Source: a virus (lineage: Duplodnaviria; Heunggongvirae; Uroviricota; Caudoviricetes). Taken from it: 39,715 bases of DNA. The stretch lies in the IMG/VR virus record IMGVR_UViG_2541047728_000019. One strand, written 5' to 3'. The notes below the pieces were generated by a model. That model ran no database searches and was not told the origin of the DNA. It saw only the letters and a program-made list of their open reading frames with translations. Made by a program: the position numbers and the translations under genes. Of this stretch, positions 1 through 39,715 are shown one piece after another. Numbering within the stretch: the first letter of the stretch is position 1; each line of letters opens with the position of its first letter.

Positions 1-516
1 ATGAAATTTAAAAAATGTCTTCTGCCTGTGGCAATGTTAGCGTCATTCACTCTGGCAGGATGCCAGTCAAATGCTGATGATCATGCCGCCGATGTTTATC
101 AAACCGATCAACTGAATACCAAACAAGAAACTAAAACCGTTAATATTATTTCCATTCTTCCCGCAAAAGTTGCCGTAGACAACTCCCAAAATAAACGAAA
201 CGCACAAGCCTTCGGCGCGCTTATTGGTGCAGTCGCTGGCGGTGTAATCGGCCACAACGTGGGGTCTGGCAGCAATTCCGGAACGACGGCAGGTGCAGTT
301 GGCGGCGGAGCTGTTGGCGCGGCAGCGGGTTCTATGGTGAATGATAAAACCTTAGTGGAAGGTGTTTCTCTAACGTATAAGGAAGGCACCAAAGTGTATA
401 CCTCCACCCAGGTGGGTAAAGAGTGCCAGTTTACGACAGGTTTAGCCGTTGTTATTACCACGACGTATAACGAAACGCGTATTCAGCCAAATACGAAATG
501 TCCTGAAAAGAGCTAA
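1..516 (+). CDS. Lipoprotein with Gly/Ala-rich glycine-zipper segment
   Basis: Signal peptide ending in lipobox LAGC; long GxxxG-type Gly/Ala run; may be a prophage moron or host flank. Confidence 0.6.
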   Translation: MKFKKCLLPVAMLASFTLAGCQSNADDHAADVYQTDQLNTKQETKTVNIISILPAKVAVDNSQNKRNAQAFGALIGAVAGGVIGHNVGSGSNSGTTAGAVGGGAVGAAAGSMVNDKTLVEGVSLTYKEGTKVYTSTQVGKECQFTTGLAVVITTTYNETRIQPNTKCPEKS

Positions 517-531
517 TGATCAGGAGGAGTC

Positions 532-1071
532 ATGAAGAAAGTTTTTCTTTGCGCCATCTTAGCCTCCTTAAGCTATCCGGCTATCGCCTCATCATTGCAG
601 GATCAACTCTCGGCTGTCGCAGAAGCGGAACAGCAAGGTAAAAATGAAGAGCAAAGGCAGCATGACGAATGGGTCGCGGAGCGCAACAGGGAAATCCAGC
701 AAGAGAAGCAACGTCGCGCAAACGCCCAGGCCGCGGCTAATAAAAGAGCGGCAACGGCAGCGGCGAATAAGAAAGCTCGTCAGGATAAACTGGACGCCGA
801 AGCCACTGCGGACAAAAAACGCGATCAAAGTTATGAAGATGAGCTACGCAGCTTAGAGATTCAGAAACAAAAACTGGCGCTGGCGAAAGAAGAAGCCCGC
901 GTCAAGCGCGAAAACGAATTTATCGATCAGGAACTGAAGCACAAAGCTGCGCAAACCGATGTGGTGCAATCTGAAGCTGACGCAAACAGAAATATGACTG
1001 AAGGCGGTCGCGATCTGATGAAAAGCGTGGGTAAAGCAGAAGAGAACAAATCGGACAGCTGGTTTAACTAA
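532..1071 (+). CDS. Secreted charged coiled-coil protein, unknown function
   Basis: N-terminal signal peptide (MKKVFLCAILASLSYPAIASS); Ala/Lys/Glu/Arg/Gln-rich body; GGAGG Shine-Dalgarno upstream of ATG; 16 bp after previous stop. Confidence 0.55.
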   Translation: MKKVFLCAILASLSYPAIASSLQDQLSAVAEAEQQGKNEEQRQHDEWVAERNREIQQEKQRRANAQAAANKRAATAAANKKARQDKLDAEATADKKRDQSYEDELRSLEIQKQKLALAKEEARVKRENEFIDQELKHKAAQTDVVQSEADANRNMTEGGRDLMKSVGKAEENKSDSWFN

Positions 1072-1110
1072 GCGATGTCAGTAACTTCAAGCCTATGATT
1101 CGTGAGTATA

Positions 1111-1143
1111 AAAAACCCTCTGTAGTAACAGAGGGTTTTGTTC
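1111..1143. terminator. Bidirectional rho-independent terminator between convergent units
   Basis: A-run, 8-bp stem ccctctgt/acagaggg with 4-nt loop, then T-run. Confidence 0.6.
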
Positions 1144-1266
1144 ATTCATAGTGCAGGGTTCAAATCATTCCCACTCAATTATTTACGGATACCATAAACA
1201 ATTGATTGATAACAACTTTCTGCAACATGATTTTCACCGTACCGTTTTATATACCGTCGCCGGAAA

Positions 1267-1764
1267 TCAGTGCCACGATTTTTGCTTCTTCAGTGAATCG
1301 TATTGCTGTTCGCAGGATTCTCCTGCAATCCGATACTTTTCAGCCTCAGCTGCTGTTGCGTTGTAAACTCGATTGCTTTCTTCAAGCATGTCGGCGAGCA
1401 CACCGATGACCTTGCTGGCTGGCGTGCCAGTGGGGAAAGATCCGGTATAGTGTTCGGCGAGTCGCTTGGTTTTGTCAAGCTCGGCGCGCAGGCTGTCAGC
1501 AGCGGCATTAGCATGCTCAGCATCAACACGCGCCACATCGATACGGGATTGTGCTTCACGTTCAATTTGTGTTTTCTCCTGATCACGTTGTGACCTGGCC
1601 TTATCATCAGCCTGTTTCTGATCTTCCTGTGCCTGCGCATACCCGGCATCGTACTGGCGGCTGCCGTGTATATTCCAGGCAACCACTCCGACGATGAACA
1701 GAGCAGCAAGCATCAACACGATAAGCAGCTGTTTCCAATATGCTTTTACGAATGTCAGGATCAT
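1267..1764 (-). CDS. Rz-like i-spanin
   Basis: N-terminal TM helix then charged coiled-coil periplasmic domain; start ATG overlaps endolysin stop (ATGA); last gene of lysis cassette. Confidence 0.75.
1290..1538 (-). CDS. Rz1-like o-spanin lipoprotein embedded in Rz in another frame
   Basis: Internal start giving [17 protein letters not shown] with lipobox LTAC, Pro-rich mature part, fully nested inside Rz; start chosen by eye. Confidence 0.5.
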   Translation of the reverse strand: MWRVLMLSMLMPLLTACAPSLTKPSDSPNTIPDLSPLARQPARSSVCSPTCLKKAIEFTTQQQLRLKSIGLQENPANSNTIH

Positions 1765-2390
1765 ACCGCCAGCACCTTACTGGCATTGATGTATCGCGCG
1801 CGCCGGTCGTCGATGCCGTTCCGGCCACCATTGATAATCAGAGTTACACGTGCAATATCGCCGGTATACTTCATGCATCCTTTGCTGGCAAAGAACCACG
1901 CCGCGCTACGAGCCGCATATTCGTCCTGCGCCAGCAGTTCAGGGCTCTCCAGCAGGTCAACCTTCAGACCGTTTCCGCAATCACGATAGTTATTCAAACC
2001 GGTAATCTGGATAAGTCCGCGCCCTCGGTAATTCCAGCCATCACCAGGGGCATTGTTCCCCATGCGTTTGCTGTATACCAGATTTGCGATCGCGCGCTGG
2101 CGCTCAAGTGGCAATGGTGGTTCACCAGCACGGCGCCCCAATGCGTTGGCCTGTCCCTGAGTGAGACGCCCAGCCCGAACAAAGTTAGCCAGTCCGCTGA
2201 CGCTGTAGTTGAAATTCTCCTGCAACCGGGTGAAGCCTCCAGACTCATGCCCGACCTGAGCAATAAACATAGCCTGATCTTCTGGTTTGCTGATACCAAA
2301 CTCTTTCATCGCAGAAGTTATATGCGAGAACCAGCGTGCGGCCAGTGCCTCGCTGATACCAGCAGCTCGCTGGAATTGTTTAATCTCCAT
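1761..2390 (-). CDS. Endolysin, glycoside hydrolase family 19 (chitinase-like) type
   Basis: GHESGGF and [12 protein letters not shown] motifs; real start MEIKQF at 2390 (ORF-track start is upstream out-of-context). Confidence 0.85.
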
Positions 2391-2688
2391 GTTTAGACCT
2401 CGATACTTTGAAAATTTGAACGACGTTACCGCGCGTTTTAATAACCGCAGCCAGCATGACAGCGTTGATAATGACCTCAGATAAATCCACAGCCATTGGC
2501 GTACGTAACCAGATTGCATAGGCGACTCGAACAGGAATACTGGCCGCAGCAACAATCAGGAAATAAGCAAGCCATCCTCCCCACCTTCGATGTTGAGAGC
2601 CGTTACGCCGGAATGTGACAACGCGAATTGCTATGCCAGTGCAAATAACTGCATTGGTGATAAGCAAAAAAAACTCATGCGTTACCAT
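2380..2688 (-). CDS. Small 3-TM holin-like lysis protein (second holin or antiholin)
   Basis: 102 aa with three hydrophobic helices; ATG with GGGGAG SD; sits between holin and endolysin, overlapping both. Confidence 0.55.
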
Positions 2689-3079
2689 CGTCTTTTCTCC
2701 CCGGAATTAACTCGCGTGGATTATCGGAACGGTGATAGAGCCATATACCAATACGCACAGCGACAATTGCTGACACGAATGCGCCTGCAGAGAAAACAAT
2801 CCCTTTTTCAAAAGAGTCCTGCGTGATGGTAGGGATCAGGCTGGCTATGCCGATAAGAATTGATGCTGCTGGTTTGTAAAAGAGAAGGCCGCAAAGAAAG
2901 CTGAGCATCGACAGGAGCACCCGGCGACGGATGGGGTACTCTACTGCAGAGGTAACAAAAATTACCGCCCCAGCCAAAGCCCCTAAAGCAACCTCCGGAG
3001 GGACACCTGCAATAACCGCAGCAAGAGAACCAAAACTAAGCAACTGATTTAATTGCTCACTTGTTACTTGAGCAGACAT
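2675..3079 (-). CDS. Holin-like multi-TM protein
   Basis: 134 aa, 4-5 predicted TM helices, AGGAGA SD; first gene of lysis cassette. Confidence 0.6.
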   Translation of the reverse strand: MSAQVTSEQLNQLLSFGSLAAVIAGVPPEVALGALAGAVIFVTSAVEYPIRRRVLLSMLSFLCGLLFYKPAASILIGIASLIPTITQDSFEKGIVFSAGAFVSAIVAVRIGIWLYHRSDNPRELIPGRKDDGNA

Positions 3080-3138
3080 ACTTTCTCCTGTTTACTATCT
3101 ATAAGCCAGTCAATTATTGATGACTAAACCCGCATAGT

Positions 3139-3150
3139 AAACCATATATG
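3139..3150 (-). promoter_or_regulatory. Copy of recurrent motif (minus strand CATATATGGTTT) about 60 bp upstream of holin start
   Basis: Resembles YATATGTGGTT found upstream of tailspike, portal-proximal gene and nin-region gene; no palindrome partner here. Confidence 0.25.
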
Positions 3151-3360
3151 AATCATTATTGTTCCGTATCATATATCTCAATAAAAGTACTAATGATTTT
3201 ACAGAACGAGCCAGCAGAGTGGGGGCAGTTGTACAGGAACCATAGACTTAATTTTGTATTTAATAATGCTATGGTGTAATAAACCTGAACATGTATTTAA
3301 AATACGTACTGATTCATGATAGAATTCAAAGATAACTTTTCACAAACTCCGTTTTTGATA

Positions 3361-3385
3361 CCCGCAAAATATTGCGGGCTTTTTT
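3361..3385. terminator. Hairpin plus T-run between tailspike stop and lysis cassette
   Basis: cccgcaa/ttgcggg stem then 8 T on plus strand; for the minus-strand transcript the U-tract is poor, so function is uncertain. Confidence 0.4.
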
Positions 3386-6300
3386 TTAACGTTCTTCCAG
3401 AGACTGAATCCGCTCTTTTATCTTATCCATTTCTCTGCGCTGCCATGCTGCCTCGATATAGAATAAGAGATCAGGTCTGACCCCCCATCTAGATCCTGCT
3501 GGCGTTATTTCAACGCGCTCAATGATGTCTTCCATTACCATCACTGGATTATCATCCTCATCAACAATGATGCTCCCGTCATTATCAGTCAGCGGCATTT
3601 CCCTTTGGCCAGTAATGACGTCATCATATACTGCGGGATAATCGTCATAGCAAAGAAAGGCATAGCGGCATGTTGTGCTTTCTTCTTCCATGAGTCCGTG
3701 AGAAATAAGAACATCACGAAGTTGCTGCGCGATTACACCATGATGTATCCTCGCCCCTTCTTCCCCCTTTATAGCGACAGCGTTCAGCCATTTATAAGCG
3801 ATATACCTGACGTCACCCCAGGCATCCAGCAATGCTTCGTCAGGAGAGACCGGCTCTGTCTTTAATGTTCCGTCACTGGTAACCACAGGATTGGAGCCAA
3901 GATAAACTGTCGAGAACCTGTTTCCCGGACCACCAAGAGCATTTACATTATCAAGATAAGGTTTAACATCTCCGTTCTCAAAAAGATGTTCGAGTGCGTT
4001 ATATACCGCGCGACGTGGAGTACTGCTTCTGGAACCATGCAACGTTATCATTGCACCATCTGCTGAAGACGTTGTTTCACCGCCGCTAACGATTAATCTC
4101 TGAGCGGTAACATCATCAGACGGTACTTTCTTCGCAATAATGGCGTAATTACCCTCAAGTTTGACTTCCGCGCGAACTTGTCCTGATGTACCTGCATGGA
4201 CAGTCAGTGACTGGACGGCAACATCATCTGTGAAATCAACGGGTACAGGAACCGTCCTCACGCCTGACGTCGACATAAAAGTAGGAAGCGTTCTGTTAGG
4301 AGTGGCTCCGTAGACAAAATCCCTTGAAACAAATTCTTCCTGTTTAATTTTCACCCTGAAACAATACAAATCAGCCGGGTGACCATCGTGAACATAAGGA
4401 TATTTTCTGTTGTTATCCCCTATGCTCCATGGGTTTAGAAAGTCTTCCCCACCGAAAATGTAGTACAGCCAGTTGTCTTTGATACAAACTGAACCAACAC
4501 CAACCGCAGAGTTAACTATTCCGCCCTGATAAATCTGATCAGTAACATTAACCCACTCTACATTATCCAGACTCCACTCATTGACGTTAACTCTGGTCAT
4601 AAATGTTCTTGGATAATTTCCTGCATAACGGTTATCAGGTTCTCCTCCTTCCCACTCACCAAATGCGCGCTCACTGCCAAAAATAATCAGCTCATCGCCA
4701 ACTTTGGCAAAAGGAAGGTTTGAGTGATGAACATTATTTGGGAAGCGAAGAGAATTCCATGATGTACCTAAATCAGAGCTTCTGTGCAATGAACTACCGG
4801 GTTGAGTACTTAATGTCCCCCTGGTCGTCAGATACAGAATGCCATCATAATATTTTACACATGGCTCAGATGCATTCGCCTCATATTCTACAGGTATGCG
4901 TCTGCGAACAAAGCTACCAGGAGAACCGAAAGCATCAGAGAAATAGAGTATCCCAAGCTCGCGTGGACCAATATCACCATTATGGTAGCCAACAGCAAAA
5001 CTGTTATCGCTAATCGTCGCAAAACTGTGAATCTCAGTAACAGGAGTGCTTCCGTCAACAAAAGAAGGAATAGTTCCAAGACTGGTTTTTCTCCATGGTG
5101 ACGAGTGAAATGATGTGCCAAAACTCCAGTATCTACCCTCGTTATTCTGATCCACATCCTGGGTATTTTTCGTCGTAACTGTAAAGGTATTTTTATCAAT
5201 AACAGTAGTCACCGTCATATTCCCGGTAACACCTGTAACACCAGAGTTTGAGAAGTTGACAAAATCACCAGCAAATAATCCGTGATCAGTAATGCGAATA
5301 TAAGCGACTTGCTGATTTGCTGCTTTCGTTATACCACCATAAACGCGAAGGCTGCGACTCATTGGGCGATCCCACAACTCTGCAACCTGCAGTTTATTTC
5401 CGCTCACGGTCCGCGTCTCAATTACAGCAAAAAGGCGATTTCTGACAACCCCCATACTCATGCAGTGATAGTTAACTGTGGGATAGTTTTCATGTAAATC
5501 TGTAAGCCATTCCGGCGTTGTCCAGGTCTTCCCGTCATCTCCTGAGCGAACCCATGCAACATGGAGGTTATTTACACCATGGCGGTCTCCAGCCATAAAA
5601 GGCGCATAGATGACATTGTCATATACAAACGTTTTATCCTGCGTCCAGGCGTTGTACCACGGTGTATCTGTAATTTTAAATAACTCTCCCTGGATAAAAT
5701 CTTCAGAAGCATAAAAAAGAGGTTGGCCCGGTATTCTCTCAAATAAAAAACGAGCATTTTTAAATCGACTGACATCCGGAAGAGTTGATACTTTAAAAGT
5801 AAGCCCTAATCCGTCAATTTTATAACCTGGAGATGAGGCTTCAAGGCACGCGCTTATTGCAGTGGAATCGTCATTTATACCATCACCAACAGCTCCAAAA
5901 TCTTTGGGGCTAATAGCATCACGCATTTTATCCTGGAACGTTCGGTACACAGCCCCAGAACCATACTGAATAAACCAACCAAAACCACCAACAACCCCGG
6001 AGATTGCAGCATCGACATAATTACGCATTGAGCGATTATTTACAGCGTCCTGCTCAAATGATGGATCTGCAAGGTTAGAAATTTTGTTTTGCTTTGCATC
6101 GTAATATTTTGCAAGCAAAGATGGTTTCATCAATGCACGTCTGAACCACCCAAAACATTGCTGGATCAGCATCGTCAGATAGTCAAAGGCATCTTCATGC
6201 ACCTCGGGGAAAAATTTTCCCTGATTACGAAGATCAGTCTCCTGCACCACATCAAGCACACGATCTATCGTAATTCGCCATCCAGCAGCAAGCGGCGACG

Positions 6301-6505
6301 GAAGAACAACAGAACCGCCACTATAAGTGCCCGCCCCAGTTACCGTATAACCGGTATCCAGTACTAGTTCTGTTACGTTACCGTTAAGGTCAGACACCTG
6401 AACAACCAGGTCGGATTTTTTGAAAATACGGAAGGTATACGGAAATGATGTCGTAACGCCGTTACCAGTGTATTCGTTGTGGTCAACTTCGGTTGAGACC
6501 GTCAT
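3386..6505 (-). CDS. Tailspike: N-terminal particle-binding domain, central beta-helix-type depolymerase region, C-terminal intramolecular chaperone (peptidase S74-like) domain
   Basis: 1039 aa; DFGAVGDGINDDSTAI motif typical of pectate-lyase-like beta-helix enzymes; C-terminal DEALLDAWG...YKWLNAVAIKGEEGARIHHGVIAQQ matches self-cleaving chaperone domains; GGAGA SD. Confidence 0.85.
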   Translation of the reverse strand: MTVSTEVDHNEYTGNGVTTSFPYTFRIFKKSDLVVQVSDLNGNVTELVLDTGYTVTGAGTYSGGSVVLPSPLAAGWRITIDRVLDVVQETDLRNQGKFFPEVHEDAFDYLTMLIQQCFGWFRRALMKPSLLAKYYDAKQNKISNLADPSFEQDAVNNRSMRNYVDAAISGVVGGFGWFIQYGSGAVYRTFQDKMRDAISPKDFGAVGDGINDDSTAISACLEASSPGYKIDGLGLTFKVSTLPDVSRFKNARFLFERIPGQPLFYASEDFIQGELFKITDTPWYNAWTQDKTFVYDNVIYAPFMAGDRHGVNNLHVAWVRSGDDGKTWTTPEWLTDLHENYPTVNYHCMSMGVVRNRLFAVIETRTVSGNKLQVAELWDRPMSRSLRVYGGITKAANQQVAYIRITDHGLFAGDFVNFSNSGVTGVTGNMTVTTVIDKNTFTVTTKNTQDVDQNNEGRYWSFGTSFHSSPWRKTSLGTIPSFVDGSTPVTEIHSFATISDNSFAVGYHNGDIGPRELGILYFSDAFGSPGSFVRRRIPVEYEANASEPCVKYYDGILYLTTRGTLSTQPGSSLHRSSDLGTSWNSLRFPNNVHHSNLPFAKVGDELIIFGSERAFGEWEGGEPDNRYAGNYPRTFMTRVNVNEWSLDNVEWVNVTDQIYQGGIVNSAVGVGSVCIKDNWLYYIFGGEDFLNPWSIGDNNRKYPYVHDGHPADLYCFRVKIKQEEFVSRDFVYGATPNRTLPTFMSTSGVRTVPVPVDFTDDVAVQSLTVHAGTSGQVRAEVKLEGNYAIIAKKVPSDDVTAQRLIVSGGETTSSADGAMITLHGSRSSTPRRAVYNALEHLFENGDVKPYLDNVNALGGPGNRFSTVYLGSNPVVTSDGTLKTEPVSPDEALLDAWGDVRYIAYKWLNAVAIKGEEGARIHHGVIAQQLRDVLISHGLMEEESTTCRYAFLCYDDYPAVYDDVITGQREMPLTDNDGSIIVDEDDNPVMVMEDIIERVEITPAGSRWGVRPDLLFYIEAAWQRREMDKIKERIQSLEER

Positions 6506-6567
6506 GTTAAATCTCCAGATAGTCGCAGCACCCGTTGCGCCGCATATCTGGTTATTCTATTACCTGA

Positions 6568-6581
6568 AAAACCACATATGG
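6568..6581 (-). promoter_or_regulatory. Recurrent motif CATATGTGGTT (minus strand) about 65 bp upstream of tailspike ATG
   Basis: Same 11-mer family at 26754-26764 and 32827-32837, each 40-55 bp from a TTACC-N5-GGTAA palindrome. Confidence 0.3.
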
Positions 6582-6609
6582 ATAGAAAGACTGTGAATAC
6601 GAATAGATA

Positions 6610-6624
6610 TTACCTTTCGGGTAA
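6610..6624. promoter_or_regulatory. Operator-like palindrome TTACC-TTTCG-GGTAA
   Basis: Perfect 5+5 dyad; member of a 12-site family in this window. Confidence 0.55.
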
Positions 6625-6661
6625 TTTGCAAAACGTGCTGGATAGCAAACAAATTATTTGA

Positions 6662-6681
6662 TACTGTATAAATATACAGTT
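6662..6681 (+). promoter_or_regulatory. LexA (SOS) box TACTGTATAAATATACAGTT
   Basis: CTGT-N8-ACAG with AT-rich spacer, matches LexA consensus taCTGT(AT)4ACAGta; centred about 30 bp upstream of ATG 6701. Confidence 0.6.
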
Positions 6682-6700
6682 ATTGCATGGAGAAGATAAG

Positions 6701-6958
6701 ATGCAGCAGTATCACTATCCACTGGAAGACGGATTTACCGAAAGGATTCACACGCCGGGAGGCGTCAGGTCACTGGTGGAGGGATCGCACTTGATGAAAT
6801 TACTCCGGGATCTCGATAAGGATGGATTTAATGTCGATGGCCCACTTGCCGAACTGACTGCACTGATTAACTACGTCACCAGCTCACAGATGTCTATGCA
6901 GGATCTGCAAACACATCTCGACTATTGTGCCGAACAATTACGAAAACAAACCCGGTAA
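6701..6958 (+). CDS. Small antirepressor-like protein: stand-alone copy of the Ant C-terminal module
   Basis: 85 aa; clear similarity (IHTPGGV..LMKLL..DG.NV.G..AELT...Y...DLQTH.DY) to the C-termini of both Ant proteins; GGAG SD 8 nt upstream; LexA box in promoter. Confidence 0.55.
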   Translation: MQQYHYPLEDGFTERIHTPGGVRSLVEGSHLMKLLRDLDKDGFNVDGPLAELTALINYVTSSQMSMQDLQTHLDYCAEQLRKQTR

Positions 6959-6964
6959 ATTTAA

Positions 6965-6982
6965 AGGCCGCAAGAGCGGCCT
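6965..6982. terminator. Bidirectional terminator hairpin aggccgc-aaga-gcggcct
   Basis: 7-bp GC stem between convergent genes; near-identical hairpin at 9612-9629. Confidence 0.5.
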
Positions 6983-7709
6983 ATCGTTTCGCTTTGTGCT
7001 CGTCCCAGCACGTTTTGCACCATGCCATTAAGCCGTCCGCATTTTGATTATTAGGGTAAAAGCTGGTCCGTTTTCTGCGGACATTACAAATTGGGCACCA
7101 CTTCATATGGCGTGTATTCTTTGGGCCATCGAGACACCTTGCACACCACTTAGTCAATCCATCTGGATTTTTTGACGATTTCCGGAATTTGTCATATGGA
7201 AGGTTTATTCTGCATCGCAAACACTGCTTGCGGCCACTTGAAACTCTGTTAGCTGATTCTTCTTTTGGCGGCGATACAGAAGGTATTCTTGCTGGCTCTG
7301 ATACTGCCTGAGGTGCTTTTTTAGATGACTGAGACGATATGTCATCACCAGGGAATCTTCCATGATATGCCGGACGCGTTGACACTCCAGGTGGAAGCTC
7401 AGCTGTAAACGGCTTTGGCTGAATCAGTTGCCTCTCTTTTGCTAACTCCTGCTGTTTATAATATGTCTGGATTACCGCGCTATCATAAGCAGGAGGTACG
7501 GAAATATTAGGCGCATTATCTCCCGTTTTTTGAAACTGAGTGGAGGTGTGTTCTATCACCTGTGTACGATTAATCGTTATCTCCCCATCTTCAGTCTTTA
7601 TCGTTTTGTTATGATTAACGACCGTACGATCAGAGATCTTAGTCTTGTTCTGGTTGATAACGTAAATAATCACCGCAACCACACCAACAACTACCCAGAA
7701 AACTTCCAT
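6981..7709 (-). CDS. Membrane-anchored protein with two tandem CxxC-x22-CxxC zinc-ribbon repeats
   Basis: N-terminal TM helix, Pro/Ser-rich linker, repeats CLRC...DGLTKWCARC and CPIC...DGLMAWCKTC; strong GAGGAAAGG SD; operator palindrome about 20 bp upstream. Confidence 0.6.
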   Translation of the reverse strand: MEVFWVVVGVVAVIIYVINQNKTKISDRTVVNHNKTIKTEDGEITINRTQVIEHTSTQFQKTGDNAPNISVPPAYDSAVIQTYYKQQELAKERQLIQPKPFTAELPPGVSTRPAYHGRFPGDDISSQSSKKAPQAVSEPARIPSVSPPKEESANRVSSGRKQCLRCRINLPYDKFRKSSKNPDGLTKWCARCLDGPKNTRHMKWCPICNVRRKRTSFYPNNQNADGLMAWCKTCWDEHKAKR

Positions 7710-7729
7710 TGCCTTTCCTCACAATAACA

Positions 7730-7744
7730 TTACCTTAAAGGTAA
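7730..7744. promoter_or_regulatory. Operator-like palindrome TTACC-TTAAA-GGTAA
   Basis: Perfect dyad immediately upstream of the 7709 gene. Confidence 0.55.
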
Positions 7745-7822
7745 TATCTTGCTTTCAGGTGATCAAGCGTTAAACGCAATCAACCAAATACGGTTGATTT
7801 TAATATTTCTTCGCGTTTATCA

Positions 7823-7837
7823 TTACCTTTGCGGTAA
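7823..7837. promoter_or_regulatory. Operator-like palindrome TTACC-TTTGC-GGTAA overlapping a candidate -10
   Basis: Preceded by TTGATT-N18-TATCAT; faces the KilA-N antirepressor gene. Confidence 0.55.
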
Positions 7838-8104
7838 ATTTACATCGCACTCCTCTTGTGCCATAGTAATCGGGCACTGGCAAAATCCAGTGCCGGGATT
7901 GGTCTCCCGGATTACTACAGAGGCACATATGCCGCATAAGCGGTTTTTTTATGTGTAAAGCGCACCTATTCTATGGTGGGCTGTGTGGGGGCACCGAAAG
8001 GTGCGCCGGGTTCCTTTGTAGCCGGTAAGACCAACTCTGCACAGTTCACCACCATCTGATTGGTCTCAGCGGTGGTGATTAACCTAACTACAAAGGTGAT
8101 CGCC

Positions 8105-8797
8105 ATGAATACCAAACCTTCCATCTTTTCCTTTGAGTCATCCTGCCAGATCCGTATGTTCATGATTGACGGAGAACCTTGGTTTGTCACCAAAGATGTG
8201 TGCAATGCTTTGAATATTGATGTTACACAAGCGAGAAAACTTGATAAAAAAGGCTGGAACAAAAAGGGGCTGTATTCAATACAGACCCCTGGTGGAATAC
8301 AAGAACTATCCATCGTTTCAGAATCAGGTCTCTACATCCTTATTCTGCGTTGCAAAGAGGCAATGACTGAGGGAACGAGAGCATTCAGATTTCTTGAATG
8401 GGTTACAGGTGAGGTTCTTCCTCAGATCCGCCGCACCGGAAGTTACATTAAAAACTCGCTCCCGCAGGAAGAACGCATAAAGATGGTTGCCGACCAGGTA
8501 GCCAACGCCACAGCATCAGCAGTGATGCAGGCAATGAAGATAGAGAACAAAACCTACAGTGCCCCACTGAAGCCCGGCTACCGCAGCCTGATTCATTCTC
8601 CGTCTGGTGTTCTCGGCCTGACGGAGCACTCACTGCTGATGAATCTGTTGAACCAGTTACAGGAAGACGGGCACGACGTATCGGGCGCGGCGGCGGAGCT
8701 GACCACCATGTTCTGCTACATCGTCGGTGTGAGCAAATGCCTGCGTGATATCCAGACTCACGCGGAGTACATCAACGACAAGGCAGGGTTCTTCTGA
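8105..8797 (+). CDS. Antirepressor, Bro-N/KilA-N N-terminal domain plus shared Ant C-terminal module
   Basis: Bro-N signature (FVTKDVCNAL...SESGLYILILR...FLEWVTGEVLPQIRRTGSY); start MNTKPS at 8105; C-terminal 77 aa near-identical to the other Ant. Confidence 0.8.
   Translation: MNTKPSIFSFESSCQIRMFMIDGEPWFVTKDVCNALNIDVTQARKLDKKGWNKKGLYSIQTPGGIQELSIVSESGLYILILRCKEAMTEGTRAFRFLEWVTGEVLPQIRRTGSYIKNSLPQEERIKMVADQVANATASAVMQAMKIENKTYSAPLKPGYRSLIHSPSGVLGLTEHSLLMNLLNQLQEDGHDVSGAAAELTTMFCYIVGVSKCLRDIQTHAEYINDKAGFF
8564..8797 (+). repeat. Left arm of a 234-bp inverted repeat (about 95 percent identical to 9689-9922)
   Basis: Codon-by-codon comparison by eye: 11 differences, 10 synonymous; encodes the shared Ant C-terminal module. 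Confidence 0.8.
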
Positions 8798-8868
8798 CGG
8801 CGGCGGCACAGGGATGTGCCTTTAAATAATTCTGTACGATTGCAGACCGGGGGGTGAATAGAGTACTA

Positions 8869-8883
8869 TTACCTTACGGGTGA
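8869..8883. promoter_or_regulatory. Operator-like palindrome TTACC-TTACG-GGTGA (one mismatch)
   Basis: Preceded by TTGCAG-N18-TACTAT, upstream of leader ORF and the 9013 gene. Confidence 0.45.
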
Positions 8884-8920
8884 TCCATAGCGATTAGGCA
8901 CCGATACAGGAGGAGCCCAC

Positions 8921-8953
8921 ATGAGAAAATTTGACGAGTACGAAGGCGTTTAA
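8921..8953 (+). other. Candidate 10-codon leader ORF (MRKFDEYEGV)
   Basis: Strong AGGAGG SD upstream; followed 20 nt later by a terminator-like hairpin. Confidence 0.3.
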
Positions 8954-8972
8954 CATTCGGATAGTTTAATGA

Positions 8973-8997
8973 CGGGGCCATTAGGCCCCGTTTTCAT
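8973..8997 (+). terminator. Terminator/attenuator-like hairpin 15 nt upstream of the 9013 start
   Basis: cggggcc-atta-ggccccg stem then TTTTCAT. Confidence 0.45.
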
Positions 8998-9012
8998 GTC
9001 TGGAGACAGTTT

Positions 9013-9552
9013 GTGTTAAGTGAAGAAATGCAATTTGCCATGGCTGTGGCTCAAATCGTAAGTGCAGTCGCGGTTTCGCTTGGCTTGTTCATAGCTATCG
9101 CTACTATTATTTATAATGTAAATACAGCGAGAAAAGTACACACTTCAGTATTCCTTGGTGAAAGCAGGTTTGATGTAGATTATAAGAAAGGCCTATCTAC
9201 TATGCGCCGCATTCACGAGTCGAACAAATCATTCCGCTCTTATATGTATCCAAGCAATGGGCAGGCTGATCTTACGGATGAAGAAAAGATAGAGAAGAGA
9301 GAAATAATTTACTGTCTAGGTTTCTACGAACGCATGGCTGTGAGCGTGAAGCGGAAAACTTATGATGAGACCATGATTAAGGAAGTATTTTACAGCTCCG
9401 TTGTAAATAACTATCAGATTGCGCTACCTCTTATACAAGCTATTAGAGAAAAAGAAAACATAAACACATATTTTAAAGAATATGAATGGTTGGCCACACG
9501 ATGGAAGGATTGTCCATTGAAGGATAAATCCCCGTGGTACAAGTTTTGGTAA
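9013..9552 (+). CDS. Membrane-anchored protein, unknown function (candidate superinfection-exclusion or abortive-infection factor)
   Basis: GTG start with GGAG SD; N-terminal TM helix then about 150-aa soluble domain; AT-rich relative to neighbours. Confidence 0.6.
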   Translation: MLSEEMQFAMAVAQIVSAVAVSLGLFIAIATIIYNVNTARKVHTSVFLGESRFDVDYKKGLSTMRRIHESNKSFRSYMYPSNGQADLTDEEKIEKREIIYCLGFYERMAVSVKRKTYDETMIKEVFYSSVVNNYQIALPLIQAIREKENINTYFKEYEWLATRWKDCPLKDKSPWYKFW

Positions 9553-9574
9553 GCCCGCGCTGCGGGCTTTTTTG
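9552..9574 (+). terminator. Rho-independent terminator after the 9013 gene
   Basis: agcccgc/gcgggct stem then T-run, directly after stop. Confidence 0.6.
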
Positions 9575-9602
9575 TGTCTGCGGATTCCCGCCCGGGTGGC
9601 GG

Positions 9603-9629
9603 TGGCATTCGTTAAAAACAAGGCCGCGA
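9603..9629 (-). terminator. Rho-independent terminator after the AntA-type antirepressor
   Basis: aggccgc-gaaa-gcggcct stem preceded by A-run on plus strand (U-run on minus transcript). Confidence 0.55.
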
Positions 9630-9688
9630 AAGCGGCCTGTGACATGTCACGCTAGTTTCGTTTTGCACGTCCCTGTGCCGCCGTTCTG

Positions 9689-9922
9689 TCAGAAGAACCC
9701 TGCCTTGTCGTTGATGTATTCCGCGTGCGTCTGGATATCACGCAGGCATTTGCTCACACCAACGATGTAGCAGAACATGGTGGTCAGCTCCGCCGCCGCG
9801 CCCGATACATCGTGCCCGTCTTCCTGTAACTGGTTCAGCAGATTCATCAGCAGTGAGTTCTCCGTCAGGCCGAGAACACCCGACGGCGAATGAATCAGAC
9901 TGCGGTAGCCTGGCTTCAATGG
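9689..9922 (-). repeat. Right arm of the 234-bp inverted repeat
   Basis: Reverse complement aligns to 8564-8797 with about 95 percent identity. Confidence 0.8.
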
Positions 9923-10627
9923 ATAACCATAACATTTTGTCTGTGTTTTAATTGCCTCACGAAGCGCATCTAACATCTTGACTGCCACTTCATCATTCTC
10001 TGATGCAGATCCAGCAGGGAGATACTCCCCTTCAAGCGGAACCCGAGCAACAAGAGACAACGCTTCGGCAAATTGATCTTCACCAATTTCTTTGTACGAA
10101 CAGCCAAAATGAGATTTCAGTGACGACCACATGGTGATCATCGCCTTAGCCTGTTTTTCTTTTGGCAGAGACTGACCGCGACTCATGACGAGTTGTTTAA
10201 TGGCTTCCTGCTGTTCAGTTGTTATTTTACCCGGCAACGCCTTTTTAGCTTTGCGTGGGTTAACCACATGGCCTTTAGTCCAGTACTCGTAGAGCACATC
10301 GTCACACTCTTCCTGATACTGGATTACCTTGTCGCGGATTTCAGGGCGGACTTTGTTAGGGCTGATGCTGTTCAACCAAGCTGCCAATTTTCGTAAAGCC
10401 ATACAAATCATGGCTTGCACCCCACCGGCAGAAGGTATGGTGATTTCCACCATACCCTTCGAGAAGCGTTGAGAAATCTTCTTATGTTGAGATTTCCAGT
10501 CTAGCCCCATTCCCTCAACGATAGGTTTCATTGGGGTATACGGTTCGCCGTTGTGATTGACAACATAAAGCTCTGCGCCGTGGAATGGCACGTTGATAGT
10601 AGATACTGCTGTTGCTATACTCGTCAT
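9689..10627 (-). CDS. ant: Antirepressor, AntA-type N-terminal domain plus shared Ant C-terminal module
   Basis: N-terminal PFHGAELYVVNHNGEPYTPMKPIVEGMGLDW resembles AntA; downstream of Arc-like gene as in P22 immI. Confidence 0.8.
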   Translation of the reverse strand: MTSIATAVSTINVPFHGAELYVVNHNGEPYTPMKPIVEGMGLDWKSQHKKISQRFSKGMVEITIPSAGGVQAMICMALRKLAAWLNSISPNKVRPEIRDKVIQYQEECDDVLYEYWTKGHVVNPRKAKKALPGKITTEQQEAIKQLVMSRGQSLPKEKQAKAMITMWSSLKSHFGCSYKEIGEDQFAEALSLVARVPLEGEYLPAGSASENDEVAVKMLDALREAIKTQTKCYGYPLKPGYRSLIHSPSGVLGLTENSLLMNLLNQLQEDGHDVSGAAAELTTMFCYIVGVSKCLRDIQTHAEYINDKAGFF

Positions 10628-10676
10628 GTCGTTAATTCCTATACGTAGTTTTACGATACTGAAGCCCTGACGGTCT

Positions 10677-10690
10677 GGCCACCGTGGGGC
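10677..10690. promoter_or_regulatory. GC-rich dyad GGCCACCGTGGGGC between arc-like and ant
   Basis: Near-palindrome; second copy at 10882-10896. Confidence 0.35.
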
Positions 10691-10699
10691 TTCGCTGTT

Positions 10700-10867
10700 T
10701 TATGCCACGCTATTCTTCTCACCAGTGAGTCCATACACTTTCCTCAGCTGATAGATAATCTCTGTATTGAACTTTCGGCATTCTTTTTCGCCATTTCTTT
10801 CAATAGCTAACTTCACATCGTCCGGAAAACGAACTCGTCGTTGACACATCTCTTTTGCTTTTTGCAT
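10700..10867 (-). CDS. arc: Arc-like ribbon-helix-helix repressor
   Basis: 55 aa; RVRFPDDVKLAIERNGEKECRKFNTEIIYQLRKVYG parallels P22 Arc; AGGAGA SD before ATG 10867. Confidence 0.7.
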   Translation of the reverse strand: MQKAKEMCQRRVRFPDDVKLAIERNGEKECRKFNTEIIYQLRKVYGLTGEKNSVA

Positions 10868-10881
10868 TTCATATCTCCTTA

Positions 10882-10896
10882 GCCCCACCGTGGGGC
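10882..10896. promoter_or_regulatory. GC-rich dyad GCCCCACCGTGGGGC in the arc/mnt divergent control region
   Basis: Near-perfect palindrome overlapping arc 5' region; further dyads (CACCGTG...CACGGTG) nearby. Confidence 0.4.
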
Positions 10897-10987
10897 AAAA
10901 TAATTGTCACACCGTGCGTCATTGATGTCAAGCACACGGTGAGGCATACTTCAATCATTGCAAGTAACTCAATATTTGGTGAAGAAC

Positions 10988-11419
10988 ATGAGCAGAGAAG
11001 ATCCACAACTAAGGATCAGACTTCCCGTCGAAGTAAAAGAAAAAATAGAAATTTCTGCAAAAGCCAATAAGCGATCAATGAACGCTGAAATAGTACAACG
11101 TCTTGACACCAGCTTTCTGAAAGATATTCATGAAGATGACGTAATTTCTGCTTATGAAGCAAAAATCATTGCAAACAATGCACGACATGAAATATCAAAT
11201 ATTATTTTCAAAAGAACCTTTAATGAAATTAATAAGAAAATAACACTTGGACATACAAGTTTTTATATAAACCTTAATGACCTTGAACTGGAATCACTTG
11301 CAGATAATGATTACCAGATCATCTTTGAAAAAACATTTAATAAGCTCAATGAACTAGGTTACATCATCTGTGAAAACTCATGGGATGCAGATGGTTTTGG
11401 AATTGAAATACCTGAATAG
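10988..11419 (+). CDS. mnt: Mnt-like ribbon-helix-helix repressor with about 95-aa C-terminal extension
   Basis: MSREDPQLRIRLPVEVKEKIEISAKANKRSMNAEIVQRL closely parallels the P22 Mnt N-terminus; divergent from arc-ant; very AT-rich. Confidence 0.7.
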   Translation: MSREDPQLRIRLPVEVKEKIEISAKANKRSMNAEIVQRLDTSFLKDIHEDDVISAYEAKIIANNARHEISNIIFKRTFNEINKKITLGHTSFYINLNDLELESLADNDYQIIFEKTFNKLNELGYIICENSWDADGFGIEIPE

Positions 11420-11482
11420 GAAGAACAAAAGGCGTGTACATATTACACGTCTTTAATACAATTGAAAAACGCCACATTACTG

Positions 11483-12073
11483 ATGTATGTTACAACAAGG
11501 AGCGATATTTTGAAAACCATATCTATATTAAAGGTTGCATTAGGCGTCGCTATTATTTTGACTCTCTCAATATTGTTTTATTTTTACCACAAACAAACTG
11601 CTATTGCTCTTGATAGTCACGCGGCAAACTCATTTTTCTCAGAGTACATAGTGCCGCTATCAGGAAGCGGTATAACAAATAAATATACTGACTATGACAT
11701 CAAATATGGAATTGATGATGGGGAGACTATTGTATTACATGTAATCATTAAAAACCTAATGACAGTAAATAAAAATACAGACTTCAACGATAAAAATACA
11801 ATACATCACAACAACAGCAAAACATTAATTTCTTATAGTAGCAACATCTATACGGATAAATACCTAAAATACATATCAGAAGATACAATAAAAGAAACCC
11901 GCGAAAAGTTAAAAAACATATATTGTGCATCCGGCAGTTTTCACAAATTATCGCCGCAAGAGCGTTTATTCTACGAAGCAAGAAAACAACGTAAGTCAAT
12001 AATATTACATTATTATGCTGATTCAGGGGAGACACTCATATTTAATATTGGGGTTTCCCCTGAATCATGCTAA
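11483..12073 (+). CDS. Membrane-anchored protein, unknown function, at the sieA-equivalent position
   Basis: N-terminal TM helix, Asn/Lys/Tyr-rich soluble domain, very AT-rich; start uncertain (ATG 11483 or TTG 11510 preceded by AAGGAG). Confidence 0.55.
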   Translation: MYVTTRSDILKTISILKVALGVAIILTLSILFYFYHKQTAIALDSHAANSFFSEYIVPLSGSGITNKYTDYDIKYGIDDGETIVLHVIIKNLMTVNKNTDFNDKNTIHHNNSKTLISYSSNIYTDKYLKYISEDTIKETREKLKNIYCASGSFHKLSPQERLFYEARKQRKSIILHYYADSGETLIFNIGVSPESC

Positions 12074-12084
12074 AGGTGTTTAAC

Positions 12085-15000
12085 TCACCGCATCACCGGA
12101 TCCACCTGGTTTATTAGTGGCGCAATCCAGAACAGGTTATTGCCGGGTATCAGGGTTCGGACATTATGCACAATACGATCACCGGCATCACCATTCAACA
12201 CTCCTGCGGTCACATCAATGATGCTATCCGCAAGACCAAATGACGGTCCGAATAGAGATCCTACGAATCCACGACTGGCATACCTAGACTGTGTGCCAGT
12301 GCCAAATAAAGCCCCCAGCCCAACAGCACCACCAGTAGCCTTTTCAGCCATATTGTTATATTCCATCAATGGCCCAAGAATACCGGATCTATCTATACCC
12401 TCAAGCACCAGCTTCTCTGGTGACCAGTCAACATTTTTCCCTTTCGATGCTTCTTTAAGCGCATAGACCAGTGAGCCAAGAGCAATCTGAAATGCAGTGC
12501 CATAATAAAATTGCGCAGTTCCTTCCTGTAACCCACCAAGTAGCGCACGGTTGTATGAAGCCGTTGTGAATGATTTAAACTGAAATATCGTTCGCCCCAT
12601 TGGAGTACTCGCCCATAAAGGTGTGTCACCAATACCGGGGGTGATGATAGTGTTATTAACGTCTTTCAGAACCGCTGACTGGAATACTCCGGCAACGTAC
12701 TGATCGTCCCATTTATCAAAGTTACCAATGTGCCATCCATCAATTACCTCACCATGTTTCTCGAACTCACTGCGAATACGCGCAGCCATATTGTCGTTGA
12801 TACCGAGTTTTGCCATGCGACGTGCAGAAAACGCACCAGACAAAATACCGTCTGACGTGAGCATTCCGTTCATGGATTTGTTTATGTCATTAAATCGATC
12901 CATGAGTGTCAGCTTGCCGAAGGCATCAGTAATTCGCTCCATTCCTGCTTCGACTGCTGTTGTCCTGGAAGAACTGTCAACAAGATCACCAATTGCACGA
13001 GAACGTGAATGTAGTACAGTTTCCAATCCAATCCCCATCTTCAACATCTCTTCTTTGCTGGCCTTAAATGCCGGTGATTGGGATATCTGAGAAGCATAGC
13101 CTTTCATGGAGTTACGGAAACCATTAACCATAACCCCTCTGGCCAGATCTGGAATAGCTGATACTGTCATTCCACCGAGTTTGGTCGTGAAGTTCACATC
13201 CCGCAGAAAAGCGCCAGCACGAACAAAAAACGAAGACGGGTCATCAGGCATACCATATGTACCAACAAGACGATCGCGTAATGCTGTTATGTCTCTGAGA
13301 TCATTTGCTCTTGATTTTGAAAGTCTGGACTGTTCTTTCCGTAATTCCTTTTCGTACTTTCGCATTAATGAATCGAGTTTACCCTGAGGAACAACTTCAC
13401 CATTGCTCTCATAACGTGCTTTCAGATTTGCCACACTTTCGTCATATTTCGCCTTTATTTTTTCAGGCACTTCCCGTAACAGACTGTCATATTCGTCCTC
13501 AATTAATTGCAGACGCTCTGTCATAGTTCGTTTGCCAAATGTTCTCGTCAACTCAATTTCTGCTGCCGCTTCACGGATATGACGTTGTAGAACGTAATTC
13601 ACATCACTTTCGAGATAATCCCTGATAAGACTATCAGGCACATTTAATGTTCTTTCTTTCGTACTACCTGCGGCTTTTACAGAAAATACGCTGACAAAAT
13701 CCTGTGGAACCTTAGCACCAGTAATTTTATTAATTACGATATCCGCTGCAATTTCAGCATCCTCAGGATCCAGTGTTTTATTGCCTCTCGACCACCAGTC
13801 AACCAAAATACGTCGAAATTTATCGCGTTCACTGATTATTTTTCCAACTTTATATATACGTGGGAAATAGCTTGCCTGGCCTAATGCTTTCAGTTCTTCA
13901 TCTGGCGGCAATAAACCAAGCTTTTGCATTTCAACCTTCACCCGATTTAATACAGTTCGCATCGCCTGCGCCGTTTCCTGAACAACAGGATTAGCATGCA
14001 CATCACCGCTTCGCATAGCATTCCCAACCTGCTGACGAAATGAATCAAAACTCATGTCACCACCATCAGCTTTATACTTTGCGTATGCCTGTTTATTTCC
14101 GACAACAACAGCAGCTTCTTCACGCTGCCATCCACGTGTACGGGTTTCTACAGCTACCGGTGTTTCAATCCCCCTTTCATTTCCTTTAAGGGTGAAATTA
14201 TTTTCGGCTAACTCCAGCGTTGTTTTTCGCACTGTCTTGGACGGAGACTCCATTAACCTTGTCAAAGGAGTAAGATAGCTCCCTGCTTTCCATGCAGCCT
14301 TTCCAACCACCCCACCGGAAACAGGGGTTAAATCATCCAGAGTCGCTGTATCAATTTTCATAGCACCAACACTACCACCATCAGAAAGCGAAGCGGCAGC
14401 CCTGTCAGTCGCTGATGTAATGCTCATATTATCAAGAGCATCAGCAACCTCACGCGTGGCTGCAGCCCGGACGGATGGCGAAAGCGCAACACCAGCACTG
14501 GCAAACACGCCGCTCATCATCGCACCCGCTGCAATGTGAGCGGCACTTTCACCCCATGAGCGTGTTATTTGCTGATTATTCAGCACAACCTCGCTTAATG
14601 CTGTACCGGCTGCACCAATCGCAATCTGTGAGCCAATACGCGCCAGTGCCCCTCCTTGAGCACCGGGGATAAACATTGACGCAACAGTAACCGGATCCAT
14701 TCCCGCAGCAATACTGGCAAGGGTTCCAACTACGCCAGCATCAGACAATAAACGTCTGTCTTCATTTTCATCATCTATCTGCTGCTTAATCCACGCCGTT
14801 TCCTCTGGCGATCGGGAATCTGCAAATTTCGCCCCCCAGTATTCATAACCGTGCAACTCATTTTTATCAGCATATGGGTTATAACCTTCGACCGGTTCAA
14901 ACTGTCTGGCTGGTCGGAAAAAACCAGCCAGAATATTGTTCTGTCGCATTGCAGCCCCCCATACGGAAGGCTCCGGTGGCAATGGCTCAGGATTAGCCCC

Positions 15001-15099
15001 TTCCGGAAGGGCAACATCAAACCCAGTTTGTTCCGGCAAAACATTACCTGACGGGATCAGTCCGTTATTAAGATCTTCAGCTTGTGCATAAACTGGCAT
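12085..15099 (-). CDS. Large internal virion / DNA-ejection protein
   Basis: 1004 aa, last of the internal-protein block; start overlaps upstream stop. Confidence 0.75.
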   Translation of the reverse strand: MPVYAQAEDLNNGLIPSGNVLPEQTGFDVALPEGANPEPLPPEPSVWGAAMRQNNILAGFFRPARQFEPVEGYNPYADKNELHGYEYWGAKFADSRSPEETAWIKQQIDDENEDRRLLSDAGVVGTLASIAAGMDPVTVASMFIPGAQGGALARIGSQIAIGAAGTALSEVVLNNQQITRSWGESAAHIAAGAMMSGVFASAGVALSPSVRAAATREVADALDNMSITSATDRAAASLSDGGSVGAMKIDTATLDDLTPVSGGVVGKAAWKAGSYLTPLTRLMESPSKTVRKTTLELAENNFTLKGNERGIETPVAVETRTRGWQREEAAVVVGNKQAYAKYKADGGDMSFDSFRQQVGNAMRSGDVHANPVVQETAQAMRTVLNRVKVEMQKLGLLPPDEELKALGQASYFPRIYKVGKIISERDKFRRILVDWWSRGNKTLDPEDAEIAADIVINKITGAKVPQDFVSVFSVKAAGSTKERTLNVPDSLIRDYLESDVNYVLQRHIREAAAEIELTRTFGKRTMTERLQLIEDEYDSLLREVPEKIKAKYDESVANLKARYESNGEVVPQGKLDSLMRKYEKELRKEQSRLSKSRANDLRDITALRDRLVGTYGMPDDPSSFFVRAGAFLRDVNFTTKLGGMTVSAIPDLARGVMVNGFRNSMKGYASQISQSPAFKASKEEMLKMGIGLETVLHSRSRAIGDLVDSSSRTTAVEAGMERITDAFGKLTLMDRFNDINKSMNGMLTSDGILSGAFSARRMAKLGINDNMAARIRSEFEKHGEVIDGWHIGNFDKWDDQYVAGVFQSAVLKDVNNTIITPGIGDTPLWASTPMGRTIFQFKSFTTASYNRALLGGLQEGTAQFYYGTAFQIALGSLVYALKEASKGKNVDWSPEKLVLEGIDRSGILGPLMEYNNMAEKATGGAVGLGALFGTGTQSRYASRGFVGSLFGPSFGLADSIIDVTAGVLNGDAGDRIVHNVRTLIPGNNLFWIAPLINQVDPVMR

Positions 15100-17816
15100 T
15101 ATTTAGATCCCCACGAAAAGTAATCTTTAAATTTGTCCATACGTTCGTTATGCAGGCGCTGATACTGCTCATCCAGAGCGCGATGCTTGTCTTTGAAGTT
15201 TCGTATAGCCTGTCCACGCATAATTTCTTCCTGCTCGTACTGCTCCCGTTCCTGCTGCATTTTCTTATAAGGTTCCCAATCTTCTAGTGATGGTTCCCAA
15301 CGCATAGGACGCCCATGTTTGTTATAAAACGGCTGGACCCGATCGATGCCATTTTCATCCTTAGTTCTTACCATAATGGCGTAATCACCATTACGAGGTG
15401 TTAACACGTCAGGGGTTATGAATAATTCTCCATTAATACGACTCTCAGGGGTTTTTGTCTCAACTACAGGAGCATTACCTGACGTGATCCCAAGCAACGT
15501 CGGACTGGTTGTTATAATCTCTTTGCGCTCACCGTACATCAGCCGTTCTTTTTCAGCTTTCCACTGCGCCGCCTGCCAGCCTGACGGCCCATATTGATAA
15601 AGCGCCTCCGGTGCATATTTCATAAACTGCGCTTCTCCGTTAACCTCGCTGATACTCCAGGTGCGGGCTATCTGCTGGTTGGTCATTTGCTTCGCTACGT
15701 CAGCGTTACCACCAGCAACGCGGTAGTTAATGTCATACAGCGTCTGATAGTCATTACGGAATCTAGCTGCTTCCGGCGTCTGGTCATCCGCAGACGGATC
15801 CCAACGGAACCACTGCGCCATATTGCTGACAGCAGAATTCATCGCCTTGCTGCGATTATTTTTGTACTCTTTTGAACTCTGCGTTGATGCCAATTGAGCT
15901 TTAAGAGCATCGGTCTGGTTGTACGTCAGGTTCTGCGCCTGCTCGATAGCCGCATCAGCAGACATGCCAGAATCTGTTAGTTGCTTAACAGTCAGATAAA
16001 AACCCTGCATATCCTTCGGCATATTTCCAATAGATGCATTGTCTGTTTCATATAACCGACTAAACAAATTCGCTGCATTTTTAACCACTTCCTGATTGCT
16101 GGATCTGGATACTGCTGAAAGCTGCGTGATGACCTGCGAAGGCATGATGCCAGTCTGAGCCACAAGCCGAACAACCCCATCATGAGTGGAGGCATCATTA
16201 ATACGAAAGTTCTGCGCCATTTCTGTGTAATCAGCAGCTTTCTGCATTGATTTGTTGCTTGGGTCTAATTTTTCACCTATTGTCAGCGCCTCATTGAATC
16301 TGCGTGAATCACGTTGCGCCTGAATTGCTTCATTTGATCGCTGAAGCAATGCAGACAATTTTCCGTAAGCATCGAGTTTTAACGCATAGTGAGGATCGTT
16401 AACCTCAGGCTTCACTTTCTGCATTTCTTCTTGCTGCTGAGAAGGAGGTAAATACTGAATTGCCTGGAATATTCTCGCGTTATCAATCGCTATATCCAGT
16501 TGATTGATTATTTTATCTGCATTTTTTCCATACCCCCTGATGATAGTCTCCTGAGCCGGTATATAATCTGGAACCTCACCGTTATATAGCTGGGCCATGG
16601 TGTTATTAATAGCTGGCTCAAGCTGTTCTAATATTAACTTCCTTTGCTTTTCTATCTGACTATTAGCAAGGTTATCTATTTGATAAATAGTCAGCGGATC
16701 CATTCCAGTTTTATTTTTTCTATATCGGGAAAGCCACCCTTGTGTTTCTGATGGAAGATTTCGGATAAATTCTTCTTCTGATATTTCACCTTTACGTGGA
16801 TCACCGACTTTGGCGATCAGTTTATCCACGTTACCCATCCCCCAGTTATATGCTGCTCCGGTCAATATTTCGGAGCCGTACTTACCATACAGTTGATTTA
16901 CATAGTCACTGGCGAGCATTTCATGCTGTTGTTCGTCCGTAGGGTTGTATTTAACGCCACGCTTGGCCGCCAGTTCTTTCCCTGTGCCCGGCATTAACTG
17001 GTATTTCCCCTGGGCTCTCTCTCCAGAAGATGTTATCGGTCCTTCAAGAAGACTACCATCAGGATTAAAATGTCGATCACCTGATTCAACAAGGCGTATG
17101 GCACGCATGTCCATGCCTCCAGAATCATTTTTCTGAAACAGACCATTTAGCCATCCTTCTGGATTGGCAGCGGCATAATTCTTCGCCCGCATTTCTGTGG
17201 CACGGCGATCATCACTTTCTATTTCTTCCAGAATGCGTTCTTGTGACCATCCCCTGGCAGCTCCATATCTAGCAATGGCTACCATTCTGGAATTTCTGGC
17301 TAAAGTGGCAGTTTGCGGGTCATTCCAGGCATCCGCTTCATTTTGTATCCATAATTTTCTCGTTGCCTGATATTGCTCATCTTCATAGGCATTTGTCTGC
17401 CCTATCTCATGTCTGAGAACTCCAGTACTGAACTGAATTTTCTGTGTTCTGGCTTGTTGCAAAAACATATTTCTTGCTGCTTCATCAGTCAATGAAGCAG
17501 CTATTTCTTCCACATCCTGATCAAATCCAGATATGTACTCTTGCCCCTTACCAATCGCATTTTTGCCTTGTTGTGCATAAAAACCGGTTTGAGGGTTATA
17601 AAGACGTTCATTGCTGCGCTGATTAAGCTGAAGGATGGCATCCTGAGACAATGCAACATTCGCTTTCTGCCTGGCTTCACCATATGCCACCGCATACTGA
17701 TCTGCGACATTCGCCAGCACCTGACCTGCTTGAGGAACATCGAAGATCTGAAAACCACCGGTTTGCACACCACGACTTTGCACCTGGCGTCCGGATGTAG
17801 TAGGAACAACAGGCAT
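15099..17816 (-). CDS. Internal virion protein with soluble lytic transglycosylase domain
   Basis: 905 aa; SLT-like segment with ES..GDRHF...GKYQLMPGT and AAYNWGMGNV. Confidence 0.85.
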   Translation of the reverse strand: MPVVPTTSGRQVQSRGVQTGGFQIFDVPQAGQVLANVADQYAVAYGEARQKANVALSQDAILQLNQRSNERLYNPQTGFYAQQGKNAIGKGQEYISGFDQDVEEIAASLTDEAARNMFLQQARTQKIQFSTGVLRHEIGQTNAYEDEQYQATRKLWIQNEADAWNDPQTATLARNSRMVAIARYGAARGWSQERILEEIESDDRRATEMRAKNYAAANPEGWLNGLFQKNDSGGMDMRAIRLVESGDRHFNPDGSLLEGPITSSGERAQGKYQLMPGTGKELAAKRGVKYNPTDEQQHEMLASDYVNQLYGKYGSEILTGAAYNWGMGNVDKLIAKVGDPRKGEISEEEFIRNLPSETQGWLSRYRKNKTGMDPLTIYQIDNLANSQIEKQRKLILEQLEPAINNTMAQLYNGEVPDYIPAQETIIRGYGKNADKIINQLDIAIDNARIFQAIQYLPPSQQQEEMQKVKPEVNDPHYALKLDAYGKLSALLQRSNEAIQAQRDSRRFNEALTIGEKLDPSNKSMQKAADYTEMAQNFRINDASTHDGVVRLVAQTGIMPSQVITQLSAVSRSSNQEVVKNAANLFSRLYETDNASIGNMPKDMQGFYLTVKQLTDSGMSADAAIEQAQNLTYNQTDALKAQLASTQSSKEYKNNRSKAMNSAVSNMAQWFRWDPSADDQTPEAARFRNDYQTLYDINYRVAGGNADVAKQMTNQQIARTWSISEVNGEAQFMKYAPEALYQYGPSGWQAAQWKAEKERLMYGERKEIITTSPTLLGITSGNAPVVETKTPESRINGELFITPDVLTPRNGDYAIMVRTKDENGIDRVQPFYNKHGRPMRWEPSLEDWEPYKKMQQEREQYEQEEIMRGQAIRNFKDKHRALDEQYQRLHNERMDKFKDYFSWGSK

Positions 17817-18391
17817 CAGTAACCTCCTATTTTGAATCGGGAGTCAGAATTCATAAAACCTGAGTTAGATAACATTGGCGTCCCACCACTAGATGTACTT
17901 CCTTTAGAGAACGGACTCCACGTCCCACCAAACATCTGGTACGCACCGTATGCCTTCAGAGGCGCAGTGAGCAATGTTGTTGCTGCTCCCACATTCCCCT
18001 GTTTACGGGCTGAACTGGCTTCTGCTTTATAGTTGGCAGCCTGAACCTGATAACCGTAAGCCTCGCGTTGCGCGTTATTCACCGTCGTCAGCGAATCAAG
18101 AGCGCCAAACTGAGCAGTGTCACCAAATATATCCAGCGCGTTACCTGTAGATAAATCGGCGCCGGTCGCCCCCATTGTCGCCGCCTGTGTACCAAGCCGC
18201 TGTCGGGTCTCTCTGCGCCGTTGCTCAGCTTCAGCGTTACCCCTGTTTATTGCATCATTTGCCTGAGCTGTGGCTATATCTGCGTTCGCTTCTGCAACCT
18301 TCGAGGCATACCTTCCCTGTTGGTACTGGGTGTATGCCTGAATGCCACTCATGGCGAGCATTGCGCCACCAGCAATAACCGGATCGCACAT
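17816..18391 (-). CDS. Internal virion protein (T7 gp14-like by position and composition)
   Basis: 191 aa Ala/Gln/Gly-rich, overlapping neighbours. Confidence 0.6.
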   Translation of the reverse strand: MCDPVIAGGAMLAMSGIQAYTQYQQGRYASKVAEANADIATAQANDAINRGNAEAEQRRRETRQRLGTQAATMGATGADLSTGNALDIFGDTAQFGALDSLTTVNNAQREAYGYQVQAANYKAEASSARKQGNVGAATTLLTAPLKAYGAYQMFGGTWSPFSKGSTSSGGTPMLSNSGFMNSDSRFKIGGY

Positions 18392-18855
18392 TATTTTCTC
18401 TCCATGTGAAATCTGTGGAAATTAAGACCAAGAGCACCATAAGGCGCGGCTTCTTCAAGCCTGAATCCAAGCCAGTGCAGCCATGCTTTGGCAACATGGT
18501 TTCGCTCGTCGACGTAGTTTTCCAGGCGCGGATAAACTGCCAGCATCTGCTGCAATACAGGGCGGCAGTGGCGAAGAAATGTCTTCTGATATTTTTCAAT
18601 ACGGCTGGTTCCGACCAGCCAGGGCGTACCATTGCCACCGATCATTGACGCCGGAGATACGCCAAACATGGTTACCAGTTCTCCGTTCGCAAATCCTGAC
18701 CAGGCCATAGTCGCAGTACGCAGACCAACACGCAGCGCATCTTCGGTAGTCATCAGTGATACCGCATACAGTTCGTCAATATCAGCCTGACGAACATCCG
18801 GCAAAATCATCTGAAGATGCTCTTCGGTTGCGGGAATAATTTGAACATCAATCAT
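18391..18855 (-). CDS. Small internal virion protein (T7 gp13-like by position)
   Basis: 154 aa between tubular-B-like and gp14-like genes. Confidence 0.5.
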   Translation of the reverse strand: MIDVQIIPATEEHLQMILPDVRQADIDELYAVSLMTTEDALRVGLRTATMAWSGFANGELVTMFGVSPASMIGGNGTPWLVGTSRIEKYQKTFLRHCRPVLQQMLAVYPRLENYVDERNHVAKAWLHWLGFRLEEAAPYGALGLNFHRFHMERK

Positions 18856-21326
18856 CAGAATCCCCCAACAGTAAGGCGAGGAATAACGGCAAGAACAGAC
18901 AGCGGCAACGGGTCAAGCTGACGGATTTTTACACGTCCGTTTTTGCCCCAGTTACTGTCCAGTTTCACTTCTACTTTTCCGGTAGCATCATCAACAGGAT
19001 CATCGTAGAACTCGAATTCACGCTGTGGATATTCGTACCATTTACCGCCAGGCGTAGTCGCCCAGATGCCGCGGCTGGCATTCACAACCAGAGTAACGGA
19101 GGGGATCACCTGTTTTTTGTCCAGCAGCGTTTCCTGTCCGTTAATGTTGATATCCAGTGTTTCGAATTCAGCAGTTATTGGCAGGCCGATGTGCACTACA
19201 GCCCCCGGAGATTCCAGTGTGACGGCACCTCCGGAAACAACTTTCTGTGGCTCAACATTCGCATCAGAAAGAATGTTTACGGTCTGTCCTTCAAGATGAG
19301 ACAGGCCTCCAAATGTCCGGCGCGCCATCTGCCAGTTCGTGGTGGCCGTATTCCTGAGGGATGGCGGGACGTTCCTGTTGGCACGAACCACTACAGCGGT
19401 ATTGCTGGTTACAGAAATAATGTCGCAACGTAATTCTTTTGACACTTCATCGCCAGTATCAGGATCAGTTCCGGTATAAGGGAACTGTAGTTGCGCACCG
19501 ACATCACTACTGGTGAAGTACGCACCACCAGAAACACTGATTGTATATTCCGCGCGGTAATCCCATTCGCCAGAACCACCAGTGATTGTCATCGTTCTGT
19601 CAGACGTATTTCTTCCATCATAGCTAAGGCCAGAATCAACAAAGAAAGCATCTTCATCGCTGGTAAATAAACGGCTGGACAGTCGCTCGATGTATCTCAC
19701 TGTTTGCCCGTTAACGGTTCGGTTAATGACGAAATACACCGCATCTTCATTGCCTTCGCTGATACTGCATGTGCTTTCATATTTTCCGGTACTGGACTGT
19801 GGTGCCCATGCAAAAACCTGTTGATCACGCAAATAGGTCATCACCAGTAATTTACCGTCATCACGAATGCAGAAGGCGCTGGAGTAAGGGACAATAGAGA
19901 AGCACCAGTCAACAATGCTGTGCTTCTGAAAAAGATGATTGGCAAGGATAGTAAGGTCGTTCCCCTGATAGCCGTCAACATCGAATGAGTAGGCCAGATC
20001 ACGGACAACACTGCCTTTCTCCTGGACGAACAGAGCAATATTCGCCACGGCAATTGGTGGGACATTGCTCGAGCCATTTGATCCCTGAGAGCTGAATGCA
20101 AATGATGATGGGGTTAACACTTTGTTCTGGTCGCCGGTGATGACGTACTCACCTCCGGAAGTCAGTGCCACCAGCGAACCGACATCAATCAGGTGGCGGA
20201 TCTCATTAACCTGACGCCCGGCATAGGTGTAGATAATTCTGTCGTCATCCTGCGTAGGATTGCTTTTGCCAAAATCCTTATAATCCCCGGTACGGCTGGC
20301 CCAGATAGTCTGAGGGAACGCAGTCGATGCGGCGAAGTAAAGACGTTGTTGATAATAAACAACAGTGCCAGGATAACCATTAACACTGTTCCAGGCATAT
20401 TTAGCCCATTTATAGCTGGCATTATCCTCGCCAACTACCTGCGAAGGGATATAGGAAATCACCTCGGCAGTTGCAGTAGTTCCATTTGCAGCAGTGATAC
20501 GGGCAATGCCAAAACCACTGTGCAGATATTCCCACTCAATGCCAGTATCATCATCACCGGATCCGCCCCAGCCATCCCATGATGTGCCTTCTGTATGCGA
20601 AGGGCGCAAAGTACCTGTTTTGCCTGCTGTAACGGCGCGATAGTAGTTACTGTCTGCACGGCGAATATCGCCAATCGACGTACTCTTACTGGTTTCCCAT
20701 ACCGGCACTGAATCCACTGCAGGCTGTTCCAGATAGAACAATTTGCCTACCTGCTCCGCGCCAAAAATAGAGGCGCTTGCCGTTAACGTAATTGTCCCGG
20801 TGCTGGCGCTGGCATAAACCGTCACTGACTCGTCAATATTGATATCTTCAAATGGCCCGTTCTTCGTTACCACATCAACCAGTTGCCAGTTGTCATGCGC
20901 ATAGCGACGCAACTCTTTCGGCGGGTATGCCGGATGAACCAGCGTAAGCACGTCGGCGCTTTGCGTGAATTTAATTCGGAACAGATCGGCTTCAGTATAT
21001 GGCGTGGCAATTTCATAAATAACATTGCTGCTGTTCAGCACCAACGCACCATCTTTGATAACGCGCATGTACTGGTGTCCGAACTCCAGAGCATAAGTCT
21101 GAACCGTCGAGAACTGGAACGGGATCAGGCGGCATTTCCGATTTGGGTATTTGGCGGCACCGACAAAACGCGTACCAGGTCGATTCTCAACGCCGCCATA
21201 CTGCCGCACGATAAAGTTATCGCACTTGCGCAATGCCACCTGGTACTTCGCCATGTCGATACGACCGTACAACGACGGTCCAATCTCACCACCGGCAAAG
21301 CTGGGCTGGATCCAACTGATAGCCAT
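18855..21326 (-). CDS. Tail tubular protein B-like (nozzle)
   Basis: 823 aa immediately after tubular-A-like gene, as in T7. Confidence 0.7.
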   Translation of the reverse strand: MAISWIQPSFAGGEIGPSLYGRIDMAKYQVALRKCDNFIVRQYGGVENRPGTRFVGAAKYPNRKCRLIPFQFSTVQTYALEFGHQYMRVIKDGALVLNSSNVIYEIATPYTEADLFRIKFTQSADVLTLVHPAYPPKELRRYAHDNWQLVDVVTKNGPFEDINIDESVTVYASASTGTITLTASASIFGAEQVGKLFYLEQPAVDSVPVWETSKSTSIGDIRRADSNYYRAVTAGKTGTLRPSHTEGTSWDGWGGSGDDDTGIEWEYLHSGFGIARITAANGTTATAEVISYIPSQVVGEDNASYKWAKYAWNSVNGYPGTVVYYQQRLYFAASTAFPQTIWASRTGDYKDFGKSNPTQDDDRIIYTYAGRQVNEIRHLIDVGSLVALTSGGEYVITGDQNKVLTPSSFAFSSQGSNGSSNVPPIAVANIALFVQEKGSVVRDLAYSFDVDGYQGNDLTILANHLFQKHSIVDWCFSIVPYSSAFCIRDDGKLLVMTYLRDQQVFAWAPQSSTGKYESTCSISEGNEDAVYFVINRTVNGQTVRYIERLSSRLFTSDEDAFFVDSGLSYDGRNTSDRTMTITGGSGEWDYRAEYTISVSGGAYFTSSDVGAQLQFPYTGTDPDTGDEVSKELRCDIISVTSNTAVVVRANRNVPPSLRNTATTNWQMARRTFGGLSHLEGQTVNILSDANVEPQKVVSGGAVTLESPGAVVHIGLPITAEFETLDININGQETLLDKKQVIPSVTLVVNASRGIWATTPGGKWYEYPQREFEFYDDPVDDATGKVEVKLDSNWGKNGRVKIRQLDPLPLSVLAVIPRLTVGGF

Positions 21327-21931
21327 CAGGACAACCTCGCAATGGTAAACTCGTCAACCGGTGGCTGTGGTTCCTGTGATTCATTCTGGCTATGCGAGCC
21401 AGCACTAAGAATCACGCGATTGTACATATTGAGGGCAAACGTACCGAGGTCTGCATTCCCAGTAAGCGCCATGTTAATAGCTGCCGCAAGACGCCAGGCC
21501 AGCGCCTCCATAAAAATGGCATCAAACATGTTCACATCTGTAACGCGAGAGACATACTTGAGCCATGCCTGCGGCTGGTCTGTGTAGATCAACTTTCCTG
21601 TTCCGTTGGTGTCTGCACCAACTTCGTACTGAACGCGCATTGCTGCTGTTGGATTGCGTACACCAGGAAGCATAATTTCAGTAATGCGCAGACAATCGGA
21701 CGGGTACTGGTACGCATATTCCCAGTCAGGCGGTGGATTGCTCGTATCTGCAAGCGCCACGCGTTTGGTAGCAAAGTTCCAGTCAAAATCAGAAAGCACA
21801 GCATCACGGCAGGCCTCAAAGTGCAGCGAACATTCCCCCGCTTCCTTGCTGGCTTCCGTCAGGCTGTTAATACTGCGGCTGTTGCCAATATTGGACAGCG
21901 CACGATTGCAGATCTCTACTACAGAGGCCAT
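21326..21931 (-). CDS. Tail tubular protein A-like (adaptor)
   Basis: 201 aa; N-terminal pattern (N..L..IG......SL.E) and size resemble T7 gp11. Confidence 0.65.
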   Translation of the reverse strand: MASVVEICNRALSNIGNSRSINSLTEASKEAGECSLHFEACRDAVLSDFDWNFATKRVALADTSNPPPDWEYAYQYPSDCLRITEIMLPGVRNPTAAMRVQYEVGADTNGTGKLIYTDQPQAWLKYVSRVTDVNMFDAIFMEALAWRLAAAINMALTGNADLGTFALNMYNRVILSAGSHSQNESQEPQPPVDEFTIARLS

Positions 21932-21987
21932 AAGTTTCTATACTCCTGCAATAAAGGGGCCGAAGCCCCTTGTCTGATTCGCGAGGC

Positions 21988-22332
21988 TTACACGCCAAGT
22001 TCTTTACGCTTATCTGCGATCTTCTCGCGTAGCGTTTCGGCTTTGGCGTTATGGTGTGGCTTCTCGTTAAAGAGCAATTCGTACTCTTCACGGAGCTTAT
22101 CCAGTTCACCATCATCTGACACATCGTTGATGATTTTGGTGCTGGTTGCTGCCATTGACACCTTTCCTGCAACTTTTGCTTTTGCCTGTCTGGCTGCATC
22201 GTTAACAGGTTCCAGTGCGCTACCAGGCTCACCTTCGTATTCGATTTCTGCCCCCTCCGGCCACAGAGTGTTATGGATATGAGAGAGGCGCAGAACGCGG
22301 TATCTTGGTTTCTCACCTGACATCGATATCAC
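21988..22332 (-). CDS. Hypothetical head-associated protein
   Basis: 114 aa in the structural block. Confidence 0.5.
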   Translation of the reverse strand: MISMSGEKPRYRVLRLSHIHNTLWPEGAEIEYEGEPGSALEPVNDAARQAKAKVAGKVSMAATSTKIINDVSDDGELDKLREEYELLFNEKPHHNAKAETLREKIADKRKELGV

Positions 22333-22333
22333 C

Positions 22334-22771
22334 TTAACCAGTTACTTTTGAGCGGATCGGGTACGGCGTATTGGCATCAACATCCAGACTGATACCCGCA
22401 GTGAATTTGCCAGCCGTTAGTGGGCCAGTTGCGACGGAGTAGTTAACACGCAGATATCGCTGAACACCGGCAGGCACCTTTGCAGAAACAACTCGTTTAC
22501 CTGCTGTCAGGGCGGTCTTTGCCAGTGCGCCACTATCATAAATAGTGGTCCATGAGCTGTTATTCTCACTCGTCTGCAACTGGATGTTTACAGTTGCATC
22601 ACCGCTTGCCGCGGCGGCTGCGTTAACCAGCGCCCAAAACTCAAGCGGGTAACCCACGCCGATATCACGACGTTTTCCGTCAATTGGACCGAGATCGATT
22701 ACGTCAGTAGAAGCCGCGGTATTCGTAACCGCCTGAGCTTCGGAGAACATCAACAGTTTGTCGGTGATCAT
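22334..22771 (-). CDS. Hypothetical virion protein (possible capsid decoration protein)
   Basis: 145 aa Ala/Thr/Gly-rich, directly downstream of major capsid gene. Confidence 0.5.
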   Translation of the reverse strand: MITDKLLMFSEAQAVTNTAASTDVIDLGPIDGKRRDIGVGYPLEFWALVNAAAAASGDATVNIQLQTSENNSSWTTIYDSGALAKTALTAGKRVVSAKVPAGVQRYLRVNYSVATGPLTAGKFTAGISLDVDANTPYPIRSKVTG

Positions 22772-22822
22772 CTTCTTTCTCCATTAGTGGGTCTGTTACG
22801 ACCCACAGGTTAATAACAGGCG

Positions 22823-23815
22823 TTACACCACGCGGGCTTCTGTTTCCAGAAGCGCATCAGTTTCACGGATTGGTACACCACGGAATGAAGTCCACCACTC
22901 GCCTTCAGTCTCTTTTACGCTGATAGCCAGAGATGTTTTCTCCAGAGATTGCAGATCAAGAGCCTGGCCTACAGTGCGGTTCATGTAGAACACCGGGCGG
23001 CCCATGCCACGGTTTGGAATGCGATGCAGTGCCTTAACCATCAACTTGGCAATATTTGCGGCAGAGGATGGTTCTGAAAGATTGCTGACATCGATGTTTG
23101 CAATGCGAACAACATAACGCCAGTCACGCAGAGCAAGTCCGTTGTCCCATTTGTAATGGGTGCGATAACCTTCGTACTTGCCGCCATTAGCATCTTCCAG
23201 TGTCACCTGGCCTTTATCTTCCATCTGGATGCCAGCCTTCTTCCCTTTCGGGAAGATGCCATGCACGGTGTTTTCGCCCCACACCACTAACCAGATTGAG
23301 GTGTTATCTGTACCCGTGCCACCAGCATCAATGATGTTCTGAGCATTACCCGCAGACAGGCTGGAATAGCGGGAGGACAGTCCCATAAACTGCTGAGGGT
23401 TAACGCTGGAATCACCATAAAACAGCGTCTGCGCCATCTGCTGATTCATCGCTTCAATAAATGCGCGGTCTTCAGACAGGCGGAATTCAGCGGTATTGCC
23501 GTTCAGATCAGCCAGTGACTTATCGACTTCAGCATAGGTTTCCAGCATGCCAACGGAATCGGTTACCTGCACTGTGGTTGATTTGCTTGGCTGTACGCCA
23601 TAGTTCAGCAAACGCCAGGTAGCTGAAGGTAAACCAGAACGAATGGTGGTTCGGTGTCCGGTAGGAAGGTTCCCTTCGACAAAGGGCATATCCTGAAGGA
23701 TCGGGTTAGTTTGACCGAGAAGCTCGATAATCTTATCGACTTTCCCGTTTGGATCGACGCGCTTACCCCAGTCAGCCAGCGTTAGCGCAGTTAAGCCTTT
23801 AACAGCCATTGTCAT
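22823..23815 (-). CDS. Major capsid protein
   Basis: 330 aa following scaffold gene; size and order match podovirus coat proteins. Confidence 0.85.
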   Translation of the reverse strand: MTMAVKGLTALTLADWGKRVDPNGKVDKIIELLGQTNPILQDMPFVEGNLPTGHRTTIRSGLPSATWRLLNYGVQPSKSTTVQVTDSVGMLETYAEVDKSLADLNGNTAEFRLSEDRAFIEAMNQQMAQTLFYGDSSVNPQQFMGLSSRYSSLSAGNAQNIIDAGGTGTDNTSIWLVVWGENTVHGIFPKGKKAGIQMEDKGQVTLEDANGGKYEGYRTHYKWDNGLALRDWRYVVRIANIDVSNLSEPSSAANIAKLMVKALHRIPNRGMGRPVFYMNRTVGQALDLQSLEKTSLAISVKETEGEWWTSFRGVPIRETDALLETEARVV

Positions 23816-23823
23816 TTCCTCTC

Positions 23824-24525
23824 TTATTTGCCATAGAGCACTTCGGCCGCACTACGCTGGCCTTCATTACCACCGGTGACCATGCCATCTTCAGACATCG
23901 CCTTTCCGATTTTCACGAACGTTTTGACCAGATCAGGGTGATTACCCAGCCCGGTGGTGTTCAGATATTCTTTGAGTTCAGGTGTCCCGAACTGGTCAAG
24001 CGCACGCTGTGCGGCGCTAAGGTTAGAAATCAACTTGTCGCCACCGATTTCTTTGTCAGCTTTTACATCCGCAGCCCACTGCTCGGTTGTTTTCTGCCAG
24101 GCTTCTGCCTGGCGCTGCTGAACACCTGCCAGAATCTTCGGATAAGCATCAACCAGCTTTTGCGCTTGCTCGTTGGTCAGGTTAAGTTCTCGCGCCACCG
24201 GCTCGAATTCCTTCAACGCTTCTGTATCCAGCTCTACGCCTTCGGCAGCCTGAAATTCGTACTTCTCCGGCGCACCCTCTGGTTTATCGCCGTCTTTTTT
24301 TTCACCCTGCTTATCGTTTTCAGATTTTTTTTCATCATCAGGTTTATCGACATCAGCAACAGGTTGTGGCTTATCACCTTCCTGTTGTGATGGATCACCA
24401 ACTGGAGCAGGGTTATCACCTGTAGGCGCTGACGGTTCTGACGCAGCCGGAGCTGCTCCACCATCGACTGGTTGCTCATTGCAAAGACGGCGATACAGCA
24501 AACGCTCAAATAAATTCATGATCAC
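23824..24525 (-). CDS. Scaffolding protein
   Basis: 233 aa, acidic Pro/Glu/Lys-rich N-half and helical C-half; between portal and capsid. Confidence 0.7.
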   Translation of the reverse strand: MIMNLFERLLYRRLCNEQPVDGGAAPAASEPSAPTGDNPAPVGDPSQQEGDKPQPVADVDKPDDEKKSENDKQGEKKDGDKPEGAPEKYEFQAAEGVELDTEALKEFEPVARELNLTNEQAQKLVDAYPKILAGVQQRQAEAWQKTTEQWAADVKADKEIGGDKLISNLSAAQRALDQFGTPELKEYLNTTGLGNHPDLVKTFVKIGKAMSEDGMVTGGNEGQRSAAEVLYGK

Positions 24526-24818
24526 TCCTGTTCACTGGCCTCTTTGGCCATCTTCAAATACTGTTCAGGGCAATGCGCCATAACGCGCTGAAACAGTTCC
24601 AGCGCCAGATTGCGTTGCCCCTCATTAAATGCCATTGCCATAGCATCCATCGGAGAGATAGCGGAAAACACCCGGCCTTTCTCCAGCACCGACCAGACAA
24701 CGCGACGCCCCTGTTCACTGCTCATGACAAAGCGAATGTCATCAATTTCACGCTGCGCCATGTCACGTTGCTTACGGGCGTTTTCTTCTTTCAGTTGATC
24801 GTCTTCGTAATCTGTCAT
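24522..24818 (-). CDS. Hypothetical head-assembly protein
   Basis: 98 aa between portal and scaffold, overlapping both. Confidence 0.5.
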   Translation of the reverse strand: MTDYEDDQLKEENARKQRDMAQREIDDIRFVMSSEQGRRVVWSVLEKGRVFSAISPMDAMAMAFNEGQRNLALELFQRVMAHCPEQYLKMAKEASEQE

Positions 24819-26494
24819 TGTGATTGCCCACCCTGACCACTAACTGCATTCGCCATAGCTGACAAAACACTCGGATCCGAAGTTTTAGCTTCACTTAGCG
24901 TCTTGGCACCCTGTGCCGCCGCCATCCCCATCGCCATCATTTGTTGCTGCTGTTGTTGCTGTGCCCGTTGCTGGCGAGCCTGCTCAACCTGTTCCTGCGG
25001 AACAATGACGGTTGGAGACACTCCGGACATATCAGCGAATGCATCGATCGCCTGATCAACGTTGAGTTTGTCGAGAGCTTCTGGTTTCGCTTGCGCAAGT
25101 TGACCAATGAAGTTAACCGTGGACGCCAGACTGGACAGGCCGATAGACTTCTGCGCCTGAGCCATGACGGAAATGTATTCGACCTTCAGGGGCATGCCTT
25201 CCATCGCGTCAGGCGGTGGCGGCAGCATGTTTTTACGCACCATCATCGAGAAAGAGCGATCAATGAGAGGATTAAGACATTCGTCGTTCAGGCGCTCCAG
25301 AACCGGCCCCAACATCAGAAGTTTTTCTTCTTTCATTTCGATCACCGCTTCCACAGGCATCGAGCGGGTATTGATGTTCTGCAACATCATGAACAGATCG
25401 ACAAAGTAGGCGCTGTTAATGATTTGACGAGTGTCCTGAATGTCTGCCACCAAATCTGCTGTACTGGGGTTAACCAGATAAGCAGGCCTGAAACCATCCT
25501 GACCAGTAATCTGATCGATATACGTGATGTCGCCAGGAAGAAGGGAGGCGCGCTGATTCTTGAGGGAAGTCGGAGCAACCATCGGCGGATTGGTGGCTTT
25601 ATCAATCAACTGCGACTTGCGCTTCTGGAGAAGCTGCAATGCCTTAACAGGTCCAAGCGCCAGCATACCCGGGCATGATGATCCATAAACATCTTCGCCG
25701 TTAACTTCCCAGCGCGGAGCCATAATTGGAAACTCATCGAATCCGGACTCACGCAACAACTTGTCGTTATCGCCACCAACCTCGTAATAAACCGATTTGA
25801 ATGGCTTGTTCTTGCTATCCAGCTTCGATGTATCGCGGTCAATGTTCGGGTAAACCGAATGCATCACTTCAATCCACTTCTCGTAGGTGCCGCTTTCCCA
25901 CATGCTTTTTACGGATTCGCTGACGTTATTTAGCCCGAACTCCTGAACAAGCTGACGAACAGTCATAGAGAACTTGCGAAAACAGGTGTCCACACTGCCA
26001 CGAGGTGAGTTAGCCAGGTAGTAACTGCCTATCGGGAATGGCATTGTGCGAATGATGTCCTCGTCATCCTCCAGCACTGCCATTGCACCAGTGCTGTATG
26101 TGCCGAGGCTTCCGTATAACTGCGGCAGCGACTGATAGAGATTCGACTTATTGAACATATCGTTCATGCGGTTCTGCACCGCCTCAAGCCACAACTTAAC
26201 AGGGCCATAATCCATCATTTCAGGATCTGGCGTAGCCAGGCGAAACCACGGACGCGCGGGGCTTGTGATGCCTGACATCATGCCGCTGGCGAGAGTGCGC
26301 GCCGCCATAGTCCCGGTCGAATCAATAATGCGTGTATTGCGTCGATCGTTACGGTTGACCTCAGAAGTCAGAAAGCGGGAACCACGCGGGTTGATGTAAT
26401 CACTCAACTCGCGCCAGTGCGGCTCGAACGACTGACGCTCGCTTTCAAGTTGTGCGAACTGTTTGTTCAATCGCTCTTTAGTTGTTTCCGCCAT
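24815..26494 (-). CDS. Portal protein, podovirus head-to-tail connector type
   Basis: 559 aa; N-terminal MAETTKERLNKQFAQLESERQSFEPHWRELSDY typical of T7-type connectors; Gln-rich C-terminus; GGAG SD. Confidence 0.9.
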   Translation of the reverse strand: MAETTKERLNKQFAQLESERQSFEPHWRELSDYINPRGSRFLTSEVNRNDRRNTRIIDSTGTMAARTLASGMMSGITSPARPWFRLATPDPEMMDYGPVKLWLEAVQNRMNDMFNKSNLYQSLPQLYGSLGTYSTGAMAVLEDDEDIIRTMPFPIGSYYLANSPRGSVDTCFRKFSMTVRQLVQEFGLNNVSESVKSMWESGTYEKWIEVMHSVYPNIDRDTSKLDSKNKPFKSVYYEVGGDNDKLLRESGFDEFPIMAPRWEVNGEDVYGSSCPGMLALGPVKALQLLQKRKSQLIDKATNPPMVAPTSLKNQRASLLPGDITYIDQITGQDGFRPAYLVNPSTADLVADIQDTRQIINSAYFVDLFMMLQNINTRSMPVEAVIEMKEEKLLMLGPVLERLNDECLNPLIDRSFSMMVRKNMLPPPPDAMEGMPLKVEYISVMAQAQKSIGLSSLASTVNFIGQLAQAKPEALDKLNVDQAIDAFADMSGVSPTVIVPQEQVEQARQQRAQQQQQQQMMAMGMAAAQGAKTLSEAKTSDPSVLSAMANAVSGQGGQSQ

Positions 26495-26508
26495 TTCAAT
26501 GACTCCGG

Positions 26509-26715
26509 TTACTGACCAAGCAGCGTTTTACCGCTGGTATTAGCAGTTGATGTGTCGCCCTGAGAACCGGTAAGCAGCGTAGAACTACGACCAGCAGCAG
26601 CGCGACGGCGACGAGTTTCTTCGTCGCGGGCATCAACAACGGCGGCATCCTGCTCCTGTGGTGCTGCCTGAACTTCTGGTGTTGCAGGCACTGATGGTGA
26701 GCTACCCATGCACAT
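26509..26715 (-). CDS. Small acidic hypothetical protein upstream of portal
   Basis: 68 aa; ATG preceded by GGAG SD; chosen over the overlapping alternative-frame ORF. Confidence 0.4.
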   Translation of the reverse strand: MCMGSSPSVPATPEVQAAPQEQDAAVVDARDEETRRRRAAAGRSSTLLTGSQGDTSTANTSGKTLLGQ

Positions 26716-26753
26716 ATCAATGACTCCGTACGCAATTAAATTATTACCAATTT

Positions 26754-26764
26754 AACCACATATG
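26754..26764 (-). promoter_or_regulatory. Recurrent motif CATATGTGGTT (minus strand) upstream of the portal-proximal unit
   Basis: Lies between palindrome 26806-26820 and the start at 26715. Confidence 0.3.
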
Positions 26765-26805
26765 ATTTATTTATCGTAGACAGTTGACATTTAACGCGCG
26801 AATTA

Positions 26806-26820
26806 TTACCTTTCAGGTAA
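26806..26820. promoter_or_regulatory. Operator-like palindrome TTACC-TTTCA-GGTAA
   Basis: Perfect dyad; TTGACA hexamer at 26784-26789. Confidence 0.55.
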
Positions 26821-27142
26821 CCAAAGAGTTCATTCCGGTTACTAACCTGACTGGCTTGTCGTTAAATTGAACAGGTGGAGTGAGCTTTTATTTTGAGCAG
26901 TACGGCGTATGGCACATGCGCCGATAGCGGTCTGGATGCGTTTAAGGGGCACCCTCCCTGGCTGTGGCAAACGAACCAGGTAGCCGGAATGTGCAAGTCG
27001 AGCGGTTTTATTCCGCGCACGGGGATTCACCATCCCGGCGATTCGGTGTGACGCCTCGGAAGAGACGAGGGTACAACGATGAGAGCATTTATGGAGCCGC
27101 GACAAAGTGTGGCGCCTTAACAGGCTAAGTGCTCTCAGCGTT

Positions 27143-27219
27143 GTGGCATTAGCTCAGTTGGACAGAGCAACCGCCTTCTAAGCGGTTGGTCGCAGGTTCG
27201 AATCCTGCATGCCACGCCA
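27143..27219 (+). tRNA. tRNA-Arg (anticodon UCU, reads AGA)
   Basis: Cloverleaf folded by hand: acceptor GTGGCAT/ATGCCAC, D-arm GCTC..GAGC, anticodon stem ACCGC/GCGGT with loop CTTCTAA, T-arm GCAGG-TTCGAATC-CCTGC, 3' CCA encoded. Confidence 0.85.
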
Positions 27220-27262
27220 GAATCACGCCTAAGGACCGTGATGCCAGAAGTTCCAGGTGCTT

Positions 27263-27305
27263 GGCGGTGATGGTTTCCCTTGAAGGACTATCACCGCCCT
27301 TTTTA
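27263..27305 (+). terminator. Rho-independent terminator downstream of the tRNA
   Basis: ggcggtgat...atcaccgcc stem then CTTTTT. Confidence 0.6.
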
Positions 27306-27382
27306 CAGCAGGACGCCATTGCGATGACTTCATGCTGTAAACCAGTACAGCCACGGAAGGCATAACTCATTGCTTCCAGTTC

Positions 27383-27405
27383 GCCCGGTTCGCCGGGCAT
27401 TTTTT
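27383..27405 (+). terminator. Second hairpin plus T-run just upstream of the Gp49-like gene
   Basis: gcccgg-ttcg-ccgggc then 7 T, followed by RBS. Confidence 0.5.
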
Positions 27406-27417
27406 TAAGGTGAGATT

Positions 27418-27792
27418 ATGAACGACCAGCAAATCGAAAAAGAAATCGTTGAGAAAGGTAAAACGGCACCTCGTGTAACTCCTGAGAAAATTGAAGGTCT
27501 CATTTGCAGTGAGCATTTTTTTACTGCTGCGCAGGGGGATCATCAGGCTAAAGAAGATGACCTTATTTATAATCCAGAGCCTTATGTCGAAGCCACCCCT
27601 GATGCTCTGCACCTTCTCACTTTCTGCGTCCTGGTGCTGCGCAACGGCTTCACCGTCACCGGAGAGAGCGCCTGTGCAAGCCCGGAAAACTTTGATGCAG
27701 AAATTGGTCGGAAGATTGCCCGACAGAATGCTGTAAACAAAATCTGGATGCTTGAAGGTTACTTGCTGAAGCAGAAGTTAAGCGAGCAATAA
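27418..27792 (+). CDS. Conserved phage protein (Gp49/Sf6 gene 66-like family, tentative)
   Basis: 124 aa; LTFCVLVLRNGFTVTGESACASPENFDAEIGRKIA segment; assignment from memory. Confidence 0.6.
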   Translation: MNDQQIEKEIVEKGKTAPRVTPEKIEGLICSEHFFTAAQGDHQAKEDDLIYNPEPYVEATPDALHLLTFCVLVLRNGFTVTGESACASPENFDAEIGRKIARQNAVNKIWMLEGYLLKQKLSEQ

Positions 27793-27812
27793 CACCGTGA
27801 CATATCACAAAC

Positions 27813-27840
27813 AGCCAGCCTATGAGCTGGCTTTGTTTTA
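27813..27840 (+). terminator. Rho-independent terminator after the Gp49-like gene
   Basis: agccagc-ctatga-gctggct then TTTGTTTT. Confidence 0.6.
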
Positions 27841-27882
27841 TCCTCATCAGAGGATATCAACAACATTATCCCCTCAAGCGGA

Positions 27883-29358
27883 TTAAGCATAGGGATCGTA
27901 ATCTGTGATGGCTTTGCCTTGCTGGTTCTGCTGCCCGGGAATTCGCAGACGCTTCGACACAGGGAACGCAAACGTCAGCAGTAGCGCATCGCCTTTACCA
28001 GGAGAACGCCCAAGTCGCTCTTTGATATCTTCCTTCGGTTCGATAACGATTTTACCGTCCACGCGAACTTTGTACTCTGCCGTCGACAGGTCGTCCGCTG
28101 TTTCCTGGTCATCCAGCATGCCGCCGAGCCTCAGCCATGTCTTGCATGAGTTGAACATCTCCCCACGCTTGTTGAGCATCTGCGGGTCAGTAGACGCGCC
28201 ACCGAACGGAACAAGTTGCCATGTACGACCCCAGCCGTCACCGATTGACTTCAAACCGGTTCCGTAACCGAAGTCGATGAACACCGCGTCAGCCTGATAC
28301 TGGTCTTCAAAGTCAGCGATACGCTTCGCCATAATCAGATCGTCGGTAGTCTTGTTGCCAGTCCACAGCACCTTACTGTGTAGCCCCTGCCGCAGGTATA
28401 TCACCGCGTCATCAACGCCGGAGTATGCCGGGTCAACGCCGATTATCACCGGAGCATGTGCCACCTGCGCAGCGGTTACCACCCGTTTCATTGCCTCGTC
28501 AGTAAGACCGGTAGGGATAAACTGCAATTCAGATGCATCAGGGAATATGCCGCGCACACGGATTTTAACGAAGTCGCTGTCTTCCCCGTAGTCATCAACC
28601 CATTTCTGCAACTGCTGTTTGTTAGTGCCTTCCACCGTTCGGCTGTCAATCTGCGCAGTTTTCCAGCGGTGTTTATATTTGCGGAAACATTCGCGGAAAC
28701 GTCCGGTATTACGCGTCGGGTTTCCGAACGCCACCCAGATAATCTCAGTGTCTTCGTCCGTTAGTGCACCCTCGGCAACTTCCCACACCAGATCCGCAAT
28801 GTTCGACGCTTCATCGAATACCACGATGATGCGTTTGCGCTCGTTGTGTAGTCCGGCGAATGCCTCAGTGTTGTGCTCAGACCAGGGGATTGCGTCAGCT
28901 CGCCACCGCTTGTCGTGTCCAGGATCATTGCTGTACATCGCGGTAGCGGTACAGGTAAACCAGTCTTTCGTGATAGCAAGGTTCGACCACTTGATAATTT
29001 CCGGCCAGGTCTTCGTTCGTAGCTGGTTGTCGGTGTTGGCGGTCACCACAACCTTACAATCCTCGCAAGTGGACATGCCCCAGTTGATCAGCATTGAGAT
29101 GAATGCGGATTTACCAATACCGTGACCAGAAGCGCGTGCCAGCATAAGCGGCTGATAACGCGTCTCTGGATTCTGCAGGTGATCACGTATCTCTCGGAAC
29201 GCATCGGCCTGCCACTGACGTGGACCGGTAGCATGTGCCAGTTCAGTCCCCTCTTCCCCCCAAGGGAACGCATAGAGGGCATAGCCAAGCGGATCGTGAG
29301 TGAACCCTGCAATATCTTCGATTAACTGCTCTTCAGGAGATAACGCTGCATCTGTCAC
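27883..29358 (-). CDS. Terminase large subunit
   Basis: 491 aa; ATPase N-half and nuclease-like C-half; GTG start overlapping terS stop. Confidence 0.9.
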   Translation of the reverse strand: MTDAALSPEEQLIEDIAGFTHDPLGYALYAFPWGEEGTELAHATGPRQWQADAFREIRDHLQNPETRYQPLMLARASGHGIGKSAFISMLINWGMSTCEDCKVVVTANTDNQLRTKTWPEIIKWSNLAITKDWFTCTATAMYSNDPGHDKRWRADAIPWSEHNTEAFAGLHNERKRIIVVFDEASNIADLVWEVAEGALTDEDTEIIWVAFGNPTRNTGRFRECFRKYKHRWKTAQIDSRTVEGTNKQQLQKWVDDYGEDSDFVKIRVRGIFPDASELQFIPTGLTDEAMKRVVTAAQVAHAPVIIGVDPAYSGVDDAVIYLRQGLHSKVLWTGNKTTDDLIMAKRIADFEDQYQADAVFIDFGYGTGLKSIGDGWGRTWQLVPFGGASTDPQMLNKRGEMFNSCKTWLRLGGMLDDQETADDLSTAEYKVRVDGKIVIEPKEDIKERLGRSPGKGDALLLTFAFPVSKRLRIPGQQNQQGKAITDYDPYA

Positions 29359-29960
29359 TGATTGCCATCCTGACGTTCTTTCAGTCTCTTCCTGGCTGCC
29401 GCTATGCGATCAGCAATTGTCACATTCACATTAACATCCAGGCGTTCTTTGAATGCATTGACATCGACGTGCTTACCAATCAGTTCGAGGTTCTTCACCT
29501 TGTCAGGCCATTTAATTTTTTTGAGGATTGTCTCTATCGAATCCTCGTCCATGTTCATGATGGTCGATGACAGATCAAAGCCGCTAAGCGTAGTGCGCCA
29601 GATTTTCGGCCACTCGCGGATTGGCTTAAGGCTCCCATCGTCGTTGAGGATATCAATCACGTCCATCTGGTCGATCTCCACCAGGCGCATGAGAACGTAA
29701 TCAGCACTGACGCGCATTCGTTTGTTGCGCTCCTCCATCAACTCGGCAATCCGTTTCTGAATGCGTTCATCGCGCATCATGACACTGGCTTTAACTGCCG
29801 CTGTATTTGGGGAGAATCCTGCATTAATCGCAGCCTGAGTCTGATTTTCAGGCGTTTTGATGTATGACTGGCAATAAGCCTCCTGCATTGCTGTTAGTGG
29901 CTTAAATTGCGTTGATTTGCGTTTATAGGTTTTAGGTTCAGCAGGCATCATAACCACCAT
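29355..29960 (-). CDS. Terminase small subunit (putative)
   Basis: Directly upstream of terL with overlapping stop/start; start uncertain (ATG 29960/29951/29948 or TTG 30029). Confidence 0.7.
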   Translation of the reverse strand: MVVMMPAEPKTYKRKSTQFKPLTAMQEAYCQSYIKTPENQTQAAINAGFSPNTAAVKASVMMRDERIQKRIAELMEERNKRMRVSADYVLMRLVEIDQMDVIDILNDDGSLKPIREWPKIWRTTLSGFDLSSTIMNMDEDSIETILKKIKWPDKVKNLELIGKHVDVNAFKERLDVNVNVTIADRIAAARKRLKERQDGNQ

Positions 29961-30025
29961 GGTAATAGTTACCGTTGTGGTAATAGTACCATGCAAAATA
30001 AAGCCGCCATAGTTGGCGGCAGTAT

Positions 30026-30259
30026 TCAAAGTCCATCAAATTCATCGTAAAAACTCTCGTCAAGATACCCTTCCCATTTACCGCGAATGAAAATTACATC
30101 CTCGCCGCAAGGGTGCTGACTGTCGATAACTATATCCCTCCTGGCGCAACCATACTTATGCATGAGAAATTTAACCTCTTTCGGAAAATTTGCTGAGTTA
30201 TCTCTCATATCTTCAAGGTCGTAGCGTATTTTTGGCATAACACCTTCGTGACATGTCAC
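30026..30259 (-). CDS. Hypothetical protein
   Basis: 77 aa in nin-like block. Confidence 0.5.
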   Translation of the reverse strand: MTCHEGVMPKIRYDLEDMRDNSANFPKEVKFLMHKYGCARRDIVIDSQHPCGEDVIFIRGKWEGYLDESFYDEFDGL

Positions 30260-30597
30260 ACTATTAATTTCGTTTCATGCCAGCCTTTAGTCACCCAGCA
30301 TTGCGAGTCACCATTACACGGGCATGAATTAACGGGAACTCTCTCGCCGCACTTACCGCAAAGTTTTCTGCTGATCGATTTTATACGCCCGCGCACACGT
30401 GCATCATCCTGGCGGATCAGCAGCGCGATGTACTCGGCCATTTCATAGGGATCGTGACCAGGGCGCCGGGCGGCGCAGTTCCGCGCCAGCATTTCCTGCT
30501 CCTGCTTATCCAGCACCAGTTCAATTTTGCGCTCACCGGCGGCGGACTGCCGAGCGCGCTGCGCGGCTTTGCGCTCTGCTGCTGATTTAGCCATCAA
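30256..30597 (-). CDS. Hypothetical protein with C-terminal Cys-rich zinc-finger-like motif
   Basis: CGKCGERVPVNSCPC...C cluster. Confidence 0.5.
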   Translation of the reverse strand: MMAKSAAERKAAQRARQSAAGERKIELVLDKQEQEMLARNCAARRPGHDPYEMAEYIALLIRQDDARVRGRIKSISRKLCGKCGERVPVNSCPCNGDSQCWVTKGWHETKLIV

Positions 30598-30868
30598 TAT
30601 TCACCTTTATAGCGAACACCTTTACCGGTTTATCGCCGAAGTGCGGATGTGTGATTGTCTTGATTTCATATCCGTCATACGGGACGTCAATTCTGCGGCT
30701 GGAATCGTCGCGCTTCGGATATCCCTTTGTGATAATCAGGCGGTCATACTCGCGGAACATAATTCGCTTATTCCAGTAGTCATTGCACAGGCGATACTCT
30801 TCCGTTTTCTCTCCGCGAATCATGGCATCGAAGTATTCACCTTTAACGGCAAGTTGCAGGTTAGCCAC
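30587..30868 (-). CDS. ASCH (PUA-like) domain protein
   Basis: GEKTEEYR matches the ASCH GxKxxExR signature. Confidence 0.6.
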   Translation of the reverse strand: MANLQLAVKGEYFDAMIRGEKTEEYRLCNDYWNKRIMFREYDRLIITKGYPKRDDSSRRIDVPYDGYEIKTITHPHFGDKPVKVFAIKVNIDG

Positions 30869-31148
30869 GACCTTCCTCCTTTGGCTTGTGAATTTGTATC
30901 GTCATGCCGCTTTGAGTGGTGACTACAACGACAGAACCAGGCTGAAGACTGTTAAGATTGAATGCTTCGTAAAACGAAGCCAAGGCCAGCGCTTTTTTAT
31001 TCTTTCGGTTCCACCAACGCCATCCATTGCTACAGGCTACACTGACAATCCACTGTCCACTCCTGTAAGCCATATAAAACCAGATGAGCAAAACCTGAAT
31101 GAATGCTATCCAGTCAATAATCGTATATTTCGCGAAGGAGACCATCAA
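30861..31148 (-). CDS. Hypothetical small membrane protein
   Basis: 95 aa with hydrophobic N-terminal segment. Confidence 0.45.
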   Translation of the reverse strand: MMVSFAKYTIIDWIAFIQVLLIWFYMAYRSGQWIVSVACSNGWRWWNRKNKKALALASFYEAFNLNSLQPGSVVVVTTQSGMTIQIHKPKEEGRG

Positions 31149-31861
31149 TTAACCTCCTGCGGCGGTTCCGGTAGAGGCATCCAGTACAAGGCGTTCCCTA
31201 ACCACGATAAAGTGCCGTCGCTCAACTCCACGTATTCCCCTTGTACCTGTCCTGCCATATACTCGCCGTGCTTTGAATAAATTAAAATCCAATCATCTTG
31301 AGCGGGCATTCGCTCACTACAGCTTATCCAACCATCCGGAGTTACCGGATAGTTGCCAGCCTGAACAGTAGGCATATCAGGACCTTTGCGAATCGCCCTG
31401 GCAAGATCGATTGGGTCGTCGTACAACCAGTCACCTGTTTGCGGATGATTGGCTTCTGCCAATTGTGCAGCCCACTCCAGGCCGTCTTTGTGTCCTTGCA
31501 GATAGTCCAGCGGTAACTCATCACTATTACTTACAGGTTCGGCTTCCAGTTCTGCAATGCGCTTCTCTGCAGCTTCCAGCTCAACACGCAGCTTCCCTAC
31601 CGTTAGCGCAATATCCTCGTTCTCCTGGTCGCGGCGTTTGATGTATTGCTGGTTTCTTTCCCGTTCATCCAGCAGTGCCAGCACGGTTTCTGGTCCGGTC
31701 AGAAATTTGAAGGCGTTGAGCGCATCAATATCCACACCGTAATCTTTAAGTTCCTGTTCACTTAACAAATCATCATCAACTGGCAACATTAACAGGCGAT
31801 CCATTGCCGGAATTGCACGCTCTGCCTCCTCACGCAGTGCCTGATAGTCAATCTTGCTCAC
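31145..31861 (-). CDS. Ead/Ea22-like protein with DUF551-like C-terminal domain
   Basis: Acidic coiled-coil N-half; C-terminal WISCSERMP...WILIY..HGEY pattern. Confidence 0.55.
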   Translation of the reverse strand: MSKIDYQALREEAERAIPAMDRLLMLPVDDDLLSEQELKDYGVDIDALNAFKFLTGPETVLALLDERERNQQYIKRRDQENEDIALTVGKLRVELEAAEKRIAELEAEPVSNSDELPLDYLQGHKDGLEWAAQLAEANHPQTGDWLYDDPIDLARAIRKGPDMPTVQAGNYPVTPDGWISCSERMPAQDDWILIYSKHGEYMAGQVQGEYVELSDGTLSWLGNALYWMPLPEPPQEVN

Positions 31862-32394
31862 TGGTTGCCTCCTTTGCGAAGCTGGGCAGCAAAGTCAACT
31901 AACCACTCAGTCATTTCAACCTTCCCTACCAGGTCTGAACCAGGGTGCATACAGCAATCACTCTGCGCCGCTTTGAAATCCTTATACTCATATTCTTGGG
32001 CCACCAGATTTTTTGCAGCTTCTATAGCAGCATCCACCCCCTGCGCCCGTACTTCAGCCAGGAATGCGTCGGTGGCTGGGGTGTCTGATTGCAGAGACTT
32101 TGCGCGATAGTCATTCCACCCTCTTGCATACATGGGATTAACTTGCACTCCATCTTTTACGCAATATGCCTGACCTCCACGGTTGATAACCTTGATTTCG
32201 CCCATAGCGCCAGACTTCAGCCCCGCATTCTCCACAGCCAGCGCATTAGCACGCACCAGTTGCACTTCCAGTTGCGTTGCCAAATCGCTGAGCAGCTTTG
32301 CCACACTGCGCATATCAACGGCACCACATTCTGCTTTCAGTTCCGAAGCCATCTCATGCCCGTCGGCAACTAACCCTTTGATATTACTTTCCAT
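31858..32394 (-). CDS. Hypothetical protein
   Basis: 178 aa in nin-like block. Confidence 0.5.
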   Translation of the reverse strand: MESNIKGLVADGHEMASELKAECGAVDMRSVAKLLSDLATQLEVQLVRANALAVENAGLKSGAMGEIKVINRGGQAYCVKDGVQVNPMYARGWNDYRAKSLQSDTPATDAFLAEVRAQGVDAAIEAAKNLVAQEYEYKDFKAAQSDCCMHPGSDLVGKVEMTEWLVDFAAQLRKGGNQ

Positions 32395-32455
32395 CTTTAC
32401 CCTCGCTTATCCACATAACTTATTGATTACATTGATAACTAAAAAGATCGTCGAT

Positions 32456-32803
32456 TCAGAACTCTTCGATGTTCCAGCCACCACCTGCTTTCTTTGGTTT
32501 AACCGTTACCCCGATGATTCGGAACGGATACTGATCTGCGGCGACTTTGGTTTTCACCCTGGCGTCGTCGGTCCAGAATCCCCCTTTCACTTCGTGCAGC
32601 TCCATCTCGCCGGTGGCGAGCATCACAGCAAAATCGGGCGTATAGAACGTGTTGTCAGCTAACCGCAGCTTGATACCCTCAAATCGATACCAGACGATTT
32701 CTCCTGCACGTTTACGCATCTCAAGGTGCTGGCAATACGCAGATTCTGTTTTGTTCATCTGGCCTGTTTTGAGTCGACCAAGAGCCTGTATCTGTTTTCT
32801 CAT
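32456..32803 (-). CDS. Small PD-(D/E)XK nuclease-like protein (possible junction-resolvase-like)
   Basis: YTPDF ... ELHEVKGG motif pair. Confidence 0.5.
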   Translation of the reverse strand: MRKQIQALGRLKTGQMNKTESAYCQHLEMRKRAGEIVWYRFEGIKLRLADNTFYTPDFAVMLATGEMELHEVKGGFWTDDARVKTKVAADQYPFRIIGVTVKPKKAGGGWNIEEF

Positions 32804-32806
32804 GAT

Positions 32807-32821
32807 TTACCTCTGAGGTAA
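32807..32821. promoter_or_regulatory. Operator-like palindrome TTACC-TCTGA-GGTAA next to the 32803 start codon
   Basis: Perfect dyad. Confidence 0.55.
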
Positions 32822-32826
32822 TTAAA

Positions 32827-32837
32827 AACCACATAAG
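32827..32837 (-). promoter_or_regulatory. Recurrent motif (minus strand CTTATGTGGTT) between two palindromes
   Basis: Third copy of the YATATGTGGTT family. Confidence 0.3.
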
Positions 32838-32868
32838 ACACGAAATCAATAGAGTTTAGAATATTTTG

Positions 32869-32883
32869 TTACCCAACAGGTAA
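32869..32883. promoter_or_regulatory. Operator-like palindrome TTACC-CAACA-GGTAA
   Basis: Perfect dyad downstream of the replication-operon terminator. Confidence 0.55.
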
Positions 32884-32892
32884 CTATCAAGA

Positions 32893-32915
32893 CATAAAAA
32901 AATGCGCTATCGCGC
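32893..32915 (-). terminator. Weak rho-independent terminator after the replication genes
   Basis: Short gcgc-gata-gcgc stem plus 7-nt U-run on the minus transcript. Confidence 0.4.
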
Positions 32916-32920
32916 TGGTA

Positions 32921-33697
32921 TTACTTGATAAATCCTGCCGCCTTTCCCCGCCTGTATTCCTCCATCAGCCACTGCGCCGGTGTTATTCCCCCAAGGGTGG
33001 CGGCGTTAGGCATGCACCCGAAACTTCGCCCTGGTGGATGGTAAACGTCTCTCCCTGTGTCCGGAGGCGTACTCATGGGTTCTGGCTTTGCCTGTATGCT
33101 GATCACCGGATCCGGTATCTGCTGTCCGGAAGCCACCTTTTTCGCCCAATCATCGAGCAGCCTGCGCGCGTGTTTCTCAACCTCAATCTCGCTAAGCTGG
33201 CGCTGATACATTGCACGGCGGGTATCACATACGACCCAGTACATAACCGGATGTCGCCACGGGAATCTTTCGGGACCACCAGGATATAAACTTTTTTCCT
33301 TGCTGTACCGGTGAAACTCCGCCATCACATCGTCAATGGTGACGCCAAGAACCATCTTGCTGTCTTTACACCACTTGATGAATTGCCCTGGCGACGGCCA
33401 GAACGGAGACTCACTGGCGCGGGCGTGGCGCATACCAGCGTTAACCTGTTCCATTGTAGTGATCCCATTCTCCAGAAACGCAAGCATCCATTGCTTACGG
33501 AATTCATTAAGTTTGTTCTGCTCCCTTATGGTCGAAACGCTTGCGGGAAATGCAGCCTGTAACTGGACAAATAGTTCATTGAAAATTCTAGCGACCTGCT
33601 CCTTTTTGCCATTGCTGTCACGCCGCTCTTCATGCACAGCAACACCATGCTCACGTAAGCGATCGTACTCATTGAGAAGTTCTGGAGTTGATTTCAT
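32921..33697 (-). CDS. Putative replication protein
   Basis: 258 aa downstream of DnaT-like gene in early-right operon; function by position only. Confidence 0.5.
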   Translation of the reverse strand: MKSTPELLNEYDRLREHGVAVHEERRDSNGKKEQVARIFNELFVQLQAAFPASVSTIREQNKLNEFRKQWMLAFLENGITTMEQVNAGMRHARASESPFWPSPGQFIKWCKDSKMVLGVTIDDVMAEFHRYSKEKSLYPGGPERFPWRHPVMYWVVCDTRRAMYQRQLSEIEVEKHARRLLDDWAKKVASGQQIPDPVISIQAKPEPMSTPPDTGRDVYHPPGRSFGCMPNAATLGGITPAQWLMEEYRRGKAAGFIK

Positions 33698-34499
33698 CCC
33701 ACACCCCTTCTATCCAGTCAGTGTTATTCCAGTCAAGCTCATCGCTTTTCCCGGCGTTTTTTGATTTTCCCCTGATATGATTTACGTGCCTGGCGAATTT
33801 TTGTTCCCACTGAACCTGCGTGAACACTTTGCCCTCAGCCATCCAGTAATCCCGGAATGCAGCAAGTTCAGCAGGTGTAAATTCCGGTTCCGGCAGGGCC
33901 GTTCCCCACAGCGCAGCACGCCGTCGAAAATCCGGCGACGGATGCCAGCCATCGGTCATCGGAAATTTCCCGATGGGTTCACTCAGGCCATCCAGAAATT
34001 CAGGTTCAGCCACCTGCAACGGCATACCGTTCGCTTCACTGGTCGGAGCACCCTCGCGCACGTGCGCTATGTGTGGGGTTTTATATATATCTTCCTCTTC
34101 CTCTTCCTCTGGTAACTCCTTTTGTAACGCTGTTGGCGTTACTTTTTGCGTTACTCGTTTTCGATGCTCTGCCACTCTTCTATTCGTAAGTGCACGTTTT
34201 TTCGATGATTCTCCATTGTGTCGCTCAAAGTTTGGAAGAATTAGTTTGCCGTCATGATAAGCAAGCCATCCGACGCTAATGAGGGCGTCAGCAAATCCTG
34301 TAATAAAAGCGAGTCTATCAAGTACTCCTTTTGTAACGCTGCCAGCGTTACCGTCTATTGTTTGCTGGTCAGCCCATGCCCATATACGAACCAGCTTTCC
34401 AAGAACAGCATCTGGATCAATACCCAGAATTTCTGCTATCTGAAAAATTTCAGGTTTATCAGGAGTGATAACTTCAACCTTAATCCAGCTGCTTGCCAT
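33669..34499 (-). CDS. Replication/primosome-like protein (DnaT-like C-terminal region, tentative)
   Basis: Acidic EEEEEED linker; C-terminal W/F/P-rich segment; start MASSW at 34499. Confidence 0.5.
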   Translation of the reverse strand: MASSWIKVEVITPDKPEIFQIAEILGIDPDAVLGKLVRIWAWADQQTIDGNAGSVTKGVLDRLAFITGFADALISVGWLAYHDGKLILPNFERHNGESSKKRALTNRRVAEHRKRVTQKVTPTALQKELPEEEEEEDIYKTPHIAHVREGAPTSEANGMPLQVAEPEFLDGLSEPIGKFPMTDGWHPSPDFRRRAALWGTALPEPEFTPAELAAFRDYWMAEGKVFTQVQWEQKFARHVNHIRGKSKNAGKSDELDWNNTDWIEGVWDEINSRTSQ

Positions 34500-34674
34500 A
34501 GGTTTCCCCTCTTGCACTCTTTAGTGCACAAGCAAATTCATTACGATGGCGGTTGGCGCTATTCATTGCACATTCAACACATGTTCCGTTCAGAACATAC
34601 CTTTCAGAGAGATGGCCGTGACGGCACCGCTTTCCTGTGAAATAGCGATTTAACCCGGCTTTTGCGGCCTCCAT
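34480..34674 (-). CDS. Small zinc-ribbon protein
   Basis: CRHGH ... CVEC pattern; start ambiguous (ATG 34674 or TTG 34692). Confidence 0.45.
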   Translation of the reverse strand: MEAAKAGLNRYFTGKRCRHGHLSERYVLNGTCVECAMNSANRHRNEFACALKSARGETYGKQLD

Positions 34675-34840
34675 TCTGGTTACTATCTTCAATTTTTCCG
34701 CCCCTTTTTGTTATTGATATTGGCTATTTTGCACAATTGGAAAATTTGATCAACCAGATTTGGTTTTTTATTACCTTTGAGGTACGAATAGATATGAAAA
34801 GACCGCCGGGTGGCGGTCTACAGAGGGTTGTAGCTGGATA

Positions 34841-35071
34841 TCATGAGTAGAAGAAGTATGCCAGTTCTGCTTTTGAGCGCAGCCATTGTCTTGTTTTACA
34901 GGCTTTAAAAAGCCCATTCATCAATACTTTACCTGGCATTTTGCGCTTACCTGTTAAGTGAGTCTGGATATAGTGACTCGTCGTTCCGGCTTCCTGTGCG
35001 AAGGCTTCACGCTCATCCGGAGTAAGTGCAAGCCAGTGCTTTTTGAAATCGAAATGTCCGTTATCGCTCAT
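34841..35071 (-). CDS. Cro-like HTH regulator (first gene of leftward early operon)
   Basis: 76 aa with HTH segment; divergent from repressor-like gene across a three-operator region. Confidence 0.6.
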   Translation of the reverse strand: MSDNGHFDFKKHWLALTPDEREAFAQEAGTTSHYIQTHLTGKRKMPGKVLMNGLFKACKTRQWLRSKAELAYFFYS

Positions 35072-35106
35072 AGCTATTGCCTGATATTTATTTCAGATAA
35101 TAAATA

Positions 35107-35121
35107 TTCACCCATAAGGTA
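35107..35121. promoter_or_regulatory. Operator-like site TCACC-CATAA-GGTAA (one mismatch)
   Basis: First of three sites in the cro/repressor intergenic region. Confidence 0.45.
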
Positions 35122-35137
35122 ACAAAAATCAAGGATA

Positions 35138-35152
35138 GTTACCTGTGTGGTG
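35138..35152. promoter_or_regulatory. Operator-like site TTACC-TGTGT-GGTGC (degenerate right half)
   Basis: Adjacent to 35155-35169 site. Confidence 0.4.
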
Positions 35153-35154
35153 CA

Positions 35155-35169
35155 TTTACCTGTTGGGTA
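35155..35169. promoter_or_regulatory. Operator-like palindrome TTACC-TGTTG-GGTAA
   Basis: Perfect dyad; third site of OR-like cluster. Confidence 0.55.
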
Positions 35170-35225
35170 ATATTGCTTTAAATTGAATCATCTACTGATT
35201 CATATATGAGGCGATTTTCCAGAAA

Positions 35226-35810
35226 ATGAAAAGTATCCAGGACGTCCGCAGGCAAAATCTCAACGACTTGATCGACCGTGAATTCAATGGTGTTCAGACG
35301 CGGATGGCTGAAAAACTTGGAACTCAGGCAAATCTGGTAAACCGCTGGGCTCTTGGCAAGAAGGTTATCGGCGACCAGGTTGCACGAAAAATTGAAGCTG
35401 CCGCCAATAAACCCCGTAACTGGCTTGATATCGATCGCTCGCTTTCTCAGGAAGGTTTTCAGCCTGTCGGCCCAAGCGACATTGGCCAGCTGGCGGCTCA
35501 CAACCTGGAACGCTGGATGAGCGAAAGCCGCGACCTTTCAACACAGGGAAAACTTCACCGCGCATCCGGCGTAGCCCAGGTGACAATCAGCCGCCTATTA
35601 AACAATGAGGTCAGCGTTTCCATTTCCACCCTGGAGAATGTTGCATCCGCATTCGGGCGTCACGGCTATGAATTACTGATTCACCCGCACGACCCTGCGA
35701 CCATCAACTATGATCGCTCGCGCTACGCATTGTTACCCGAAACCGAGAAAGCAAAGATCGAAAGTTACATTGAATTTGTCATCAACCAGAACGAAAAAAA
35801 CAAACAATAA
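35226..35810 (+). CDS. Repressor-like DNA-binding protein with two HTH-like segments and no S24 peptidase domain
   Basis: 194 aa; HTH-like QTRMAEKLGTQANLVNRWALGKK and a second in the C-half; no Ser/Lys autocleavage motifs seen. Confidence 0.6.
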   Translation: MKSIQDVRRQNLNDLIDREFNGVQTRMAEKLGTQANLVNRWALGKKVIGDQVARKIEAAANKPRNWLDIDRSLSQEGFQPVGPSDIGQLAAHNLERWMSESRDLSTQGKLHRASGVAQVTISRLLNNEVSVSISTLENVASAFGRHGYELLIHPHDPATINYDRSRYALLPETEKAKIESYIEFVINQNEKNKQ

Positions 35811-35831
35811 AACCATATTTTTCAGTAAGTA

Positions 35832-35855
35832 AGCCGCCTTATGGCGGCTTTTTTA
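35832..35855 (+). terminator. Rho-independent terminator after repressor-like gene
   Basis: agccgcc-ttat-ggcggct then T-run. Confidence 0.65.
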
Positions 35856-35867
35856 TTGCCTATTCGA

Positions 35868-35882
35868 TTACCTGATGGGTAA
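35868..35882. promoter_or_regulatory. Operator-like palindrome TTACC-TGATG-GGTAA upstream of early promoter
   Basis: Perfect dyad. Confidence 0.55.
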
Positions 35883-35901
35883 TTTTTTTAACTCATATCT
35901 A

Positions 35902-35930
35902 TTGACATCAAACCATATACGCATAATTAT
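35902..35930 (+). promoter_or_regulatory. Candidate sigma70 promoter TTGACA-N17-AATTAT for the rightward early operon
   Basis: Consensus -35, 17-bp spacer, A/T-rich -10, flanked by two operator palindromes. Confidence 0.5.
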
Positions 35931-35944
35931 TACCTCAACGGTAA
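35930..35944. promoter_or_regulatory. Operator-like palindrome TTACC-TCAAC-GGTAA at predicted +1
   Basis: Perfect dyad abutting the -10. Confidence 0.55.
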
Positions 35945-35963
35945 CAGACCGAGGTAACAAGTT

Positions 35964-36116
35964 ATGCAGTGGAAAATCATCAACGGTTGGTACTGCGTTA
36001 CTGCATGCGGATTCATGAGCTGGAAGTTCCGCACCTTACAGGAAGGCATTAAGTGGGCTTTCGTCAGCAAAGAAGCTCGCGATGTGGCCAACGATAACGA
36101 GATATGGGAGGGCTGA
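35964..36116 (+). CDS. Small Cys-containing ORF (50 aa), absent from ORF track
   Basis: ATG with GAGG 9 nt upstream; first ORF after the early promoter; stop overlaps next start region. Confidence 0.3.
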   Translation: MQWKIINGWYCVTACGFMSWKFRTLQEGIKWAFVSKEARDVANDNEIWEG

Positions 36117-36118
36117 TA

Positions 36119-36418
36119 ATGAACGTTAATCAGCAGAAAAATCTTCAAAAAATCATGCTGGCATTCGACAAGGACTACCGCCTGTCAGAACAGCTATATG
36201 ACCGACAAGTTGAACTGATTGAGAGCATCCGACTTCATCAACTGTCCTCAACTTTCGACGTTGTAACAGGCAAAGGCGTTCGTCAGGAAGTGCTGGAGGC
36301 TGCTAAAGACAGCCCTGAGTTCGAAGAACTGATGGATTCCTACCGGCGCGAGGCAATGGCAATTATAGCGCGCTGGGATCTGGCGGATCAGCTTGATGGG
36401 CAGAGGGAAGCGGCATGA
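36119..36418 (+). CDS. Hypothetical protein
   Basis: Start MNVNQQ with GGGAGGG SD; coupled to exonuclease gene. Confidence 0.5.
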   Translation: MNVNQQKNLQKIMLAFDKDYRLSEQLYDRQVELIESIRLHQLSSTFDVVTGKGVRQEVLEAAKDSPEFEELMDSYRREAMAIIARWDLADQLDGQREAA

Positions 36419-37236
36419 AACCGGGAATTTATTTCGACATCAGCAACGAAGACTACCACGCCGGTGACGGCGTGAGTAAGTCGCAACTGGACATGGTTGC
36501 CAAGAATCCGGCGCTTCTTAAATGGGTTCAGGCAGCACCAGAAGACGAAGAGAAAAAGTCTGCACTGGATATGGGAACCGCATTGCACTGTCTGCTTCTG
36601 GAGCCTGGAGAATTCGACAAACGCTTCATTGTTTCACCGAAGTTCGATCGTCGGACGAAACAAGGTAAAGCTGACGAAGAGGCATTTCTTCGTGATGTGG
36701 CGGATATGGGGATTACGGTACTTGATGCCGAGCAGTGGCGGAAACTGGAGCTGATGCGTGATAGCGCAATGGCTCACCCGGCGGCACGCTGGATGTTGGA
36801 AGCACCTGGTTACTGCGAAGCGTCAATGTACTGGAACGATGAAGAGACGGGTGAGTTGTGCCGAATTCGTCCAGACAAATGGCTGAACGAGCACAACGTG
36901 ATCGTCGACGTGAAAAAGGTTGCAGATATGGATCGTTTTGCACGCCACATCGAGGAATTCCGCTACCACGTGCAGGACGCAATGTACCGCGAAGGCGCAA
37001 TGAGGGTTACTGGTCAGCCGCATGGTTTTTTCTTTCTTGCCGTGAGCGAAAGCATTGATTGTGGTCGGTATCCGGTACGCGTGTTCGAGCTGGATGCGCA
37101 GGATGTCGATGCCGGGCACGCTCTGTTCCGCCGGGATCTGAATACCTATCACGAATGCCGCATCAATGATGAATGGGGCGGTGTGGAAATCATTAAACGC
37201 CCTGAGTGGGCACGCAAACAGGATATGTACATATGA
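36415..37236 (+). CDS. PD-(D/E)XK family recombination exonuclease
   Basis: RIRPD ... IVDVKKV motif pair; precedes and overlaps RecT-like gene. Confidence 0.7.
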   Translation: MKPGIYFDISNEDYHAGDGVSKSQLDMVAKNPALLKWVQAAPEDEEKKSALDMGTALHCLLLEPGEFDKRFIVSPKFDRRTKQGKADEEAFLRDVADMGITVLDAEQWRKLELMRDSAMAHPAARWMLEAPGYCEASMYWNDEETGELCRIRPDKWLNEHNVIVDVKKVADMDRFARHIEEFRYHVQDAMYREGAMRVTGQPHGFFFLAVSESIDCGRYPVRVFELDAQDVDAGHALFRRDLNTYHECRINDEWGGVEIIKRPEWARKQDMYI

Positions 37237-38174
37237 GCAACGACATCGCAAACATCAACGCACCAGTAGACACAGCAATCGCTGGAACTGCTGCAACTAT
37301 TTTCAGCCCAGACGGCTTGAACCAACTGATGAAATTCGCCGAGGTAATGGCGCAAAGCCGCGTAACGGTACCGGCGCACCTCGCCGGGAAACCAGCTGAT
37401 TGCATGGCCGTGGCAATGCAGGCTGCGCAGTGGGGAATGAACCCGTTTGCCGTGGCTCAGAAAACCCATGTTGTGAACGGCACGCTAGGTTATGAAGCCC
37501 AATTAGTAAACGCAGTTATCTCAACGATGTCGCCAACAAAAGATCGCATCAACTACGAGTGGTTCGGGCCGTGGGAACGCGTGATCGGTAAGTTTGTTGA
37601 GAAAACATCCAAAAACGGCAATCCATATATCGCACCAGGCTGGACTCTAAAAGACGAAGAAGGCTGCGGTGTTCGCGTATGGGCAACCATGAAGGGCGAG
37701 GATCAACCTCGAGTGCTTGAGTTAATGCTGTCTCAAGCACAGGTAAGAAACTCCACACTTTGGGCCAGTGATCCGAAACAACAACTCGCATACCTTGCGA
37801 CAAAACGCTGGTCTCGCCTGCACTGTCCTGACGTAATCATGGGCGTCTACACCCCAGACGAATTACAGGAAACGGCACCGCGCGTTGAGCGAGACATTAC
37901 TCCGCAAACGACCACTGCTGCGGGAATGAACAGTCTGATCAACGCTAAACCAGCGAAAAAGCCTGATGAGCAAACGCGTAAATCGGACAGCCGTGATCCA
38001 GAAGAAATGCTGATGGCCTTTACCAGCGCAGCGATGAATTACAGCACTGTCTCCGAACTGGATAAGGCTTACAAATACATTGCACAAAAACTTTCAGATG
38101 ATGACGAACTGCTGGCAAAAGCCACCGACGTTTACAGCGTTCGTCGGGAAGAATTAAACGAAACATCTATGTAA
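37233..38174 (+). CDS. recT: RecT-family single-strand annealing protein
   Basis: Partner position after the exonuclease; start MSNDIAN at 37233; RecT call by family resemblance. Confidence 0.7.
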   Translation: MSNDIANINAPVDTAIAGTAATIFSPDGLNQLMKFAEVMAQSRVTVPAHLAGKPADCMAVAMQAAQWGMNPFAVAQKTHVVNGTLGYEAQLVNAVISTMSPTKDRINYEWFGPWERVIGKFVEKTSKNGNPYIAPGWTLKDEEGCGVRVWATMKGEDQPRVLELMLSQAQVRNSTLWASDPKQQLAYLATKRWSRLHCPDVIMGVYTPDELQETAPRVERDITPQTTTAAGMNSLINAKPAKKPDEQTRKSDSRDPEEMLMAFTSAAMNYSTVSELDKAYKYIAQKLSDDDELLAKATDVYSVRREELNETSM

Positions 38175-38223
38175 CCACCACCGCGGCGCCACGAGCGCCG
38201 CACTGCAACCAAGAGAGGTATTT

Positions 38224-38472
38224 ATGAAAGGTGCATTAGGTAAGAAGGAACTCCTGGCGGTGGTTCCACTGTCATGGAGCACTATCGACCGTATGGAGCG
38301 CGCAGGGGAATTTCCTAAACGCTGGTATATCACCGATAAACGCTGCGCATGGAACCGTGATGAAGTTGAGCGTTGGCTTGATGAACGTCAGGCAGCAAGC
38401 CCGGCAGAGTTCCAGGGTAAAAAACCTCCTGTTCAGCAACGTGTATATCGTCCCGTGAGCAACGCGGCATGA
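38224..38472 (+). CDS. AlpA-family DNA-binding regulator / excisionase-like protein
   Basis: LLAVVPLSWSTIDRMERAGEFPKRWYITDKRCAWNRDEVERWL pattern. Confidence 0.7.
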   Translation: MKGALGKKELLAVVPLSWSTIDRMERAGEFPKRWYITDKRCAWNRDEVERWLDERQAASPAEFQGKKPPVQQRVYRPVSNAA

Positions 38473-38614
38473 GTGTGCTGCTAAGGCACTGGAGCAAATG
38501 GTCAGGATGGTACTTATTCCTGGCCTCTGTTTCAGCATGGCTTTATCTGCTGGCATTAATTTTCAGAGAGGGTTGGATTAAGTGAGAAAGTTAAGCCGAC
38601 TTGAAAAATATCAC

Positions 38615-38881
38615 ATGAACAAGGTTTCAATGCGCAGTCCGTCAAAGATTGTCGCCGTTACTCCTGCGGCGATAGAGATCGAAAAACGCGCGATTGAAAG
38701 AGAGAAAAAAGGGCAGTTCCGCATTGCCGCTCACCTTTGGCTTCAGTGTATGGATGTTGCTTCTGGTGATGTTGAGCGTGCAAGGATCGCGGTTCGCAGG
38801 GACCAATGTATCACAAAAGGTAACGGCCTTCGCCGTGGCGACTATAGCGGCATAGGATGTTGTGGGGTGGTTTATGACTAA
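38615..38881 (+). CDS. Hypothetical small protein (PerC-like, tentative)
   Basis: FRIAAHLWLQCMDVASGD...RRDQC pattern; start ambiguous (GTG 38582 or ATG 38615). Confidence 0.4.
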   Translation: MNKVSMRSPSKIVAVTPAAIEIEKRAIEREKKGQFRIAAHLWLQCMDVASGDVERARIAVRRDQCITKGNGLRRGDYSGIGCCGVVYD

Positions 38882-39524
38882 GAAATACACACTAATCTAT
38901 GCAGATCCACCCTGGGTATACCGGGACAAAGCCGCAGATGGTAATCGCGGTGCCGGTTTTAAATATCCGGTTATGAGTGTGCTGGATATCTGCCGCCTTC
39001 CTGTGTGGGATTTGGCCGATGAAAACTGTCTGTTGGCCATGTGGTGGGTGCCAACACAACCACTCGAAGCACTAAAAGTTGTTGAAGCCTGGGGATTCCG
39101 TCTGATGACCATGAAGGGCTTCACGTGGATAAAATGTGGTAGTCGACAACCAGATAAACTGGTTATGGGTATGGGGCACATGACTCGCGCCAATAGTGAA
39201 GATTGCCTGTTTGCAGTTAAGGGAAAACTACCTACGCGCATTAATGCAGGGATCGTTCAGTCATTTACCGCACCGCGGCTTGAGCATTCAAGAAAACCAG
39301 ATGTCGTTCGTGAAAAACTTGTGCAATTGTTAGGCGATGTTTCTCGCATTGAACTGTTCGCCCGCCAGTCGTCTCATGGCTTCGATGTTTGGGGTAATCA
39401 GTGCGAAGACCCGGCCGTGCAACTACACCCAGGATACGCGTTGGATATTGGCGGATTAACAAATGCATTCAGCAATGCTCCGCTGTCACCAACAGACAAC
39501 CAGGGACGGGAGCGTGCAGCATGA
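38874..39524 (+). CDS. DNA N6-adenine methyltransferase, MT-A70 family (orphan)
   Basis: Catalytic DPPW motif in LIYADPPWVY; no adjacent restriction endonuclease. Confidence 0.85.
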   Translation: MTKKYTLIYADPPWVYRDKAADGNRGAGFKYPVMSVLDICRLPVWDLADENCLLAMWWVPTQPLEALKVVEAWGFRLMTMKGFTWIKCGSRQPDKLVMGMGHMTRANSEDCLFAVKGKLPTRINAGIVQSFTAPRLEHSRKPDVVREKLVQLLGDVSRIELFARQSSHGFDVWGNQCEDPAVQLHPGYALDIGGLTNAFSNAPLSPTDNQGRERAA

Positions 39525-39715
39525 ACAGGGCATCACCTGCAGATTTAAGGAAATGCCTTGAAACTGCAAACATGCTTGCACATAGTGGGATCAGGTTTGT
39601 TCCAATTCCCGCTGTCACTGATGCTGAATTTGCAACGCTGTCAGCAATATTCGCAGACAAAATTGAATCACTGGCAGCAGAAGCAGAGATGGAAGAAAAT
39701 CAGCAGAATAATTAA
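39521..39715 (+). CDS. Hypothetical small protein
   Basis: 64 aa, start overlaps methyltransferase stop; stop at window end. Confidence 0.45.
   Translation: MNRASPADLRKCLETANMLAHSGIRFVPIPAVTDAEFATLSAIFADKIESLAAEAEMEENQQNN

Follow-up and report, generated by a model that had tools for sequence, protein, structure and literature searches.

A Predicted GH58 Endosialidase Tailspike with an Epsilon15-Type Anchor in a Prophage of a Presumed K1-Type Escherichia coli

We found that a gene carried by a 39,715-nt stretch of viral DNA (IMG/VR record IMGVR_UViG_2541047728_000019; the whole stretch is called the window below) very probably encodes the tailspike of an epsilon15-like temperate podophage lodged in an Escherichia coli K1-type chromosome. 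In this protein an anchor, a GH58 endo-alpha-2,8-sialidase, and a self-cleaving chaperone would be joined in one chain (table 1). What was observed directly is how the domains are arranged, which residues are conserved, how nearly identical the protein is to characterized ones, and the genomic context; activity, trimer formation, and autoproteolysis are predicted from these observations. A tailspike of this kind is already known and described, and the present one is ordinary. An identical protein is listed in RefSeq as WP_021524409.1, where it is annotated as an endosialidase and occurs in prophages of E. coli K1, and a gene that is 100% identical in nucleotide sequence is present in E. coli O2:K1:H7 APEC E18055, annotated there as an endosialidase beta-propeller protein.

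Table 1. Features of the tailspike gene and its flanks, with positions counted along the window
Feature	Position	Strand	Residues (aa)	Remarks and source
Complete tailspike gene	3386..6505 (stop codon included)	minus	1-1039	1039 aa, 115.7 kDa precursor; ORF list
Shine-Dalgarno-like GGAG	6513..6516	minus		8 nt 5' of the tailspike ATG; read from the sequence
Particle-binding anchor, epsilon15-like (Uetakevirus) tailspike type	5924..6505	minus	1 to ~194 (~195)	
DFGAVGDGINDD motif (DFGAxGDGxxDD)	5867..5902	minus	202-213	Junction of anchor and catalytic module; regex match, single copy
Endosialidase N-terminal extension	5693..5893	minus	205-271	Pfam PF12218, 109.6 bits, E 6e-32
Catalytic six-bladed beta-propeller (GH58)	4343..5692	minus	272-721	Pfam PF12217, 773.5 bits, E 3.7e-233
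Beta-barrel domain inserted in propeller	5111..5359	minus	383-465	Pfam PF12195, 154.8 bits, E 6e-46
Stalk (endosialidase tailspike domain)	3878..4342	minus	722-876	Pfam PF12219, 261.3 bits
C-terminal intramolecular chaperone / peptidase S74 domain	3389..3877	minus	877-1039	18.7 kDa; Pfam PF13884
GC-rich hairpin	3361..3378	.		Directly past the tailspike stop codon; terminator scan and sequence
Recombination block common to P22-like K1 prophage CUS-3	3415..5807	minus	~234-1030	2394 nt, 99.4% nucleotide identity; megablast, local blastn

Gene and Catalytic Module

The reading frame opens with an ATG codon. A sigma-70 promoter scan gave weak consensus matches within and around the gene and none that was convincing upstream of its start. 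The hairpin past the stop codon has its T-run on the plus-strand side; on the strand of the tailspike, an A-run comes before the hairpin.

Sequence comparison identified the catalytic part as a GH58 endosialidase, with a beta-propeller into which a beta-barrel is inserted, followed by a stalk. The propeller profile PF12217 was covered from position 1 to 367 of 367 (cutoff 24 bits), and the extension, the barrel insert, and the stalk stood in the canonical endosialidase order, with PF12218, PF12195, and PF12219 all above their cutoffs. The scan of the protein against NCBIfam matched 0 families. Among solved structures, the K1F endosialidase (PDB 1v0e and 3gvl) matched aa 205-876 end to end (E = 0), the endosialidase of phi92 (4hiz) was also a strong match (E 2e-271), and crystal structures at 54-70% identity span aa 205-1038. 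The active-site residues H309, R515, E547, R562, and R613 were identical, five out of five, to H350, R549, E581, R596, and R647 of K1F, which have been named catalytic and mutation-intolerant (PMC12632334). The second-shell residues Q330, D331, H527, S528, K585, and N699 were conserved too, and Asp boxes were located in the propeller at aa 321 and 576. The initial annotation had predicted a polysaccharide-degrading, receptor-binding tailspike, and the endosialidase domains recognized by Pfam and in the PDB lend sequence support to that prediction.

Stalk, Chaperone Domain, and Predicted Self-Cleavage

T876, the last residue of the stalk, is the predicted C-terminus of the mature protein, and the aligned chain of 1v0e stops at the same threonine. 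Past this point, the chaperone domain that had been proposed earlier was confirmed: Peptidase_S74 (PF13884) was found at aa 877-937 (41.4 bits vs a cutoff of 22), the chaperone construct of endoNF (3gw6) matched aa 757-1038 (E 1.3e-93), and the phi29-type neck appendage 3gud matched the chaperone domain (E 6e-8). The domain is 163 aa long, not about 130 as first estimated. The PDB search of the tailspike returned no T5 tail-fibre chain at E <= 0.01.

The Ser-Lys dyad is conserved, with S877 and K882 corresponding to S911 and K916 of endoNF, and residue mapping placed R863 of the stalk at R897 of K1F; both the dyad and the role of R897 in autocleavage have been described (PMC8326128). The mat_peptide boundary between the mature protein and the C-terminal domain in the K1F GenBank record is 910|911. 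The conserved dyad and stalk arginine support the earlier prediction that the C-terminus would be removed after folding, and by analogy with endoNF the cleavage is predicted at T876|S877, giving products of 97.1 and 18.7 kDa. The stalk of endoNF contacts polysialic acid through residues that we take to be R837, S848, and Q853; two of these three positions were conserved, and the one corresponding to Q853 is a methionine both here and in CUS-3.

On this architecture, the tailspike may work as follows. The epsilon15-type anchor (aa 1 to ~194) would fix the trimer to the tail, and the second module (aa 205-876), made of the extension, the propeller with its barrel insert, and the stalk, would act as the GH58 endo-alpha-2,8-sialidase. 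Three chaperone domains (aa 877-1039 of each chain) would drive trimerization and folding of the stalk, as in K1F endoNF. Ser877, Lys882, and Arg863 would then cut between T876 and S877, so that the 18.7 kDa fragment is freed from a mature spike of 97 kDa. On the virion, the spike would bind the polysialic-acid K1 capsule and depolymerize it, which would let the phage reach the outer membrane.

Anchor and Nearest Relatives

The anchor was 68-72% identical to the tailspikes of Salmonella E15-type phages, phiV10, SPC32N, and TL-2011b (tblastn; aa 1 to ~165). It also matched PHROG tail families and the N-termini of Dpo31/Dpo36 (PDB 28lx/8ck1, E 7e-36). Homology to the epsilon15 group and an epsilon15-like genome together place it in the Uetakevirus type. 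The tailspikes of epsilon15, phiV10, and SPC32N resemble the present one over these N-terminal ~165 aa and occupy the same place in the genome, 5' of the holin-endolysin cassette, but for receptor binding they are annotated with beta-helix, O-antigen-directed modules in place of an endosialidase. In other prophages, the same anchor is fused to GH28-related and other modules.

The closest phage relative was ORF7 of vB_EcoP_ZX5 (MW722083), with 99.0% nucleotide and 99.3% amino acid identity. It shares the length of 1039 aa, the Uetakevirus genome context, and the three-module layout, which its authors have already described (PMC9782041), and it differs by 7 substitutions, none of them on a catalytic or cleavage residue. 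The same paper describes the N-terminus of ORF7 as "T7-like" (PMC9782041). We could not reproduce this: at the sequence level, BLASTP of K1F gp17 aa 1-245 against the N-terminus of the tailspike gave E 0.43, and Pfam showed no N-terminal match to the T7-type tail-fibre domain at E <= 0.1.

Two further relatives share the enzyme and differ in the anchor. SiaK1 of CUS-3 (CP000711), a P22-like prophage of E. coli K1 RS218, was ~99.5% identical from aa 234 to ~1025, a stretch that takes in the propeller and its barrel, the stalk, and the larger part of the chaperone domain, with 4 substitutions, again sparing every catalytic and cleavage residue; its inferred substrate is the same. The N-terminus of CUS-3 is a P22-type head-binding domain, whereas here it is the unrelated epsilon15-type anchor; the two also diverge over the final 14 residues and in the DNA downstream of the gene. 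Beside the tailspike, CUS-3 carries the phase-variable O-acetyltransferase gene neuO, whereas holin genes lie there in the window. The structural and mechanistic reference is endoNF of K1F (gp17; 1v0e, 3gvl, 3gw6), in which the domains follow each other as they do here, starting with the N-terminal extension and ending with the chaperone domain. Identity to endoNF is 70% for the propeller, 56% for the stalk, and 54% for the chaperone domain, and all catalytic and cleavage residues are conserved. However, the anchor of endoNF is T7-type, the present protein has an insertion of 7 residues (aa 483-489) in the propeller and one of 8 residues in the chaperone domain, and K1F is lytic whereas the phage here is temperate.

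Prophage Context and Module Exchange

The window is an epsilon15-like (Uetakevirus) prophage adjoining yfgH/yfgI. Most of it was collinear with ZX5, of which the first 25.7 kb were compared (identity mostly 96-99%), and with the prophage adjoining yfgI in the O2:K1:H7 genome. Compared with ZX5, the prophage is a mosaic variant in which several segments, from the early region and the morons, failed to align. The catalytic-plus-chaperone block was very probably exchanged with CUS-3 by recombination, and any direction of exchange would be conjectural. With this tailspike, the epsilon15-like lineage joins the carriers of the endosialidase cassette, namely T7-like, SP6-like, and P22-like phages, a siphovirus, and phi92-like phages. 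Sharing of this cassette is textbook exchange of tailspike modules and leaves the current understanding unchanged.

Substrate and Alternative Explanations

The substrate would be alpha-2,8-polysialic acid, the K1 capsule, because aa 234-1030 are ~99.5% identical to the experimentally active endosialidase of CUS-3, for which the GenBank record of siaK1 (CP000711) cites direct-assay evidence. The host range of the relatives points the same way. An O87:H52:K1 strain supports plaque formation by ZX5, whose tailspike is 99.3% identical, and the named carriers include serotyped K1 strains, e.g., O7:K1 and the O2:K1:H7 genome with the identical gene. The statement of the initial annotation that the substrate cannot be inferred was therefore wrong. 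The value of the assignment is practical only: it would mark the prophage as specific for the K1 capsule, a specificity that bears on neonatal-meningitis, ExPEC, and APEC lineages and on how endosialidases are used as reagents or therapeutics.

An enzyme that prefers another polymer, such as K92 with its alternating alpha-2,8/2,9 linkages or O-acetylated polysialic acid, seems highly improbable. Such a preference would agree with the strong match to the phi92 endosialidase and with the lack of an acyltransferase gene beside the tailspike, unlike in CUS-3, but it is opposed by the near-identity of the catalytic block to the endosialidase of CUS-3 from the K1 strain RS218, by the serotyped K1 carriers, and by the K1 host of ZX5. 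It is also very unlikely that the gene is a relic of a decayed prophage or encodes a catalytically dead, binding-only endosialidase that neither cleaves the capsule nor processes itself. The gene does lie in a prophage, and binding-only mutants of endosialidase have been reported (Jakobsson et al. 2007). However, the reading frame is not truncated, its start and ribosome-binding site are intact, the catalytic, second-shell, and cleavage residues are all conserved, and ZX5, with its nearly identical tailspike, is infectious. Moreover, a copy covering 80% or more of the gene is present in 72 complete E. coli genomes; among the matches listed, these copies are full-length and at least 99% identical.

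The initial annotation had assigned the catalytic part to a pectate-lyase-like, right-handed beta-helix glycanase of unspecified substrate, announced by the motif DFGAxGDGxxDD in the central region of the protein. The motif is indeed present, once, but at the N-terminal margin of the catalytic module and not centrally. A weak match to the pectate-lyase-like family PF12708 (E 0.031) accompanied it, and the short stretch that holds it gave weak matches to the N-terminal beginnings of beta-helix proteins of known structure, led by the GH55 glucanase 5m5z (E 2e-6) and followed by AlgE epimerases, phi29 gp12, and the Sf6 tailspike. In addition, the motif is followed by GH28-related or beta-helix modules in sister prophages that have this anchor too. 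Against these points, the Pfam check for Pectate_lyase_3 that had been suggested gave 14.5 bits vs a cutoff of 27 over only 21 residues (aa 201-221, profile positions 5-25 of 213), and we found no above-threshold match that spanned the coils of a beta-helix. Furthermore, aa 205-876 aligned without a break to the sequence of the endoNF crystal structure and are fully covered by endosialidase domains in Pfam and the PDB. The motif itself belongs to every endosialidase: the counterpart of DFGAVGDGINDD is GWGAKGDGVTDD in the K1F enzyme and GWGAIGDGVHDD in that of CUS-3, and tblastn with aa 190-275 gave only endosialidases among its best matches. The beta-helix glycanase was rejected at the sequence level on the Pfam and PDB results, and we consider it scarcely credible.

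The motif of the endosialidase tailspike sits exactly where tailspikes with the same anchor split into unrelated folds, a GH28-related beta-helix in some and an endosialidase beta-propeller in others. Its weak matches also fall on the first coil of many beta-helix enzymes of known structure. A rather doubtful suggestion is that the motif serves as a conserved joint at which whole catalytic modules are swapped by homologous recombination, or else that the N-terminal extension of endosialidases is left over from an ancestral spike of beta-helix fold into which a sialidase propeller was grafted. If either were true, the prophage pair of APEC O18 would be a live example of module exchange. In that strain, a CUS-3-type and a Uetakevirus-type prophage are co-resident in one chromosome, and their endosialidase blocks are 99.75% identical.

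Endosialidase Domains in the Centre of the Tailspike

The tailspike was encoded by a single long ORF of 1039 aa, with an ATG start and GGAG 8 nt upstream (ORF list and sequence reading). Four Pfam endosialidase domains were found in its centre in the canonical order (see table). In PDB sequence searches, the structures 1v0e and 3gvl of endoNF, the endosialidase gp17 of phage K1F, gave an unbroken alignment over aa 205-876 (E = 0), and the phi92 endosialidase 4hiz was also matched (E 2e-271). Residues were mapped by aligning the tailspike with K1F gp17, SiaK1 of the P22-like K1 prophage CUS-3, and ORF7, the tailspike of the Uetakevirus ZX5 (Escherichia phage vB_EcoP_ZX5). H350, R549, E581, R596, and R647 of K1F, which are catalytic and intolerant of mutation in a deep mutational scan (PMC12632334), corresponded to H309, R515, E547, R562, and R613, all conserved, as were the second-shell residues named in the same study. 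Moreover, two sialidase Asp boxes, SGDDGKTW and SSDLGTSW, were present.

The initial annotation had combined a pectate-lyase-like beta-helix centre, recognized by a DFGAxGDGxxDD-type motif, with a C-terminal chaperone. Both sequence features exist and the general depolymerase role was right, but the beta-helix fold was wrong. PF12708 was rejected as an explanation of the centre: its match was confined to residues 201-221, and the score of 14.5 bits fell below the cutoff of 27.

Features of the tailspike and the prophage (nucleotide positions refer to the window unless a locus is named)
Feature	Position	Strand	Remark
Tailspike ORF	3386-6505	-	
Motif	aa 202-213; 5867-5902	-	DFGAVGDGINDD
N-terminal extension	aa 205-271		Pfam endosialidase domain
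Catalytic beta-propeller	aa 272-721		Pfam, 773.5 bits, E 3.7e-233
Beta-barrel inserted in propeller	aa 383-465		Pfam
Stalk	aa 722-876		Pfam
Asp boxes	aa 321; aa 576		
Peptidase_S74	aa 877-937		Pfam, 41.4 bits (cutoff 22)
CUS-3-type spike, APEC O18	L009 1576-4521		981 aa, beside acyltransferase
Uetakevirus-type spike, APEC O18	L010 1501-4620		1039 aa
yfgH	1-516		host gene
yfgI	532-1071		host gene
242-aa ORF	6981-7709	-	
Inverted repeat, 270 nt	8529-8798 / 9688-9957		
tRNA-Arg (anticodon TCT)	27143-27219	+	
GC-rich hairpin	3361-3378		T-run on + strand
Segments with poor or no alignment to both the E18055 prophage and ZX5	1279-1800; 8876-9577; 30879-34748; 37516-37795		

The Motif and the N-Terminal Anchor

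The motif occurred once in the tailspike, and the same place was occupied by GWGAKGDGVTDD in K1F and GWGAIGDGVHDD in CUS-3. With aa 190-275, the best 40 of 152 phage records were endosialidase tailspikes or unannotated counterparts in K1-type phages, including K1E, K1-5, K1A, phi92, CUS-3, and phAPEC8. The motif is part of the endosialidase N-terminal extension. The beta-helix association was understandable, because about 25 residues of the motif region showed weak similarity to the N-terminal start, or first coil, of numerous right-handed beta-helix proteins with solved structures, most strongly the GH55 glucanase 5m5z (E 2e-6); AlgE epimerases, phi29 gp12, the Sf6 tailspike, and others gave E values of 0.004 to 1. 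Sister prophages with a near-identical anchor carried GH28-related or other modules after the motif. In a comparison of the window with loci L006, L007, and L008, tailspikes whose anchors were more than 93% identical diverged at the motif into an endosialidase, a GH28-related protein, or another tail-fibre module. The motif may thus serve as a joint for recombination, or it may be left over from an ancestral protein.

The anchor, an epsilon15-type particle-binding module (aa 1 to about 165-173), shared 68-72% identity with tailspikes of Salmonella phage VB_ST_E15, phiV10, SPC32N, and TL-2011b, and was more faintly similar to proteins of podophages of Pseudomonas, Xanthomonas, and Pelagibacter. 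Dpo31/Dpo36 was a solved homologue of this module (E 7e-36, PDB sequence search). The CUS-3 head-binding domain was unrelated to it, and BLASTP detected no similarity to the T7-type N-terminus of K1F gp17.

Substrate and Exchange of the Endosialidase Cassette

The substrate had been considered impossible to infer, which proved wrong. Over window 3415-5807 (aa about 234-1030), the DNA shared 99.4% identity with siaK1 from the CUS-3 prophage in E. coli K1 RS218, whose GenBank record gives an endosialidase tailspike with direct-assay evidence; only four differences separated the two proteins over aa 234-1025. The whole gene was matched at 100% in E. coli O2:K1:H7 APEC E18055. Among 5426 complete E. 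coli genomes, 72 contained the gene at a coverage of 80% or more; the best 25 of these copies were full-length with at least 99.0% identity, and several carriers were named K1, APEC, or ExPEC. The ZX5 protein was 99.3% identical, and ZX5 forms both plaques and lysogens on an O87:H52:K1 strain, with the 3' end of guaA as its integration site. The near-identity to CUS-3, the K1 carriers, and the K1 host of ZX5 together identify alpha-2,8-polysialic acid as the predicted substrate.

The three-domain layout of ZX5 ORF7 has been published (PMC9782041), the identical protein is named [quoted passage not shown] in RefSeq, and endosialidase cassette exchange among T7-like K1F, SP6-like K1E/K1-5, and P22-like CUS-3 is the standard example of tailspike modularity in reviews (PMC5380687). 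Therefore, the finding is already known. Two endosialidase tailspike genes lay about 167 kb apart on the APEC O18 chromosome (NZ_CP006830.1), and four further genomes (CE10, EC69, 2022E04-002, and E15) appeared in both search lists. The two APEC O18 spikes had a common 2394-nt block, 99.75% identical, and the pair fits recent exchange between co-resident prophages, in either direction.

The Chaperone Domain and a Proposed Mechanism

The C-terminal chaperone domain was confirmed, although it spans 163 aa and not about 130. In PDB sequence searches, 3gw6, the crystallized chaperone construct of K1F endoNF, matched aa 757-1038 (E 1.3e-93), and the neck appendage protein 3gud also matched the C-terminus (E 6e-8). 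Cleavage of endoNF requires the Ser911-Lys916 dyad and also involves Arg897, a residue of the triple beta-helix (PMC8326128); the K1F GenBank record gives residues 2-910 as the mature protein and 911-1064 as the released domain. In the alignment, these correspond to R863, T876|S877, and K882, and the sequence around the predicted cleavage point reads NPVVT|SDGTLKTEP. We infer a cleavage predicted to yield 97.1 kDa and 18.7 kDa products from a 115.7 kDa precursor.

By homology, and following the endoNF literature, the epsilon15-type N-terminus would fix the trimeric spike to the tail, the chaperone domains would start stalk folding and then be shed, and propeller and stalk would bind and cut the K1 capsule, giving the virion access to the cell surface.

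Prophage Context

The window contained, in order, yfgH, yfgI, a lysis cassette (a DUF2514 protein, a GH19 endolysin, and two holins), the tailspike, an antirepressor/Arc/YafO-toxin region, tail, head, and packaging genes, and early genes, ending just short of the integrase. The host flank (1-1280) was 96.6% identical to APEC E18055, and this flank, together with the integrase just past the other end, agrees with the integration near guaA reported for ZX5. Apart from several mosaic gaps, the window was collinear with the prophage of E18055 and, across the 25.7 kb compared, with ZX5. The segments that aligned poorly or not at all mark the prophage as a mosaic variant at its lysis end and in the moron and early regions.

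The 242-aa ORF just upstream of the tailspike had a hydrophobic N-terminus, two CxxC...CxxC units close to the C-terminus, and a hairpin after its stop codon; its sole family match was sub-threshold (Stc1, 21.5 bits, cutoff 24.8). The arms of the inverted repeat, 91% complementary and 889 nt apart, lay inside two oppositely oriented ORFs, whose E18055 counterparts are annotated BRO-N/antirepressor. The tRNA-Arg gene was located within the prophage, with the terminase region on one side and the portal region on the other. The GC-rich hairpin directly followed the tailspike stop codon. Given a T-run on the + strand, it looks like a terminator of oncoming transcription or a weak terminator acting in both directions.

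Follow-up and report, generated by a model that had tools for sequence, protein, structure and literature searches.

Regulatory genes and a repeated palindrome in the prophage

The window, meaning the whole 39,715-nt stretch of DNA that was analysed, was assigned from its sequence to an integrated Uetakevirus (ε15/phiV10/ZX5-like) prophage. It encodes a prophage repressor (Rep), a divergent Cro-like regulator and a small antirepressor (Ant), whose promoter carries a LexA box (Table 1). Rep matches the phiV10 and ZX5 repressors at 100% identity and is homologous over its full length to SPC32H Rep (PDB 5D50). It has an HTH at its N-terminus and, at its C-terminus, an HTH-like domain for tetramerisation and Ant binding; Pfam searches of Rep returned HTH_3/HTH_26 and no Peptidase_S24. 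Ant is 85–88% identical to the Ant proteins of ε15 and SPC32H.

The original prediction described a 15-bp palindrome, TTACC-N5-GGTAA, at 12 intergenic sites. The repeated dyad was confirmed and all 12 sites exist, nine at the coordinates given and three (35107, 35138 and 35155) one position further on, at 35108, 35139 and 35156; the three called degenerate are 8869 and 35108, with one mismatch each, and 35139, with two. The list was incomplete, lacking 29969 and 29951, just upstream of terS, and 34771, just past the cro terminator. Ten exact copies were counted in the window against 0.02 expected, and none of 100 shuffles reached ten; with at most one mismatch the count was 15 against 0.65 expected. 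Adding the two-mismatch OR site to these 15 gave 16 dyads, which were sorted by the gene map of this analysis: 15 of the 16 lie wholly in non-coding DNA, which makes up 8.0% of the window (binomial P≈5e-16), and equal frequency inside coding regions was not borne out. Thirteen intergenic gaps are 70 nt or longer, and 9 of them contain a dyad. The sole coding copy, 6378, inside the tailspike gene, is probably a chance occurrence, because no such copy was among the sites with at most one mismatch in the tailspike genes of the other scanned phages.

Across 73 distinct sites from seven genomes the consensus was aTTACC-nnWnn-GGTAAt, with invariant arms, a variable spacer and an A/T centre. Because none of the 18 arm deviations in this set was compensated, the dyad reads as a protein site and not a hairpin, and the pattern as the signature of a dimeric DNA-binding protein.

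Table 1. Regulatory genes, dyads and promoter modules, with positions in the window (−35 and −10, promoter hexamers)
Feature	Positions	Strand	Details
Exact dyads (first positions)	6610, 7730, 7823, 26806, 29969, 32807, 32869, 35156, 35868, 35930		TTACC-N5-GGTAA
Dyads added at one mismatch	6378, 8869, 29951, 34771, 35108
Two-mismatch dyad	35139		between the two OR copies
Tailspike/ant dyad	6610..6624		divergent region
LexA box	6664..6679	+	CTGTATAAATATACAG, perfect; over −10/+1 of ant promoter
Ant, small antirepressor	6701..6958	+	85 aa; 5d50_E 'Anti-repressor protein', E=5e-47
Dyad of 242-aa gene	7730..7744		21 nt upstream of start codon (7709) of gene 6981–7709, minus strand
Promoter with dyad	7794..7837	+	TTGATT-N18-TATCAT; dyad 7823–7837 starts at its last T
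Cassette behind 7823 dyad	7874..8797	+	isrK RNA 7874–7950; C4 antisense RNA 7969–8056; Bro-N antirepressor gene 8060–8797
Promoter with dyad	8840..8883	+	TTGCAG-N18-TACTAT; dyad 8869–8883 (TTACC..GGTGA) starts at its last T
Portal-operon dyad	26806..26820	−	single; start of gp3/portal structural operon
terS dyad pair	29951..29983	−	29969–29983 exact; 29951–29965 TTACC..GGTTA; centres 18 bp apart
Nin-region promoter module (Pnin)	32807..32883	−	architecture as PL; dyad 32869–32883; 19 nt; −35 TTGATT 32849–32844; 17 nt; −10 TTTAAT 32826–32821; dyad 32821–32807
Post-cro dyad	34771..34785	−	one mismatch (GTACC..GGTAA, minus strand); just downstream of cro terminator 34819–34800
Cro-like small HTH regulator	34841..35071	−	76 aa; phrog_35 'transcriptional repressor'; divergent from rep
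OR cluster, three dyads	35108..35170		between divergent cro-like gene and rep; 35108–35122 TCACC..GGTAA; 35139–35153 TTACC..GGTGC; 35156–35170 exact
Rep, prophage repressor	35226..35810	+	194 aa; 5d50_A match, full length, E=4e-42
PL module	35868..35944	+	dyad 35868–35882; 19 nt; −35 TTGACA 35902–35907; 17 nt; −10 AATTAT 35925–35930; dyad 35930–35944

Placement of the dyads at promoters

Nearly all transcription units have an insulating terminator and, at their start, a dyad-bearing promoter of their own; no single OL/OR pair feeds a regulatory cascade. The units with dyads are PR/PRM (three sites), PL, the post-cro/replication unit, nin, terS, the portal operon, tailspike/ant, the isrK–C4–Bro-N-antirepressor cassette, the 242-aa gene and the DUF4760 gene. 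Dyads were found at the unit starts where they had been predicted, in front of antirepressor, tailspike, portal and nin genes and of two genes called membrane-protein genes, each of whose products has a TM-like segment at its N-terminus.

Two positions recur at these promoters: over the −10/start site, or ending 17–19 nt upstream of the −35, which places the dyad centre near −62. Five copies, in agreement with the predicted −10-like hexamers abutting the dyads, take as their first T the last T of the −10; the terS promoter has an extended −10, and the other four a −35-like hexamer at a distance of 17–18 nt. A further position, the fixed 17–19 nt upstream of the −35, is kept by four copies. PL and Pnin use both positions, 62 bp apart. 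At PL, directly after the rep terminator (35831–35850), the TTGACA-N17-AATTAT early promoter is bracketed by two dyads as foreseen, the downstream one sharing its first T with the −10; this architecture is kept in six genomes, five of which have a spacing of 62 bp and one of 63 bp. The Pnin module is likewise kept in six genomes though the first downstream gene varies (DUF1064 or RuvC-like gene), and in the window the DUF1064 gene (ATG at 32803) has its Shine-Dalgarno sequence, GAGG, inside the downstream dyad of the module.

The predicted OR-like cluster in the divergent cro-like/repressor region was confirmed, with centre-to-centre spacings of 31 and 17 bp; its first dyad lies within the spacer/−35 of the predicted cro promoter (TTGTTA-N17-TATTAT, minus strand), and the three-site layout is common to phiV10, Tyrion, BUCT711, ε15 and SPC32H. 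A conserved promoter that faces the replication genes, TTGATC-N16-CAAAAT (34753–34726), stands 17 nt downstream of the post-cro dyad. Both terS dyads occupy the gap that separates a terminator from the terS start codon (ATG 29948), the first abutted by an extended −10, TGgTACTAT, and the second overlapping the terS ribosome-binding site; phiV10, ZX5, Tyrion and ε15 share this arrangement, and the ε15 copy at 12–27 is an annotated repressor site, as are the ε15 orthologues of the portal-operon dyad (2931–2947) and of the 6610 dyad (19895–19911). About 45 nt downstream of the portal-operon dyad is a conserved box, ATATGTGGTT-N5-GGTAAT (26763–26743). Toward ant, the 6610 dyad is 18 nt upstream of a −35, TAGCAA (6643–6648); in the opposite direction, that of the tailspike gene, it takes up the spacer between the hexamers of TTGCAA-N17-ATCTAT. 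The late promoters of the portal and tailspike units have their dyad ~65–80 nt upstream of the presumed start, which is not the classic occluding position. The LexA box at the ant promoter sits where PL and Pnin have their downstream dyad and is kept in all lineages.

Two further dyads lie 93 bp apart: 7730 precedes the 242-aa gene, whose product has an N-terminal TM segment and a Zn-ribbon, and 7823 ends 1 nt before the −35 (TTTACA, 7839–7844) of the isrK promoter. The cassette behind it scored 74.7 bits for isrK and 78.6 bits for C4 in Rfam, and its protein carries Pfam Bro-N and an Ant-like C-terminal domain (phrog_450, residues 162–243). The dyad was absent from the isrK–C4 cassette copies in Gifsy-1, Stx2 II, APSE-1 and IdasGreatGrand; among the copies compared, the isrK–C4–antirepressor cassette bears it only in Rep-encoding phages. 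The 8869 dyad is upstream of the DUF4760 gene (9013–9552). No dyad was found at the third antirepressor gene (9689–10627), which lies in its own P22 immI-like module.

Conservation and reading of the dyad

The dyad occurs at orthologous positions in ε15, SPC32H, phiV10, ZX5, Tyrion, BUCT711 and three further prophages, one from Serratia, in which TTACC was the sole recurrent arm of a 5-N5-5 palindrome. Site positions are conserved over ten genomes from five host genera, and Rep identity among the genomes sharing the dyad falls to 42%. In other phages a related imperfect copy upstream of int lies within a larger inverted repeat that is annotated in ε15 as an RNase III site. A 17-bp motif, ATTACC…GGTAAT, was reportedly described in the 2007 ε15 genome paper. 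Dispersed repressor operators are a known, ordinary feature of this phage genus, since the public ε15 record (NC_004775.2) marks seven of the same dyads as protein_bind 'repressor'; the novelty implied by the original prediction was not supported.

On this comparative evidence, the dyad is very likely the Uetakevirus immunity operator, read by Rep and probably also by the Cro-like protein, and gating each operon directly. The proposal that one phage regulator gates many promoters gains support from the site conservation in ten genomes, the ε15 annotation and the absence of the dyad from cassettes in Rep-less phages. The dyad would be contacted by the N-terminal HTH domains of Rep. In the secondary literature, SPC32H Rep is described as a tetramer binding palindromic DNA sites (PMC9638917), and its 'TetDloop' tetramerisation fold is linked to DNA looping (PMC9986798). 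As a tetramer so described carries two DNA-binding dimer units, one Rep tetramer may occupy a neighbouring dyad pair at OR and at terS (spacing 17–18 bp), or may span the 62-bp bracket by looping, with the promoter clamped. Overexpression of the identical ZX5 repressor lowered endolysin and holin transcripts by >99.9% (PMC9782041), a drop that either direct repression or cascade effects could produce. During the SOS response, LexA cleavage at the box over the ant promoter would release the small Ant, which would disassemble Rep and derepress all units together; the second antirepressor cassette would be included, giving positive feedback.

The dyad might instead be mainly the site of the Cro-like protein, acting in genome-wide lytic-phase shut-off or tuning, with Rep confined to OR and PL or using a different contact. 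Between the E. coli and Salmonella lineages identity is 43% for Rep, 76% for the Cro-like protein and 85–88% for Ant; the Cro-like protein, whose identity across lineages is 58–84%, keeps one HTH segment (AGTTSHYIQTHLT) invariant, in parallel with the invariance of the dyad. Rep has diverged far more than the dyad, and therefore the Cro-like protein could be what constrains it; a comparison for Rep–dyad co-variation had nothing to work on, the half-site being the same throughout. We consider this reading unlikely as a replacement, because the ε15 record credits the sites to the repressor, SPC32H Rep is reported to bind palindromic sites, and the Rep recognition helix (NLVNRW) is conserved too, being invariant in five lineages and invariant or nearly so overall. 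The Cro-like protein is a possible second reader: in lambdoid phages the sharing of operators by CI-type and Cro-type proteins is the norm, so its role most likely adds to that of Rep.

It is quite improbable that the main role of the dispersed copies is that of Rep-dependent roadblocks or insulators ('stoperators'), blocking read-through from neighbouring units and not initiation. Such a role would suit several copies that follow a terminator directly and precede or cover a ribosome-binding site (terS 29951/29969, Pnin 32807 and post-cro 34771), but the promoter geometry kept across lineages, with five copies on the −10 and four at the fixed distance from the −35, points to control of initiation, and the dyads are symmetric and not scattered inside operons, unlike L5 stoperators. 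Least probable is a host transcription factor site or an RNA/DNA hairpin (a processing or terminator element), since, although a 5-bp stem closing a 5-nt loop could be drawn from the dyad and its relative upstream of int falls inside the RNase III repeat, the arm deviations are uncompensated, the motif works in either gene orientation, goes with the phage immunity module over five host genera, is absent from the isrK–C4 cassette in Rep-less E. coli and Salmonella phages, and is covered by no Rfam family.

Comparison with known systems

The closest counterpart is ε15, which shares the genus, the dyad and the positions at terS, the portal operon, ant/tailspike, PL and nin; its record marks seven copies only, leaving the OR cluster, the second nin dyad and the second terS dyad unmarked. 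The window has extra dyads on acquired modules (the isrK–C4–Bro-N antirepressor cassette, the 242-aa gene and the DUF4760 gene) and lacks one upstream of the lysis cassette, where ε15, SPC32H, phiV10 and Tyrion have one. The Rep–Ant switch of SPC32H (PDB 5D50/5D4Z) was reportedly described by Kim and Ryu in 2013 and Kim et al. in 2016. Its Rep and Ant are clear homologues of those in the window, a LexA box likewise covers the ant promoter, and its Rep, likewise without an S24 autocleavage domain, is the protein reported as a tetramer on palindromic sites. The window differs in that its Rep is only 42% identical to SPC32H Rep and in having two additional antirepressor genes with an Ant-like C-terminal domain.

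In P1, the C1 repressor acts at asymmetric 17-mer operators that are dispersed over the genome, one of which, Op51, precedes the immI c4–icd–ant operon; its control of the late genes is indirect, via Lpa. Common to P1 and the window would be one primary repressor with many genome-wide operators and control of a C4-RNA/antirepressor operon promoter, the Rfam C4 RNA of the window lying behind a dyad-bearing promoter. C1 is an unrelated protein, however, and the sites in the window are symmetric and also stand at late-operon starts. The L5 gp71 'stoperators' and the conserved inverted repeats of φC31 likewise provide many repressor sites beyond the immunity region, as the window has many repressor-type sites outside its own; those of L5 are asymmetric, orientation-dependent, within transcription units and elongation-blocking, whereas those in the window are palindromic and placed at promoters. 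With lambda and P22 the window shares operators overlapping promoter elements and an OR of three sites, flanked by the divergent genes for the repressor and Cro. It departs from them in its repressor without an S24 domain and in having at least nine operator-bearing regions against two, in keeping with the prediction of a layout more dispersed than the lambda OL/OR pair, and the dyad pairs that bracket its promoters, 62 bp apart, differ from the tandem 23–24-bp arrays of lambda.

Copy number and placement of the dyad

The 15-bp palindrome TTACC-N5-GGTAA (the dyad) was counted in the window against dinucleotide-preserving shuffles, and coding and non-coding DNA were separated on a gene map that combined ORFs, family searches and synteny. 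Exact dyads were present in 10 copies (0.02 expected) and dyads with at most one mismatch in 15 copies (0.65 expected); the copy at 35139, with two mismatches, lies between the two other dyads of OR (the three-dyad cluster at 35108–35170). Dyads were present in nine intergenic regions, and 15 of 16 copies fell within non-coding DNA, which makes up 8.0% of the window (P≈5e-16). The sole coding copy (6378, tailspike gene) is probably a chance occurrence, given its single mismatch, an expectation of about 0.65 for copies of this kind and its lack of conservation in relatives. The original prediction had listed 12 sites, all of which exist (three coordinates were off by one), and had called for the shuffle comparison, which bears it out; the list lacked 29969 and 29951, upstream of terS, and 34771, after the cro terminator, and the proposed check on whether every copy is non-coding leaves 6378 as the one exception. 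The dispersal beyond a lambda-style OL/OR arrangement also stands; the observation is confirmed and its interpretation supported.

The window is an integrated Uetakevirus prophage, 97–98% identical to HEMP4, ZX5, TL-2011b and phiV10 over the immunity and replication region. The published attP core was located in reverse complement near the left end (Table); the genes to its left are non-phage genes, the prophage/host junction lies within 1–1179, and int lies beyond the window end. The 3' end of guaA is the reported integration site of ZX5 and phiV10; guaA is not what flanks the att core here. A tRNA-Arg gene between terL and the portal operon overlaps a minus-strand mechanical ORF (27149–27400), and SPC32H has an annotated tRNA-Arg at the equivalent place.

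No dyad was found upstream of the lysis cassette in the window (3080–3385) or in ZX5, even with two mismatches allowed; a lysis-cassette dyad (TCACC/TTACC…GGTAA) is present in ε15, SPC32H, phiV10 and Tyrion. The window and ZX5 are also without the divergent O-antigen modification genes at this position.

Table. Coordinates of the features discussed (window numbering unless stated; slash, end of the −10 hexamer)
Feature	Position	Strand	Detail
Glycine-zipper/TraT-like lipoprotein gene	1–516		left of att core
DUF5384 gene	532–1071		left of att core
att core	1163–1179		aatcattcccactcaat
CAWATNYGGTT	3140–3150	−	
CAWATNYGGTT	6543–6553	+	
CAWATNYGGTT	6570–6580	−	
CAWATNYGGTT	7785–7795	+	
CAWATNYGGTT	26754–26764	−	
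CAWATNYGGTT	34752–34762	−	
LexA box	6664–6679		CTGTATAAATATACAG
Small antirepressor gene (ant)	6701–6958	+	phrog_450 module
Bro-N antirepressor gene	8060–8797	+	phrog_450 module
Antirepressor gene, immI-like module	9689–10627	−	phrog_450 module
sar antisense RNA, immI-like module	10629–10696	+	Rfam
arc gene (probable), immI-like module	10700–10888	−	
Arc/Mnt-like gene, immI-like module	10958–11419	+	
tRNA-Arg	27143–27219	+	anticodon TCT
Position A dyad, PL	35930		TTGACA-17-AATTAT/TACC
Position A dyad, Pnin	32821→32807		TTGATT-17-TTTAAT/TACC
Position A dyad, upstream of isrK	7823		TTGATT-18-TATCAT/TACC
Position A dyad, DUF4760	8869		TTGCAG-18-TACTAT/TACC
Position A dyad, terS	29983→29969		TGgTACTAT/TACC
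Position B dyad, PL	35868		
Position B dyad, Pnin	32869		
Position B dyad, post-cro promoter	34771		TTGATC-16-CAAAAT
Position B dyad, Pant	6610		LexA box replaces dyad at position A
Imperfect dyad upstream of int, comparison sequences outside the window	L001 26870; L002 26882; L003 8026; L004 26960; L005 28568; L006 12620; L092 15724; L093 16783		

Conservation across the genus

The RefSeq record of ε15 carries seven protein_bind features labelled 'repressor / lysogeny', all seven of which contain TTACC-N5-GGTAA, and the whole ε15 genome holds 15 dyads with at most one mismatch (0.6 expected). Window orthologues of the annotated ε15 sites are the dyads at 29969, 26806, 6610, 35868/35930 and 32869, and orthologous positions were found in SPC32H, Tyrion, BUCT711, phiV10 and ZX5. 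The dyad is also present in three further prophages (one from Serratia) with Rep (repressor) identities of 54–59%, where, among all 5-N5-5 palindromes, TTACC was the only recurrent arm (6–7 copies vs 1). The conserved site classes are (1) two adjacent copies directly before terS, (2) the site where the gp3/portal operon starts, (3) the region between the divergent ant and tailspike genes, (4) a site ahead of the lysis cassette, missing from the window and ZX5, (5) an imperfect site ahead of int, beyond the window, (6) the pair at PL (35868–35944, plus strand), (7) the OR triplet, (8) directly after the cro terminator and (9) the pair in the nin region. A 17-bp ATTACC…GGTAAT motif was reportedly described in the 2007 ε15 genome paper; sequence-string and keyword searches of the accessible literature returned no description of the operator.

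Pooling of 73 distinct sites gave the consensus aTTACC-nnWnn-GGTAAt, with invariant arms and an A/T centre, and none of 18 arm deviations was compensated, which argues for a dimeric DNA-binding protein; the same count argues against an RNA hairpin or cruciform, and no Rfam family covers the dyad. The A/T content of the 5-nt spacer was 63–69% in the Escherichia coli/Enterobacter phage lineage and 82–94% in the Salmonella/Klebsiella phage lineages (window sites and comparison sequences L001–L006), a difference that could be a lineage-specific indirect-readout signal. The imperfect int-upstream copy, TTACC-N5-GGTAT, is conserved about 43 nt upstream of int and nested within a larger inverted repeat, GACGGTA…TACCGTC. 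The ε15 record marks sites for integrase and RNase III here, so that the copy could be either an operator or an RNA element.

The cassette behind the dyad at 7823, which consists of isrK RNA, C4 antisense RNA and a Bro-N antirepressor gene, bears on whether the dyad belongs to the phage or to a host factor. Over 200 phages (lambdoid, Stx, Gifsy and APSE) share this cassette, identified with Rfam, but their similarity starts at isrK and leaves the dyad out; Uetakevirus matches include it. The copies in Gifsy-1, Stx2 II, APSE-1 and IdasGreatGrand have a plain TTGAC-N17-TATATT promoter, and the dyad was absent within ±400 nt of them. Its restriction to Uetakevirus suggests that the dyad is added when the module joins a Rep-encoding genome (Rep, the prophage repressor), which ties it to the phage's own regulators rather than to a host factor. 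A host-factor site is unlikely also because the dyad follows the phage immunity module across host genera.

Regulators, promoter geometry and the proposed operator

Rep (194 aa; 35226–35810, plus strand) shows 100% identity with the repressors of phiV10 and ZX5. Its homology to SPC32H Rep, with an N-terminal HTH and a C-terminal tetramerisation/Ant-binding domain, extends over the full length (5d50_A; E=4e-42, residues 1–190; alignment with five lineages); Pfam returned HTH families only, with no Peptidase_S24 (LexA-like autocleavage) domain in Rep or in the precomputed Pfam domains of 86 homologues. The small antirepressor Ant is of the SPC32H type (5d50_E; E=5e-47), and a perfect LexA box lies over the ant promoter, 22 nt before the ant ATG. 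SPC32H Rep is reported to act as a tetramer on palindromic sites, with DNA-binding dimers formed across the tetramer (PMC9638917), and its tetramerisation domain is reported to have a 'TetDloop' fold associated with DNA looping (PMC9986798). When the ZX5 repressor was overexpressed, endolysin and holin transcripts fell by more than 99.9% (PMC9782041).

On the best-supported reading, Rep uses the dyad as its operator, and the Cro-like protein (34841–35071, minus strand) probably does so too; we infer Rep binding from secondary literature (PMC9638917) and the ε15 annotation. Between the E. coli and Salmonella lineages, Rep is 43% identical (N-terminal domain 53%, C-terminal domain 40%), Cro-like 76% and Ant 85–88%, and the operator half-sites are identical despite the divergence of Rep. 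Rep has thus diverged much faster than Cro-like, Ant and the dyad, which is a weak point of the Rep-operator reading. Loci with the Rep helix variants NLINRW, NLVSRW and NLISRW, recovered by homology search, keep the same TTACC half-site; a viral contig scan for Rep variants returned only loci with identical Rep.

Promoter elements were read directly from the sequence, and dyads occupied two positions relative to them (Table). At position A the first T of the dyad is the last T of the −10 hexamer; at position B, 17–19 nt separate the end of the dyad from the −35 downstream of it, and the dyad is centred near −62. Both positions are used at PL and at Pnin (the nin-region promoter, 32807–32883, minus strand), so that each promoter stands between two dyads with a spacing of 62 bp. 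All six genomes in the comparison keep this module at PL and at Pnin; 11 of the spacings are 62 bp and one is 63 bp. Neighbouring dyads at OR and terS have a spacing of 17–18 bp. A further weak point of the best-supported reading is the distance at the portal and tailspike late promoters, where the presumed start sites are about 65–80 nt downstream of the dyads. The Shine-Dalgarno sequence of the following gene falls inside the downstream dyads of Pnin (32807–32821) and terS (29951–29965), and the string TTACCTNAGAGGTAAatcATG is retained even where the downstream gene varies (DUF1064 or RuvC-like), which suggests that a mosaic junction is formed by the promoter–operator cassette.

With Rep as the protein bound at the dyad, we infer a mechanism, including its binding, looping and kinetics, in which each terminator-insulated transcription unit would be gated directly and a Rep tetramer would occupy dyads two at a time, whether neighbouring or at the 62-bp spacing. 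Upon induction, the SOS response would act through LexA on Ant, Ant would cause Rep disassembly, all units would be derepressed simultaneously, and the derepressed second antirepressor cassette would provide positive feedback. An extended version, which we regard as doubtful, joins a Rep promoter clamp to a frozen genus-wide DNA specificity and an immunity specificity that lies outside operator recognition. One Rep tetramer would bridge two dyads at a spacing of exactly 62 bp and so close a micro-loop on the −35/−10 of each key promoter. Specificity would be frozen, since any shift would require joint changes in at least a dozen dispersed operators; phages of Escherichia, Salmonella, Klebsiella, Enterobacter and Serratia have the same TTACC half-site, although Rep identity has fallen to 42%. 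If so, immunity specificity in the genus would, unlike that of lambdoid phages, reside for example in Rep oligomerisation, Ant pairing or spacer-dependent indirect readout.

Three antirepressor genes share an SPC32H-Ant-like module (phrog_450), which stands alone in ant, follows Bro-N in the second gene and follows P22_AR_N in the third; the C-terminal domains of the two fusions share 38–40% identity with small Ant and hardly differ from one another. The third gene belongs to a P22 immI-like module (9689–11419) in which no TTACC dyad was found, and which therefore appears to be under its own control. A second intergenic motif, CAWATNYGGTT (near-palindromic core CCAWATNYGG), occurred six times against 0.41 expected, in each case oriented toward the gene that follows it; the copies at the tailspike and portal operons extend to ATATGTGGTT-N5-GGTAAT. 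The motif shows enrichment in ε15 and BUCT711 too, and may be the site of a second regulator (e.g. a late activator) or an extended −35 element.

Relation to known repressor systems

Direct repression of nearly every operon, acquired cassettes included, would keep the prophage silent with no short regulatory cascade. The sites can be used for annotating phiV10/ZX5-like E. coli prophages, whose records are without operator features, for predicting accessory genes silent in the lysogen and for engineering phiV10-based reporter phages; the conceptual gain is small, as the sites are already marked in the ε15 record.

The element is not a lambda CI-type switch, in which the repressor is an S24 autocleavage protein and operators are confined to OL and OR; Rep is without an S24 domain and the window has nine operator regions. 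The P1 C1 regulon is similar in its dispersed operators, including control of a C4-RNA/antirepressor operon. The P1 C1 operator is an asymmetric 17-bp site, whereas the window site is a symmetric 15–17-bp dyad, and Rep is of the HTH_3 type and probably unrelated to C1; the element is not a member of that regulon. L5-type stoperators are asymmetric, orientation-dependent and located inside transcription units; the window dyads are palindromic, intergenic in 15 of 16 copies and fixed relative to the −10/−35, and are not of that type. The element belongs to the ε15/SPC32H Rep–Ant–operator system, of which it shows three defining features: full-length Rep homology, an Ant with a LexA-box promoter and dyads at the ε15 sites. 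The core finding was already known, since the ε15 record annotates the same dyads at the same positions as repressor sites; what may be new, as modest additions to this system, is that the 62-bp bracket is conserved, that imported modules have acquired the dyad and that the operator is invariant across the genus despite the fast divergence of Rep.

What the first reader, a model, noticed from the sequence alone, without database searches (positions are those of the whole stretch)
6662..6958. LexA box in front of a stand-alone 85-aa copy of the antirepressor C-terminal module
TACTGTATAAATATACAGTT (CTGT-N8-ACAG) lies about 30 bp upstream of a small gene whose product aligns with the shared C-terminus of both Ant proteins. 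The putative repressor at 35226..35810 shows no LexA-like autocleavage domain. Together this suggests SOS induction works through a LexA-derepressed small antirepressor, as established for Salmonella Gifsy-type prophages, here with a different protein module.
Basis: partly seen in the sequence, partly recalled or inferred. Interest (0 to 1): 0.72.

Follow-up and report, generated by a model that had tools for sequence, protein, structure and literature searches.

The report
LexA-controlled small antirepressor, already characterised

Summary
A near-consensus LexA box, TACTGTATAAATATACAGTT (6662-6681), lies 20 bp upstream of an 85-aa gene (6701-6958). It has 2 mismatches to the 20-bp consensus and is the only strong LexA site in the window. 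The protein aligns at 42% identity with the C-terminal ~80 residues of both large Ant proteins.

The window is a Uetakevirus (epsilon15/phiV10-like) E. coli phage. The small protein is 88% identical to the Anti-repressor chain of PDB 5D50 (Salmonella phage SPC32H). The 194-aa repressor is a full-length homologue of the Rep chain in that crystal and has no S24 autocleavage domain. The gene sits in the same place, divergent from the tailspike. The LexA box is conserved in E. coli, Salmonella and Enterobacter relatives. The lytic variant SPC32N differs from SPC32H by one base inside this box.

Novelty is therefore "already known" (Kim & Ryu 2013; Kim et al. 2016), though most databases still call the gene hypothetical.

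The less described part is that the same module also ends two larger Ant proteins. One follows isrK/C4 RNAs, as in P1 and Gifsy-1. The other sits in an arc/mnt/sar cassette, as in P22.

The parts
6662..6681 (.). LexA box (SOS box) TACTGTATAAATATACAGTT
   Evidence: 2 mismatches to the consensus and unique in the window. Weight-matrix score 27.1 bits against 10.2 for the next best site. Conserved in phiV10, TL-2011b, SPC32H, epsilon15, Tyrion and BUCT554. SPC32N carries a point mutation in the orthologous box.
6639..6680 (+). Region that must hold the ant promoter (inferred). Candidate hexamers are TGGATA 6639-6644 or TAGCAA 6643-6648 (-35), and TACTGT 6662-6667 or TATAAA 6667-6672 (-10), both -10 candidates lying inside the LexA box.
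   Evidence: Inference from spacing and from the conserved block TGCTGGATAG. The consensus scan found no strong sigma-70 match here, so the exact hexamers are not established.
6689..6695 (+). Ribosome-binding site GGAGAAG
   Evidence: Read from the sequence. Conserved as GGAGAAG or GGAGAT in relatives.
6701..6958 (+). ant: 85-aa small antirepressor, orthologue of SPC32H Ant (PDB 5D50 chain E)
   Evidence: phmmer against PDB: E 4.1e-47 over residues 2-84. tblastn: 88% identity to the annotated ant of SPC32H. phrog_450 match at E 9e-48.
6965..6982 (.). GC-rich hairpin between the convergent ant gene and the 242-aa gene; probable bidirectional terminator
   Evidence: Terminator scan. RNA fold -15.5 kcal/mol, z -2.4.
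6609..6625 (.). Perfect copy of the repressor-operator-like palindrome ATTACC-N5-GGTAAT, 54.5 bp (centre to centre) upstream of the LexA box
   Evidence: 14 sites in the window against 1.2 expected. The same site at the same distance is in SPC32H. It is annotated as a repressor binding site in the epsilon15 record. Its role at this position is unknown.
35226..35810 (+). rep: 194-aa prophage repressor, homologue of SPC32H Rep (PDB 5D50 chain A, 5D4Z); no autocleavage domain
   Evidence: E 4e-42 over residues 1-190. Pfam finds HTH_3 only. 100% identical to the phiV10 and ZX5 repressors and 41% to SPC32H Rep.
35155..35171 (.). Operator-like palindrome upstream of rep
35867..35945 (.). Two operator-like palindromes (35867-35883 and 35929-35945) downstream of rep, facing the early genes
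   Evidence: SPC32H has the equivalent arrangement around its rep gene.
8105..8797 (+). Bro-N antirepressor (230 aa from ATG 8105) whose last ~80 residues (about 8540-8794) are a second copy of the Ant module
   Evidence: Pfam Bro-N. phrog_450 match on residues 147-228 at E 5.7e-37. 42% identity to the small Ant. 80% identical to ZX5 ORF4, with a near-identical C-terminal half (one difference in the last 131 residues).
9689..10627 (-). P22_AR_N antirepressor (312 aa) whose last ~80 residues (9692-9946) are a third copy of the Ant module
   Evidence: Pfam P22_AR_N at E 5.9e-45. phrog_450 match on residues 230-310 at E 1.6e-35. 42% identity to the small Ant.

Best explanation
The locus is the SOS input of a Uetakevirus (epsilon15/phiV10/SPC32H-type) lysis-lysogeny switch.

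In the lysogen, host LexA binds the box at 6662-6681. The box overlaps, or lies directly against, the promoter of ant and keeps it silent. The 194-aa Rep occupies its ATTACC-N5-GGTAAT operators and represses the lytic genes. Rep has no RecA-stimulated autocleavage domain, so it cannot sense DNA damage itself.

After DNA damage, activated RecA triggers LexA self-cleavage and ant is transcribed. By analogy with SPC32H, the 85-aa Ant forms a tetramer that binds the C-terminal domains of two Rep dimers and captures their N-terminal DNA-binding domains. This takes the Rep tetramer apart and strips it from the operators without cleaving it, and lytic growth follows.

Shown here: orthology of Ant and Rep to the crystallised pair, the quality, uniqueness and conservation of the LexA box, the absence of an S24 domain, shared synteny and a shared operator motif. 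Inferred from the SPC32H literature and not tested here: LexA binding, SOS-dependent expression, and Ant-Rep binding for this E. coli pair.
For: Ant matches PDB 5D50 chain E 'Anti-repressor protein' at E 4.1e-47 and 88% identity. Rep matches 5D50 chain A and 5D4Z 'Repressor' at E 4e-42 over its full length. Pfam finds only HTH domains in Rep.

The LexA box has 2 mismatches to the consensus, is the only such site in the window, and appeared in 0 of 100 shuffles. Its weight-matrix score is 27.1 bits, higher than every training site. The box is conserved at the same distance from the start codon in E. coli, Salmonella and Enterobacter Uetakeviruses.

The SPC32H and SPC32N genomes differ in this 6.2-kb locus at only two bases. 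One of them changes ACAG to AAAG in the box and lowers the score from 25.1 to 18.7 bits.

GenBank annotates the orthologues as ant and rep in SPC32H. Synteny is the same: ant diverges from the tailspike gene. Ant and Rep homologues occur in essentially the same set of phage records: 35 records with Ant and 37 with Rep, with near-identical host breakdown. The two extra Rep records are Escherichia phage BP9 and a partial match in a Pseudomonas phage. The operator motif is enriched (14 sites against 1.2 expected) and flanks rep in both this window and SPC32H.

Literature: a review states that after LexA self-cleavage an Ant is made that inhibits the repressor, citing Kim & Ryu 2013 (PMC7380047). 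PMC9437464 lists the same paper among phages that use host LexA. PMC9638917 describes tetrameric Ant binding two Rep dimers. A lysogen of E. coli phage ZX5, whose Ant and Rep are 100% identical to the window's, is induced by mitomycin C (PMC9782041; identities).
Against: The E. coli Rep is only 41% identical to SPC32H Rep (N-terminal 50%, middle domain 33%, C-terminal 47%), while Ant is 88% identical. Ant-Rep binding for this pair is therefore extrapolated, not shown.

No consensus sigma-70 promoter was detected over the box, so promoter overlap is inferred from position and from my recollection of the SPC32H paper.

The primary papers (PMC3807360, PMC4983836) are not in the held library. Their detailed claims rest on my own knowledge plus secondary citations.

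The LexA weight matrix was built from sites recalled from memory.

A Rep operator 54.5 bp upstream of the box suggests extra control that this model does not explain.
Confidence: 0.9

Rival explanations
1. The small protein is SOS-induced, but its main target is not the resident Rep. It could act in trans on repressors of other co-resident Uetakevirus-type prophages. Alternatively it could form mixed oligomers with the two large Ants that carry the same module and so modulate them.
For: Ant is far more conserved than Rep across E. coli and Salmonella phages (88% against 41%), which fits a broadly acting effector. Three copies of the module exist in one genome. SPC32H Ant is a tetramer (PMC9638917), so shared modules could co-assemble. 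Trans-acting antirepressors are established for Gifsy prophages (PMC7380047).
Against: SPC32H, epsilon15 and SPN1S carry only the small Ant and no fused copy (places_in_record = 1), and SPC32H Ant was crystallised in complex with its own phage's Rep. Ant and Rep co-occur in the same phage records. The module is only 42% identical between the small and fused forms.
Confidence: 0.06
2. The palindrome is not a working LexA operator. ant would then be controlled by Rep through the operator at 6609-6625, or be constitutive at a low level, and induction would proceed by another route such as one of the large Ants.
For: A perfect Rep-type operator sits just upstream. No consensus promoter was found. 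The Klebsiella relatives have a weakened left arm (ATGT; 18.1 bits). In ZX5, overexpressing the Bro-N Ant is enough to shift the phage towards lysis (PMC9782041).
Against: The box scores above every bona fide E. coli site in the matrix and is unique in 39.7 kb. It is conserved across three host genera while the flanking sequence diverges. A single base change in it distinguishes lytic SPC32N from temperate SPC32H.
Confidence: 0.03
3. Rep itself senses the SOS signal by RecA-stimulated autocleavage, as lambda CI does, and the small gene is accessory.
For: None found here beyond the general prevalence of that mechanism.
Against: There is no Peptidase_S24 match; only HTH domains are found. The nearest solved structure is the non-cleaved SPC32H Rep with its tetramerisation and Ant-binding C-terminal domain (PMC9986798).
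Confidence: 0.01

Closest known systems
Ant/Rep/LexA switch of Salmonella phage SPC32H (Kim & Ryu 2013, J Virol 87:11775; Kim et al. 2016, PNAS 113:E2480; PDB 5D50, 5D4Z)
   Same: Same phage genus (Uetakevirus). Ant is 88% identical. Rep is homologous over its full length. The gene position is the same, divergent from the tailspike. The LexA box sits at the same distance from the start codon. The ATTACC-N5-GGTAAT operator motif is shared, including the copy 54.5 bp upstream of the box.
   Different: The host is E. coli. Rep is only 41% identical (it is the phiV10-type immunity). This genome also carries two fused Ant proteins with the same module, which SPC32H lacks. Nothing has been tested experimentally for this particular pair apart from mitomycin C inducibility of the ZX5 lysogen.
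Gifsy-1/Gifsy-3/Fels-2 antirepressors and coliphage 186 Tum (LexA-repressed antirepressors)
   Same: The logic is the same: a non-cleavable repressor is inactivated by a small protein whose gene is repressed by LexA (PMC7380047; PMC3121763 listed).
   Different: The protein family is unrelated. No Pfam or NCBIfam family matched above threshold, and the only PDB match is 5D50. The phages also differ in type, siphovirus and myovirus against podovirus.
P22 immI (mnt-arc-ant with sar antisense RNA) and the P1/P7 immI or Gifsy-1 isrK-anrP cassettes
   Same: The two large Ants in the window sit in these cassette types. P22_AR_N Ant has arc-like and mnt-like genes and an Rfam sar match. Bro-N Ant has Rfam isrK and C4 matches.
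   Different: Their C-terminal part is the Uetakevirus Ant module rather than a P22_AR_C or KilAC domain. These cassettes have no LexA box. They are not the feature described in the finding.

Membership tests
SPC32H-type small antirepressor system (Ant + Rep + LexA box) | Ant protein homologous to SPC32H Ant (PDB 5D50 chain E), about 86 aa and stand-alone | tested here: met
   E 4.1e-47, residues 2-84 aligned to 3-85, 88% identity.
SPC32H-type small antirepressor system (Ant + Rep + LexA box) | Cognate repressor homologous to SPC32H Rep (N-terminal DNA-binding domain, middle HTH domain, C-terminal tetramerisation and Ant-binding domain) encoded in the same genome | tested here: met
   E 4e-42 over residues 1-190 of 194. 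Identity 41% overall: N-terminal 50%, middle 33%, C-terminal 47%.
SPC32H-type small antirepressor system (Ant + Rep + LexA box) | Repressor lacks a LexA/CI-type S24 autocleavage domain | tested here: met
   Pfam matches only HTH_3, HTH_26 and related families. NCBIfam gives nothing above cut-off.
SPC32H-type small antirepressor system (Ant + Rep + LexA box) | High-quality LexA box directly upstream of ant, in the promoter region | tested here: met
   18 of 20 matches to the consensus, unique in the window, 27.1 bits, conserved among relatives. The exact promoter hexamers are not resolved.
SPC32H-type small antirepressor system (Ant + Rep + LexA box) | Genomic position: ant divergent from the tailspike gene in a Uetakevirus genome | tested here: met
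   Same arrangement in PAS61, phiV10, SPC32H, epsilon15, Tyrion, BUCT554 and the Klebsiella relatives.
SPC32H-type small antirepressor system (Ant + Rep + LexA box) | LexA actually binds the box, and ant is derepressed by the SOS response | not testable with these tools
   Indirect support only: the SPC32N point mutation in the box and mitomycin C induction of the ZX5 lysogen, whose Ant and Rep are identical to the window's (PMC9782041).
SPC32H-type small antirepressor system (Ant + Rep + LexA box) | Ant tetramer binds Rep and releases it from DNA | not testable with these tools
   Known for SPC32H (PMC9638917; PDB 5D50). Not tested for the phiV10-type Rep.
Gifsy / 186 Tum antirepressor family | Sequence homology to Tum or the Gifsy antirepressors | tested here: not met
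   No Pfam or NCBIfam family matched above threshold. PHROG matches are phrog_450, phrog_15539 and phrog_1760 only. The PDB match is 5D50 only. No direct pairwise comparison with a Tum sequence was run.
Gifsy / 186 Tum antirepressor family | LexA-repressed gene whose product inactivates a non-cleavable repressor (functional definition) | tested here: met
   Met as far as sequence evidence goes: LexA box plus a repressor without an S24 domain.
Lambda CI / LexA-type autocleaving repressors | C-terminal Peptidase_S24 domain with a Ser-Lys dyad | tested here: not met
   No S24 match in Rep.

The most novel reading that the evidence does not exclude
In E. coli Uetakeviruses of this type, the one Rep-directed module is deployed three times under three independent inputs. 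The stand-alone Ant responds to LexA and the SOS signal. A Bro-N fusion lies behind isrK/C4 regulatory RNAs. A P22_AR_N fusion sits in an arc/mnt/sar cassette. If all three act on the same Rep, the prophage would be a multi-input induction switch, or an anti-immunity arsenal aimed at related resident prophages. In addition, the conserved Rep operator 54.5 bp upstream of the LexA box would give Rep a direct hand in ant or tailspike expression. None of this appears in the papers I could read. The ZX5 study tested only the Bro-N protein and did not mention the small Ant or LexA.
Probability: 0.4. Interest if true: 0.45.

Novelty: already known. Interest (0 to 1): 0.15.

Why it matters
As a discovery it matters little, because the mechanism, the structure of the complex and the LexA control were published for SPC32H, a phage of the same genus.

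Its practical value is for annotation. The box-plus-gene locus is present in 529 of 5,426 complete E. coli genomes and is labelled 'hypothetical protein' in every row listed. PHROG 450 is marked 'unknown function', and neither Pfam nor NCBIfam has a model. A 2022 study of an E. coli phage with an identical gene overlooked it. Recognising it predicts that these common E. coli prophages, including those in O157, STEC and APEC strains, are SOS-inducible through LexA and Ant rather than through repressor cleavage.

The side observation of one module under three control circuits is a modest but testable question about multi-signal prophage induction.

Tried and rejected
1. I tried to read the primary papers (DOI 10.1073/pnas.1602618113, PMC3807360, PMC4983836) and the epsilon15 genome paper (PMC2698709). 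None is held. Their content is cited from memory plus secondary sources.

2. The consensus promoter scan over 6400-7100 found no sigma-70 match at the ant promoter. I list candidate hexamers only as inference.

3. I considered whether the other two CTGT-N8-ACAG matches (22793, 27335) are LexA sites. I rejected this because their spacers are GC-rich and they score 10.2 bits or less.

4. I considered whether the large Ant genes are also under LexA. I rejected this because no box scores above 10.2 bits anywhere else in the window.

5. I considered autocleavage of Rep and rejected it, as there is no S24 domain.

6. I considered whether the module occurs in phages with other repressor types, which would argue against Rep specificity. 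tblastn with either the small Ant or the fused module found it only in Rep-carrying Uetakevirus-type records (34 with the fused-module query, 35 with the small Ant).

7. I did not run structure prediction or fold search. At 88% identity to a solved chain they would add nothing.

8. An inverted-repeat search of the intergenic region found only one imperfect pair, at 6510-6556 next to the tailspike start, which I did not pursue.

Full report
**What is there**

The window is a complete or nearly complete Uetakevirus genome, that is, an epsilon15/phiV10-like temperate podovirus of E. coli. The 501 bases around the finding match phiV10, TL-2011b, vB_EcoP_PAS61, vB_EcoP_ZX5, phiv142-3 and others at 96-99% identity.

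The sequence TACTGTATAAATATACAGTT lies at 6662-6681. It is followed by GGAGAAG at 6689-6695 and an ATG at 6701 that opens an 85-codon frame ending at 6958. A GC-rich hairpin at 6965-6982 separates this gene from a convergent 242-aa gene. On the other side the 1039-aa tailspike gene (3386..6505, minus strand) diverges from it.

**Is the LexA box more than chance?**

The site has 18 of 20 matches to the E. coli consensus TACTGTATATATATACAGTA. It is the only site in 39.7 kb within three mismatches of that consensus, and none of 100 dinucleotide-preserving shuffles gave one.

The looser pattern CTGT-N8-ACAG occurs three times, against 0.5 expected. The other two copies have GC-rich spacers.

A palindromised weight matrix, built from twenty E. 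coli SOS boxes that I recalled from the literature, scores the site at 27.1 bits. I flag the matrix as coming from memory. That score is above all twenty training sites (12.4-26.5 bits). The next best site in the window scores 10.2, and the best site in any of 200 shuffled windows scored 18.8.

So there is exactly one strong LexA site in this phage, and it sits 19 nt in front of this gene.

**Conservation**

I aligned the tailspike-ant intergenic region of ten relatives. TAC-TGT-N8-ACAGT is kept in the E. coli phages (phiV10, TL-2011b), the Salmonella phages (SPC32H, epsilon15) and the Enterobacter phages (Tyrion, BUCT554), while much of the surrounding spacer diverges. Their boxes score 22-27 bits.

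The Klebsiella relatives carry ATATGTATATATATACAGTA, with a degenerate left arm, scoring 18.1 bits.

**What the gene is**

phmmer against all PDB chains returns a single match: 5D50 chain E, 'Anti-repressor protein', 86 aa, E 4.1e-47, aligned over residues 2-84. tblastn shows 88% identity to the gene annotated ant in Salmonella phages SPC32H and SPC32N (KC911856/7) and 84% to epsilon15 gp19. The SPC32H record places ant in the same position, between the tailspike and the virion genes and divergent from the tailspike.

The putative repressor at 35226..35810 matches 5D50 chain A and 5D4Z chain A, 'Repressor', at E 4e-42 over residues 1-190. Pfam finds only HTH families and no Peptidase_S24.

So the window carries both partners of a crystallised repressor-antirepressor complex.

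**The published mechanism**

The primary papers are Kim & Ryu 2013 (J Virol 87:11775, PMC3807360) and Kim et al. 2016 (PNAS 113:E2480, PMC4983836). Neither is in the held library.

From my own knowledge of them: SPC32H Rep is not cleaved during the SOS response. It is inactivated by the small Ant, whose expression is repressed by host LexA at a site overlapping the ant promoter. SPC32N, which differs from SPC32H by two nucleotides, carries a point mutation in that LexA site and makes Ant constitutively. In the crystal, tetrameric Ant binds the C-terminal domains of two Rep dimers and captures the N-terminal DNA-binding domains.

I could corroborate these points in three ways.

- The deposited SPC32H and SPC32N sequences differ in the 6.2-kb locus at exactly two positions. 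One is in the tailspike gene. The other changes ACAG to AAAG in the right arm of the box, lowering the score from 25.1 to 18.7 bits.
- Secondary literature supports the LexA link. A review states that upon LexA self-cleavage an Ant is made that inhibits the repressor, citing Kim & Ryu 2013 (PMC7380047). Another paper lists the same work among phages that exploit host LexA (PMC9437464).
- Two further papers describe the tetrameric Ant binding two Rep dimers and the Ant-binding tetramerisation domain of Rep (PMC9638917; PMC9986798).

**How far does the analogy carry to this E. coli phage?**

Ant is 88% identical to the SPC32H protein, but Rep is only 41% identical. By region, Rep identity is 50% in the N-terminal 75 residues, 33% in the middle HTH domain and 47% in the C-terminal 34 residues. 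The window's Rep is 100% identical to the repressors of phiV10, ZX5, PAS61 and phiv142-3.

Three observations argue that the system is intact.

- In the phage collection the Ant family (35 records) and the Rep family (37 records) occur in essentially the same records, with the same host breakdown. The two extra Rep records are Escherichia phage BP9 and a partial match in a Pseudomonas phage.
- The operator-like palindrome ATTACC-N5-GGTAAT, annotated as a repressor binding site in the epsilon15 record, occurs 14 times in the window against 1.2 expected. It flanks rep both here and in SPC32H, so DNA recognition is conserved despite the divergence.
- A lysogen of ZX5, whose Ant and Rep are both 100% identical to the window's, is reported to be induced by mitomycin C to 10^9 PFU/mL (PMC9782041).

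LexA binding, SOS-dependent transcription and Ant-Rep binding for this pair remain inferred.

**The 'copy of the Ant C-terminus' part of the finding**

The small Ant shares 42% identity with the last ~80 residues of the Bro-N protein at 8105..8797 (E 2e-15) and of the P22_AR_N protein at 9689..10627 (E 3e-16). The PHROG profile of the small Ant (phrog_450) matches both C-termini at E 1e-35 to 1e-37. An eight-sequence alignment of stand-alone and fused forms has 21 invariant positions spread along the whole module.

The direction of the relationship is better reversed. Nearly all of the 136 homologues in the large protein database are 85-86 aa stand-alone proteins from Escherichia, Salmonella, Citrobacter, Klebsiella, Enterobacter and relatives. 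The fused forms are the minority.

tblastn with the fused module finds it only in the same Rep-carrying Uetakevirus-type records (34 records). That fits the idea that the module is the Rep-directed part and that the N-terminal domains are exchangeable.

There is some experimental support for the fused form. ZX5 ORF4 is 80% identical overall to the window's Bro-N Ant and near-identical over the C-terminal half, with one difference in the last 131 residues. When overexpressed it lowered the prophage titre about a thousand-fold (PMC9782041). That paper does not mention the small Ant or LexA.

**Surroundings**

The two large Ants have their own control cassettes.

- Rfam gathering-threshold matches place an isrK RNA (7874-7950) and a C4 antisense RNA (7969-8056) directly upstream of the Bro-N Ant. 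This is the arrangement of the Gifsy-1 isrK-orf45-anrP locus, where IsrK controls translation of an anti-repressor (PMC4825925). From my own knowledge it is also the arrangement of P1/P7 immI.
- A sar RNA match (10629-10696) lies between an arc-like gene (10700..10867, minus strand) and the P22_AR_N Ant. A divergent mnt-like ribbon-helix-helix gene lies at 10988..11419. This is a P22 immI-type cassette.

The same RNAs are found in ZX5 and TL-2011b but not in the SPC32H locus.

A perfect Rep-type operator at 6609-6625 sits 54.5 bp, centre to centre, upstream of the LexA box. The same site at the same distance is present in SPC32H. It is nearly invariant in the alignment. Its role, whether in repressing the tailspike promoter, in a second lock on ant, or as a looping partner, is unexplained.

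**Rival explanations**

- A non-functional palindrome is very unlikely, given the score, the uniqueness, the conservation and the SPC32N mutation.
- Repressor autocleavage is excluded as far as sequence can tell.
- The idea that the small Ant mainly acts on other prophages or on the large Ants cannot be ruled out. It is disfavoured because SPC32H, epsilon15 and SPN1S have only the small Ant, and SPC32H Ant was crystallised in complex with its own phage's Rep (PDB 5D50).

**Verdict**

The finding is an orthologue of a published and structurally solved system in the same phage genus, so it is already known.

What remains of interest is practical. The gene is annotated as hypothetical in every listed match among the 529 of 5,426 complete E. 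coli genomes that carry it. PHROGs lists its family as of unknown function, and Pfam and NCBIfam have no model.

There is also one modest open question. The same Rep-directed module is wired to three different control circuits in one phage, and a conserved Rep operator sits next to the LexA box.

Noticed in passing
window 7874-8056 (+), upstream of 8105..8797: Rfam gathering-level matches to isrK (7874-7950, 74.7 bits) and C4 antisense RNA (7969-8056, 78.6 bits) lie directly upstream of the Bro-N antirepressor gene. This is the layout of the Gifsy-1 isrK-orf45-anrP locus and of P1/P7 immI. The same pair is present in ZX5 and TL-2011b.
   Followed up: partly
window 9689-11419: A P22 immI-like cassette. 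It comprises the P22_AR_N Ant (9689..10627, minus strand), an Rfam sar RNA match (10629-10696, 44.8 bits, just above the 43-bit threshold), an arc-like gene (10700..10867, minus strand) and a divergent mnt-like ribbon-helix-helix gene (10988..11419). The C-terminal part of this Ant is the Uetakevirus Ant module.
   Followed up: partly
window 6609-6625; also 7729, 7822, 8868, 26805, 29950, 29968, 32806, 35155, 35867, 35929: The palindrome ATTACC-N5-GGTAAT occurs 14 times at up to 2 mismatches, against 1.2 expected. The copies are mostly intergenic. They flank rep, and several lie in the island that holds the large Ant genes. One perfect copy lies 54.5 bp upstream of the LexA box at a distance conserved in SPC32H, so Rep may also act on the ant or tailspike promoters.
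   Followed up: partly
L005, L008, L009 (Klebsiella Uetakevirus relatives), about 40 bp upstream of the ant orthologue: In the Klebsiella phages the left arm of the box is ATGT instead of CTGT (18.1 bits against 22-27 in the other relatives). This suggests weaker LexA control or drift. Their small Ant also shares the DGHDVSGAAAEL stretch with the fused modules.
   Followed up: no
window 6554-6582, minus strand: A conserved block ATTCTATTACC...AAACC.TATATG.AT lies in the tailspike-ant spacer. On the minus strand it reads GGTAATAGAAT, a good -10 hexamer (TAGAAT) overlapped by an operator half-site. It may be a Rep-controlled tailspike promoter (read from the sequence).
   Followed up: no
L001 5079-5459 (PAS61) and database proteins P0003, P0012, P0020, P0031-P0035: Some records call the ant orthologue as a 126-127 aa protein from an upstream start that reads through the LexA box. 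This is probably a start-codon misannotation.
   Followed up: no
E. coli complete genomes; PHROG 450; Pfam; NCBIfam: The box-plus-ant locus is present in 529 of 5,426 complete E. coli genomes and is labelled 'hypothetical protein' in every row listed. phrog_450 is marked 'unknown function', and no Pfam or NCBIfam model covers the module despite the solved structure.
   Followed up: yes
L002 (phiV10) record positions 19554-19795: In phiV10 and the O157 typing phages 9 and 10, the fused Ant module matches in two pieces across two annotated CDSs. This suggests a frameshifted or decayed Bro-N Ant.
   Followed up: no
window 6981..7709 (-), 9013..9552 (+), 11462..12073 (+): Cargo genes lie between the Ant cassettes. 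One is a 242-aa protein with a weak Stc1 match and endonuclease-VII/Lar-like zinc-finger matches at its C-terminus (phrog_6762). One is a DUF4760 protein. One is a phrog_8033 protein of unknown function.
   Followed up: no
window 27143-27216 (+): An Rfam tRNA match (73.3 bits) lies inside the phage genome. I did not determine the anticodon.
   Followed up: no

Follow-up and report, generated by a model that had tools for sequence, protein, structure and literature searches.

In lambda, Rex consists of a cytoplasmic sensor and a membrane protein, and BstA of Salmonella phage BTP1 has a DNA-binding domain; the locus downstream of the repressor, strongly transcribed in lysogens, is a known hotspot of abortive-infection genes (PMC8585504). 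[quoted passage not shown] Stc1 of fission yeast (PF12898; 2LUY), with eight Cys in two CxxC...CxxC units, is a soluble eukaryotic RNAi–chromatin modification adaptor without a membrane anchor.

The window, that is, the whole stretch of DNA that was analysed (39,715 nucleotides), is an epsilon15/phiV10-like, K1-specific prophage. On its minus strand, we identified an intact ORF with an ATG start and a stop codon at 6981-6983, which encodes a protein of 242 aa. The gene is a real, conserved and uncharacterised prophage accessory gene, and our preferred reading of its product, to which we assign a probability of about 0.4, is an exclusion or defence protein that targets nucleic acid on the cytoplasmic side of the inner membrane. 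The gene and its surroundings are delimited as follows.

6981..7709, minus strand: coding sequence of the membrane-anchored tandem zinc-ribbon protein, PHROG 6762 (ORF listing, full-length PHROG match, 33 homologues, pattern of purifying selection)
6959..7832, no strand assigned: accessory cassette of 874 bp, with limits set by the blastn breakpoints 6958 and 7833 against phiV10
6965..6982, no strand assigned: G+C-rich terminator hairpin AGGCCGC-TCTT-GCGGCCT with a T-rich tail, serving the gene and a convergent gp19-like ORF

The gene is missing from the nearest phage relatives (phiV10, vB_EcoP_ZX5 and about 12 others), and TL-2011b has the cassette as a continuous 94.5% match (blastn), in which the ORF is intact although its annotation is no more than a misc_feature reading 'similar to hypothetical protein'. 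A moron is reportedly, in the sense of Juhala et al. 2000, an independent transcription unit inserted between genes of related phages; the cassette is present or absent between conserved flanks, has its own terminator (6965-6982) and has its own promoter, the latter putative and taken from a recurrent -35/17/-10 layout. The ORF is a genuine accessory gene in this moron-like cassette, a setting that the initial annotation overlooked, as it did the recurrent adjacency of the family to repressor genes. The same annotation had named lack of conservation in related prophages as a finding that would speak against the gene; the closest phages are indeed without it, but many prophages carry the family in strongly conserved form, and the gene is therefore accessory, not spurious.

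The protein matches PHROG 6762 over its full length (residues 1-242 on profile positions 1-242, E = 4.6e-149), a family annotated as 'unknown function', so that membership is uninformative on function. We collected 33 homologues, and a profile search of 1.84 billion representatives returned 1755 matches at E <= 1e-3; among the best 150 of these, ~30 align over nearly the whole profile. All eight Cys are invariant in 29 homologues and also in 52 homologues that reach down to ~20% identity. The gene is carried by 129 of the 5426 complete E. coli genomes (~2.4%), and is intact in all 129; the carriers include APEC O2:K1 and EHEC-associated prophages. Prophages of Salmonella, Enterobacter, Citrobacter, Serratia, Providencia, Yersinia, Pectobacterium and Aeromonas also carry the family, the copies of which are everywhere annotated 'hypothetical'; a search of plasmids found no copy, and the family was found only in phages and prophages. 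Comparison of 39 alleles shows 44 synonymous-only codons vs. 16 codons with an amino-acid change in the zinc-ribbon region, and 11 vs. 77, respectively, in the linker, a pattern of codon variation that is consistent with a functional protein. The possibility that the ORF is spurious or is decaying and functionless, to which its misc_feature label in TL-2011b might point, is effectively refuted by conservation: the number and length of the profile matches, the invariant cysteines, the mostly synonymous variation in the ribbon region, the intact TL-2011b ORF and the confident AF2 domains all argue against it. The architecture had been described as unrecognised, and so it proved in the databases, with a sub-threshold Pfam match to Stc1 only, no NCBIfam assignment and 0 PADLOC-DB 2.0 families at E <= 1 for the 242-aa protein; the PADLOC result excludes, rather than supports, membership in a known defence family.

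According to structure prediction and charge statistics, the product is a bitopic inner-membrane protein with a periplasmic N-terminus of 1-2 residues and the ribbons in the cytoplasm, comprising the following parts.

7650..7703, minus strand: single N-terminal TM helix, residues 3-20, predicted N-out/C-in (AF2 helix, pLDDT ~90; hydropathy and positive-inside statistics in 52 homologues)
7533..7646, minus strand: long, conserved two-stranded beta-hairpin just below the membrane, residues 22-59 (AF2 strands 22-39 and 42-59)
7428..7481, minus strand: predicted alpha-helix, residues 77-94 (AF2, pLDDT 73-86)
7239..7427, minus strand: disordered, length-variable linker rich in Pro, Ser, Gln and Ala, residues 95-157 (pLDDT ~50-65)
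7122..7238, minus strand: zinc ribbon 1 (C163, C166, C189, C192), residues 158-196 (sequence, alignments, AF2)
6984..7121, minus strand: zinc ribbon 2 (C205, C208, C231, C234) and basic C-terminal helix, residues 197-242 (sequence, alignments, AF2)

The CxxC motifs lie at residues 163-166, 189-192, 205-208 and 231-234, with exactly 22 residues between the pairs in both repeats, and both repeats contain the motif N-x-D-G-L-x-x-W-C-x-x-C. These positions bear out the initial description of two tandem CxxC-x22-CxxC repeats with the consensus NxDGLxxWCxxC, and the hydrophobic helix at residues 3-20 bears out that of one N-terminal TM helix, with no second hydrophobic segment found in the 242-aa protein. 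Other details had to be revised: the repeats, said to be near-identical, share 12 of 36 residues (33%); the module comprises ~80 aa (161-242), not the C-terminal 60 aa; and the linker, 47% of which is P, S, Q or A between residues 101 and 157 and which is indel-rich and unconserved in the alignments, does not join the TM helix, given that the beta-hairpin (22-59), previously overlooked, and the helix (77-94) intervene. The hairpin is predicted with a pLDDT of 78-94 (10-residue block means) from the 52-sequence alignment and with low confidence from 29 sequences; N21, T39 and G42 are invariant in the 29-homologue alignment. It is a candidate oligomerisation or contact element and probably mediates oligomerisation.

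The tandem zinc ribbon is predicted with confidence by AlphaFold. Across 52 members of the family, the N-terminal flank of the TM helix carries ~0 K/R and the 15 residues past the helix carry 3.6 K/R on average. Cys4 zinc sites need a reducing cytoplasm, and, together with the positive-inside pattern, this need agrees with the cytoplasmic location predicted for the ribbons from the start. The net charge of the zinc-ribbon module is +8 to +18 in the 52 members and +15 in the window protein.

The only Pfam match of the protein, to Stc1 (PF12898), scores 21.5 bits (E = 3.5e-4), under the gathering threshold of 24.8 bits; 25 of the 29 homologues match Stc1 at E < 0.01 (best 1.2e-4), and multi-repeat bacterial and viral relatives of the ribbon module score 31.9-60.9 bits, above the Pfam threshold. 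The eight conserved Cys that define Stc1 as a tandem zinc finger are all present, and the top PDB match in Foldseek is Stc1 2LUY (probability 0.85, E = 5.6e-3), the fold evidence being weak and the TM-scores low for the full-length model. In PHROG, residues 142-242 alone align with endonuclease VII, HNH and primase families, and they do so only with the zinc-ribbon part of each profile. BFVD gave 33 matches at E < 1e-3, most of those that carry a name being HNH, endonuclease VII or other zinc-finger proteins, and relatives of the module are fused to ResIII/DEAD and AAA_11/12 helicases. By sequence comparison, the ribbon module is of the Stc1-like class, which in viruses and bacteria is fused to HNH/endonuclease VII nucleases and helicases, a kinship with Stc1 and nuclease-accessory ribbons that the initial annotation missed. 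From these domain associations and the charge only, we infer that the ribbons bind nucleic acid or, less likely, protein.

Each ribbon resembles, in profile and fold, the accessory ribbons of phage and viral HNH and endonuclease VII proteins and the Cys4 sites of Hpy99I and PacI, but the matches cover the ribbons alone, no His-Asn-His or beta-beta-alpha-Me motif is present, and a membrane anchor takes the place of the enzyme. A sequence profile search of the PDB gave only a non-significant match, to PacI (E = 0.18). We rejected a nuclease reading (degenerate HNH), given that there are no catalytic residues, with no His between either pair of CxxC motifs; Pfam HNH and Endonuclease_7 gave no match at E <= 10. 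A Lar-like restriction alleviation reading was also rejected, given that only one ribbon matches (phrog_5558 positions 7-47 of 130 vs. residues 201-241); Pfam Lar_restr_allev gave no match at E <= 10.

Stc1, the one solved structure with a sequence-level link to the protein, is a protein-interaction module, which speaks against the defence reading. The corresponding alternative, which we consider unlikely, is an adaptor that sequesters a protein: much as ZipA or a membrane-bound anti-sigma factor does, a LIM/Stc1-like module would keep a host or phage protein at the membrane, candidate targets being components of the division, transcription, defence or switch machinery. The best solved-structure match in Foldseek, the protein-binding tandem zinc-finger domain of Stc1, agrees with such a role, as do the ZipA-like succession of anchor, long flexible linker and globular head and the position of the gene among the anti-repressor modules isrK/C4/Bro-N and Ant/sar. 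However, the nearest relatives in sequence and structure are overwhelmingly nuclease- and helicase-fused zinc ribbons, the positive net charge, which is conserved family-wide, is typical of nucleic-acid binders, and no neighbouring partner gene is conserved. Stc1 itself, being soluble, differs from the anchored window protein, and nothing suggests that the two have partners in common.

To locate the family in phage genomes, we searched viral contigs with a degenerate DNA pattern for DGLTKWC, which contributed to the repressor-adjacent loci, and genome contigs with the 29-homologue alignment, which yielded 2 loci. In at least 7 deeply divergent lambdoid lineages, which are 26-40% identical to each other, the family gene follows a CI-type repressor gene of the same orientation at a distance of 15-34 nt. 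The window copy lies ~27 kb from the repressor gene (35226-35810), in an immI-like region. Around 13 diverse loci, we found no conserved partner gene; the only recurrent neighbours were the large virion-protein gene, the last such gene adjoining the family gene in 8 of the 13 loci, and Bro-N and gp19-like genes of the variable region. These positions suggest that relatives of the gene are consistently located in phage immunity regions, often behind the repressor gene, with a lambdoid type behind a CI-type repressor and an epsilon15-like type in an immI-like variable region beside virion or ejection-protein genes.

The post-repressor locus of the distant family members is the one that they share with lambda rexAB and bstA. 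The window protein differs from these systems in that it shows no sequence similarity to them, is one small polypeptide, and is encoded away from the repressor, in the immI-like region, with its own operator-controlled putative promoter. In P22, sieA lies between the ejection-protein genes and the immI/tailspike region, and the adjacency of the family to a large virion-protein gene parallels this arrangement. The window product also resembles SieA in that both are small accessory proteins of the inner membrane from temperate podophages (PMC10883804); SieA, however, has three TM segments against the one TM helix of the window protein, and neither a zinc ribbon nor a large cytoplasmic domain; no link to SieA was found by PHROG or Pfam, and there is no sequence similarity.

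Upstream of the gene, we identified three expression signals.

7716..7720, minus strand: Shine-Dalgarno sequence GAGGA, 6 nt before the ATG (read from the sequence)
7730..7744, no strand assigned: operator palindrome TTACCTTAAAGGTAA, a copy of the phage-wide site TTACC-N5-GGTAA
7738..7766, minus strand: putative sigma-70 promoter, -35 TTGATC (7761-7766), 17-nt spacer and -10 TACCTT (7738-7743) inside the operator (recurrent layout)

The Shine-Dalgarno sequence, initially called strong, is present, but with a match of 4-5 nt it is good rather than exceptional. The palindrome extends to ATTACC...GGTAAT at 7729-7745, 20 nt upstream of the ATG. As had been noted, then, an operator lies ~20 bp upstream; it is one of 15 phage-wide copies of TTACC-N5-GGTAA in the window, compared to 0.65 expected, a number reached in 0 of 100 shuffles. 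The genome of phiV10 has 14 copies, including pairs on both sides of the repressor gene, and homologues in other epsilon15-like lineages are preceded by the same type of site. The epsilon15 genome paper is said to describe the TTACC-N5-GGTAA motif; a literature search for the motif returned nothing relevant.

The promoter is putative, its assignment following from a sequence layout that recurs at window site 26806 (TTGACA-17-TACCTT) and upstream of the homologues in Serratia (TTGAAC-17-TACCTT), the Enterobacter/Citrobacter type (TTGACC-17-TACCTT) and Providencia (TTGAAT-17-TAACCT). A consensus promoter scanner did not call the promoter of the gene, the -10 TACCTT being weak, with only 3 of 6 matches. 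In this phage group, lytic transcription is turned off by the repressor (PMC9782041). Because the operator overlaps the putative -10 element, the gene is predicted to be repressed in the stable lysogen, whereas the repressor-adjacent homologues point to the reverse, a tension that speaks against the exclusion or defence reading; regulation is predicted to differ between the phage types.

Expression upon infection or induction, as the operator-controlled promoter in the window predicts, would also suit two early functions. The first is the tethering of the phage's own DNA, whether entering or replicating, to the membrane by an early protein that organises replication or packaging as phi29 p16.7 does. 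The build matches, with a TM anchor, a stalk and a basic domain of nucleic-acid type, but the likeness to p16.7 is architectural only (N-terminal membrane anchor, stalk and C-terminal DNA-binding domain; PMC4974454): the phi29 protein serves replication in a lytic phage of Gram-positive hosts and binds DNA through an unrelated fold, whereas the window gene is dispensable, being absent from phiV10, ZX5 and the other close relatives, and is linked to immunity regions. Given, in addition, that the lambdoid lineages place the gene in the lysogen-transcribed repressor operon and not with replication genes, we regard a DNA tether as improbable. The second is a toxic or host-takeover function, in which the tethered DNA binder would, early in lytic growth, pull the host nucleoid towards the membrane or inhibit replication or cell division, similar to T4 Ndd or to Kil. 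With an operator over the promoter, derepression should release a burst of expression, and a polybasic domain of DNA type on a membrane anchor is what such a protein could be built from; however, co-transcription with the repressor in lambdoid lineages implies continuous, tolerated expression in lysogens, and the gene is intact in every E. coli carrier genome, which makes this function distinctly improbable.

For the exclusion or defence reading, the position in immunity regions, often behind the repressor, makes protection of the lysogen or infected cell from other phages the most likely role, although the locus downstream of the repressor gathers cargo of many kinds and inference from position is correspondingly weak. 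Under this reading, the anchor, the hairpin and the flexible linker of ~60 residues would tether the ribbons below the membrane with a reach of several nanometres. Entering DNA may then be captured or stalled at the inner membrane, resulting in exclusion, or it may be sensed and the membrane perturbed via clustered TM helices, which would amount to Rex-like abortive infection by one polypeptide. In the window copy, the phage repressor would control expression through the operator that overlaps the putative -10 element. More tentatively, the family may represent a new class of prophage defence, spread over lambdoid phages (behind cI) and epsilon15-like phages (immI-like regions) of Gammaproteobacteria, in which the leashed DNA-binding tandem zinc ribbon catches the leading end of injected foreign DNA or, clustered by the hairpin once it has bound such DNA, causes the TM helices to depolarise the membrane; in the latter case, one small polypeptide would do the work of lambda RexA/RexB.

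To our knowledge, the known exclusion proteins SieA, Imm, Sp, Sie2009, Ltp and Cor act from the membrane or periplasm and not through a cytoplasmic domain, which speaks against the exclusion or defence reading. If the exclusion or defence reading is true, the mechanism would be unusual in that a module of nucleic-acid type acts inside the cell. Being consistently found in immunity regions, and in many cases within the repressor operon, the gene is a strong candidate for a new prophage function in exclusion or abortive infection, of the kind that influences which hosts a phage can infect, how prophages compete and how phage therapy turns out, including therapy with K1-specific phages. The protein is small, encoded by a single gene and readily testable.

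Two further observations concern the regulation of this phage. The isrK/C4/Bro-N module adjoins a sar/Ant/Arc module, and the 15-site phage-wide operator doubles as a putative -10 element. With these features, the phage group offers a compact model for P1-like dispersed-operator regulation.

The gene is an intact ORF with an ATG start, and the Shine-Dalgarno sequence noted in the initial annotation is GAGGA, 6 nt 5' of the ATG. The gene and its flanking signals are:

6981-7709, minus strand: ORF of 242 aa (ORF listing)
7730-7744: palindrome TTACCTTAAAGGTAA, 20 nt upstream of the gene
6965-6982: G+C-rich hairpin with a T-rich tail, overlapping the stop codon of the gene

CxxC motifs start at residues 163, 189, 205 and 231, so that 22 residues lie between the two CxxC of each unit, and N-x-D-G-L-x-x-W-C-x-x-C closes both units, as expected for the tandem CxxC-x22-CxxC repeats originally described. 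Identity between the two units is 12/36, and they are therefore related rather than, as had been claimed, near-identical; the ribbon module spans ~80 residues, not 60. An AlphaFold2 model (52-sequence alignment, mean pLDDT 79.9) comprises the following elements:

Residues 2-20: transmembrane helix (pLDDT 90-94)
Residues 22-59: one long hairpin of two 18-residue strands (pLDDT 78-94)
Residues 77-94: helix (pLDDT 73-86)
Residues ~95-157: disordered segment (pLDDT ~50-65)
Residues 160-242: two zinc ribbons with a short helix after each (pLDDT ~88-96)

The single N-terminal transmembrane helix proposed earlier is reproduced, and no second hydrophobic segment was found in the 52 members. The proposed Pro/Ser-rich linker corresponds to the disordered segment but does not tether the ribbons directly to the membrane helix, because the hairpin and the second helix lie between. 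The hairpin, of low confidence with an alignment of only 29 sequences, is unlikely to stand alone at 38 residues, so that oligomerisation through it is plausible. Among the 52 members, the N-terminal flank is essentially devoid of K/R, the 15 residues after the transmembrane helix contain 3.6 K/R on average, and the last 85 residues carry a net charge of +8 to +18 (+15 in the window protein). The positive-inside rule, and the need of Cys4 zinc sites for a reducing compartment, predict a cytoplasmic location for most of the protein, the ribbons included, in line with the original proposal.

The only Pfam match of the protein was to Stc1, below threshold (21.5 vs. 24.8 bits) and common to 25/29 homologues, and the whole protein fell into PHROG family 6762 (unknown function), which fits the initial failure to recognise the architecture. 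In a Foldseek comparison to the PDB, the top match was the Stc1 tandem zinc-finger domain (2LUY, E = 5.6 × 10−3). The profile searches and structure prediction suggested as checks thus yielded a family, Stc1-like ribbons and the hairpin, whereas none assigned a function. The ribbons by themselves match parts of the PHROG families 'endonuclease VII', 'HNH endonuclease', 'Lar-like' and 'DNA primase', and viral models gave 33 matches at E < 1 × 10−3, of which those with names were mostly HNH endonucleases, endonuclease VII and zinc-finger proteins of giant viruses and actinophages. The Stc1 threshold is exceeded by relatives that have 4-10 copies of the ribbon, and some of these are fusions with HEAT repeats or with helicase domains (ResIII/DEAD or AAA_11/AAA_12); judged by these matches, the ribbon is a widely reused module. 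Four large proteins (P0048, P0081, P0103 and P0113) combine 5-10 ribbon copies with helicase domains and HEAT repeats, and P0119 is a stand-alone tandem-ribbon protein of 85 aa.

Zinc-ribbon add-ons are common in phage HNH nickases (PMC3592412). We rejected a nuclease reading of the protein itself, since it has no His between the Cys pairs and matches no HNH or Endonuclease_7 profile in Pfam. The fold and sequence associations, together with the conserved positive charge, favour nucleic-acid binding, which is our prediction for the ribbons; protein binding, as in Stc1, is favoured less, and a protein-sequestering adaptor is an unlikely alternative function.

A first search identified 33 homologues (Escherichia, Superficieibacter, Enterobacter, Citrobacter, Salmonella, Serratia, Providencia, Pectobacterium and Buttiauxella), in whose alignment 8/8 Cys are invariant and the N-terminal 60 residues are conserved, with an unconserved middle of variable length. 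When 1.84 billion cluster representatives were searched with a profile, 1755 matched at E ≤ 1 × 10−3, and ~30 of the best-scoring 150 representatives match across nearly the whole profile. Among 39 distinct alleles, we counted 44 codons with synonymous changes only vs. 16 with an amino-acid change in the zinc-ribbon region, and 11 vs. 77 such codons in the linker. Lack of conservation in related prophages had been named as evidence against the gene; although absent from phiV10 and about a dozen relatives, it occurs at full length in 129 of the 5426 complete E. coli genomes searched, annotated in every one as 'hypothetical protein', and 100% identical in APEC O2:K1:H7 strain E18055. A plasmid search for the family found no copy, and the only isolated phages with a member are TL-2011b, Yersinia YeP4/5/6 and phiARM81mr. 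In the YeP5 homologue (locus L092, 1900-2634), nine Lys-Thr pairs, (KT)9, directly follow the transmembrane helix, implying a hexanucleotide DNA repeat, and the annotated start adds 29 residues 5' of the conserved MEIFW start.

The window is an epsilon15/phiV10-like (Uetakevirus-type) prophage that resembles the published vB_EcoP_ZX5 (PMC9782041). Its relevant features are:

3386-6505, minus strand: tailspike of 1039 aa with the full endosialidase domain set and a Peptidase_S74 chaperone
7874-7950, plus strand: isrK Hfq-binding sRNA (Rfam gathering-score match, 74.7 bits)
7969-8056, plus strand: C4 antisense RNA (Rfam gathering-score match, 78.6 bits)
8060-8797, plus strand: Bro-N gene, directly after isrK and C4
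9013-9552, plus strand: ORF matching DUF4760 (E = 1.6 × 10−30)
9689-10627, minus strand: P22-type antirepressor (P22_AR_N)
10629-10696, plus strand: sar antisense RNA (44.8 bits, just above threshold)
10958-11419, plus strand: Arc-like ribbon-helix-helix gene
27143-27219, plus strand: phage-borne tRNA-Arg (anticodon TCT), downstream of a promoter that overlaps the operator at 26806 (TTGACA-17-TACCTT)

The endosialidase domains of the adjacent tailspike indicate that the phage is K1-specific. TL-2011b is 94.5% identical over the whole region and its 242-aa ORF is intact; in phiV10 and about a dozen further relatives, only the flanks match. Homology to phiV10 ends at 6958, the stop of a gp19-like ORF, and returns at 7833, which delimits an 874-bp cassette (6959-7832) of terminator, gene, Shine-Dalgarno sequence and promoter region, the structure of a moron with a putative promoter. 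Immediately upstream of the gene and divergent from it, isrK, C4 and Bro-N, the last an antirepressor in this phage group (PMC9782041), form a P1-immI-like/Gifsy-1 IsrK-like antirepressor module whose promoter region is overlapped by an operator (7823-7837). With the P22-type module alongside, the phage carries two different antirepressor systems, and the cassette is thus embedded in an immI-like region of immunity and antirepressor functions. The ORF at 9013-9552, whose TL-2011b counterpart is annotated as a YafO-family toxin, is a further accessory gene in this variable region.

The palindrome upstream of the gene belongs to a set of 15 copies of the 15-bp site TTACC-N5-GGTAA (≤1 mismatch) in the window, vs. 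0.65 expected, and phiV10 has 14. The window copies are located at:

6378, 6610, 7730, 7823, 8869, 26806, 29951, 29969
32807, 32869, 34771, 35108, 35156, 35868, 35930

Almost all are intergenic; pairs flank the HTH repressor gene (35226-35810; phiV10 p40), and single sites lie 5' of terminase, head, tail-fibre, lysis, integrase and replication units, so that the set covers early, late, lysis and accessory units. Recurrence across these copies and at homologues in other lineages confirms and generalises the operator first proposed for this gene alone. Overexpression of the repressor in this phage group abolished free phage and cut holin transcription by 99.97% (PMC9782041), and the arrangement resembles the P1 C1 type of regulon with dispersed operators. 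At several sites TACCTT is both operator half-site and −10 hexamer, with a good −35 at a distance of 17 nt: before the gene it lies inside the operator, 17 nt downstream of TTGATC, and the layout recurs at 26806 (TTGACA-17-TACCTT) and in Serratia (TTGAAC-17-TACCTT), Enterobacter/Citrobacter/Salmonella-type (TTGACC-17-TACCTT) and Providencia homologues (TTGAAT-17-TAACCT, with the variant operator TAACC-N5-GGTTA). The L065 lineage has the operator and lacks a good −35. A consensus promoter scanner did not call the gene's promoter, which we therefore only infer. A second conserved palindrome, TGTGACATGTCACA, lies ~60-75 nt 5' of the homologue ATG at loci L066-L071, just upstream of the −35 in Enterobacter/Citrobacter/Salmonella-type copies, and is lacking from the window copy; it may be a binding site of another regulator.

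Within the variable region of epsilon15-like prophages the gene changes position and orientation; at 8/13 diverse loci it faces, in convergent orientation, the last large virion-protein gene (a phiV10 p20 homologue, 75% identical in its Serratia version), and no conserved co-oriented partner gene was found at the 13. Distant members share 26-40% identity with the window protein and with one another. [quoted passage not shown] Lambda rexAB and BTP1 bstA occupy this same locus, a known hotspot for prophage genes of abortive infection, which share the very active promoter of the repressor (PMC8585504). Judging from this placement, lysogens should express the repressor-adjacent homologues, whereas the window copy, with the repressor's operator over its putative −10, should be repressed; both wirings link the gene to the lysis-lysogeny switch. 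The epsilon15-type copy may be silent or leaky, or its expression may, like that of the T4 exclusion genes imm and sp, come mainly with infection or induction.

We consider it solid that these proteins form a widespread, uncharacterised phage accessory family of fixed architecture, consistently located in immunity regions. From genomic context, we tentatively assign a probability of roughly 40% to an exclusion or defence function, in which the ribbons would bind nucleic acid close to the membrane. The protein would act by DNA capture or an entry block or, alternatively, by Rex-like sensing plus membrane damage. A phi29 p16.7-like tether of the phage's own DNA appears improbable; an early host-takeover function is slightly less probable still. 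The zinc-ribbon module and prophage immunity-region accessory genes are both known kinds, and the combination of membrane anchor, conserved hairpin, leash and cytoplasmic tandem ribbon, linked to a repressor, was not described in the databases and literature searched. Tests of the protein would be inexpensive, and it could represent a new mechanism of exclusion or abortive infection.

A Buttiauxella homologue (L006) and a metagenome homologue (L007) lie outside epsilon15-like and lambdoid phages, at loci where no TTACC-type operator was found. One of the two belongs to a small integrated element that also encodes resolvases and a CI-like repressor, and one adjoins baseplate and tail-fibre genes of a myovirus-like prophage.

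Follow-up and report, generated by a model that had tools for sequence, protein, structure and literature searches.

A putative Ant-type tail shared by two convergent, differently regulated phage genes

Phages commonly encode large antirepressors, among them P22 Ant, P1 Ant and members of the Bro, KilA and AntA families, yet both the part of these proteins that contacts the repressor and the role of their DNA-binding-like heads are poorly known. Among smaller antirepressors, the 86-aa Ant of Salmonella phage SPC32H has been crystallised with its repressor (PDB 5D50). PMC9638917, citing Kim et al. 2016, describes an Ant tetramer that disrupts the Rep tetramer, binding two Rep dimers. Ants of this kind are under SOS/LexA control (PMC7380047). 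When the whole ORF4 protein of phage vB_EcoP_ZX5 was overexpressed, the number of lysogens fell from 10^9 to 10^6 and rep mRNA dropped by 75%; the authors noted a Bro-N domain only, without homology to Ant (PMC9782041). The locus described below, in which two genes of this larger type (genes A and B) face each other tail to tail, lies in a stretch of 39,715 nt (IMG/VR record IMGVR_UViG_2541047728_000019), hereafter the window, and its features are listed in Table 1.

Table 1. Features of the antirepressor locus and of its presumed target (window coordinates).
Feature	Position	Strand	Details
ATTACC-N5-GGTAAT palindrome	6609		
Perfect LexA box	6664..6679	+	CTGTATAAATATACAG; 22 nt upstream of free-standing ant gene
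Third paralogue, free-standing Ant	6701..6958	+	85 aa; 5D50_E, E = 5.4e-47
ATTACC-N5-GGTAAT palindrome	7729		
ATTACC-N5-GGTAAT palindrome, putative Rep operator	7822..7838	.	Overlaps promoter-like site of gene A operon (promoter scan)
isrK / seqA-like target RNA and terminator, gene A leader	7874..7950	+	Rfam RF01394, 74.7 bits (gathering score 50)
C4-type antisense immunity RNA	7969..8056	+	Directly upstream of gene A; Rfam RF01695, 78.6 bits (gathering score 45)
Gene A: Bro-N, linker, Ant-like module	8105..8797	+	230 aa from ATG 8105; open frame from TTG 8060
Arm A	8564..8819	+	Last 77 codons and stop of gene A (8564-8797), then 22 nt of shared 3' hairpin
ATTACC-N5-GGTAAT palindrome	8868		
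Cargo between arms, DUF4760 membrane protein	9013..9552	+	Pfam 1.6e-30; one N-terminal hydrophobic helix
Intrinsic terminator 3' of cargo gene	9551..9569	+	
Intrinsic terminator 3' of gene B	9621..9638	-	Inside conserved right-hand cassette end (9577-9688)
Arm B	9665..9922	-	Last 77 codons and stop of gene B (9689-9922), then 24 nt of shared 3' hairpin
Gene B: P22_AR_N, middle region, Ant-like module	9689..10627	-	312 aa
sar antisense RNA opposite arc-ant junction	10629..10696	+	Rfam RF00262, 44.8 bits (gathering score 43)
arc-like gene, gene B operon	10700..10888	-	Upstream of gene B; identical gene annotated 'Arc-like repressor' in TL-2011b
mnt-like divergent repressor gene	10958..11419	+	Arc/ribbon-helix-helix domain; Pfam Arc 1.2e-14
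rep, SPC32H repressor homologue	35226..35810	+	Presumed target of all three Ant modules

The repeated tail, the free-standing Ant and the repressor

Genes A and B end in arms of an inverted repeat. In an ungapped codon-by-codon comparison of 8564-8797(+) with the reverse complement of 9689-9922, 223 of 234 bases are identical, and ten of the 11 substitutions are synonymous; the sole replacement exchanges CAC (His) for AAC (Asn) at 8627-8629 / 9857-9859. These counts are identical to those made by eye in an earlier, sequence-only reading of the window, which had reported a repeat of ~95% identity with a silent excess. The excess also holds by the Nei-Gojobori method (S = 55 and N = 176 sites; dS = 0.208, dN = 0.0057, dN/dS = 0.027), and at least ten silent changes of 11 would be expected under neutrality with a binomial P of 5e-6. 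A repeat search gives an ungapped inverted repeat of 270 nt (8529-8798 / 9688-9957, 91%), and gapped blastn aligns 8564-8819 with 9665-9922 (243/258 = 94%, E = 2e-114). The repeat thus extends about 22-24 nt past both stop codons, and within this extension both arms carry the hairpin GGCACAGGGAYGTGC. Similarity between the two genes breaks down upstream of 8564/9922, and the longest perfect run between the arms is 47 nt. The intervening segment measures 891 bp and holds, as had been described, a gene for a membrane protein, here assigned to DUF4760.

Sequence comparison identifies the 77-residue tail (the module) as a full homologue of SPC32H Ant in fused form. Its match to 5D50_E ('Anti-repressor protein') spans residues 3-79 of the 86 (E = 1.7e-13), and its identity to SPC32H Ant is 39%; with its less conserved start counted, it measures ~85 residues rather than the shared 77. 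Both the module (4.7e-34) and the window's own small Ant (9e-48) match PHROG 450, which aligns with residues 147-228 of gene A and 230-310 of gene B; that family is labelled 'unknown function', and no Pfam or NCBIfam model matches the module. Stand-alone relatives of 84-104 aa form a graded series and include a chimera of the small-Ant and module types (P0013). An AlphaFold2 monomer of the 88-residue module, built on a 12-sequence alignment, is predicted to be all-helical and dominated by one long C-terminal helix (pLDDT 73). A Foldseek search of the PDB with this moderate-confidence monomer gave no match at E < 4, 5D50_E included, probably because the module is an obligate oligomer; a shared fold is therefore presumed from sequence.

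The window also encodes an Ant that stands alone (Table 1). This third paralogue shares 88% of its residues with SPC32H Ant and 43% with the module, and among the three Ant genes it alone combines a free-standing product with a LexA box: genes A and B encode fusions associated with C4 RNA and sar, respectively, and have no LexA box. LexA boxes are not enriched across the window (12 found, 13 expected), and the site at 6664 alone is taken to matter, on account of where it lies and of its extended consensus. The presumed target, Rep, aligns with 5D50_A over residues 1-190 (E = 4e-42, 43% identity). Given that the small Ant is 88% identical to its SPC32H counterpart but Rep only 43%, the matching of Ant to Rep is not a simple co-divergence. 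The palindrome ATTACC-N5-GGTAAT occurs 14 times in the window against 1.2 expected and is clustered around rep; these sites are putative Rep operators. Neither the third paralogue nor the regulatory RNAs of the locus featured in the sequence-only reading. Its proposal that the module is the repressor-binding part is supported by the homology to 5D50_E, by the Rep homologue in the window and by the exchange of tails between gene B and CUS-3 Ant described below, all of which suggest that the fused module would bind Rep. With only 39% and 43% identity to SPC32H Ant and the small Ant, the module may nevertheless recognise another repressor or another surface.

Heads and regulatory cassettes of genes A and B

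Gene A, called as a 693-bp gene by PGAP in related genomes, begins with a Bro-N domain (Pfam, 2.1e-13), as had been recognised from the sequence. It is orthologous to ORF4 of vB_EcoP_ZX5, with 80% identity overall, an identical linker and 76/77 identical residues in the module. The C4 RNA in its leader is detected by the general Rfam model, and the c4-a1b1 model scores 39.9 on the window, under its cut-off of 46.7. No icd-like gene was found at gene A, the interval from the end of C4 (8056) to the ATG at 8105 being without an ORF. In gene B, the AntA-type domain previously assigned to the N-terminus proved to be P22_AR_N (PF10547, 5.9e-45). Residues 1-202 are ~96% identical to CUS-3 Ant and similarity is lost beyond; P22_AR_C (PF10548), present in CUS-3 Ant (5e-29), has no Pfam match in gene B. 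The arc-like gene of the gene B operon is preceded by a promoter-like site (10931-10903).

The range of partners was surveyed in 87 related IMG/VR loci with 116 arms, supplemented by an exhaustive profile search. Heads on the 116 arms are Bro-N (72), AntA (22), P22_AR_N (21) and ORF6N (1), and the profile search found a Rha head on the module elsewhere, bringing to five the kinds of N-terminal domain to which the module is joined; the earlier idea of one tail on different heads is thereby extended. A word-index protein search with the 77-aa module recovered 19 short proteins and no fusions. Bro-N heads are mutually 61-76% identical, against at least 96% for the module. In 16 related loci, regulators follow the head: an isrK and C4 pair accompanies every Bro-N, AntA or ORF6N gene, and sar every P22_AR_N gene. 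Of 5426 complete E. coli genomes, 957 match parts of 8300-10200.

Genes A and B are probably the antirepressors of two immI-type circuits that use the same Ant-type effector and converge on one Rep. Gene A would be the output of a P1/P7/P4-style circuit comprising a promoter, an isrK/seqA-like target, C4 RNA and the Bro-N protein, and gene B that of a P22-style circuit of mnt, arc, sar and the P22_AR_N protein. SPC32H Ant works on its own: as a tetramer, it binds Rep and breaks up the DNA-binding Rep tetramer. As the window contains both an SPC32H-type Rep and a free-standing, LexA-controlled Ant, the three differently regulated ant genes most likely act on a single repressor. The module would stay nearly constant because its fit to the Rep target must persist. 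The heads and their RNA or protein regulators would vary, with recombination at the edge of the module exchanging them. The inverted repeat would be a by-product of the tail-to-tail placement of two such genes, with an accessory-gene slot between them, providing homology for occasional inversion and, with the conserved cassette ends, for cargo exchange. The model offers no explanation of why heads are kept if a free 86-aa Ant suffices.

More tentatively, at somewhat less than even confidence, the locus may form a hub with three inputs and one warhead, in which SOS damage, acting through LexA and the small Ant, C4 with Bro-N-Ant and Mnt/Arc/sar with P22_AR_N-Ant converge on one SPC32H-type repressor, Ant acting as a portable warhead that retargets P1- and P22-type immI systems by C-terminal replacement. 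If this were true, the C-terminal domain would set repressor specificity in large antirepressors, and the Bro-N, AntA and KilA-N-like heads would be left for another role.

Constraint, recombination and inversion

An unlikely alternative casts the module mainly as an oligomerisation or scaffold domain and leaves the choice of target, whether repressor, DNA or host factor, to the variable heads. Such a role would suit the tetrameric action of SPC32H Ant (PMC9638917) and the diversity of the heads, which come from DNA-interactive 'Bro network' families (PMC10111431); the module is also predicted to be dominated by a single long helix at its C-terminus, as is usual in coiled-coil assemblies. In complex 5D50, however, the 86 residues of SPC32H Ant bind Rep unaided. 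Pure oligomerisation also predicts weaker constraint on the surface than is implied by nine protein variants per 102 haplotypes, and the head of gene B is common to CUS-3 Ant while the tail changes with the phage type. CUS-3, a P22-like phage, has a different type of repressor.

These variants come from the 116 arms of the 87 loci, which comprise 102 DNA haplotypes with a pN/pS of 0.023; 58 nucleotide sites are polymorphic and six of them change an amino acid, the variable residues being 22 (H/N), 31, 34 (E/D), 47, 57 and 76. IMG/VR contains 315 arms in total. Arm pairs within one genome differ at 9.3 positions and arms from different genomes at 8.8 (permutation P = 0.36), and grouping by partner (Bro-N, AntA, P22_AR_N) gives 8.0-8.5 differences within types and 8.3-10.0 between them. 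All four gametes are found at 204 of 351 site pairs, without structure by genome or partner. The arms recombine freely. That their near-identity stems from recent duplication or within-genome gene conversion instead of selection on the protein is highly improbable. The poor differentiation of arms attached to Bro-N, AntA and P22_AR_N genes, together with the patchwork chimeric arms of one inverted lineage, does indicate that sequence moves between the two positions, but conversion as the cause of arm identity was rejected on the finding that pairs within a genome are no closer than random ones. The dS of 0.21 likewise speaks against it, single-arm loci are equally conserved, and conversion alone cannot yield the silent excess, seen in ten of 11 differences in the window and at ~52 of 58 population sites. 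The sequence-only reading, which had argued for purifying selection and against a fresh duplication, agrees with these data.

It is also very unlikely, though less so than conversion, that the inverted repeat is itself selected, either as a device for flipping cargo or as an RNA element in which read-through would produce a 234-bp double-stranded RNA. A convergent arm pair does recur in 30 of the 87 loci, always around variable cargo; the slot is interchangeable, holding a YafO toxin-antitoxin pair, DUF2335 or other genes in other genomes. Similarity runs past the stop codons, a perfect run of 47 nt suffices for homologous recombination, and the whole inter-arm region is inverted, between patchwork chimeric arms, in one lineage (two assemblies, loci L021 and L087). 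The repeat had been proposed as an inversion substrate, and this lineage provides a natural instance. However, the gene for the transmembrane-anchor cargo is found in 62 copies in standard orientation and in three inverted copies, all three in L021 and L087; with 98.8% identity over 5 kb, these two loci represent a single inversion event. A synthetic inverted query detected the inverted DUF4760 cassette at ≥80% coverage in 0 of 5426 E. coli genomes, and no recombinase gene is present among the ORFs of 6.4-12.1 kb, all of which are accounted for. Terminators on both strands (9551-9569 +, 9638-9621 -) would block read-through, the breakpoints of cargo exchange lie outside the arms (~8876 and ~9577), and substitutions follow codons, not pairing. 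Inversion is rare, and there is no sign of a programmed switch. Five other loci that seemed inverted (H89, H90, H118, H119, H126) are ordinary ones with a window-type Bro-N gene in the right-hand position, and the minus-strand YafO genes of nine loci, considered as inverted cargo, are distant paralogues in another slot. DUF4760 has no PADLOC defence match, and essentially no literature on it was found.

Comparison with described systems

The reading of genes A and B as outputs of two immI-type circuits would give the poorly understood large antirepressors a tail recognisable as a protein with a solved repressor complex. Natural controls are at hand in one tail on five heads, one head on two tails and a tail alone in the same genome, and with the solved complex they make the division of labour between head and tail directly testable. 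A candidate function would also be provided for an unannotated domain (PHROG 450, no Pfam model) that a large proportion of E. coli prophages carry, and the reading would account for a single prophage responding to several independent signals, either by induction or by breaking the immunity of a resident.

The closest parallel is the Ant-Rep system of SPC32H (PDB 5D50; Kim & Ryu 2013; Kim et al. 2016), with which the module aligns over the whole of Ant and the window shares a free-standing Ant, a LexA box and a Rep homologue. In contrast to SPC32H, the Ant unit of genes A and B, only 39% identical to SPC32H Ant, is fused behind heads of 150-235 residues, and control is by C4 RNA or by Mnt/Arc/sar in place of LexA. 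Gene B resembles the immI region of P22 (mnt-arc-sar-ant) in having P22_AR_N, an arc-like gene, a divergent mnt-like gene of the Arc fold and sar, but it carries an SPC32H-type module in place of the P22_AR_C of P22 and CUS-3 Ant, and its host phage is epsilon15/phiV10-like (Uetakevirus) rather than P22-like. Gene A, like its Bro-N, AntA and ORF6N counterparts, is preceded by C4 and an isrK/seqA-like target, as in c4-icd-ant of P1/P7 immI, CI/seqA of P4 and isrK of Gifsy-1; unlike in P1/P7, no icd-like gene was identified there and the output is a Bro-N-Ant fusion. Its orthologue in ZX5, ORF4, has been shown to push the phage away from lysogeny (PMC9782041), although ZX5 has a single arm.

Inverted repeats within the 3' ends of convergent genes are also known from Mu G/Gin, P1 C/Cin and shufflons, and this placement means that inversion keeps both reading frames intact. 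Unlike those programmed segments, the present locus has no invertase, its repeats are coding sequences of 256 nt instead of short crossover sites, and inversion is rare; with the same tail encoded by both arms, it alters no protein. The arrangement of Bro-N, AntA, ORF6N, P22_AR_N and Rha heads on a common tail, and the association with C4/isrK immunity RNAs, correspond to the Bro network (Iyer et al. 2002; Mageeney et al. 2023, PMC10111431). The locus is a case of this already known domain swapping, and of phage modular evolution, and differs in that the tail is here identified, by homology, as a known stand-alone antirepressor.

Identity of the shared tail and its presumed target

The C-terminal module common to genes A and B has its match in PDB 5D50, a complex of Rep and Ant from Salmonella phage SPC32H, where it aligns with the chain named 'Anti-repressor protein' (gene A tail: E = 1.7e-13, 39% identity). 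Because the match covers residues 3-79 of 86, the module is a complete copy of a self-sufficient protein and not a fragment. The window also encodes a third, free-standing Ant paralogue, which is 43% identical to the module in protein sequence and shows no similarity to it at the nucleotide level; this gene and its LexA box (see table) were absent from the sequence-only reading. Both tails and the small Ant match PHROG 450 (88 residues, 'unknown function'), and the shared tail lies outside any Pfam or NCBIfam model. When stand-alone relatives from Klebsiella, Raoultella and E. coli are aligned with it, homology reaches about 10-15 residues beyond the N-terminal edge of the high-identity block, and one such relative (P0013) is a chimera of the small-Ant and module types.

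In SPC32H, an Ant tetramer binds two Rep dimers and breaks up the DNA-binding Rep tetramer (PMC9638917, citing Kim et al. 2016). The Rep homologue of the window is the presumed target of its Ant modules. Compared with SPC32H, the small Ant is 88% identical and Rep 43%; this lack of co-divergence is unexpected for a specific inhibitor.

Two comparisons bear on which part of the large proteins recognizes the repressor. Over residues 1-202 gene B is about 96% identical to Ant from the P22-like phage CUS-3, and it is wholly divergent thereafter, where CUS-3 Ant continues into P22_AR_C and gene B into the SPC32H-type module. P22-like phages carry a lambda-CI-type C2 repressor, which differs from the SPC32H-type Rep of the window. 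The gene A orthologue of vB_EcoP_ZX5 combines another Bro-N allele with the same linker and a module identical at 76 of 77 residues; its overexpression lowered lysogens thousand-fold and rep mRNA by 75%, in a report that mentions the Bro-N domain only (PMC9782041). The CUS-3 tail swap and the ZX5 phenotype, the latter obtained with the whole protein, support the earlier suggestion that the module may be the repressor-binding part. The overall model is fairly probable, its weakest link being the putative Rep binding by the fused module. The locus represents an unusually clean natural experiment on the part of large antirepressors that recognizes the repressor, and also on the purpose of Bro-type heads.

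The window is a temperate podophage of the epsilon15/phiV10-like (Uetakevirus-type) group with an endosialidase tailspike, and phage TL-2011b shares its layout, as do several E. coli prophages. In related prophages the tailspike position is taken by SGNH hydrolase, glycosyl hydrolase 28 or tail-fibre genes. The slot between small ant and the C4 cassette is polymorphic: its occupant in the window is missing from two related loci (L003 and L021), and a distant YafO paralogue takes its place in others.

Features of the window, and P22_AR_N fragments in related loci
Feature	Position	Strand	Remarks
Endosialidase tailspike	3386-6505	-	K1 capsule-specific
LexA box	6664-6679	+	perfect, CTGTATAAATATACAG; 22 nt upstream of small ant
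Free-standing Ant	6701-6958	+	SPC32H Ant, E = 5.4e-47
242-aa protein	6981-7709	-	N-terminal hydrophobic helix, Cys-rich C-terminus, weak Stc1 match
isrK/seqA-like element	7874-7950		upstream of gene A; Rfam 74.7 bits
C4 antisense RNA	7969-8056		upstream of gene A; Rfam 78.6 bits
Gene A	8105-8797	+	from ATG, frame open from 8060; Bro-N domain
Arm A	8564-8797	+	encodes module
DUF4760 leader	8900-8990		10-codon ORF 8922-8954; GC-rich hairpin then TTTT 8961-8990
Cargo gene	9013-9552		DUF4760 protein, single N-terminal hydrophobic helix
Arm B	9689-9922	-	encodes module
Gene B	9689-10627	-	P22_AR_N domain
sar RNA	10629-10696		opposite arc-ant junction; 44.8 bits, threshold 43
arc-like gene	10700-10888	-	P22-type immI of gene B
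Promoter-like site	10931-10903		gene B immI
mnt-like gene	10958-11419	+	Arc-fold, divergent
rep	35226-35810		SPC32H repressor homologue; 5D50_A, E = 4e-42
ATTACC-N5-GGTAAT	2720, 6609, 7729, 7822, 8868, 26805, 29950, 29968, 32806, 32868, 34770, 35155, 35867, 35929		putative Rep operators
P22_AR_N 5' fragments	L021 6148-6354; L088 4467-4853; L089 4660-4863; L090 3472-3858; L091 3466-3903; L092 3972-4358		related loci

Distinct controls on the three antirepressor genes

Each of the three Ant-type genes is under different control. The LexA box before small ant fits the SOS-controlled antirepressors of Salmonella prophages, SPC32H among them (PMC7380047). Gene A is preceded by isrK/seqA-like and C4 elements, both scoring far over Rfam thresholds, which together form the RNA-based immunity device known from P1/P7 immI and P4 (PMC8201110; PMC10111431). 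Gene B is the final gene of a P22-type immI. Across 16 related loci, every module-bearing Bro-N, AntA or ORF6N gene has its own isrK and C4 pair, and sar accompanies every P22_AR_N gene; at least three alleles of C4 are present. The C4 RNAs differ in allele from one head to another (78.6, 66 and 61.2 bits; L004, L021, L044 and other loci), so that loci with two C4-type antirepressor genes hold two RNA immunities, presumably non-cross-reacting. In the window, three regulatory RNAs of two classical immunity systems, P1/P4 (isrK/seqA-like and C4) and P22 (sar), lie within 3 kb.

The palindrome ATTACC-N5-GGTAAT occurs at 14 sites in the window with up to two mismatches, against 1.2 expected. These cluster round rep, flank rep and the early operons, and are also found upstream of small ant, of the gene A operon and of the cargo gene; they are probably Rep operators. 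The DUF4760 leader, which has a strong Shine-Dalgarno sequence, may be an attenuator. The Mnt-like repressor has 153 aa, with Arc/ribbon-helix-helix residues 12-56 followed by an extension of about 95 residues that has no family match; P22 Mnt is much shorter.

Origin and consequences of the inverted repeat

Codon comparison anchored at the stop codons finds arm A and the reverse complement of arm B identical at 223 of 234 bases, the 11 substitutions comprising 10 synonymous changes and one His/Asn, as counted by eye in the sequence-only reading. The excess of silent changes holds on exact alignment (Nei-Gojobori dS 0.208, dN 0.0057, dN/dS 0.027; under neutrality, 10 or more silent changes out of 11 have P = 5e-6). 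An ungapped search recovers a 270-nt inverted repeat at 91%, while gapped blastn aligns 8564-8819 with 9665-9922 (243/258 identical, E = 2e-114), indicating that the repeat passes both stop codons by about 22 nt through a small hairpin common to both. Similarity is lost within a few codons upstream of 8564/9922, and the longest run without a mismatch is 47 nt.

An IMG/VR scan yielded 315 module-encoding stretches, and 87 loci were compared (the best 80 from IMG/VR, the window and six from GenBank/RefSeq). The earlier proposal that one module is joined to different N-terminal domains extends well beyond the window, although its AntA assignment for gene B gives way to P22_AR_N; its Bro-N assignment for gene A stands. 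The heads of 117 module-bearing genes are Bro-N (72), AntA (22), P22_AR_N (21) and ORF6N (1). A profile search run exhaustively over 1.84 billion representatives found just 61 clusters, mostly stand-alone proteins of 80-95 residues, and added Phage_pRha as a fifth head. The 116 complete arms comprise 102 DNA sequences and only 9 protein variants; 58 nucleotide sites are polymorphic, with amino-acid changes at only 6 positions (mean pN/pS 0.023). Bro-N heads, by contrast, average 76% identity (minimum 61%).

The sequence-only reading had rejected a fresh duplication in favour of purifying selection, and both the window and the wider set bear this out. Arms do not group by genome (9.3 differences within versus 8.8 between genomes; permutation P = 0.36) and hardly by head (8.0-8.5 within versus 8.3-10.0 between types), and all four allele combinations occur at 204 of 351 common-site pairs. 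The arms behave as a single pool of alleles that recombine freely and are subject to strong purifying selection. The window's arms are two draws from this common pool, rather than a young duplicate or a pair maintained by intragenomic conversion.

Convergent module-gene pairs occur in 30 of the 87 loci, with heads paired as Bro-N/P22_AR_N, AntA/P22_AR_N, Bro-N/Bro-N or Bro-N/AntA; E. coli MS 196-1 (L087, a complete genome) has a Bro-N/ORF6N pair. The cargo varies in length (782-1517 bp in the 30 loci; 2424 bp in L087) and kind, including DUF4760, a YafO toxin-antitoxin pair, a small membrane-anchored protein and DUF2335, between cassette ends (8798-8876 and 9577-9688) conserved in all related loci. 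The window's flanks match an APEC O2:K1 prophage with a YafO cassette (99.7-99.8% identity), and its cargo matches a different prophage (98.6%). The window is therefore a mosaic, with breakpoints at ~8876 and ~9577, within the cassette ends and outside the arms.

The arms had also been proposed as a substrate for inversion, and a single lineage, comprising an IMG contig (L021) and L087, carries everything between the arms in inverted orientation with respect to landmarks outside. In L021 the cargo corresponds to that of another locus, L006, in reverse complement (99.7% over 1271 nt), and the left gene upstream of the arm is 98.7% identical to gene A; the sequences just beyond the stop codons are swapped between left and right, and the arms are patchworks of left-type and right-type alleles. 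L087 shares this junction (98.8% over 5 kb) and has two cassettes, both inverted. Inverted cargo and chimeric arms indicate that inversion through the arms has occurred. It is, however, a rare by-product: the membrane-anchor cargo gene has 62 copies in the standard orientation and is inverted in L021 and L087 only, and no inverted DUF4760 cassette was found in the complete E. coli genomes searched. A role for the repeat as a switch is further opposed by the lack of any recombinase gene near the arms in ORF and domain annotation, by terminators on both strands that insulate the gene A and gene B operons, and by the expectation that inversion would alter neither protein. The repeat is concluded to be an outcome of gene arrangement. 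As a separate observation, right-hand (minus-strand) window-type Bro-N genes are adjoined by a truncated 5' P22_AR_N fragment pointing away, with arc/mnt lost, which is the scar of a rearrangement.

Relation to known antirepressor systems

P22 immI, P1 immI and the Ant-Rep pair of SPC32H are all well documented already. Domain swapping in a 'Bro network' was reportedly recognized by Iyer et al. in 2002. In this network, Bro-N, AntA, ORF6N, P22_AR_N and Rha heads are swapped among tails, often beside C4/isrK RNAs (PMC10111431); the same heads are exchanged on the present module, with C4/isrK RNAs alongside. The literature searched gave no account of this widespread E. coli prophage antirepressor tail being SPC32H Ant, of an Ant tail as the common output of P1-type and P22-type immI in one phage that also has a free LexA-controlled paralogue, or of module copies as one recombining, strongly constrained pool. 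What is new here is detail within known domain swapping, rather than a new kind of system.

Follow-up and report, generated by a model that had tools for sequence, protein, structure and literature searches.

The arc-ant/mnt cassette and its setting

The window, by which we mean the whole stretch of 39,715 nt (39.7 kb) that was analysed, comes from a prophage of E. coli. It contains a leftward operon consisting of an arc-like gene (10700-10867) followed by the antirepressor gene ant (9689-10627). The mnt-like gene (10988-11419) diverges from this operon and runs rightward. These are the positions at which the original prediction had placed ant, the arc-like gene and a divergent ribbon-helix-helix (RHH) gene, and the assignments were borne out by Pfam, PHROG and BLASTP. 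Gene content and order are the same as in the annotated immunity-I (immI) region of phage P22, and the prophage in which the cassette resides is a temperate podovirus resembling TL-2011b.

The arc-like gene, on the minus strand and first in the ant operon, encodes a 55-aa RHH protein matching phrog_228 'Arc-like repressor' (3.4e-5). The original prediction had proposed aligning the RHH proteins with P22 Arc and Mnt. BLASTP yields an E value of 4e-5 for Arc, with Arc residues Q9, R13, P15, R31, N34 and E36 kept in the alignment, and of 3e-14 for Mnt. For the Arc-like protein, no match to Pfam Arc was obtained at E <= 0.01 and profile matches to Arc PDB chains were weak (E 0.02-0.05), while comparison with the Mnt-like family using hhalign gave a probability of 77% (E 2e-5).

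The mnt-like gene, on the plus strand, encodes 143 aa when its start is taken as the ATG at 10988; the mechanical open reading frame begins at a TTG at 10958. Residues 1-46 form the RHH domain, which matches Pfam Arc (1.1e-14) and, as a profile, 1MNT (2e-7), and, TL-2011b aside, most of the closest annotated relatives in phages are the Mnt proteins of P22-like phages. P22 Mnt has 82 aa, whereas the protein of the window continues into a 95-aa C-terminal alpha/beta domain for which no recognisable counterpart was found, and the short tetramerisation helix of the 82-aa form is absent. Scans of the cassette and its neighbours with NCBIfam and PADLOC were uninformative, yielding only a TIR-like match of 0.006 for orf203 (11462-12073). 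The latter was also considered as an analogue of P22 SieA and rejected, as it shows no similarity to that protein (E 0.11) and the analogy is positional only.

The ant gene, on the minus strand, encodes a chimeric antirepressor of 312 aa. The P22 antirepressor N-terminal domain is present (Pfam P22_AR_N, PF10547; 5.9e-45, 152.6 bits against a cut-off of 30.7), and in BLASTP 217 aa align with P22 Ant at 39% identity (E 2e-37). The P22-like part makes up the N-terminal ~217 aa; the last ~80 aa are similar to the Rep-binding antirepressor whose structure is PDB 5D50, with residues 231-307 matching 5D50_E 'Anti-repressor protein' (E 6.8e-14). A terminator-like hairpin and T-run found by consensus scan on the minus strand at 9621-9638, ~50 bp beyond the stop codon of ant, probably ends the arc-ant transcript, judging from its position.

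As the original prediction described, the cassette is flanked by genes for internal-virion/ejection-type proteins (12085-17816) and for an endosialidase tailspike (3386-6505), with the ejection/internal protein gene at 12085-15099 on one side and the tailspike gene on the other. Its implication that this location is unusual was mistaken, since in P22 immI is likewise located between gene 16, for an ejection protein, and gene 9, for the tailspike, and the slot is that of the 'ant moron' of P22-like phages (PMC2629481). The description of the virion module as T7-like (Autographiviridae-type) is only loosely apt. A colinear module order and the PHROG names (portal, scaffold, capsid, tail tube A/B, internal virion proteins, tail fibre) agree with it; however, the closest phage, TL-2011b, is classed as a Uetakevirus (PMC11522302). 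No T7-type RNA polymerase occurs in the window, and its replication and recombination genes are of the lambdoid type.

The core of the original prediction, a P22 immI-like arc-ant/mnt switch, is correct and is strengthened by a sar RNA and by Psar-like and Pant-like promoters. From its sequence, the locus is very probably a working copy of the P22 immI antirepressor control cassette, a system of known type with some variations. Gene identities, the sar match and the promoter and terminator consensus matches were obtained with computational tools, as were the match of box C, described below, to the P22 Mnt operator in position and sequence, and the conservation of the three boxes.

Predicted promoters and operator boxes

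The top two consensus matches of the region are the Psar-like promoter (see below) and a Pant-like promoter, TTGACA-17-GACAAT (10903-10931, minus strand; promoter scan 10/12), predicted to drive arc-ant and with hexamers that are conserved among relatives. We infer a putative Pmnt, TTGATG-17-CATACT (10922-10950, plus strand), which was read from the sequence; its 8/12 match falls under the scan threshold and is a weak prediction in the window, while in relatives TTGnnG-17-CATAAT is conserved. The -35 regions of Pant and Pmnt overlap, with the promoters back to back, whereas in P22 the two promoters overlap fully.

Three boxes with a CACSGTG core, spaced 24 and 25 bp apart, lie among these promoters. 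Box C (10882-10896) corresponds to the second of two GC-rich dyads that the original prediction had correctly located, GGCCACCGTGGGGC at 10677-10690 (dyad 1) and GCCCCACCGTGGGGC at 10882-10896 (dyad 2). Its 15 bp, GCCCCAC-C-GTGGGGC, are perfectly palindromic and lie at the +1 position predicted for the ant promoter, directly upstream of the arc Shine-Dalgarno (SD) sequence. The original prediction held that the dyads do not resemble the P22 operators, but dyad 2 has 11 of 15 positions in common with P22 Omnt (GGTCCACGGTGGACC), including the central 9 bp CCACGGTGG, differs at symmetric outer positions only and, like Omnt, starts 7 bp past the Pant -10 hexamer. The P22 order TTGACA-17-TATATT-6-AGGTCCACGGTGGACCT-SD-ATG arc has its counterpart in TTGACA-17-GACAAT-6-GCCCCACGGTGGGGC-SD-ATG arc. 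On these sequence grounds dyad 2 is a putative Mnt-type operator at the homologous position and, given this agreement in positions and place, its specificity would be related to that of Omnt and not different, as had been suggested.

Box B, GTCACAC-C-GTGCGTC (10906-10920), lies in the Pant spacer and -10 hexamer, at the position of Oarc in P22, and is nearly invariant among group-1 relatives. A P22-type Arc operator, a 21-bp site of the ATGATAGAAGCACTCTACTAT type with TAGA half-sites, was not found between the Pant -35 and -10 hexamers; the spacer, TCAATGACGCACGGTGT, carries box B instead. Box A, AGCACAC-G-GTGAGGC (10931-10945), lies within the Pmnt spacer and is degenerate in the window, while in most relatives it is a perfect CCCCACnGTGGGG. 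Such clustering is unexpected by chance. Against an expectation of 0.17, the window has two occurrences of the extended motif CCACSGTGG, and four of the seven CACSGTG sites in the 39.7 kb fall within 10680-10941; by simulation, the probability that at least three of the seven lie within 56 bp is 2.2e-4.

Identical copies of the cassette occur in at least 12 complete E. coli genomes, and most of it is found in 36, so that decay is unlikely. The original prediction had also suggested a comparison with related loci, and here three boxes were kept in 25 of 26 loci of other species, a Rhizobium locus having two, although the 5' UTRs of these loci cannot be aligned and the centre base of the boxes varies freely. 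Box C itself is conserved, again with a free centre base, in 16 loci across genera. This layout, in which three Mnt-type boxes are phased and the P22-type Arc operator is missing, extends from Enterobacterales to Acinetobacter, and in nearly all relatives an antirepressor-type gene lies downstream of the small gene. Moreover, the beta-strand of the Mnt-like protein varies along with the box flank, QLRIRLP occurring with CCCCAC, QLRVRIP with CTCAC and QLK[IV]RLP with ACCAC, a natural protein-operator covariation that is usable for studies of RHH specificity.

In a variant of the control scheme proposed below, all three boxes could serve the Mnt-like protein alone, with the Arc-like protein either not acting as a DNA-binding repressor of Pant or binding an unrecognised site, and we regard this as unlikely but worth serious consideration. 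It accords with the lack of a TAGA-type Arc operator and with the Xenorhabdus and Serratia loci, which keep all three boxes though their small divergent gene is not RHH; this persistence ties the boxes to the Mnt-like protein. However, the Arc-like protein keeps the DNA-contact positions aligned to Q9 and R13 of P22 Arc, and its strand QRRVRF aligns with QLRIRL of the Mnt-like protein, the Q-x-R-x-R pattern being common to both, so that a similar half-site is predicted for it. In addition, the flanks of box B (GTCACAC/GACGCAC) are distinct from those of boxes A and C and are invariant in loci with an Arc-like protein. We favour box B as the probable site of the Arc-like protein, although its target is a guess because a P22-type Arc operator is missing.

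The sar RNA and the two dyads

An antisense RNA, sar, is encoded on the plus strand at 10629-10696, where the full-length Rfam model RF00262 matches with 44.8 bits (E 4e-7), only just over the gathering score of 43 and compared with 84.6 bits for CUS-3. The RNA is complementary to the ribosome-binding region of ant and to the spacer between arc and ant. The Psar-like promoter, TTGATA-17-TATACT (10593-10621, plus strand; promoter scan 10/12), lies antisense within the first ant codons and has the same geometry as the annotated P22 Psar (15097-15125). At the other end a terminator hairpin (10661-10693; -25.9 kcal/mol, z -2.7) is followed by a T-run extending to the arc stop codon. The structure was taken from the Rfam structural alignment; MAFFT misaligned the rewritten hairpin among four sar sequences, and RNAalifold on that alignment was uninformative. 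No sar was detected at the gathering score in the cassettes from other genera, and sar accompanies the P22-type ant rather than the arc/mnt part.

Dyad 1 is the 3' arm of this terminator hairpin and not a conserved operator. The original prediction implied that both dyads are operators of a new specificity unrelated to that of P22, which we took further as one site for each RHH protein, and we now consider this improbable. The exact 12-mer CCACCGTGGGGC is common to both dyads, which would be unexpected for unrelated elements, and it was created by a rewriting of the upper stem of the sar hairpin relative to CUS-3 and P22. Yet dyad 1 lies wholly inside the terminator stem, and its CACCGTG core is lost by a G to T change in 6 of 20 near-identical loci (L005, L009, L011, L013, L015 and L016), whereas boxes A-C keep their cores in all 20. 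Furthermore, dyad 1 has no counterpart in the cassettes of other genera, and the relationship of dyad 2 to Omnt in sequence and place also tells against a new specificity.

The original prediction had also raised the possibility that the dyads act only as RNA hairpins. This applies to dyad 1 but not to dyad 2, for which the Mnt-type operator is the preferred reading; that dyad 2 works solely as a hairpin in the arc leader RNA, with an effect on the stability or translation of the mRNA, is very improbable. The transcript is predicted to start at dyad 2, and a 6-bp GC stem (-10.7 kcal/mol) would form beside the Shine-Dalgarno sequence. Against this, the motif also occurs at boxes A and B, and box B, being upstream of both predicted start sites, should be transcribed from neither promoter. 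The box C palindrome of relatives is often imperfect, for example GTCACACCGTGAGGC, yet the CAC-N-GTG core is kept and the centre is free, as is characteristic of a protein-bound palindrome, and box C coincides with the annotated Mnt operator of P22.

Some PHROG labels, such as 'partition protein ATPase', could be taken to place both RHH genes in a toxin-antitoxin or ParG-type plasmid-partition module only incidentally linked to ant, but that label is a mislabel, since the genuine P22 mnt in RefSeq bears it, and we rejected this barely credible reading because the neighbours are ant and a membrane protein gene, with no toxin or ParA ATPase gene adjacent, and because synteny with ant, sar and an Omnt-type operator is complete.

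Proposed control and relation to known systems

We infer which protein would bind which box, and the order of events is proposed by analogy with P22 genetics. The strong Pant-like promoter would transcribe the arc-like gene and then ant. In a lysogen, ant would be silent because the Mnt-like repressor occupies Mnt-type operators with the CAC-N-GTG core, box C covering the transcription start, box B lying in the promoter spacer and box A in the spacer of the repressor's own promoter. When a phage genome enters a cell without Mnt-like protein, Pant would fire and the Arc-like protein would then turn it off again, probably via box B. Meanwhile sar, starting inside ant and stopping at the hairpin that holds dyad 1, would pair with the ant ribosome-binding region and limit Ant translation.

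The probable target of Ant is the prophage HTH repressor, Rep (35226-35810, plus strand; Pfam HTH_3 1.2e-9), which Ant would inactivate via its C-terminal domain. Residues 1-190 of this candidate match PDB 5D50_A 'Repressor' (E 4e-42), and thus both it and the Ant C-terminus match chains of one complex. We take 5D50/5D4Z to be the Rep-Ant complex of the epsilon15-like Salmonella phage SPC32H, an antirepression system reportedly described by Kim & Ryu in 2013 and Kim et al. in 2016. The window also carries, at 6701-6958 and behind a LexA-type box, a close homologue of the 86-aa antirepressor of that system (E 4e-47). In ant, the 5D50-type domain is instead fused to a P22_AR_N module and placed under Arc/Mnt/sar rather than LexA control; LexA control of the arc-ant promoter was ruled out, as no LexA-type box was found within 10560-11000. 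The same C-terminal domain recurs in the Bro-N antirepressor (8060-8797) of a second, adjoining cassette with isrK (7874-7950) and C4 RNA (7969-8056). The latter cassette is of the same type as P1/P7 immI (c4 antisense RNA - icd - ant) and Gifsy isrK, with RNA-only control, and is separate from the arc-ant/mnt cassette.

P22 immI serves as a textbook example of DNA recognition by RHH proteins and of antisense control, and to our knowledge nearly everything known about immI derives from P22 itself. The window agrees with it in gene order and orientation, in the homology of the RHH repressors to Arc and Mnt, in the Ant N-terminal domain, in a sar whose promoter lies within ant and whose terminator is at the arc stop codon, in the placing of the Mnt-type palindrome and in the ejection-to-tailspike slot. 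It differs in having three phased boxes where P22 has a single Omnt and a single Oarc, in the Q-x-R-x-R strand of both repressors, in the Ant C-terminus, which is from a different family, and in a carrier phage that is not P22-like.

This variant does not overturn current understanding, but it suggests a much wider spread and a much greater modularity of the immI module than P22-like phages would indicate. Its operator logic departs from that of P22, with three phased same-family sites and identical DNA-contact residues in the two repressors, and the Ant effector domain has apparently been swapped to match the repressor of the host phage. The prophage is also an example of one antirepressor domain being coupled to three different inputs, which bears on how prophages are induced and behave in superinfection in pathogenic (K1, STEC) E. 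coli. A broader proposal, offered tentatively and with somewhat less than even confidence, is that the cassette is a distinct, portable 'antirepressor lock' widespread in Proteobacteria. In such a lock the enlarged Mnt-like protein would act cooperatively on three phased same-family operators, with the Arc-like protein sharing its specificity, whereas P22 Arc has an operator to itself. It would be usable before any antirepressor and here would guard one of three with the same domain but separate inputs (LexA/SOS, C4/isrK RNA and Arc/Mnt/sar).

A literature search found no description of the TL-2011b cassette, of a three-box Mnt operator array or of a P22_AR_N/5D50-type chimera. The mEpimmI paper deals with siphoviruses that have lambda-type tail genes, and it makes no link to TL-2011b. 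Escherichia phage TL-2011b (NC_019445), in gp40-gp42, is 99.6% identical to the window over 10560-11450. Its RefSeq annotation already includes 'anti-repressor Ant' and 'Arc-like repressor', while the Mnt-like gene appears as a shorter hypothetical protein and sar and the operators are unannotated. The two phages differ in their tailspikes, O103-specific in TL-2011b and an endosialidase in the window, and in the cargo between the two antirepressor genes.

Genes and genomic setting of the cassette

The cassette comprises ant (9689–10627) and a 55-aa arc-like ORF (10700–10867), both on the minus strand, and a divergent mnt-like gene on the plus strand (10988–11419). The prediction from the sequence alone, of Arc-like and Mnt-like RHH genes with arc-ant leftward and mnt divergent, was borne out by ORF listing, family scans and BLASTP to P22. 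The 312-aa Ant matches Pfam P22_AR_N (5.9e-45) and the 143-aa Mnt-like protein matches Pfam Arc (1.1e-14) and, over its full length, phrog_1388, and the Arc-like ORF, for which the Pfam scan gave no match, was assigned to phrog_228 'Arc-like repressor' (3.4e-5). A direct BLASTP comparison with the RefSeq proteome of P22, including the suggested alignment with Arc and Mnt, yielded 39% over 217 aa for Ant (E 2e-37), 32% over 88 aa for Mnt (E 3e-14) and 33% over 40 aa for Arc (E 4e-5). A profile of 75 Mnt-like homologues matched the solved Mnt repressor 1MNT at 2e-7, and also Arc; the Arc-like family profile was weaker, reaching Arc PDB chains only at E 0.02–0.05. Residues of the Arc-like protein aligned to Arc Q9, R13, P15, R31, N34 and E36 are conserved.

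The window is a temperate-phage genome, and Escherichia phage TL-2011b shows about 97% identity to it around the cassette and 99.6% over 10560–11450. TL-2011b is called a Uetakevirus in PMC11522302, and the original description of the structural module as T7-like fits the gene order loosely. In TL-2011b the Mnt-like gene gp40 (8569–8910 of locus L001) is annotated in RefSeq as a shorter 'hypothetical protein', and the tblastn match to it begins at residue 10; these differences point to an indel, to a different start codon or to a wrongly assigned start in the published entry.

The cassette does lie, as was noted, between the last internal-virion/ejection-type gene (12085–15099) and the tailspike gene (3386–6505), but this location is not unusual since P22 immI occupies the same slot, with ejection-protein gene 16 on one side and the tailspike gene 9 on the other (P22 record), a variable region named the 'ant moron' of P22-like phages by Casjens and colleagues (PMC2629481). 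The corresponding slot of phiV10, a related Uetakevirus, lacks arc, ant and mnt genes and the cassette is, therefore, an accessory insert, albeit in the expected place. Domains of a K1-capsule depolymerase identify the tailspike as an endosialidase (Pfam End_beta_propel 3.7e-233), and in its catalytic part it shares about 98% identity with siaK1 from CUS-3, a P22-like phage. As siaK1 also adjoins ant in CUS-3, tailspike and ant may have been transferred jointly between unrelated podoviruses.

The two dyads and the predicted operator array

Both GC-rich dyads are present, but the claim that they do not resemble the P22 operators was incorrect for dyad 2 (10882–10896). The P22 Pant region, with annotated Oarc (14798–14818) and Mnt operator (14822–14844), reads TTGACA-17-TATATT-ctcaat-AGGTCCACGGTGGACCT-...GAGGTG...ATG(arc), and the window minus strand reads TTGACA-17-GACAAT-tatttt-GCCCCACGGTGGGGC-taAGGAG...ATG(arc). 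In both, a 15-bp palindrome starts 7 bp past the -10; 11 of the 15 positions are the same, including the central CCACGGTGG, and the mismatches are symmetric and outer. The Mnt-like strand carries Q-L-R-I-R versus H-F-N-F-R in P22 Mnt and, from the work of Sauer and Stormo, alternate residues of the Mnt strand reportedly contact bases; given these differing residues, a retained core with altered outer operator positions is expected. Dyad 2 is thus a predicted Mnt-type operator.

Dyad 1 (10677–10690) falls within a sar antisense RNA (RF00262) on the plus strand at 10629–10696, which matched the full-length Rfam model at 44.8 bits versus a gathering score of 43 (E 4e-7). The best plus-strand promoter match of the region, a Psar-like TTGATA-17-TATACT (10593–10621), lies inside the first ant codons, the sar 5' start adjoins the ant AUG, and its 3' end is a hairpin (10661–10693) followed by a T-run up to the arc stop codon. 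This geometry is exactly that annotated for P22, where sar (15021–15090) and Psar (15097–15125) are accompanied by a terminator overlapping the arc stop. That the dyads might act only as RNA hairpins is improbable for dyad 2, but the evidence favours such a hairpin for dyad 1, which forms the 3' arm of the sar terminator. Of 20 near-identical viral contigs, six have lost the CACCGTG core of dyad 1 through a G-to-T change.

The sar RNA of CUS-3 scores 84.6 bits, versus 44.8 for the window, and none was found in cassettes of other genera. In the upper stem of the terminator (10661–10693, and 4638–4669 in the CUS-3 locus L002), ACUGUUcccGCAGU of CUS-3/P22 is altered to ACGGUcuggccACCGU by compensating changes which retain pairing; this yields a 12-mer, CCACCGTGGGGC, common to both dyads, and nucleotide homology to CUS-3 stops in the hairpin loop. 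The rewritten stem may be the scar of a recombination event or, alternatively, serve as a weak additional operator.

The sequence CACSGTG occurs seven times in 39.7 kb, with four copies within 10680–10941, and a clustering of three out of the seven within 56 bp had a simulated probability of 2.2e-4. Dyad 2, or box C (centre 10889), is followed by box B (GTCACACCGTGCGTC, 10906–10920, centre 10913), located in the Pant spacer and -10 at the position of P22 Oarc, and by box A (AGCACACGGTGAGGC, 10931–10945, centre 10938), which lies between the -35 and -10 of a putative Pmnt (TTGATG-17-CATACT); the box centres are 24 and 25 bp apart. P22 immI, in contrast, carries a single site of this type. The cores of all three boxes are kept in the 20 near-identical contigs.

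Comparison with immI regions of relatives revealed three boxes in 25 of the 26 loci retrieved for other species, the Rhizobium locus having two. The Mnt-like family (142–151 aa) is common in Enterobacterales and has an invariant N-terminus, MSREDPQLRIRLP, and the Enterobacterales loci also keep TTGnnGTCAA and CATAAT around the boxes. When 16 such loci were aligned, the block GTCACACCGTGCGTCATTGnnGTCAACCCCACnGTGGGGCATAATTT was almost invariant, while the central base of every box varied freely and the flanking leaders were unalignable, a pattern that fits protein-bound palindromes rather than RNA. Moreover, the Mnt-like strand QLRIRLP is paired with the box flank CCCCAC, QLRVRIP with CTCAC, and QLK[IV]RLP (Acinetobacter, Giesbergeria and Pseudorhodoferax) with ACCAC. 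Five loci from Xenorhabdus and Serratia (L041, L044, L045, L048 and L050) represent an arc-less version of the cassette, with three CTCACnGTGAG boxes, an Mnt-like protein of only 107–109 aa, a small divergent non-RHH gene (MxIKVSQLNH..., 57–70 aa) and antirepressor-type genes downstream. The boxes persist where the small gene is non-RHH, and from these patterns together we conclude that they are putative operators of the Mnt-like protein.

The window lineage combines a perfectly palindromic box C with a degenerate box A and with CATACT as the Pmnt -10, whereas most relatives (among L021 and L026–L039) have a perfect box A (CCCCACnGTGGGG), an imperfect box C and CATAAT, which points to a changed balance between repression of ant and autorepression. 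The Arc-like protein probably uses the same box family, because its strand QRRVRF aligns to QLRIRL of the Mnt-like protein (hhalign E 2e-5) and no TAGA-type Arc operator occurs in the window cassette. Box B, with distinct flanks that are invariant only in loci having an Arc-like protein, is the best candidate for its target.

Mosaic structure and neighbouring antirepressors

The homologies reveal a mosaic cassette with a chimeric Ant. The first approximately 200 ant codons and the 5' half of sar show 93–94% nucleotide identity to CUS-3, and the arc-like/mnt-like part belongs to a pan-Enterobacterales cassette, in whose members the downstream antirepressors fall into several unrelated families. 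The last approximately 80 residues of Ant lie outside the P22 Ant match and match, instead, the 'Anti-repressor protein' chain of PDB 5D50 (E 6.8e-14). The product of 35226–35810 is closely homologous to the 'Repressor' chain of 5D50 (E 4e-42), a structure that reportedly shows Rep and Ant of the epsilon15-like phage SPC32H in complex. Since both resemble partner chains, the effector end of Ant appears to be matched to the repressor of the same phage.

Two further antirepressor genes are present. A perfect LexA-type box, CTGTATAAATATACAG (6664–6679), immediately precedes an 85-aa ORF (6701–6958) that closely matches the 5D50 antirepressor chain (E 4e-47), and isrK (7874–7950, 74.7 bits) and C4 antisense RNA (7969–8056, 78.6 bits) directly precede a Bro-N antirepressor gene (8060–8797), constituting a second antirepressor cassette (7874–8797) of the P1/P7-immI/Gifsy type, arranged as in TL-2011b. 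All three antirepressor genes share a phrog_450 domain and are predicted to be under SOS, C4/isrK RNA and Arc/Mnt/sar control, respectively. The small Ant gene is separated from the isrK/C4 cassette by a gene for a 242-aa protein (6981–7709) with a C-terminal pair of cysteine-rich repeats, a full-length match to phrog_6762, matches to the endonuclease VII and Lar-like PHROGs and a weak Stc1 match.

The C-terminal domain shared by the Bro-N and P22-type antirepressors (83% identity, 101 aa) is encoded by a 270-bp inverted repeat, 91% complementary (8529–8798 and 9688–9957), bracketing a DUF4760 gene (9013–9552) with terminator-like hairpins on both sides. TL-2011b carries a different cargo within the bracket, with a YafO-family toxin among it, and the repeat could allow the cargo to be exchanged or inverted.

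Proposed regulation and flanking features

The order of events proposed here follows P22 genetics, in part as described in PMC2629481 and PMC7380047. In a lysogen, the Mnt-like protein would shut Pant at boxes C and B and, through box A, temper its own promoter. If the phage enters a cell without it, a burst from Pant would produce Arc-like protein and Ant; the Arc-like protein would next close the promoters and sar RNA would limit Ant translation, and Ant would bind the HTH repressor by means of its C-terminal domain. This scheme builds on homologies, the match of sar to its Rfam family, promoters and terminators of consensus type, and the placement and phylogenetic conservation of the operators, with binding, transcripts and the Ant-Rep contact being predicted.

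Systems of this kind are textbook knowledge, and a GenBank entry for precisely this cassette already names Ant and Arc. At least 36 complete E. coli genomes carry most or all of it, and in these PGAP has named two of its three genes. Among the papers searched, none describes the layout of three boxes, the enlargement of the Mnt-like protein, the strand residues common to both repressors or the chimeric Ant.

A tRNA-Arg gene (anticodon TCT, 27143–27219) lies between the portal and terminase regions. Downstream from the mnt-like gene, and in the same direction, a 203-aa ORF (11462–12073, phrog_8033) occupies the position of sieA in P22 but shows no similarity to SieA; it encodes an N-terminal membrane anchor and gave a faint TIR-like PADLOC match (E 0.006). 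The two genes are separated by a terminator-like hairpin on the minus strand (11449–11433).
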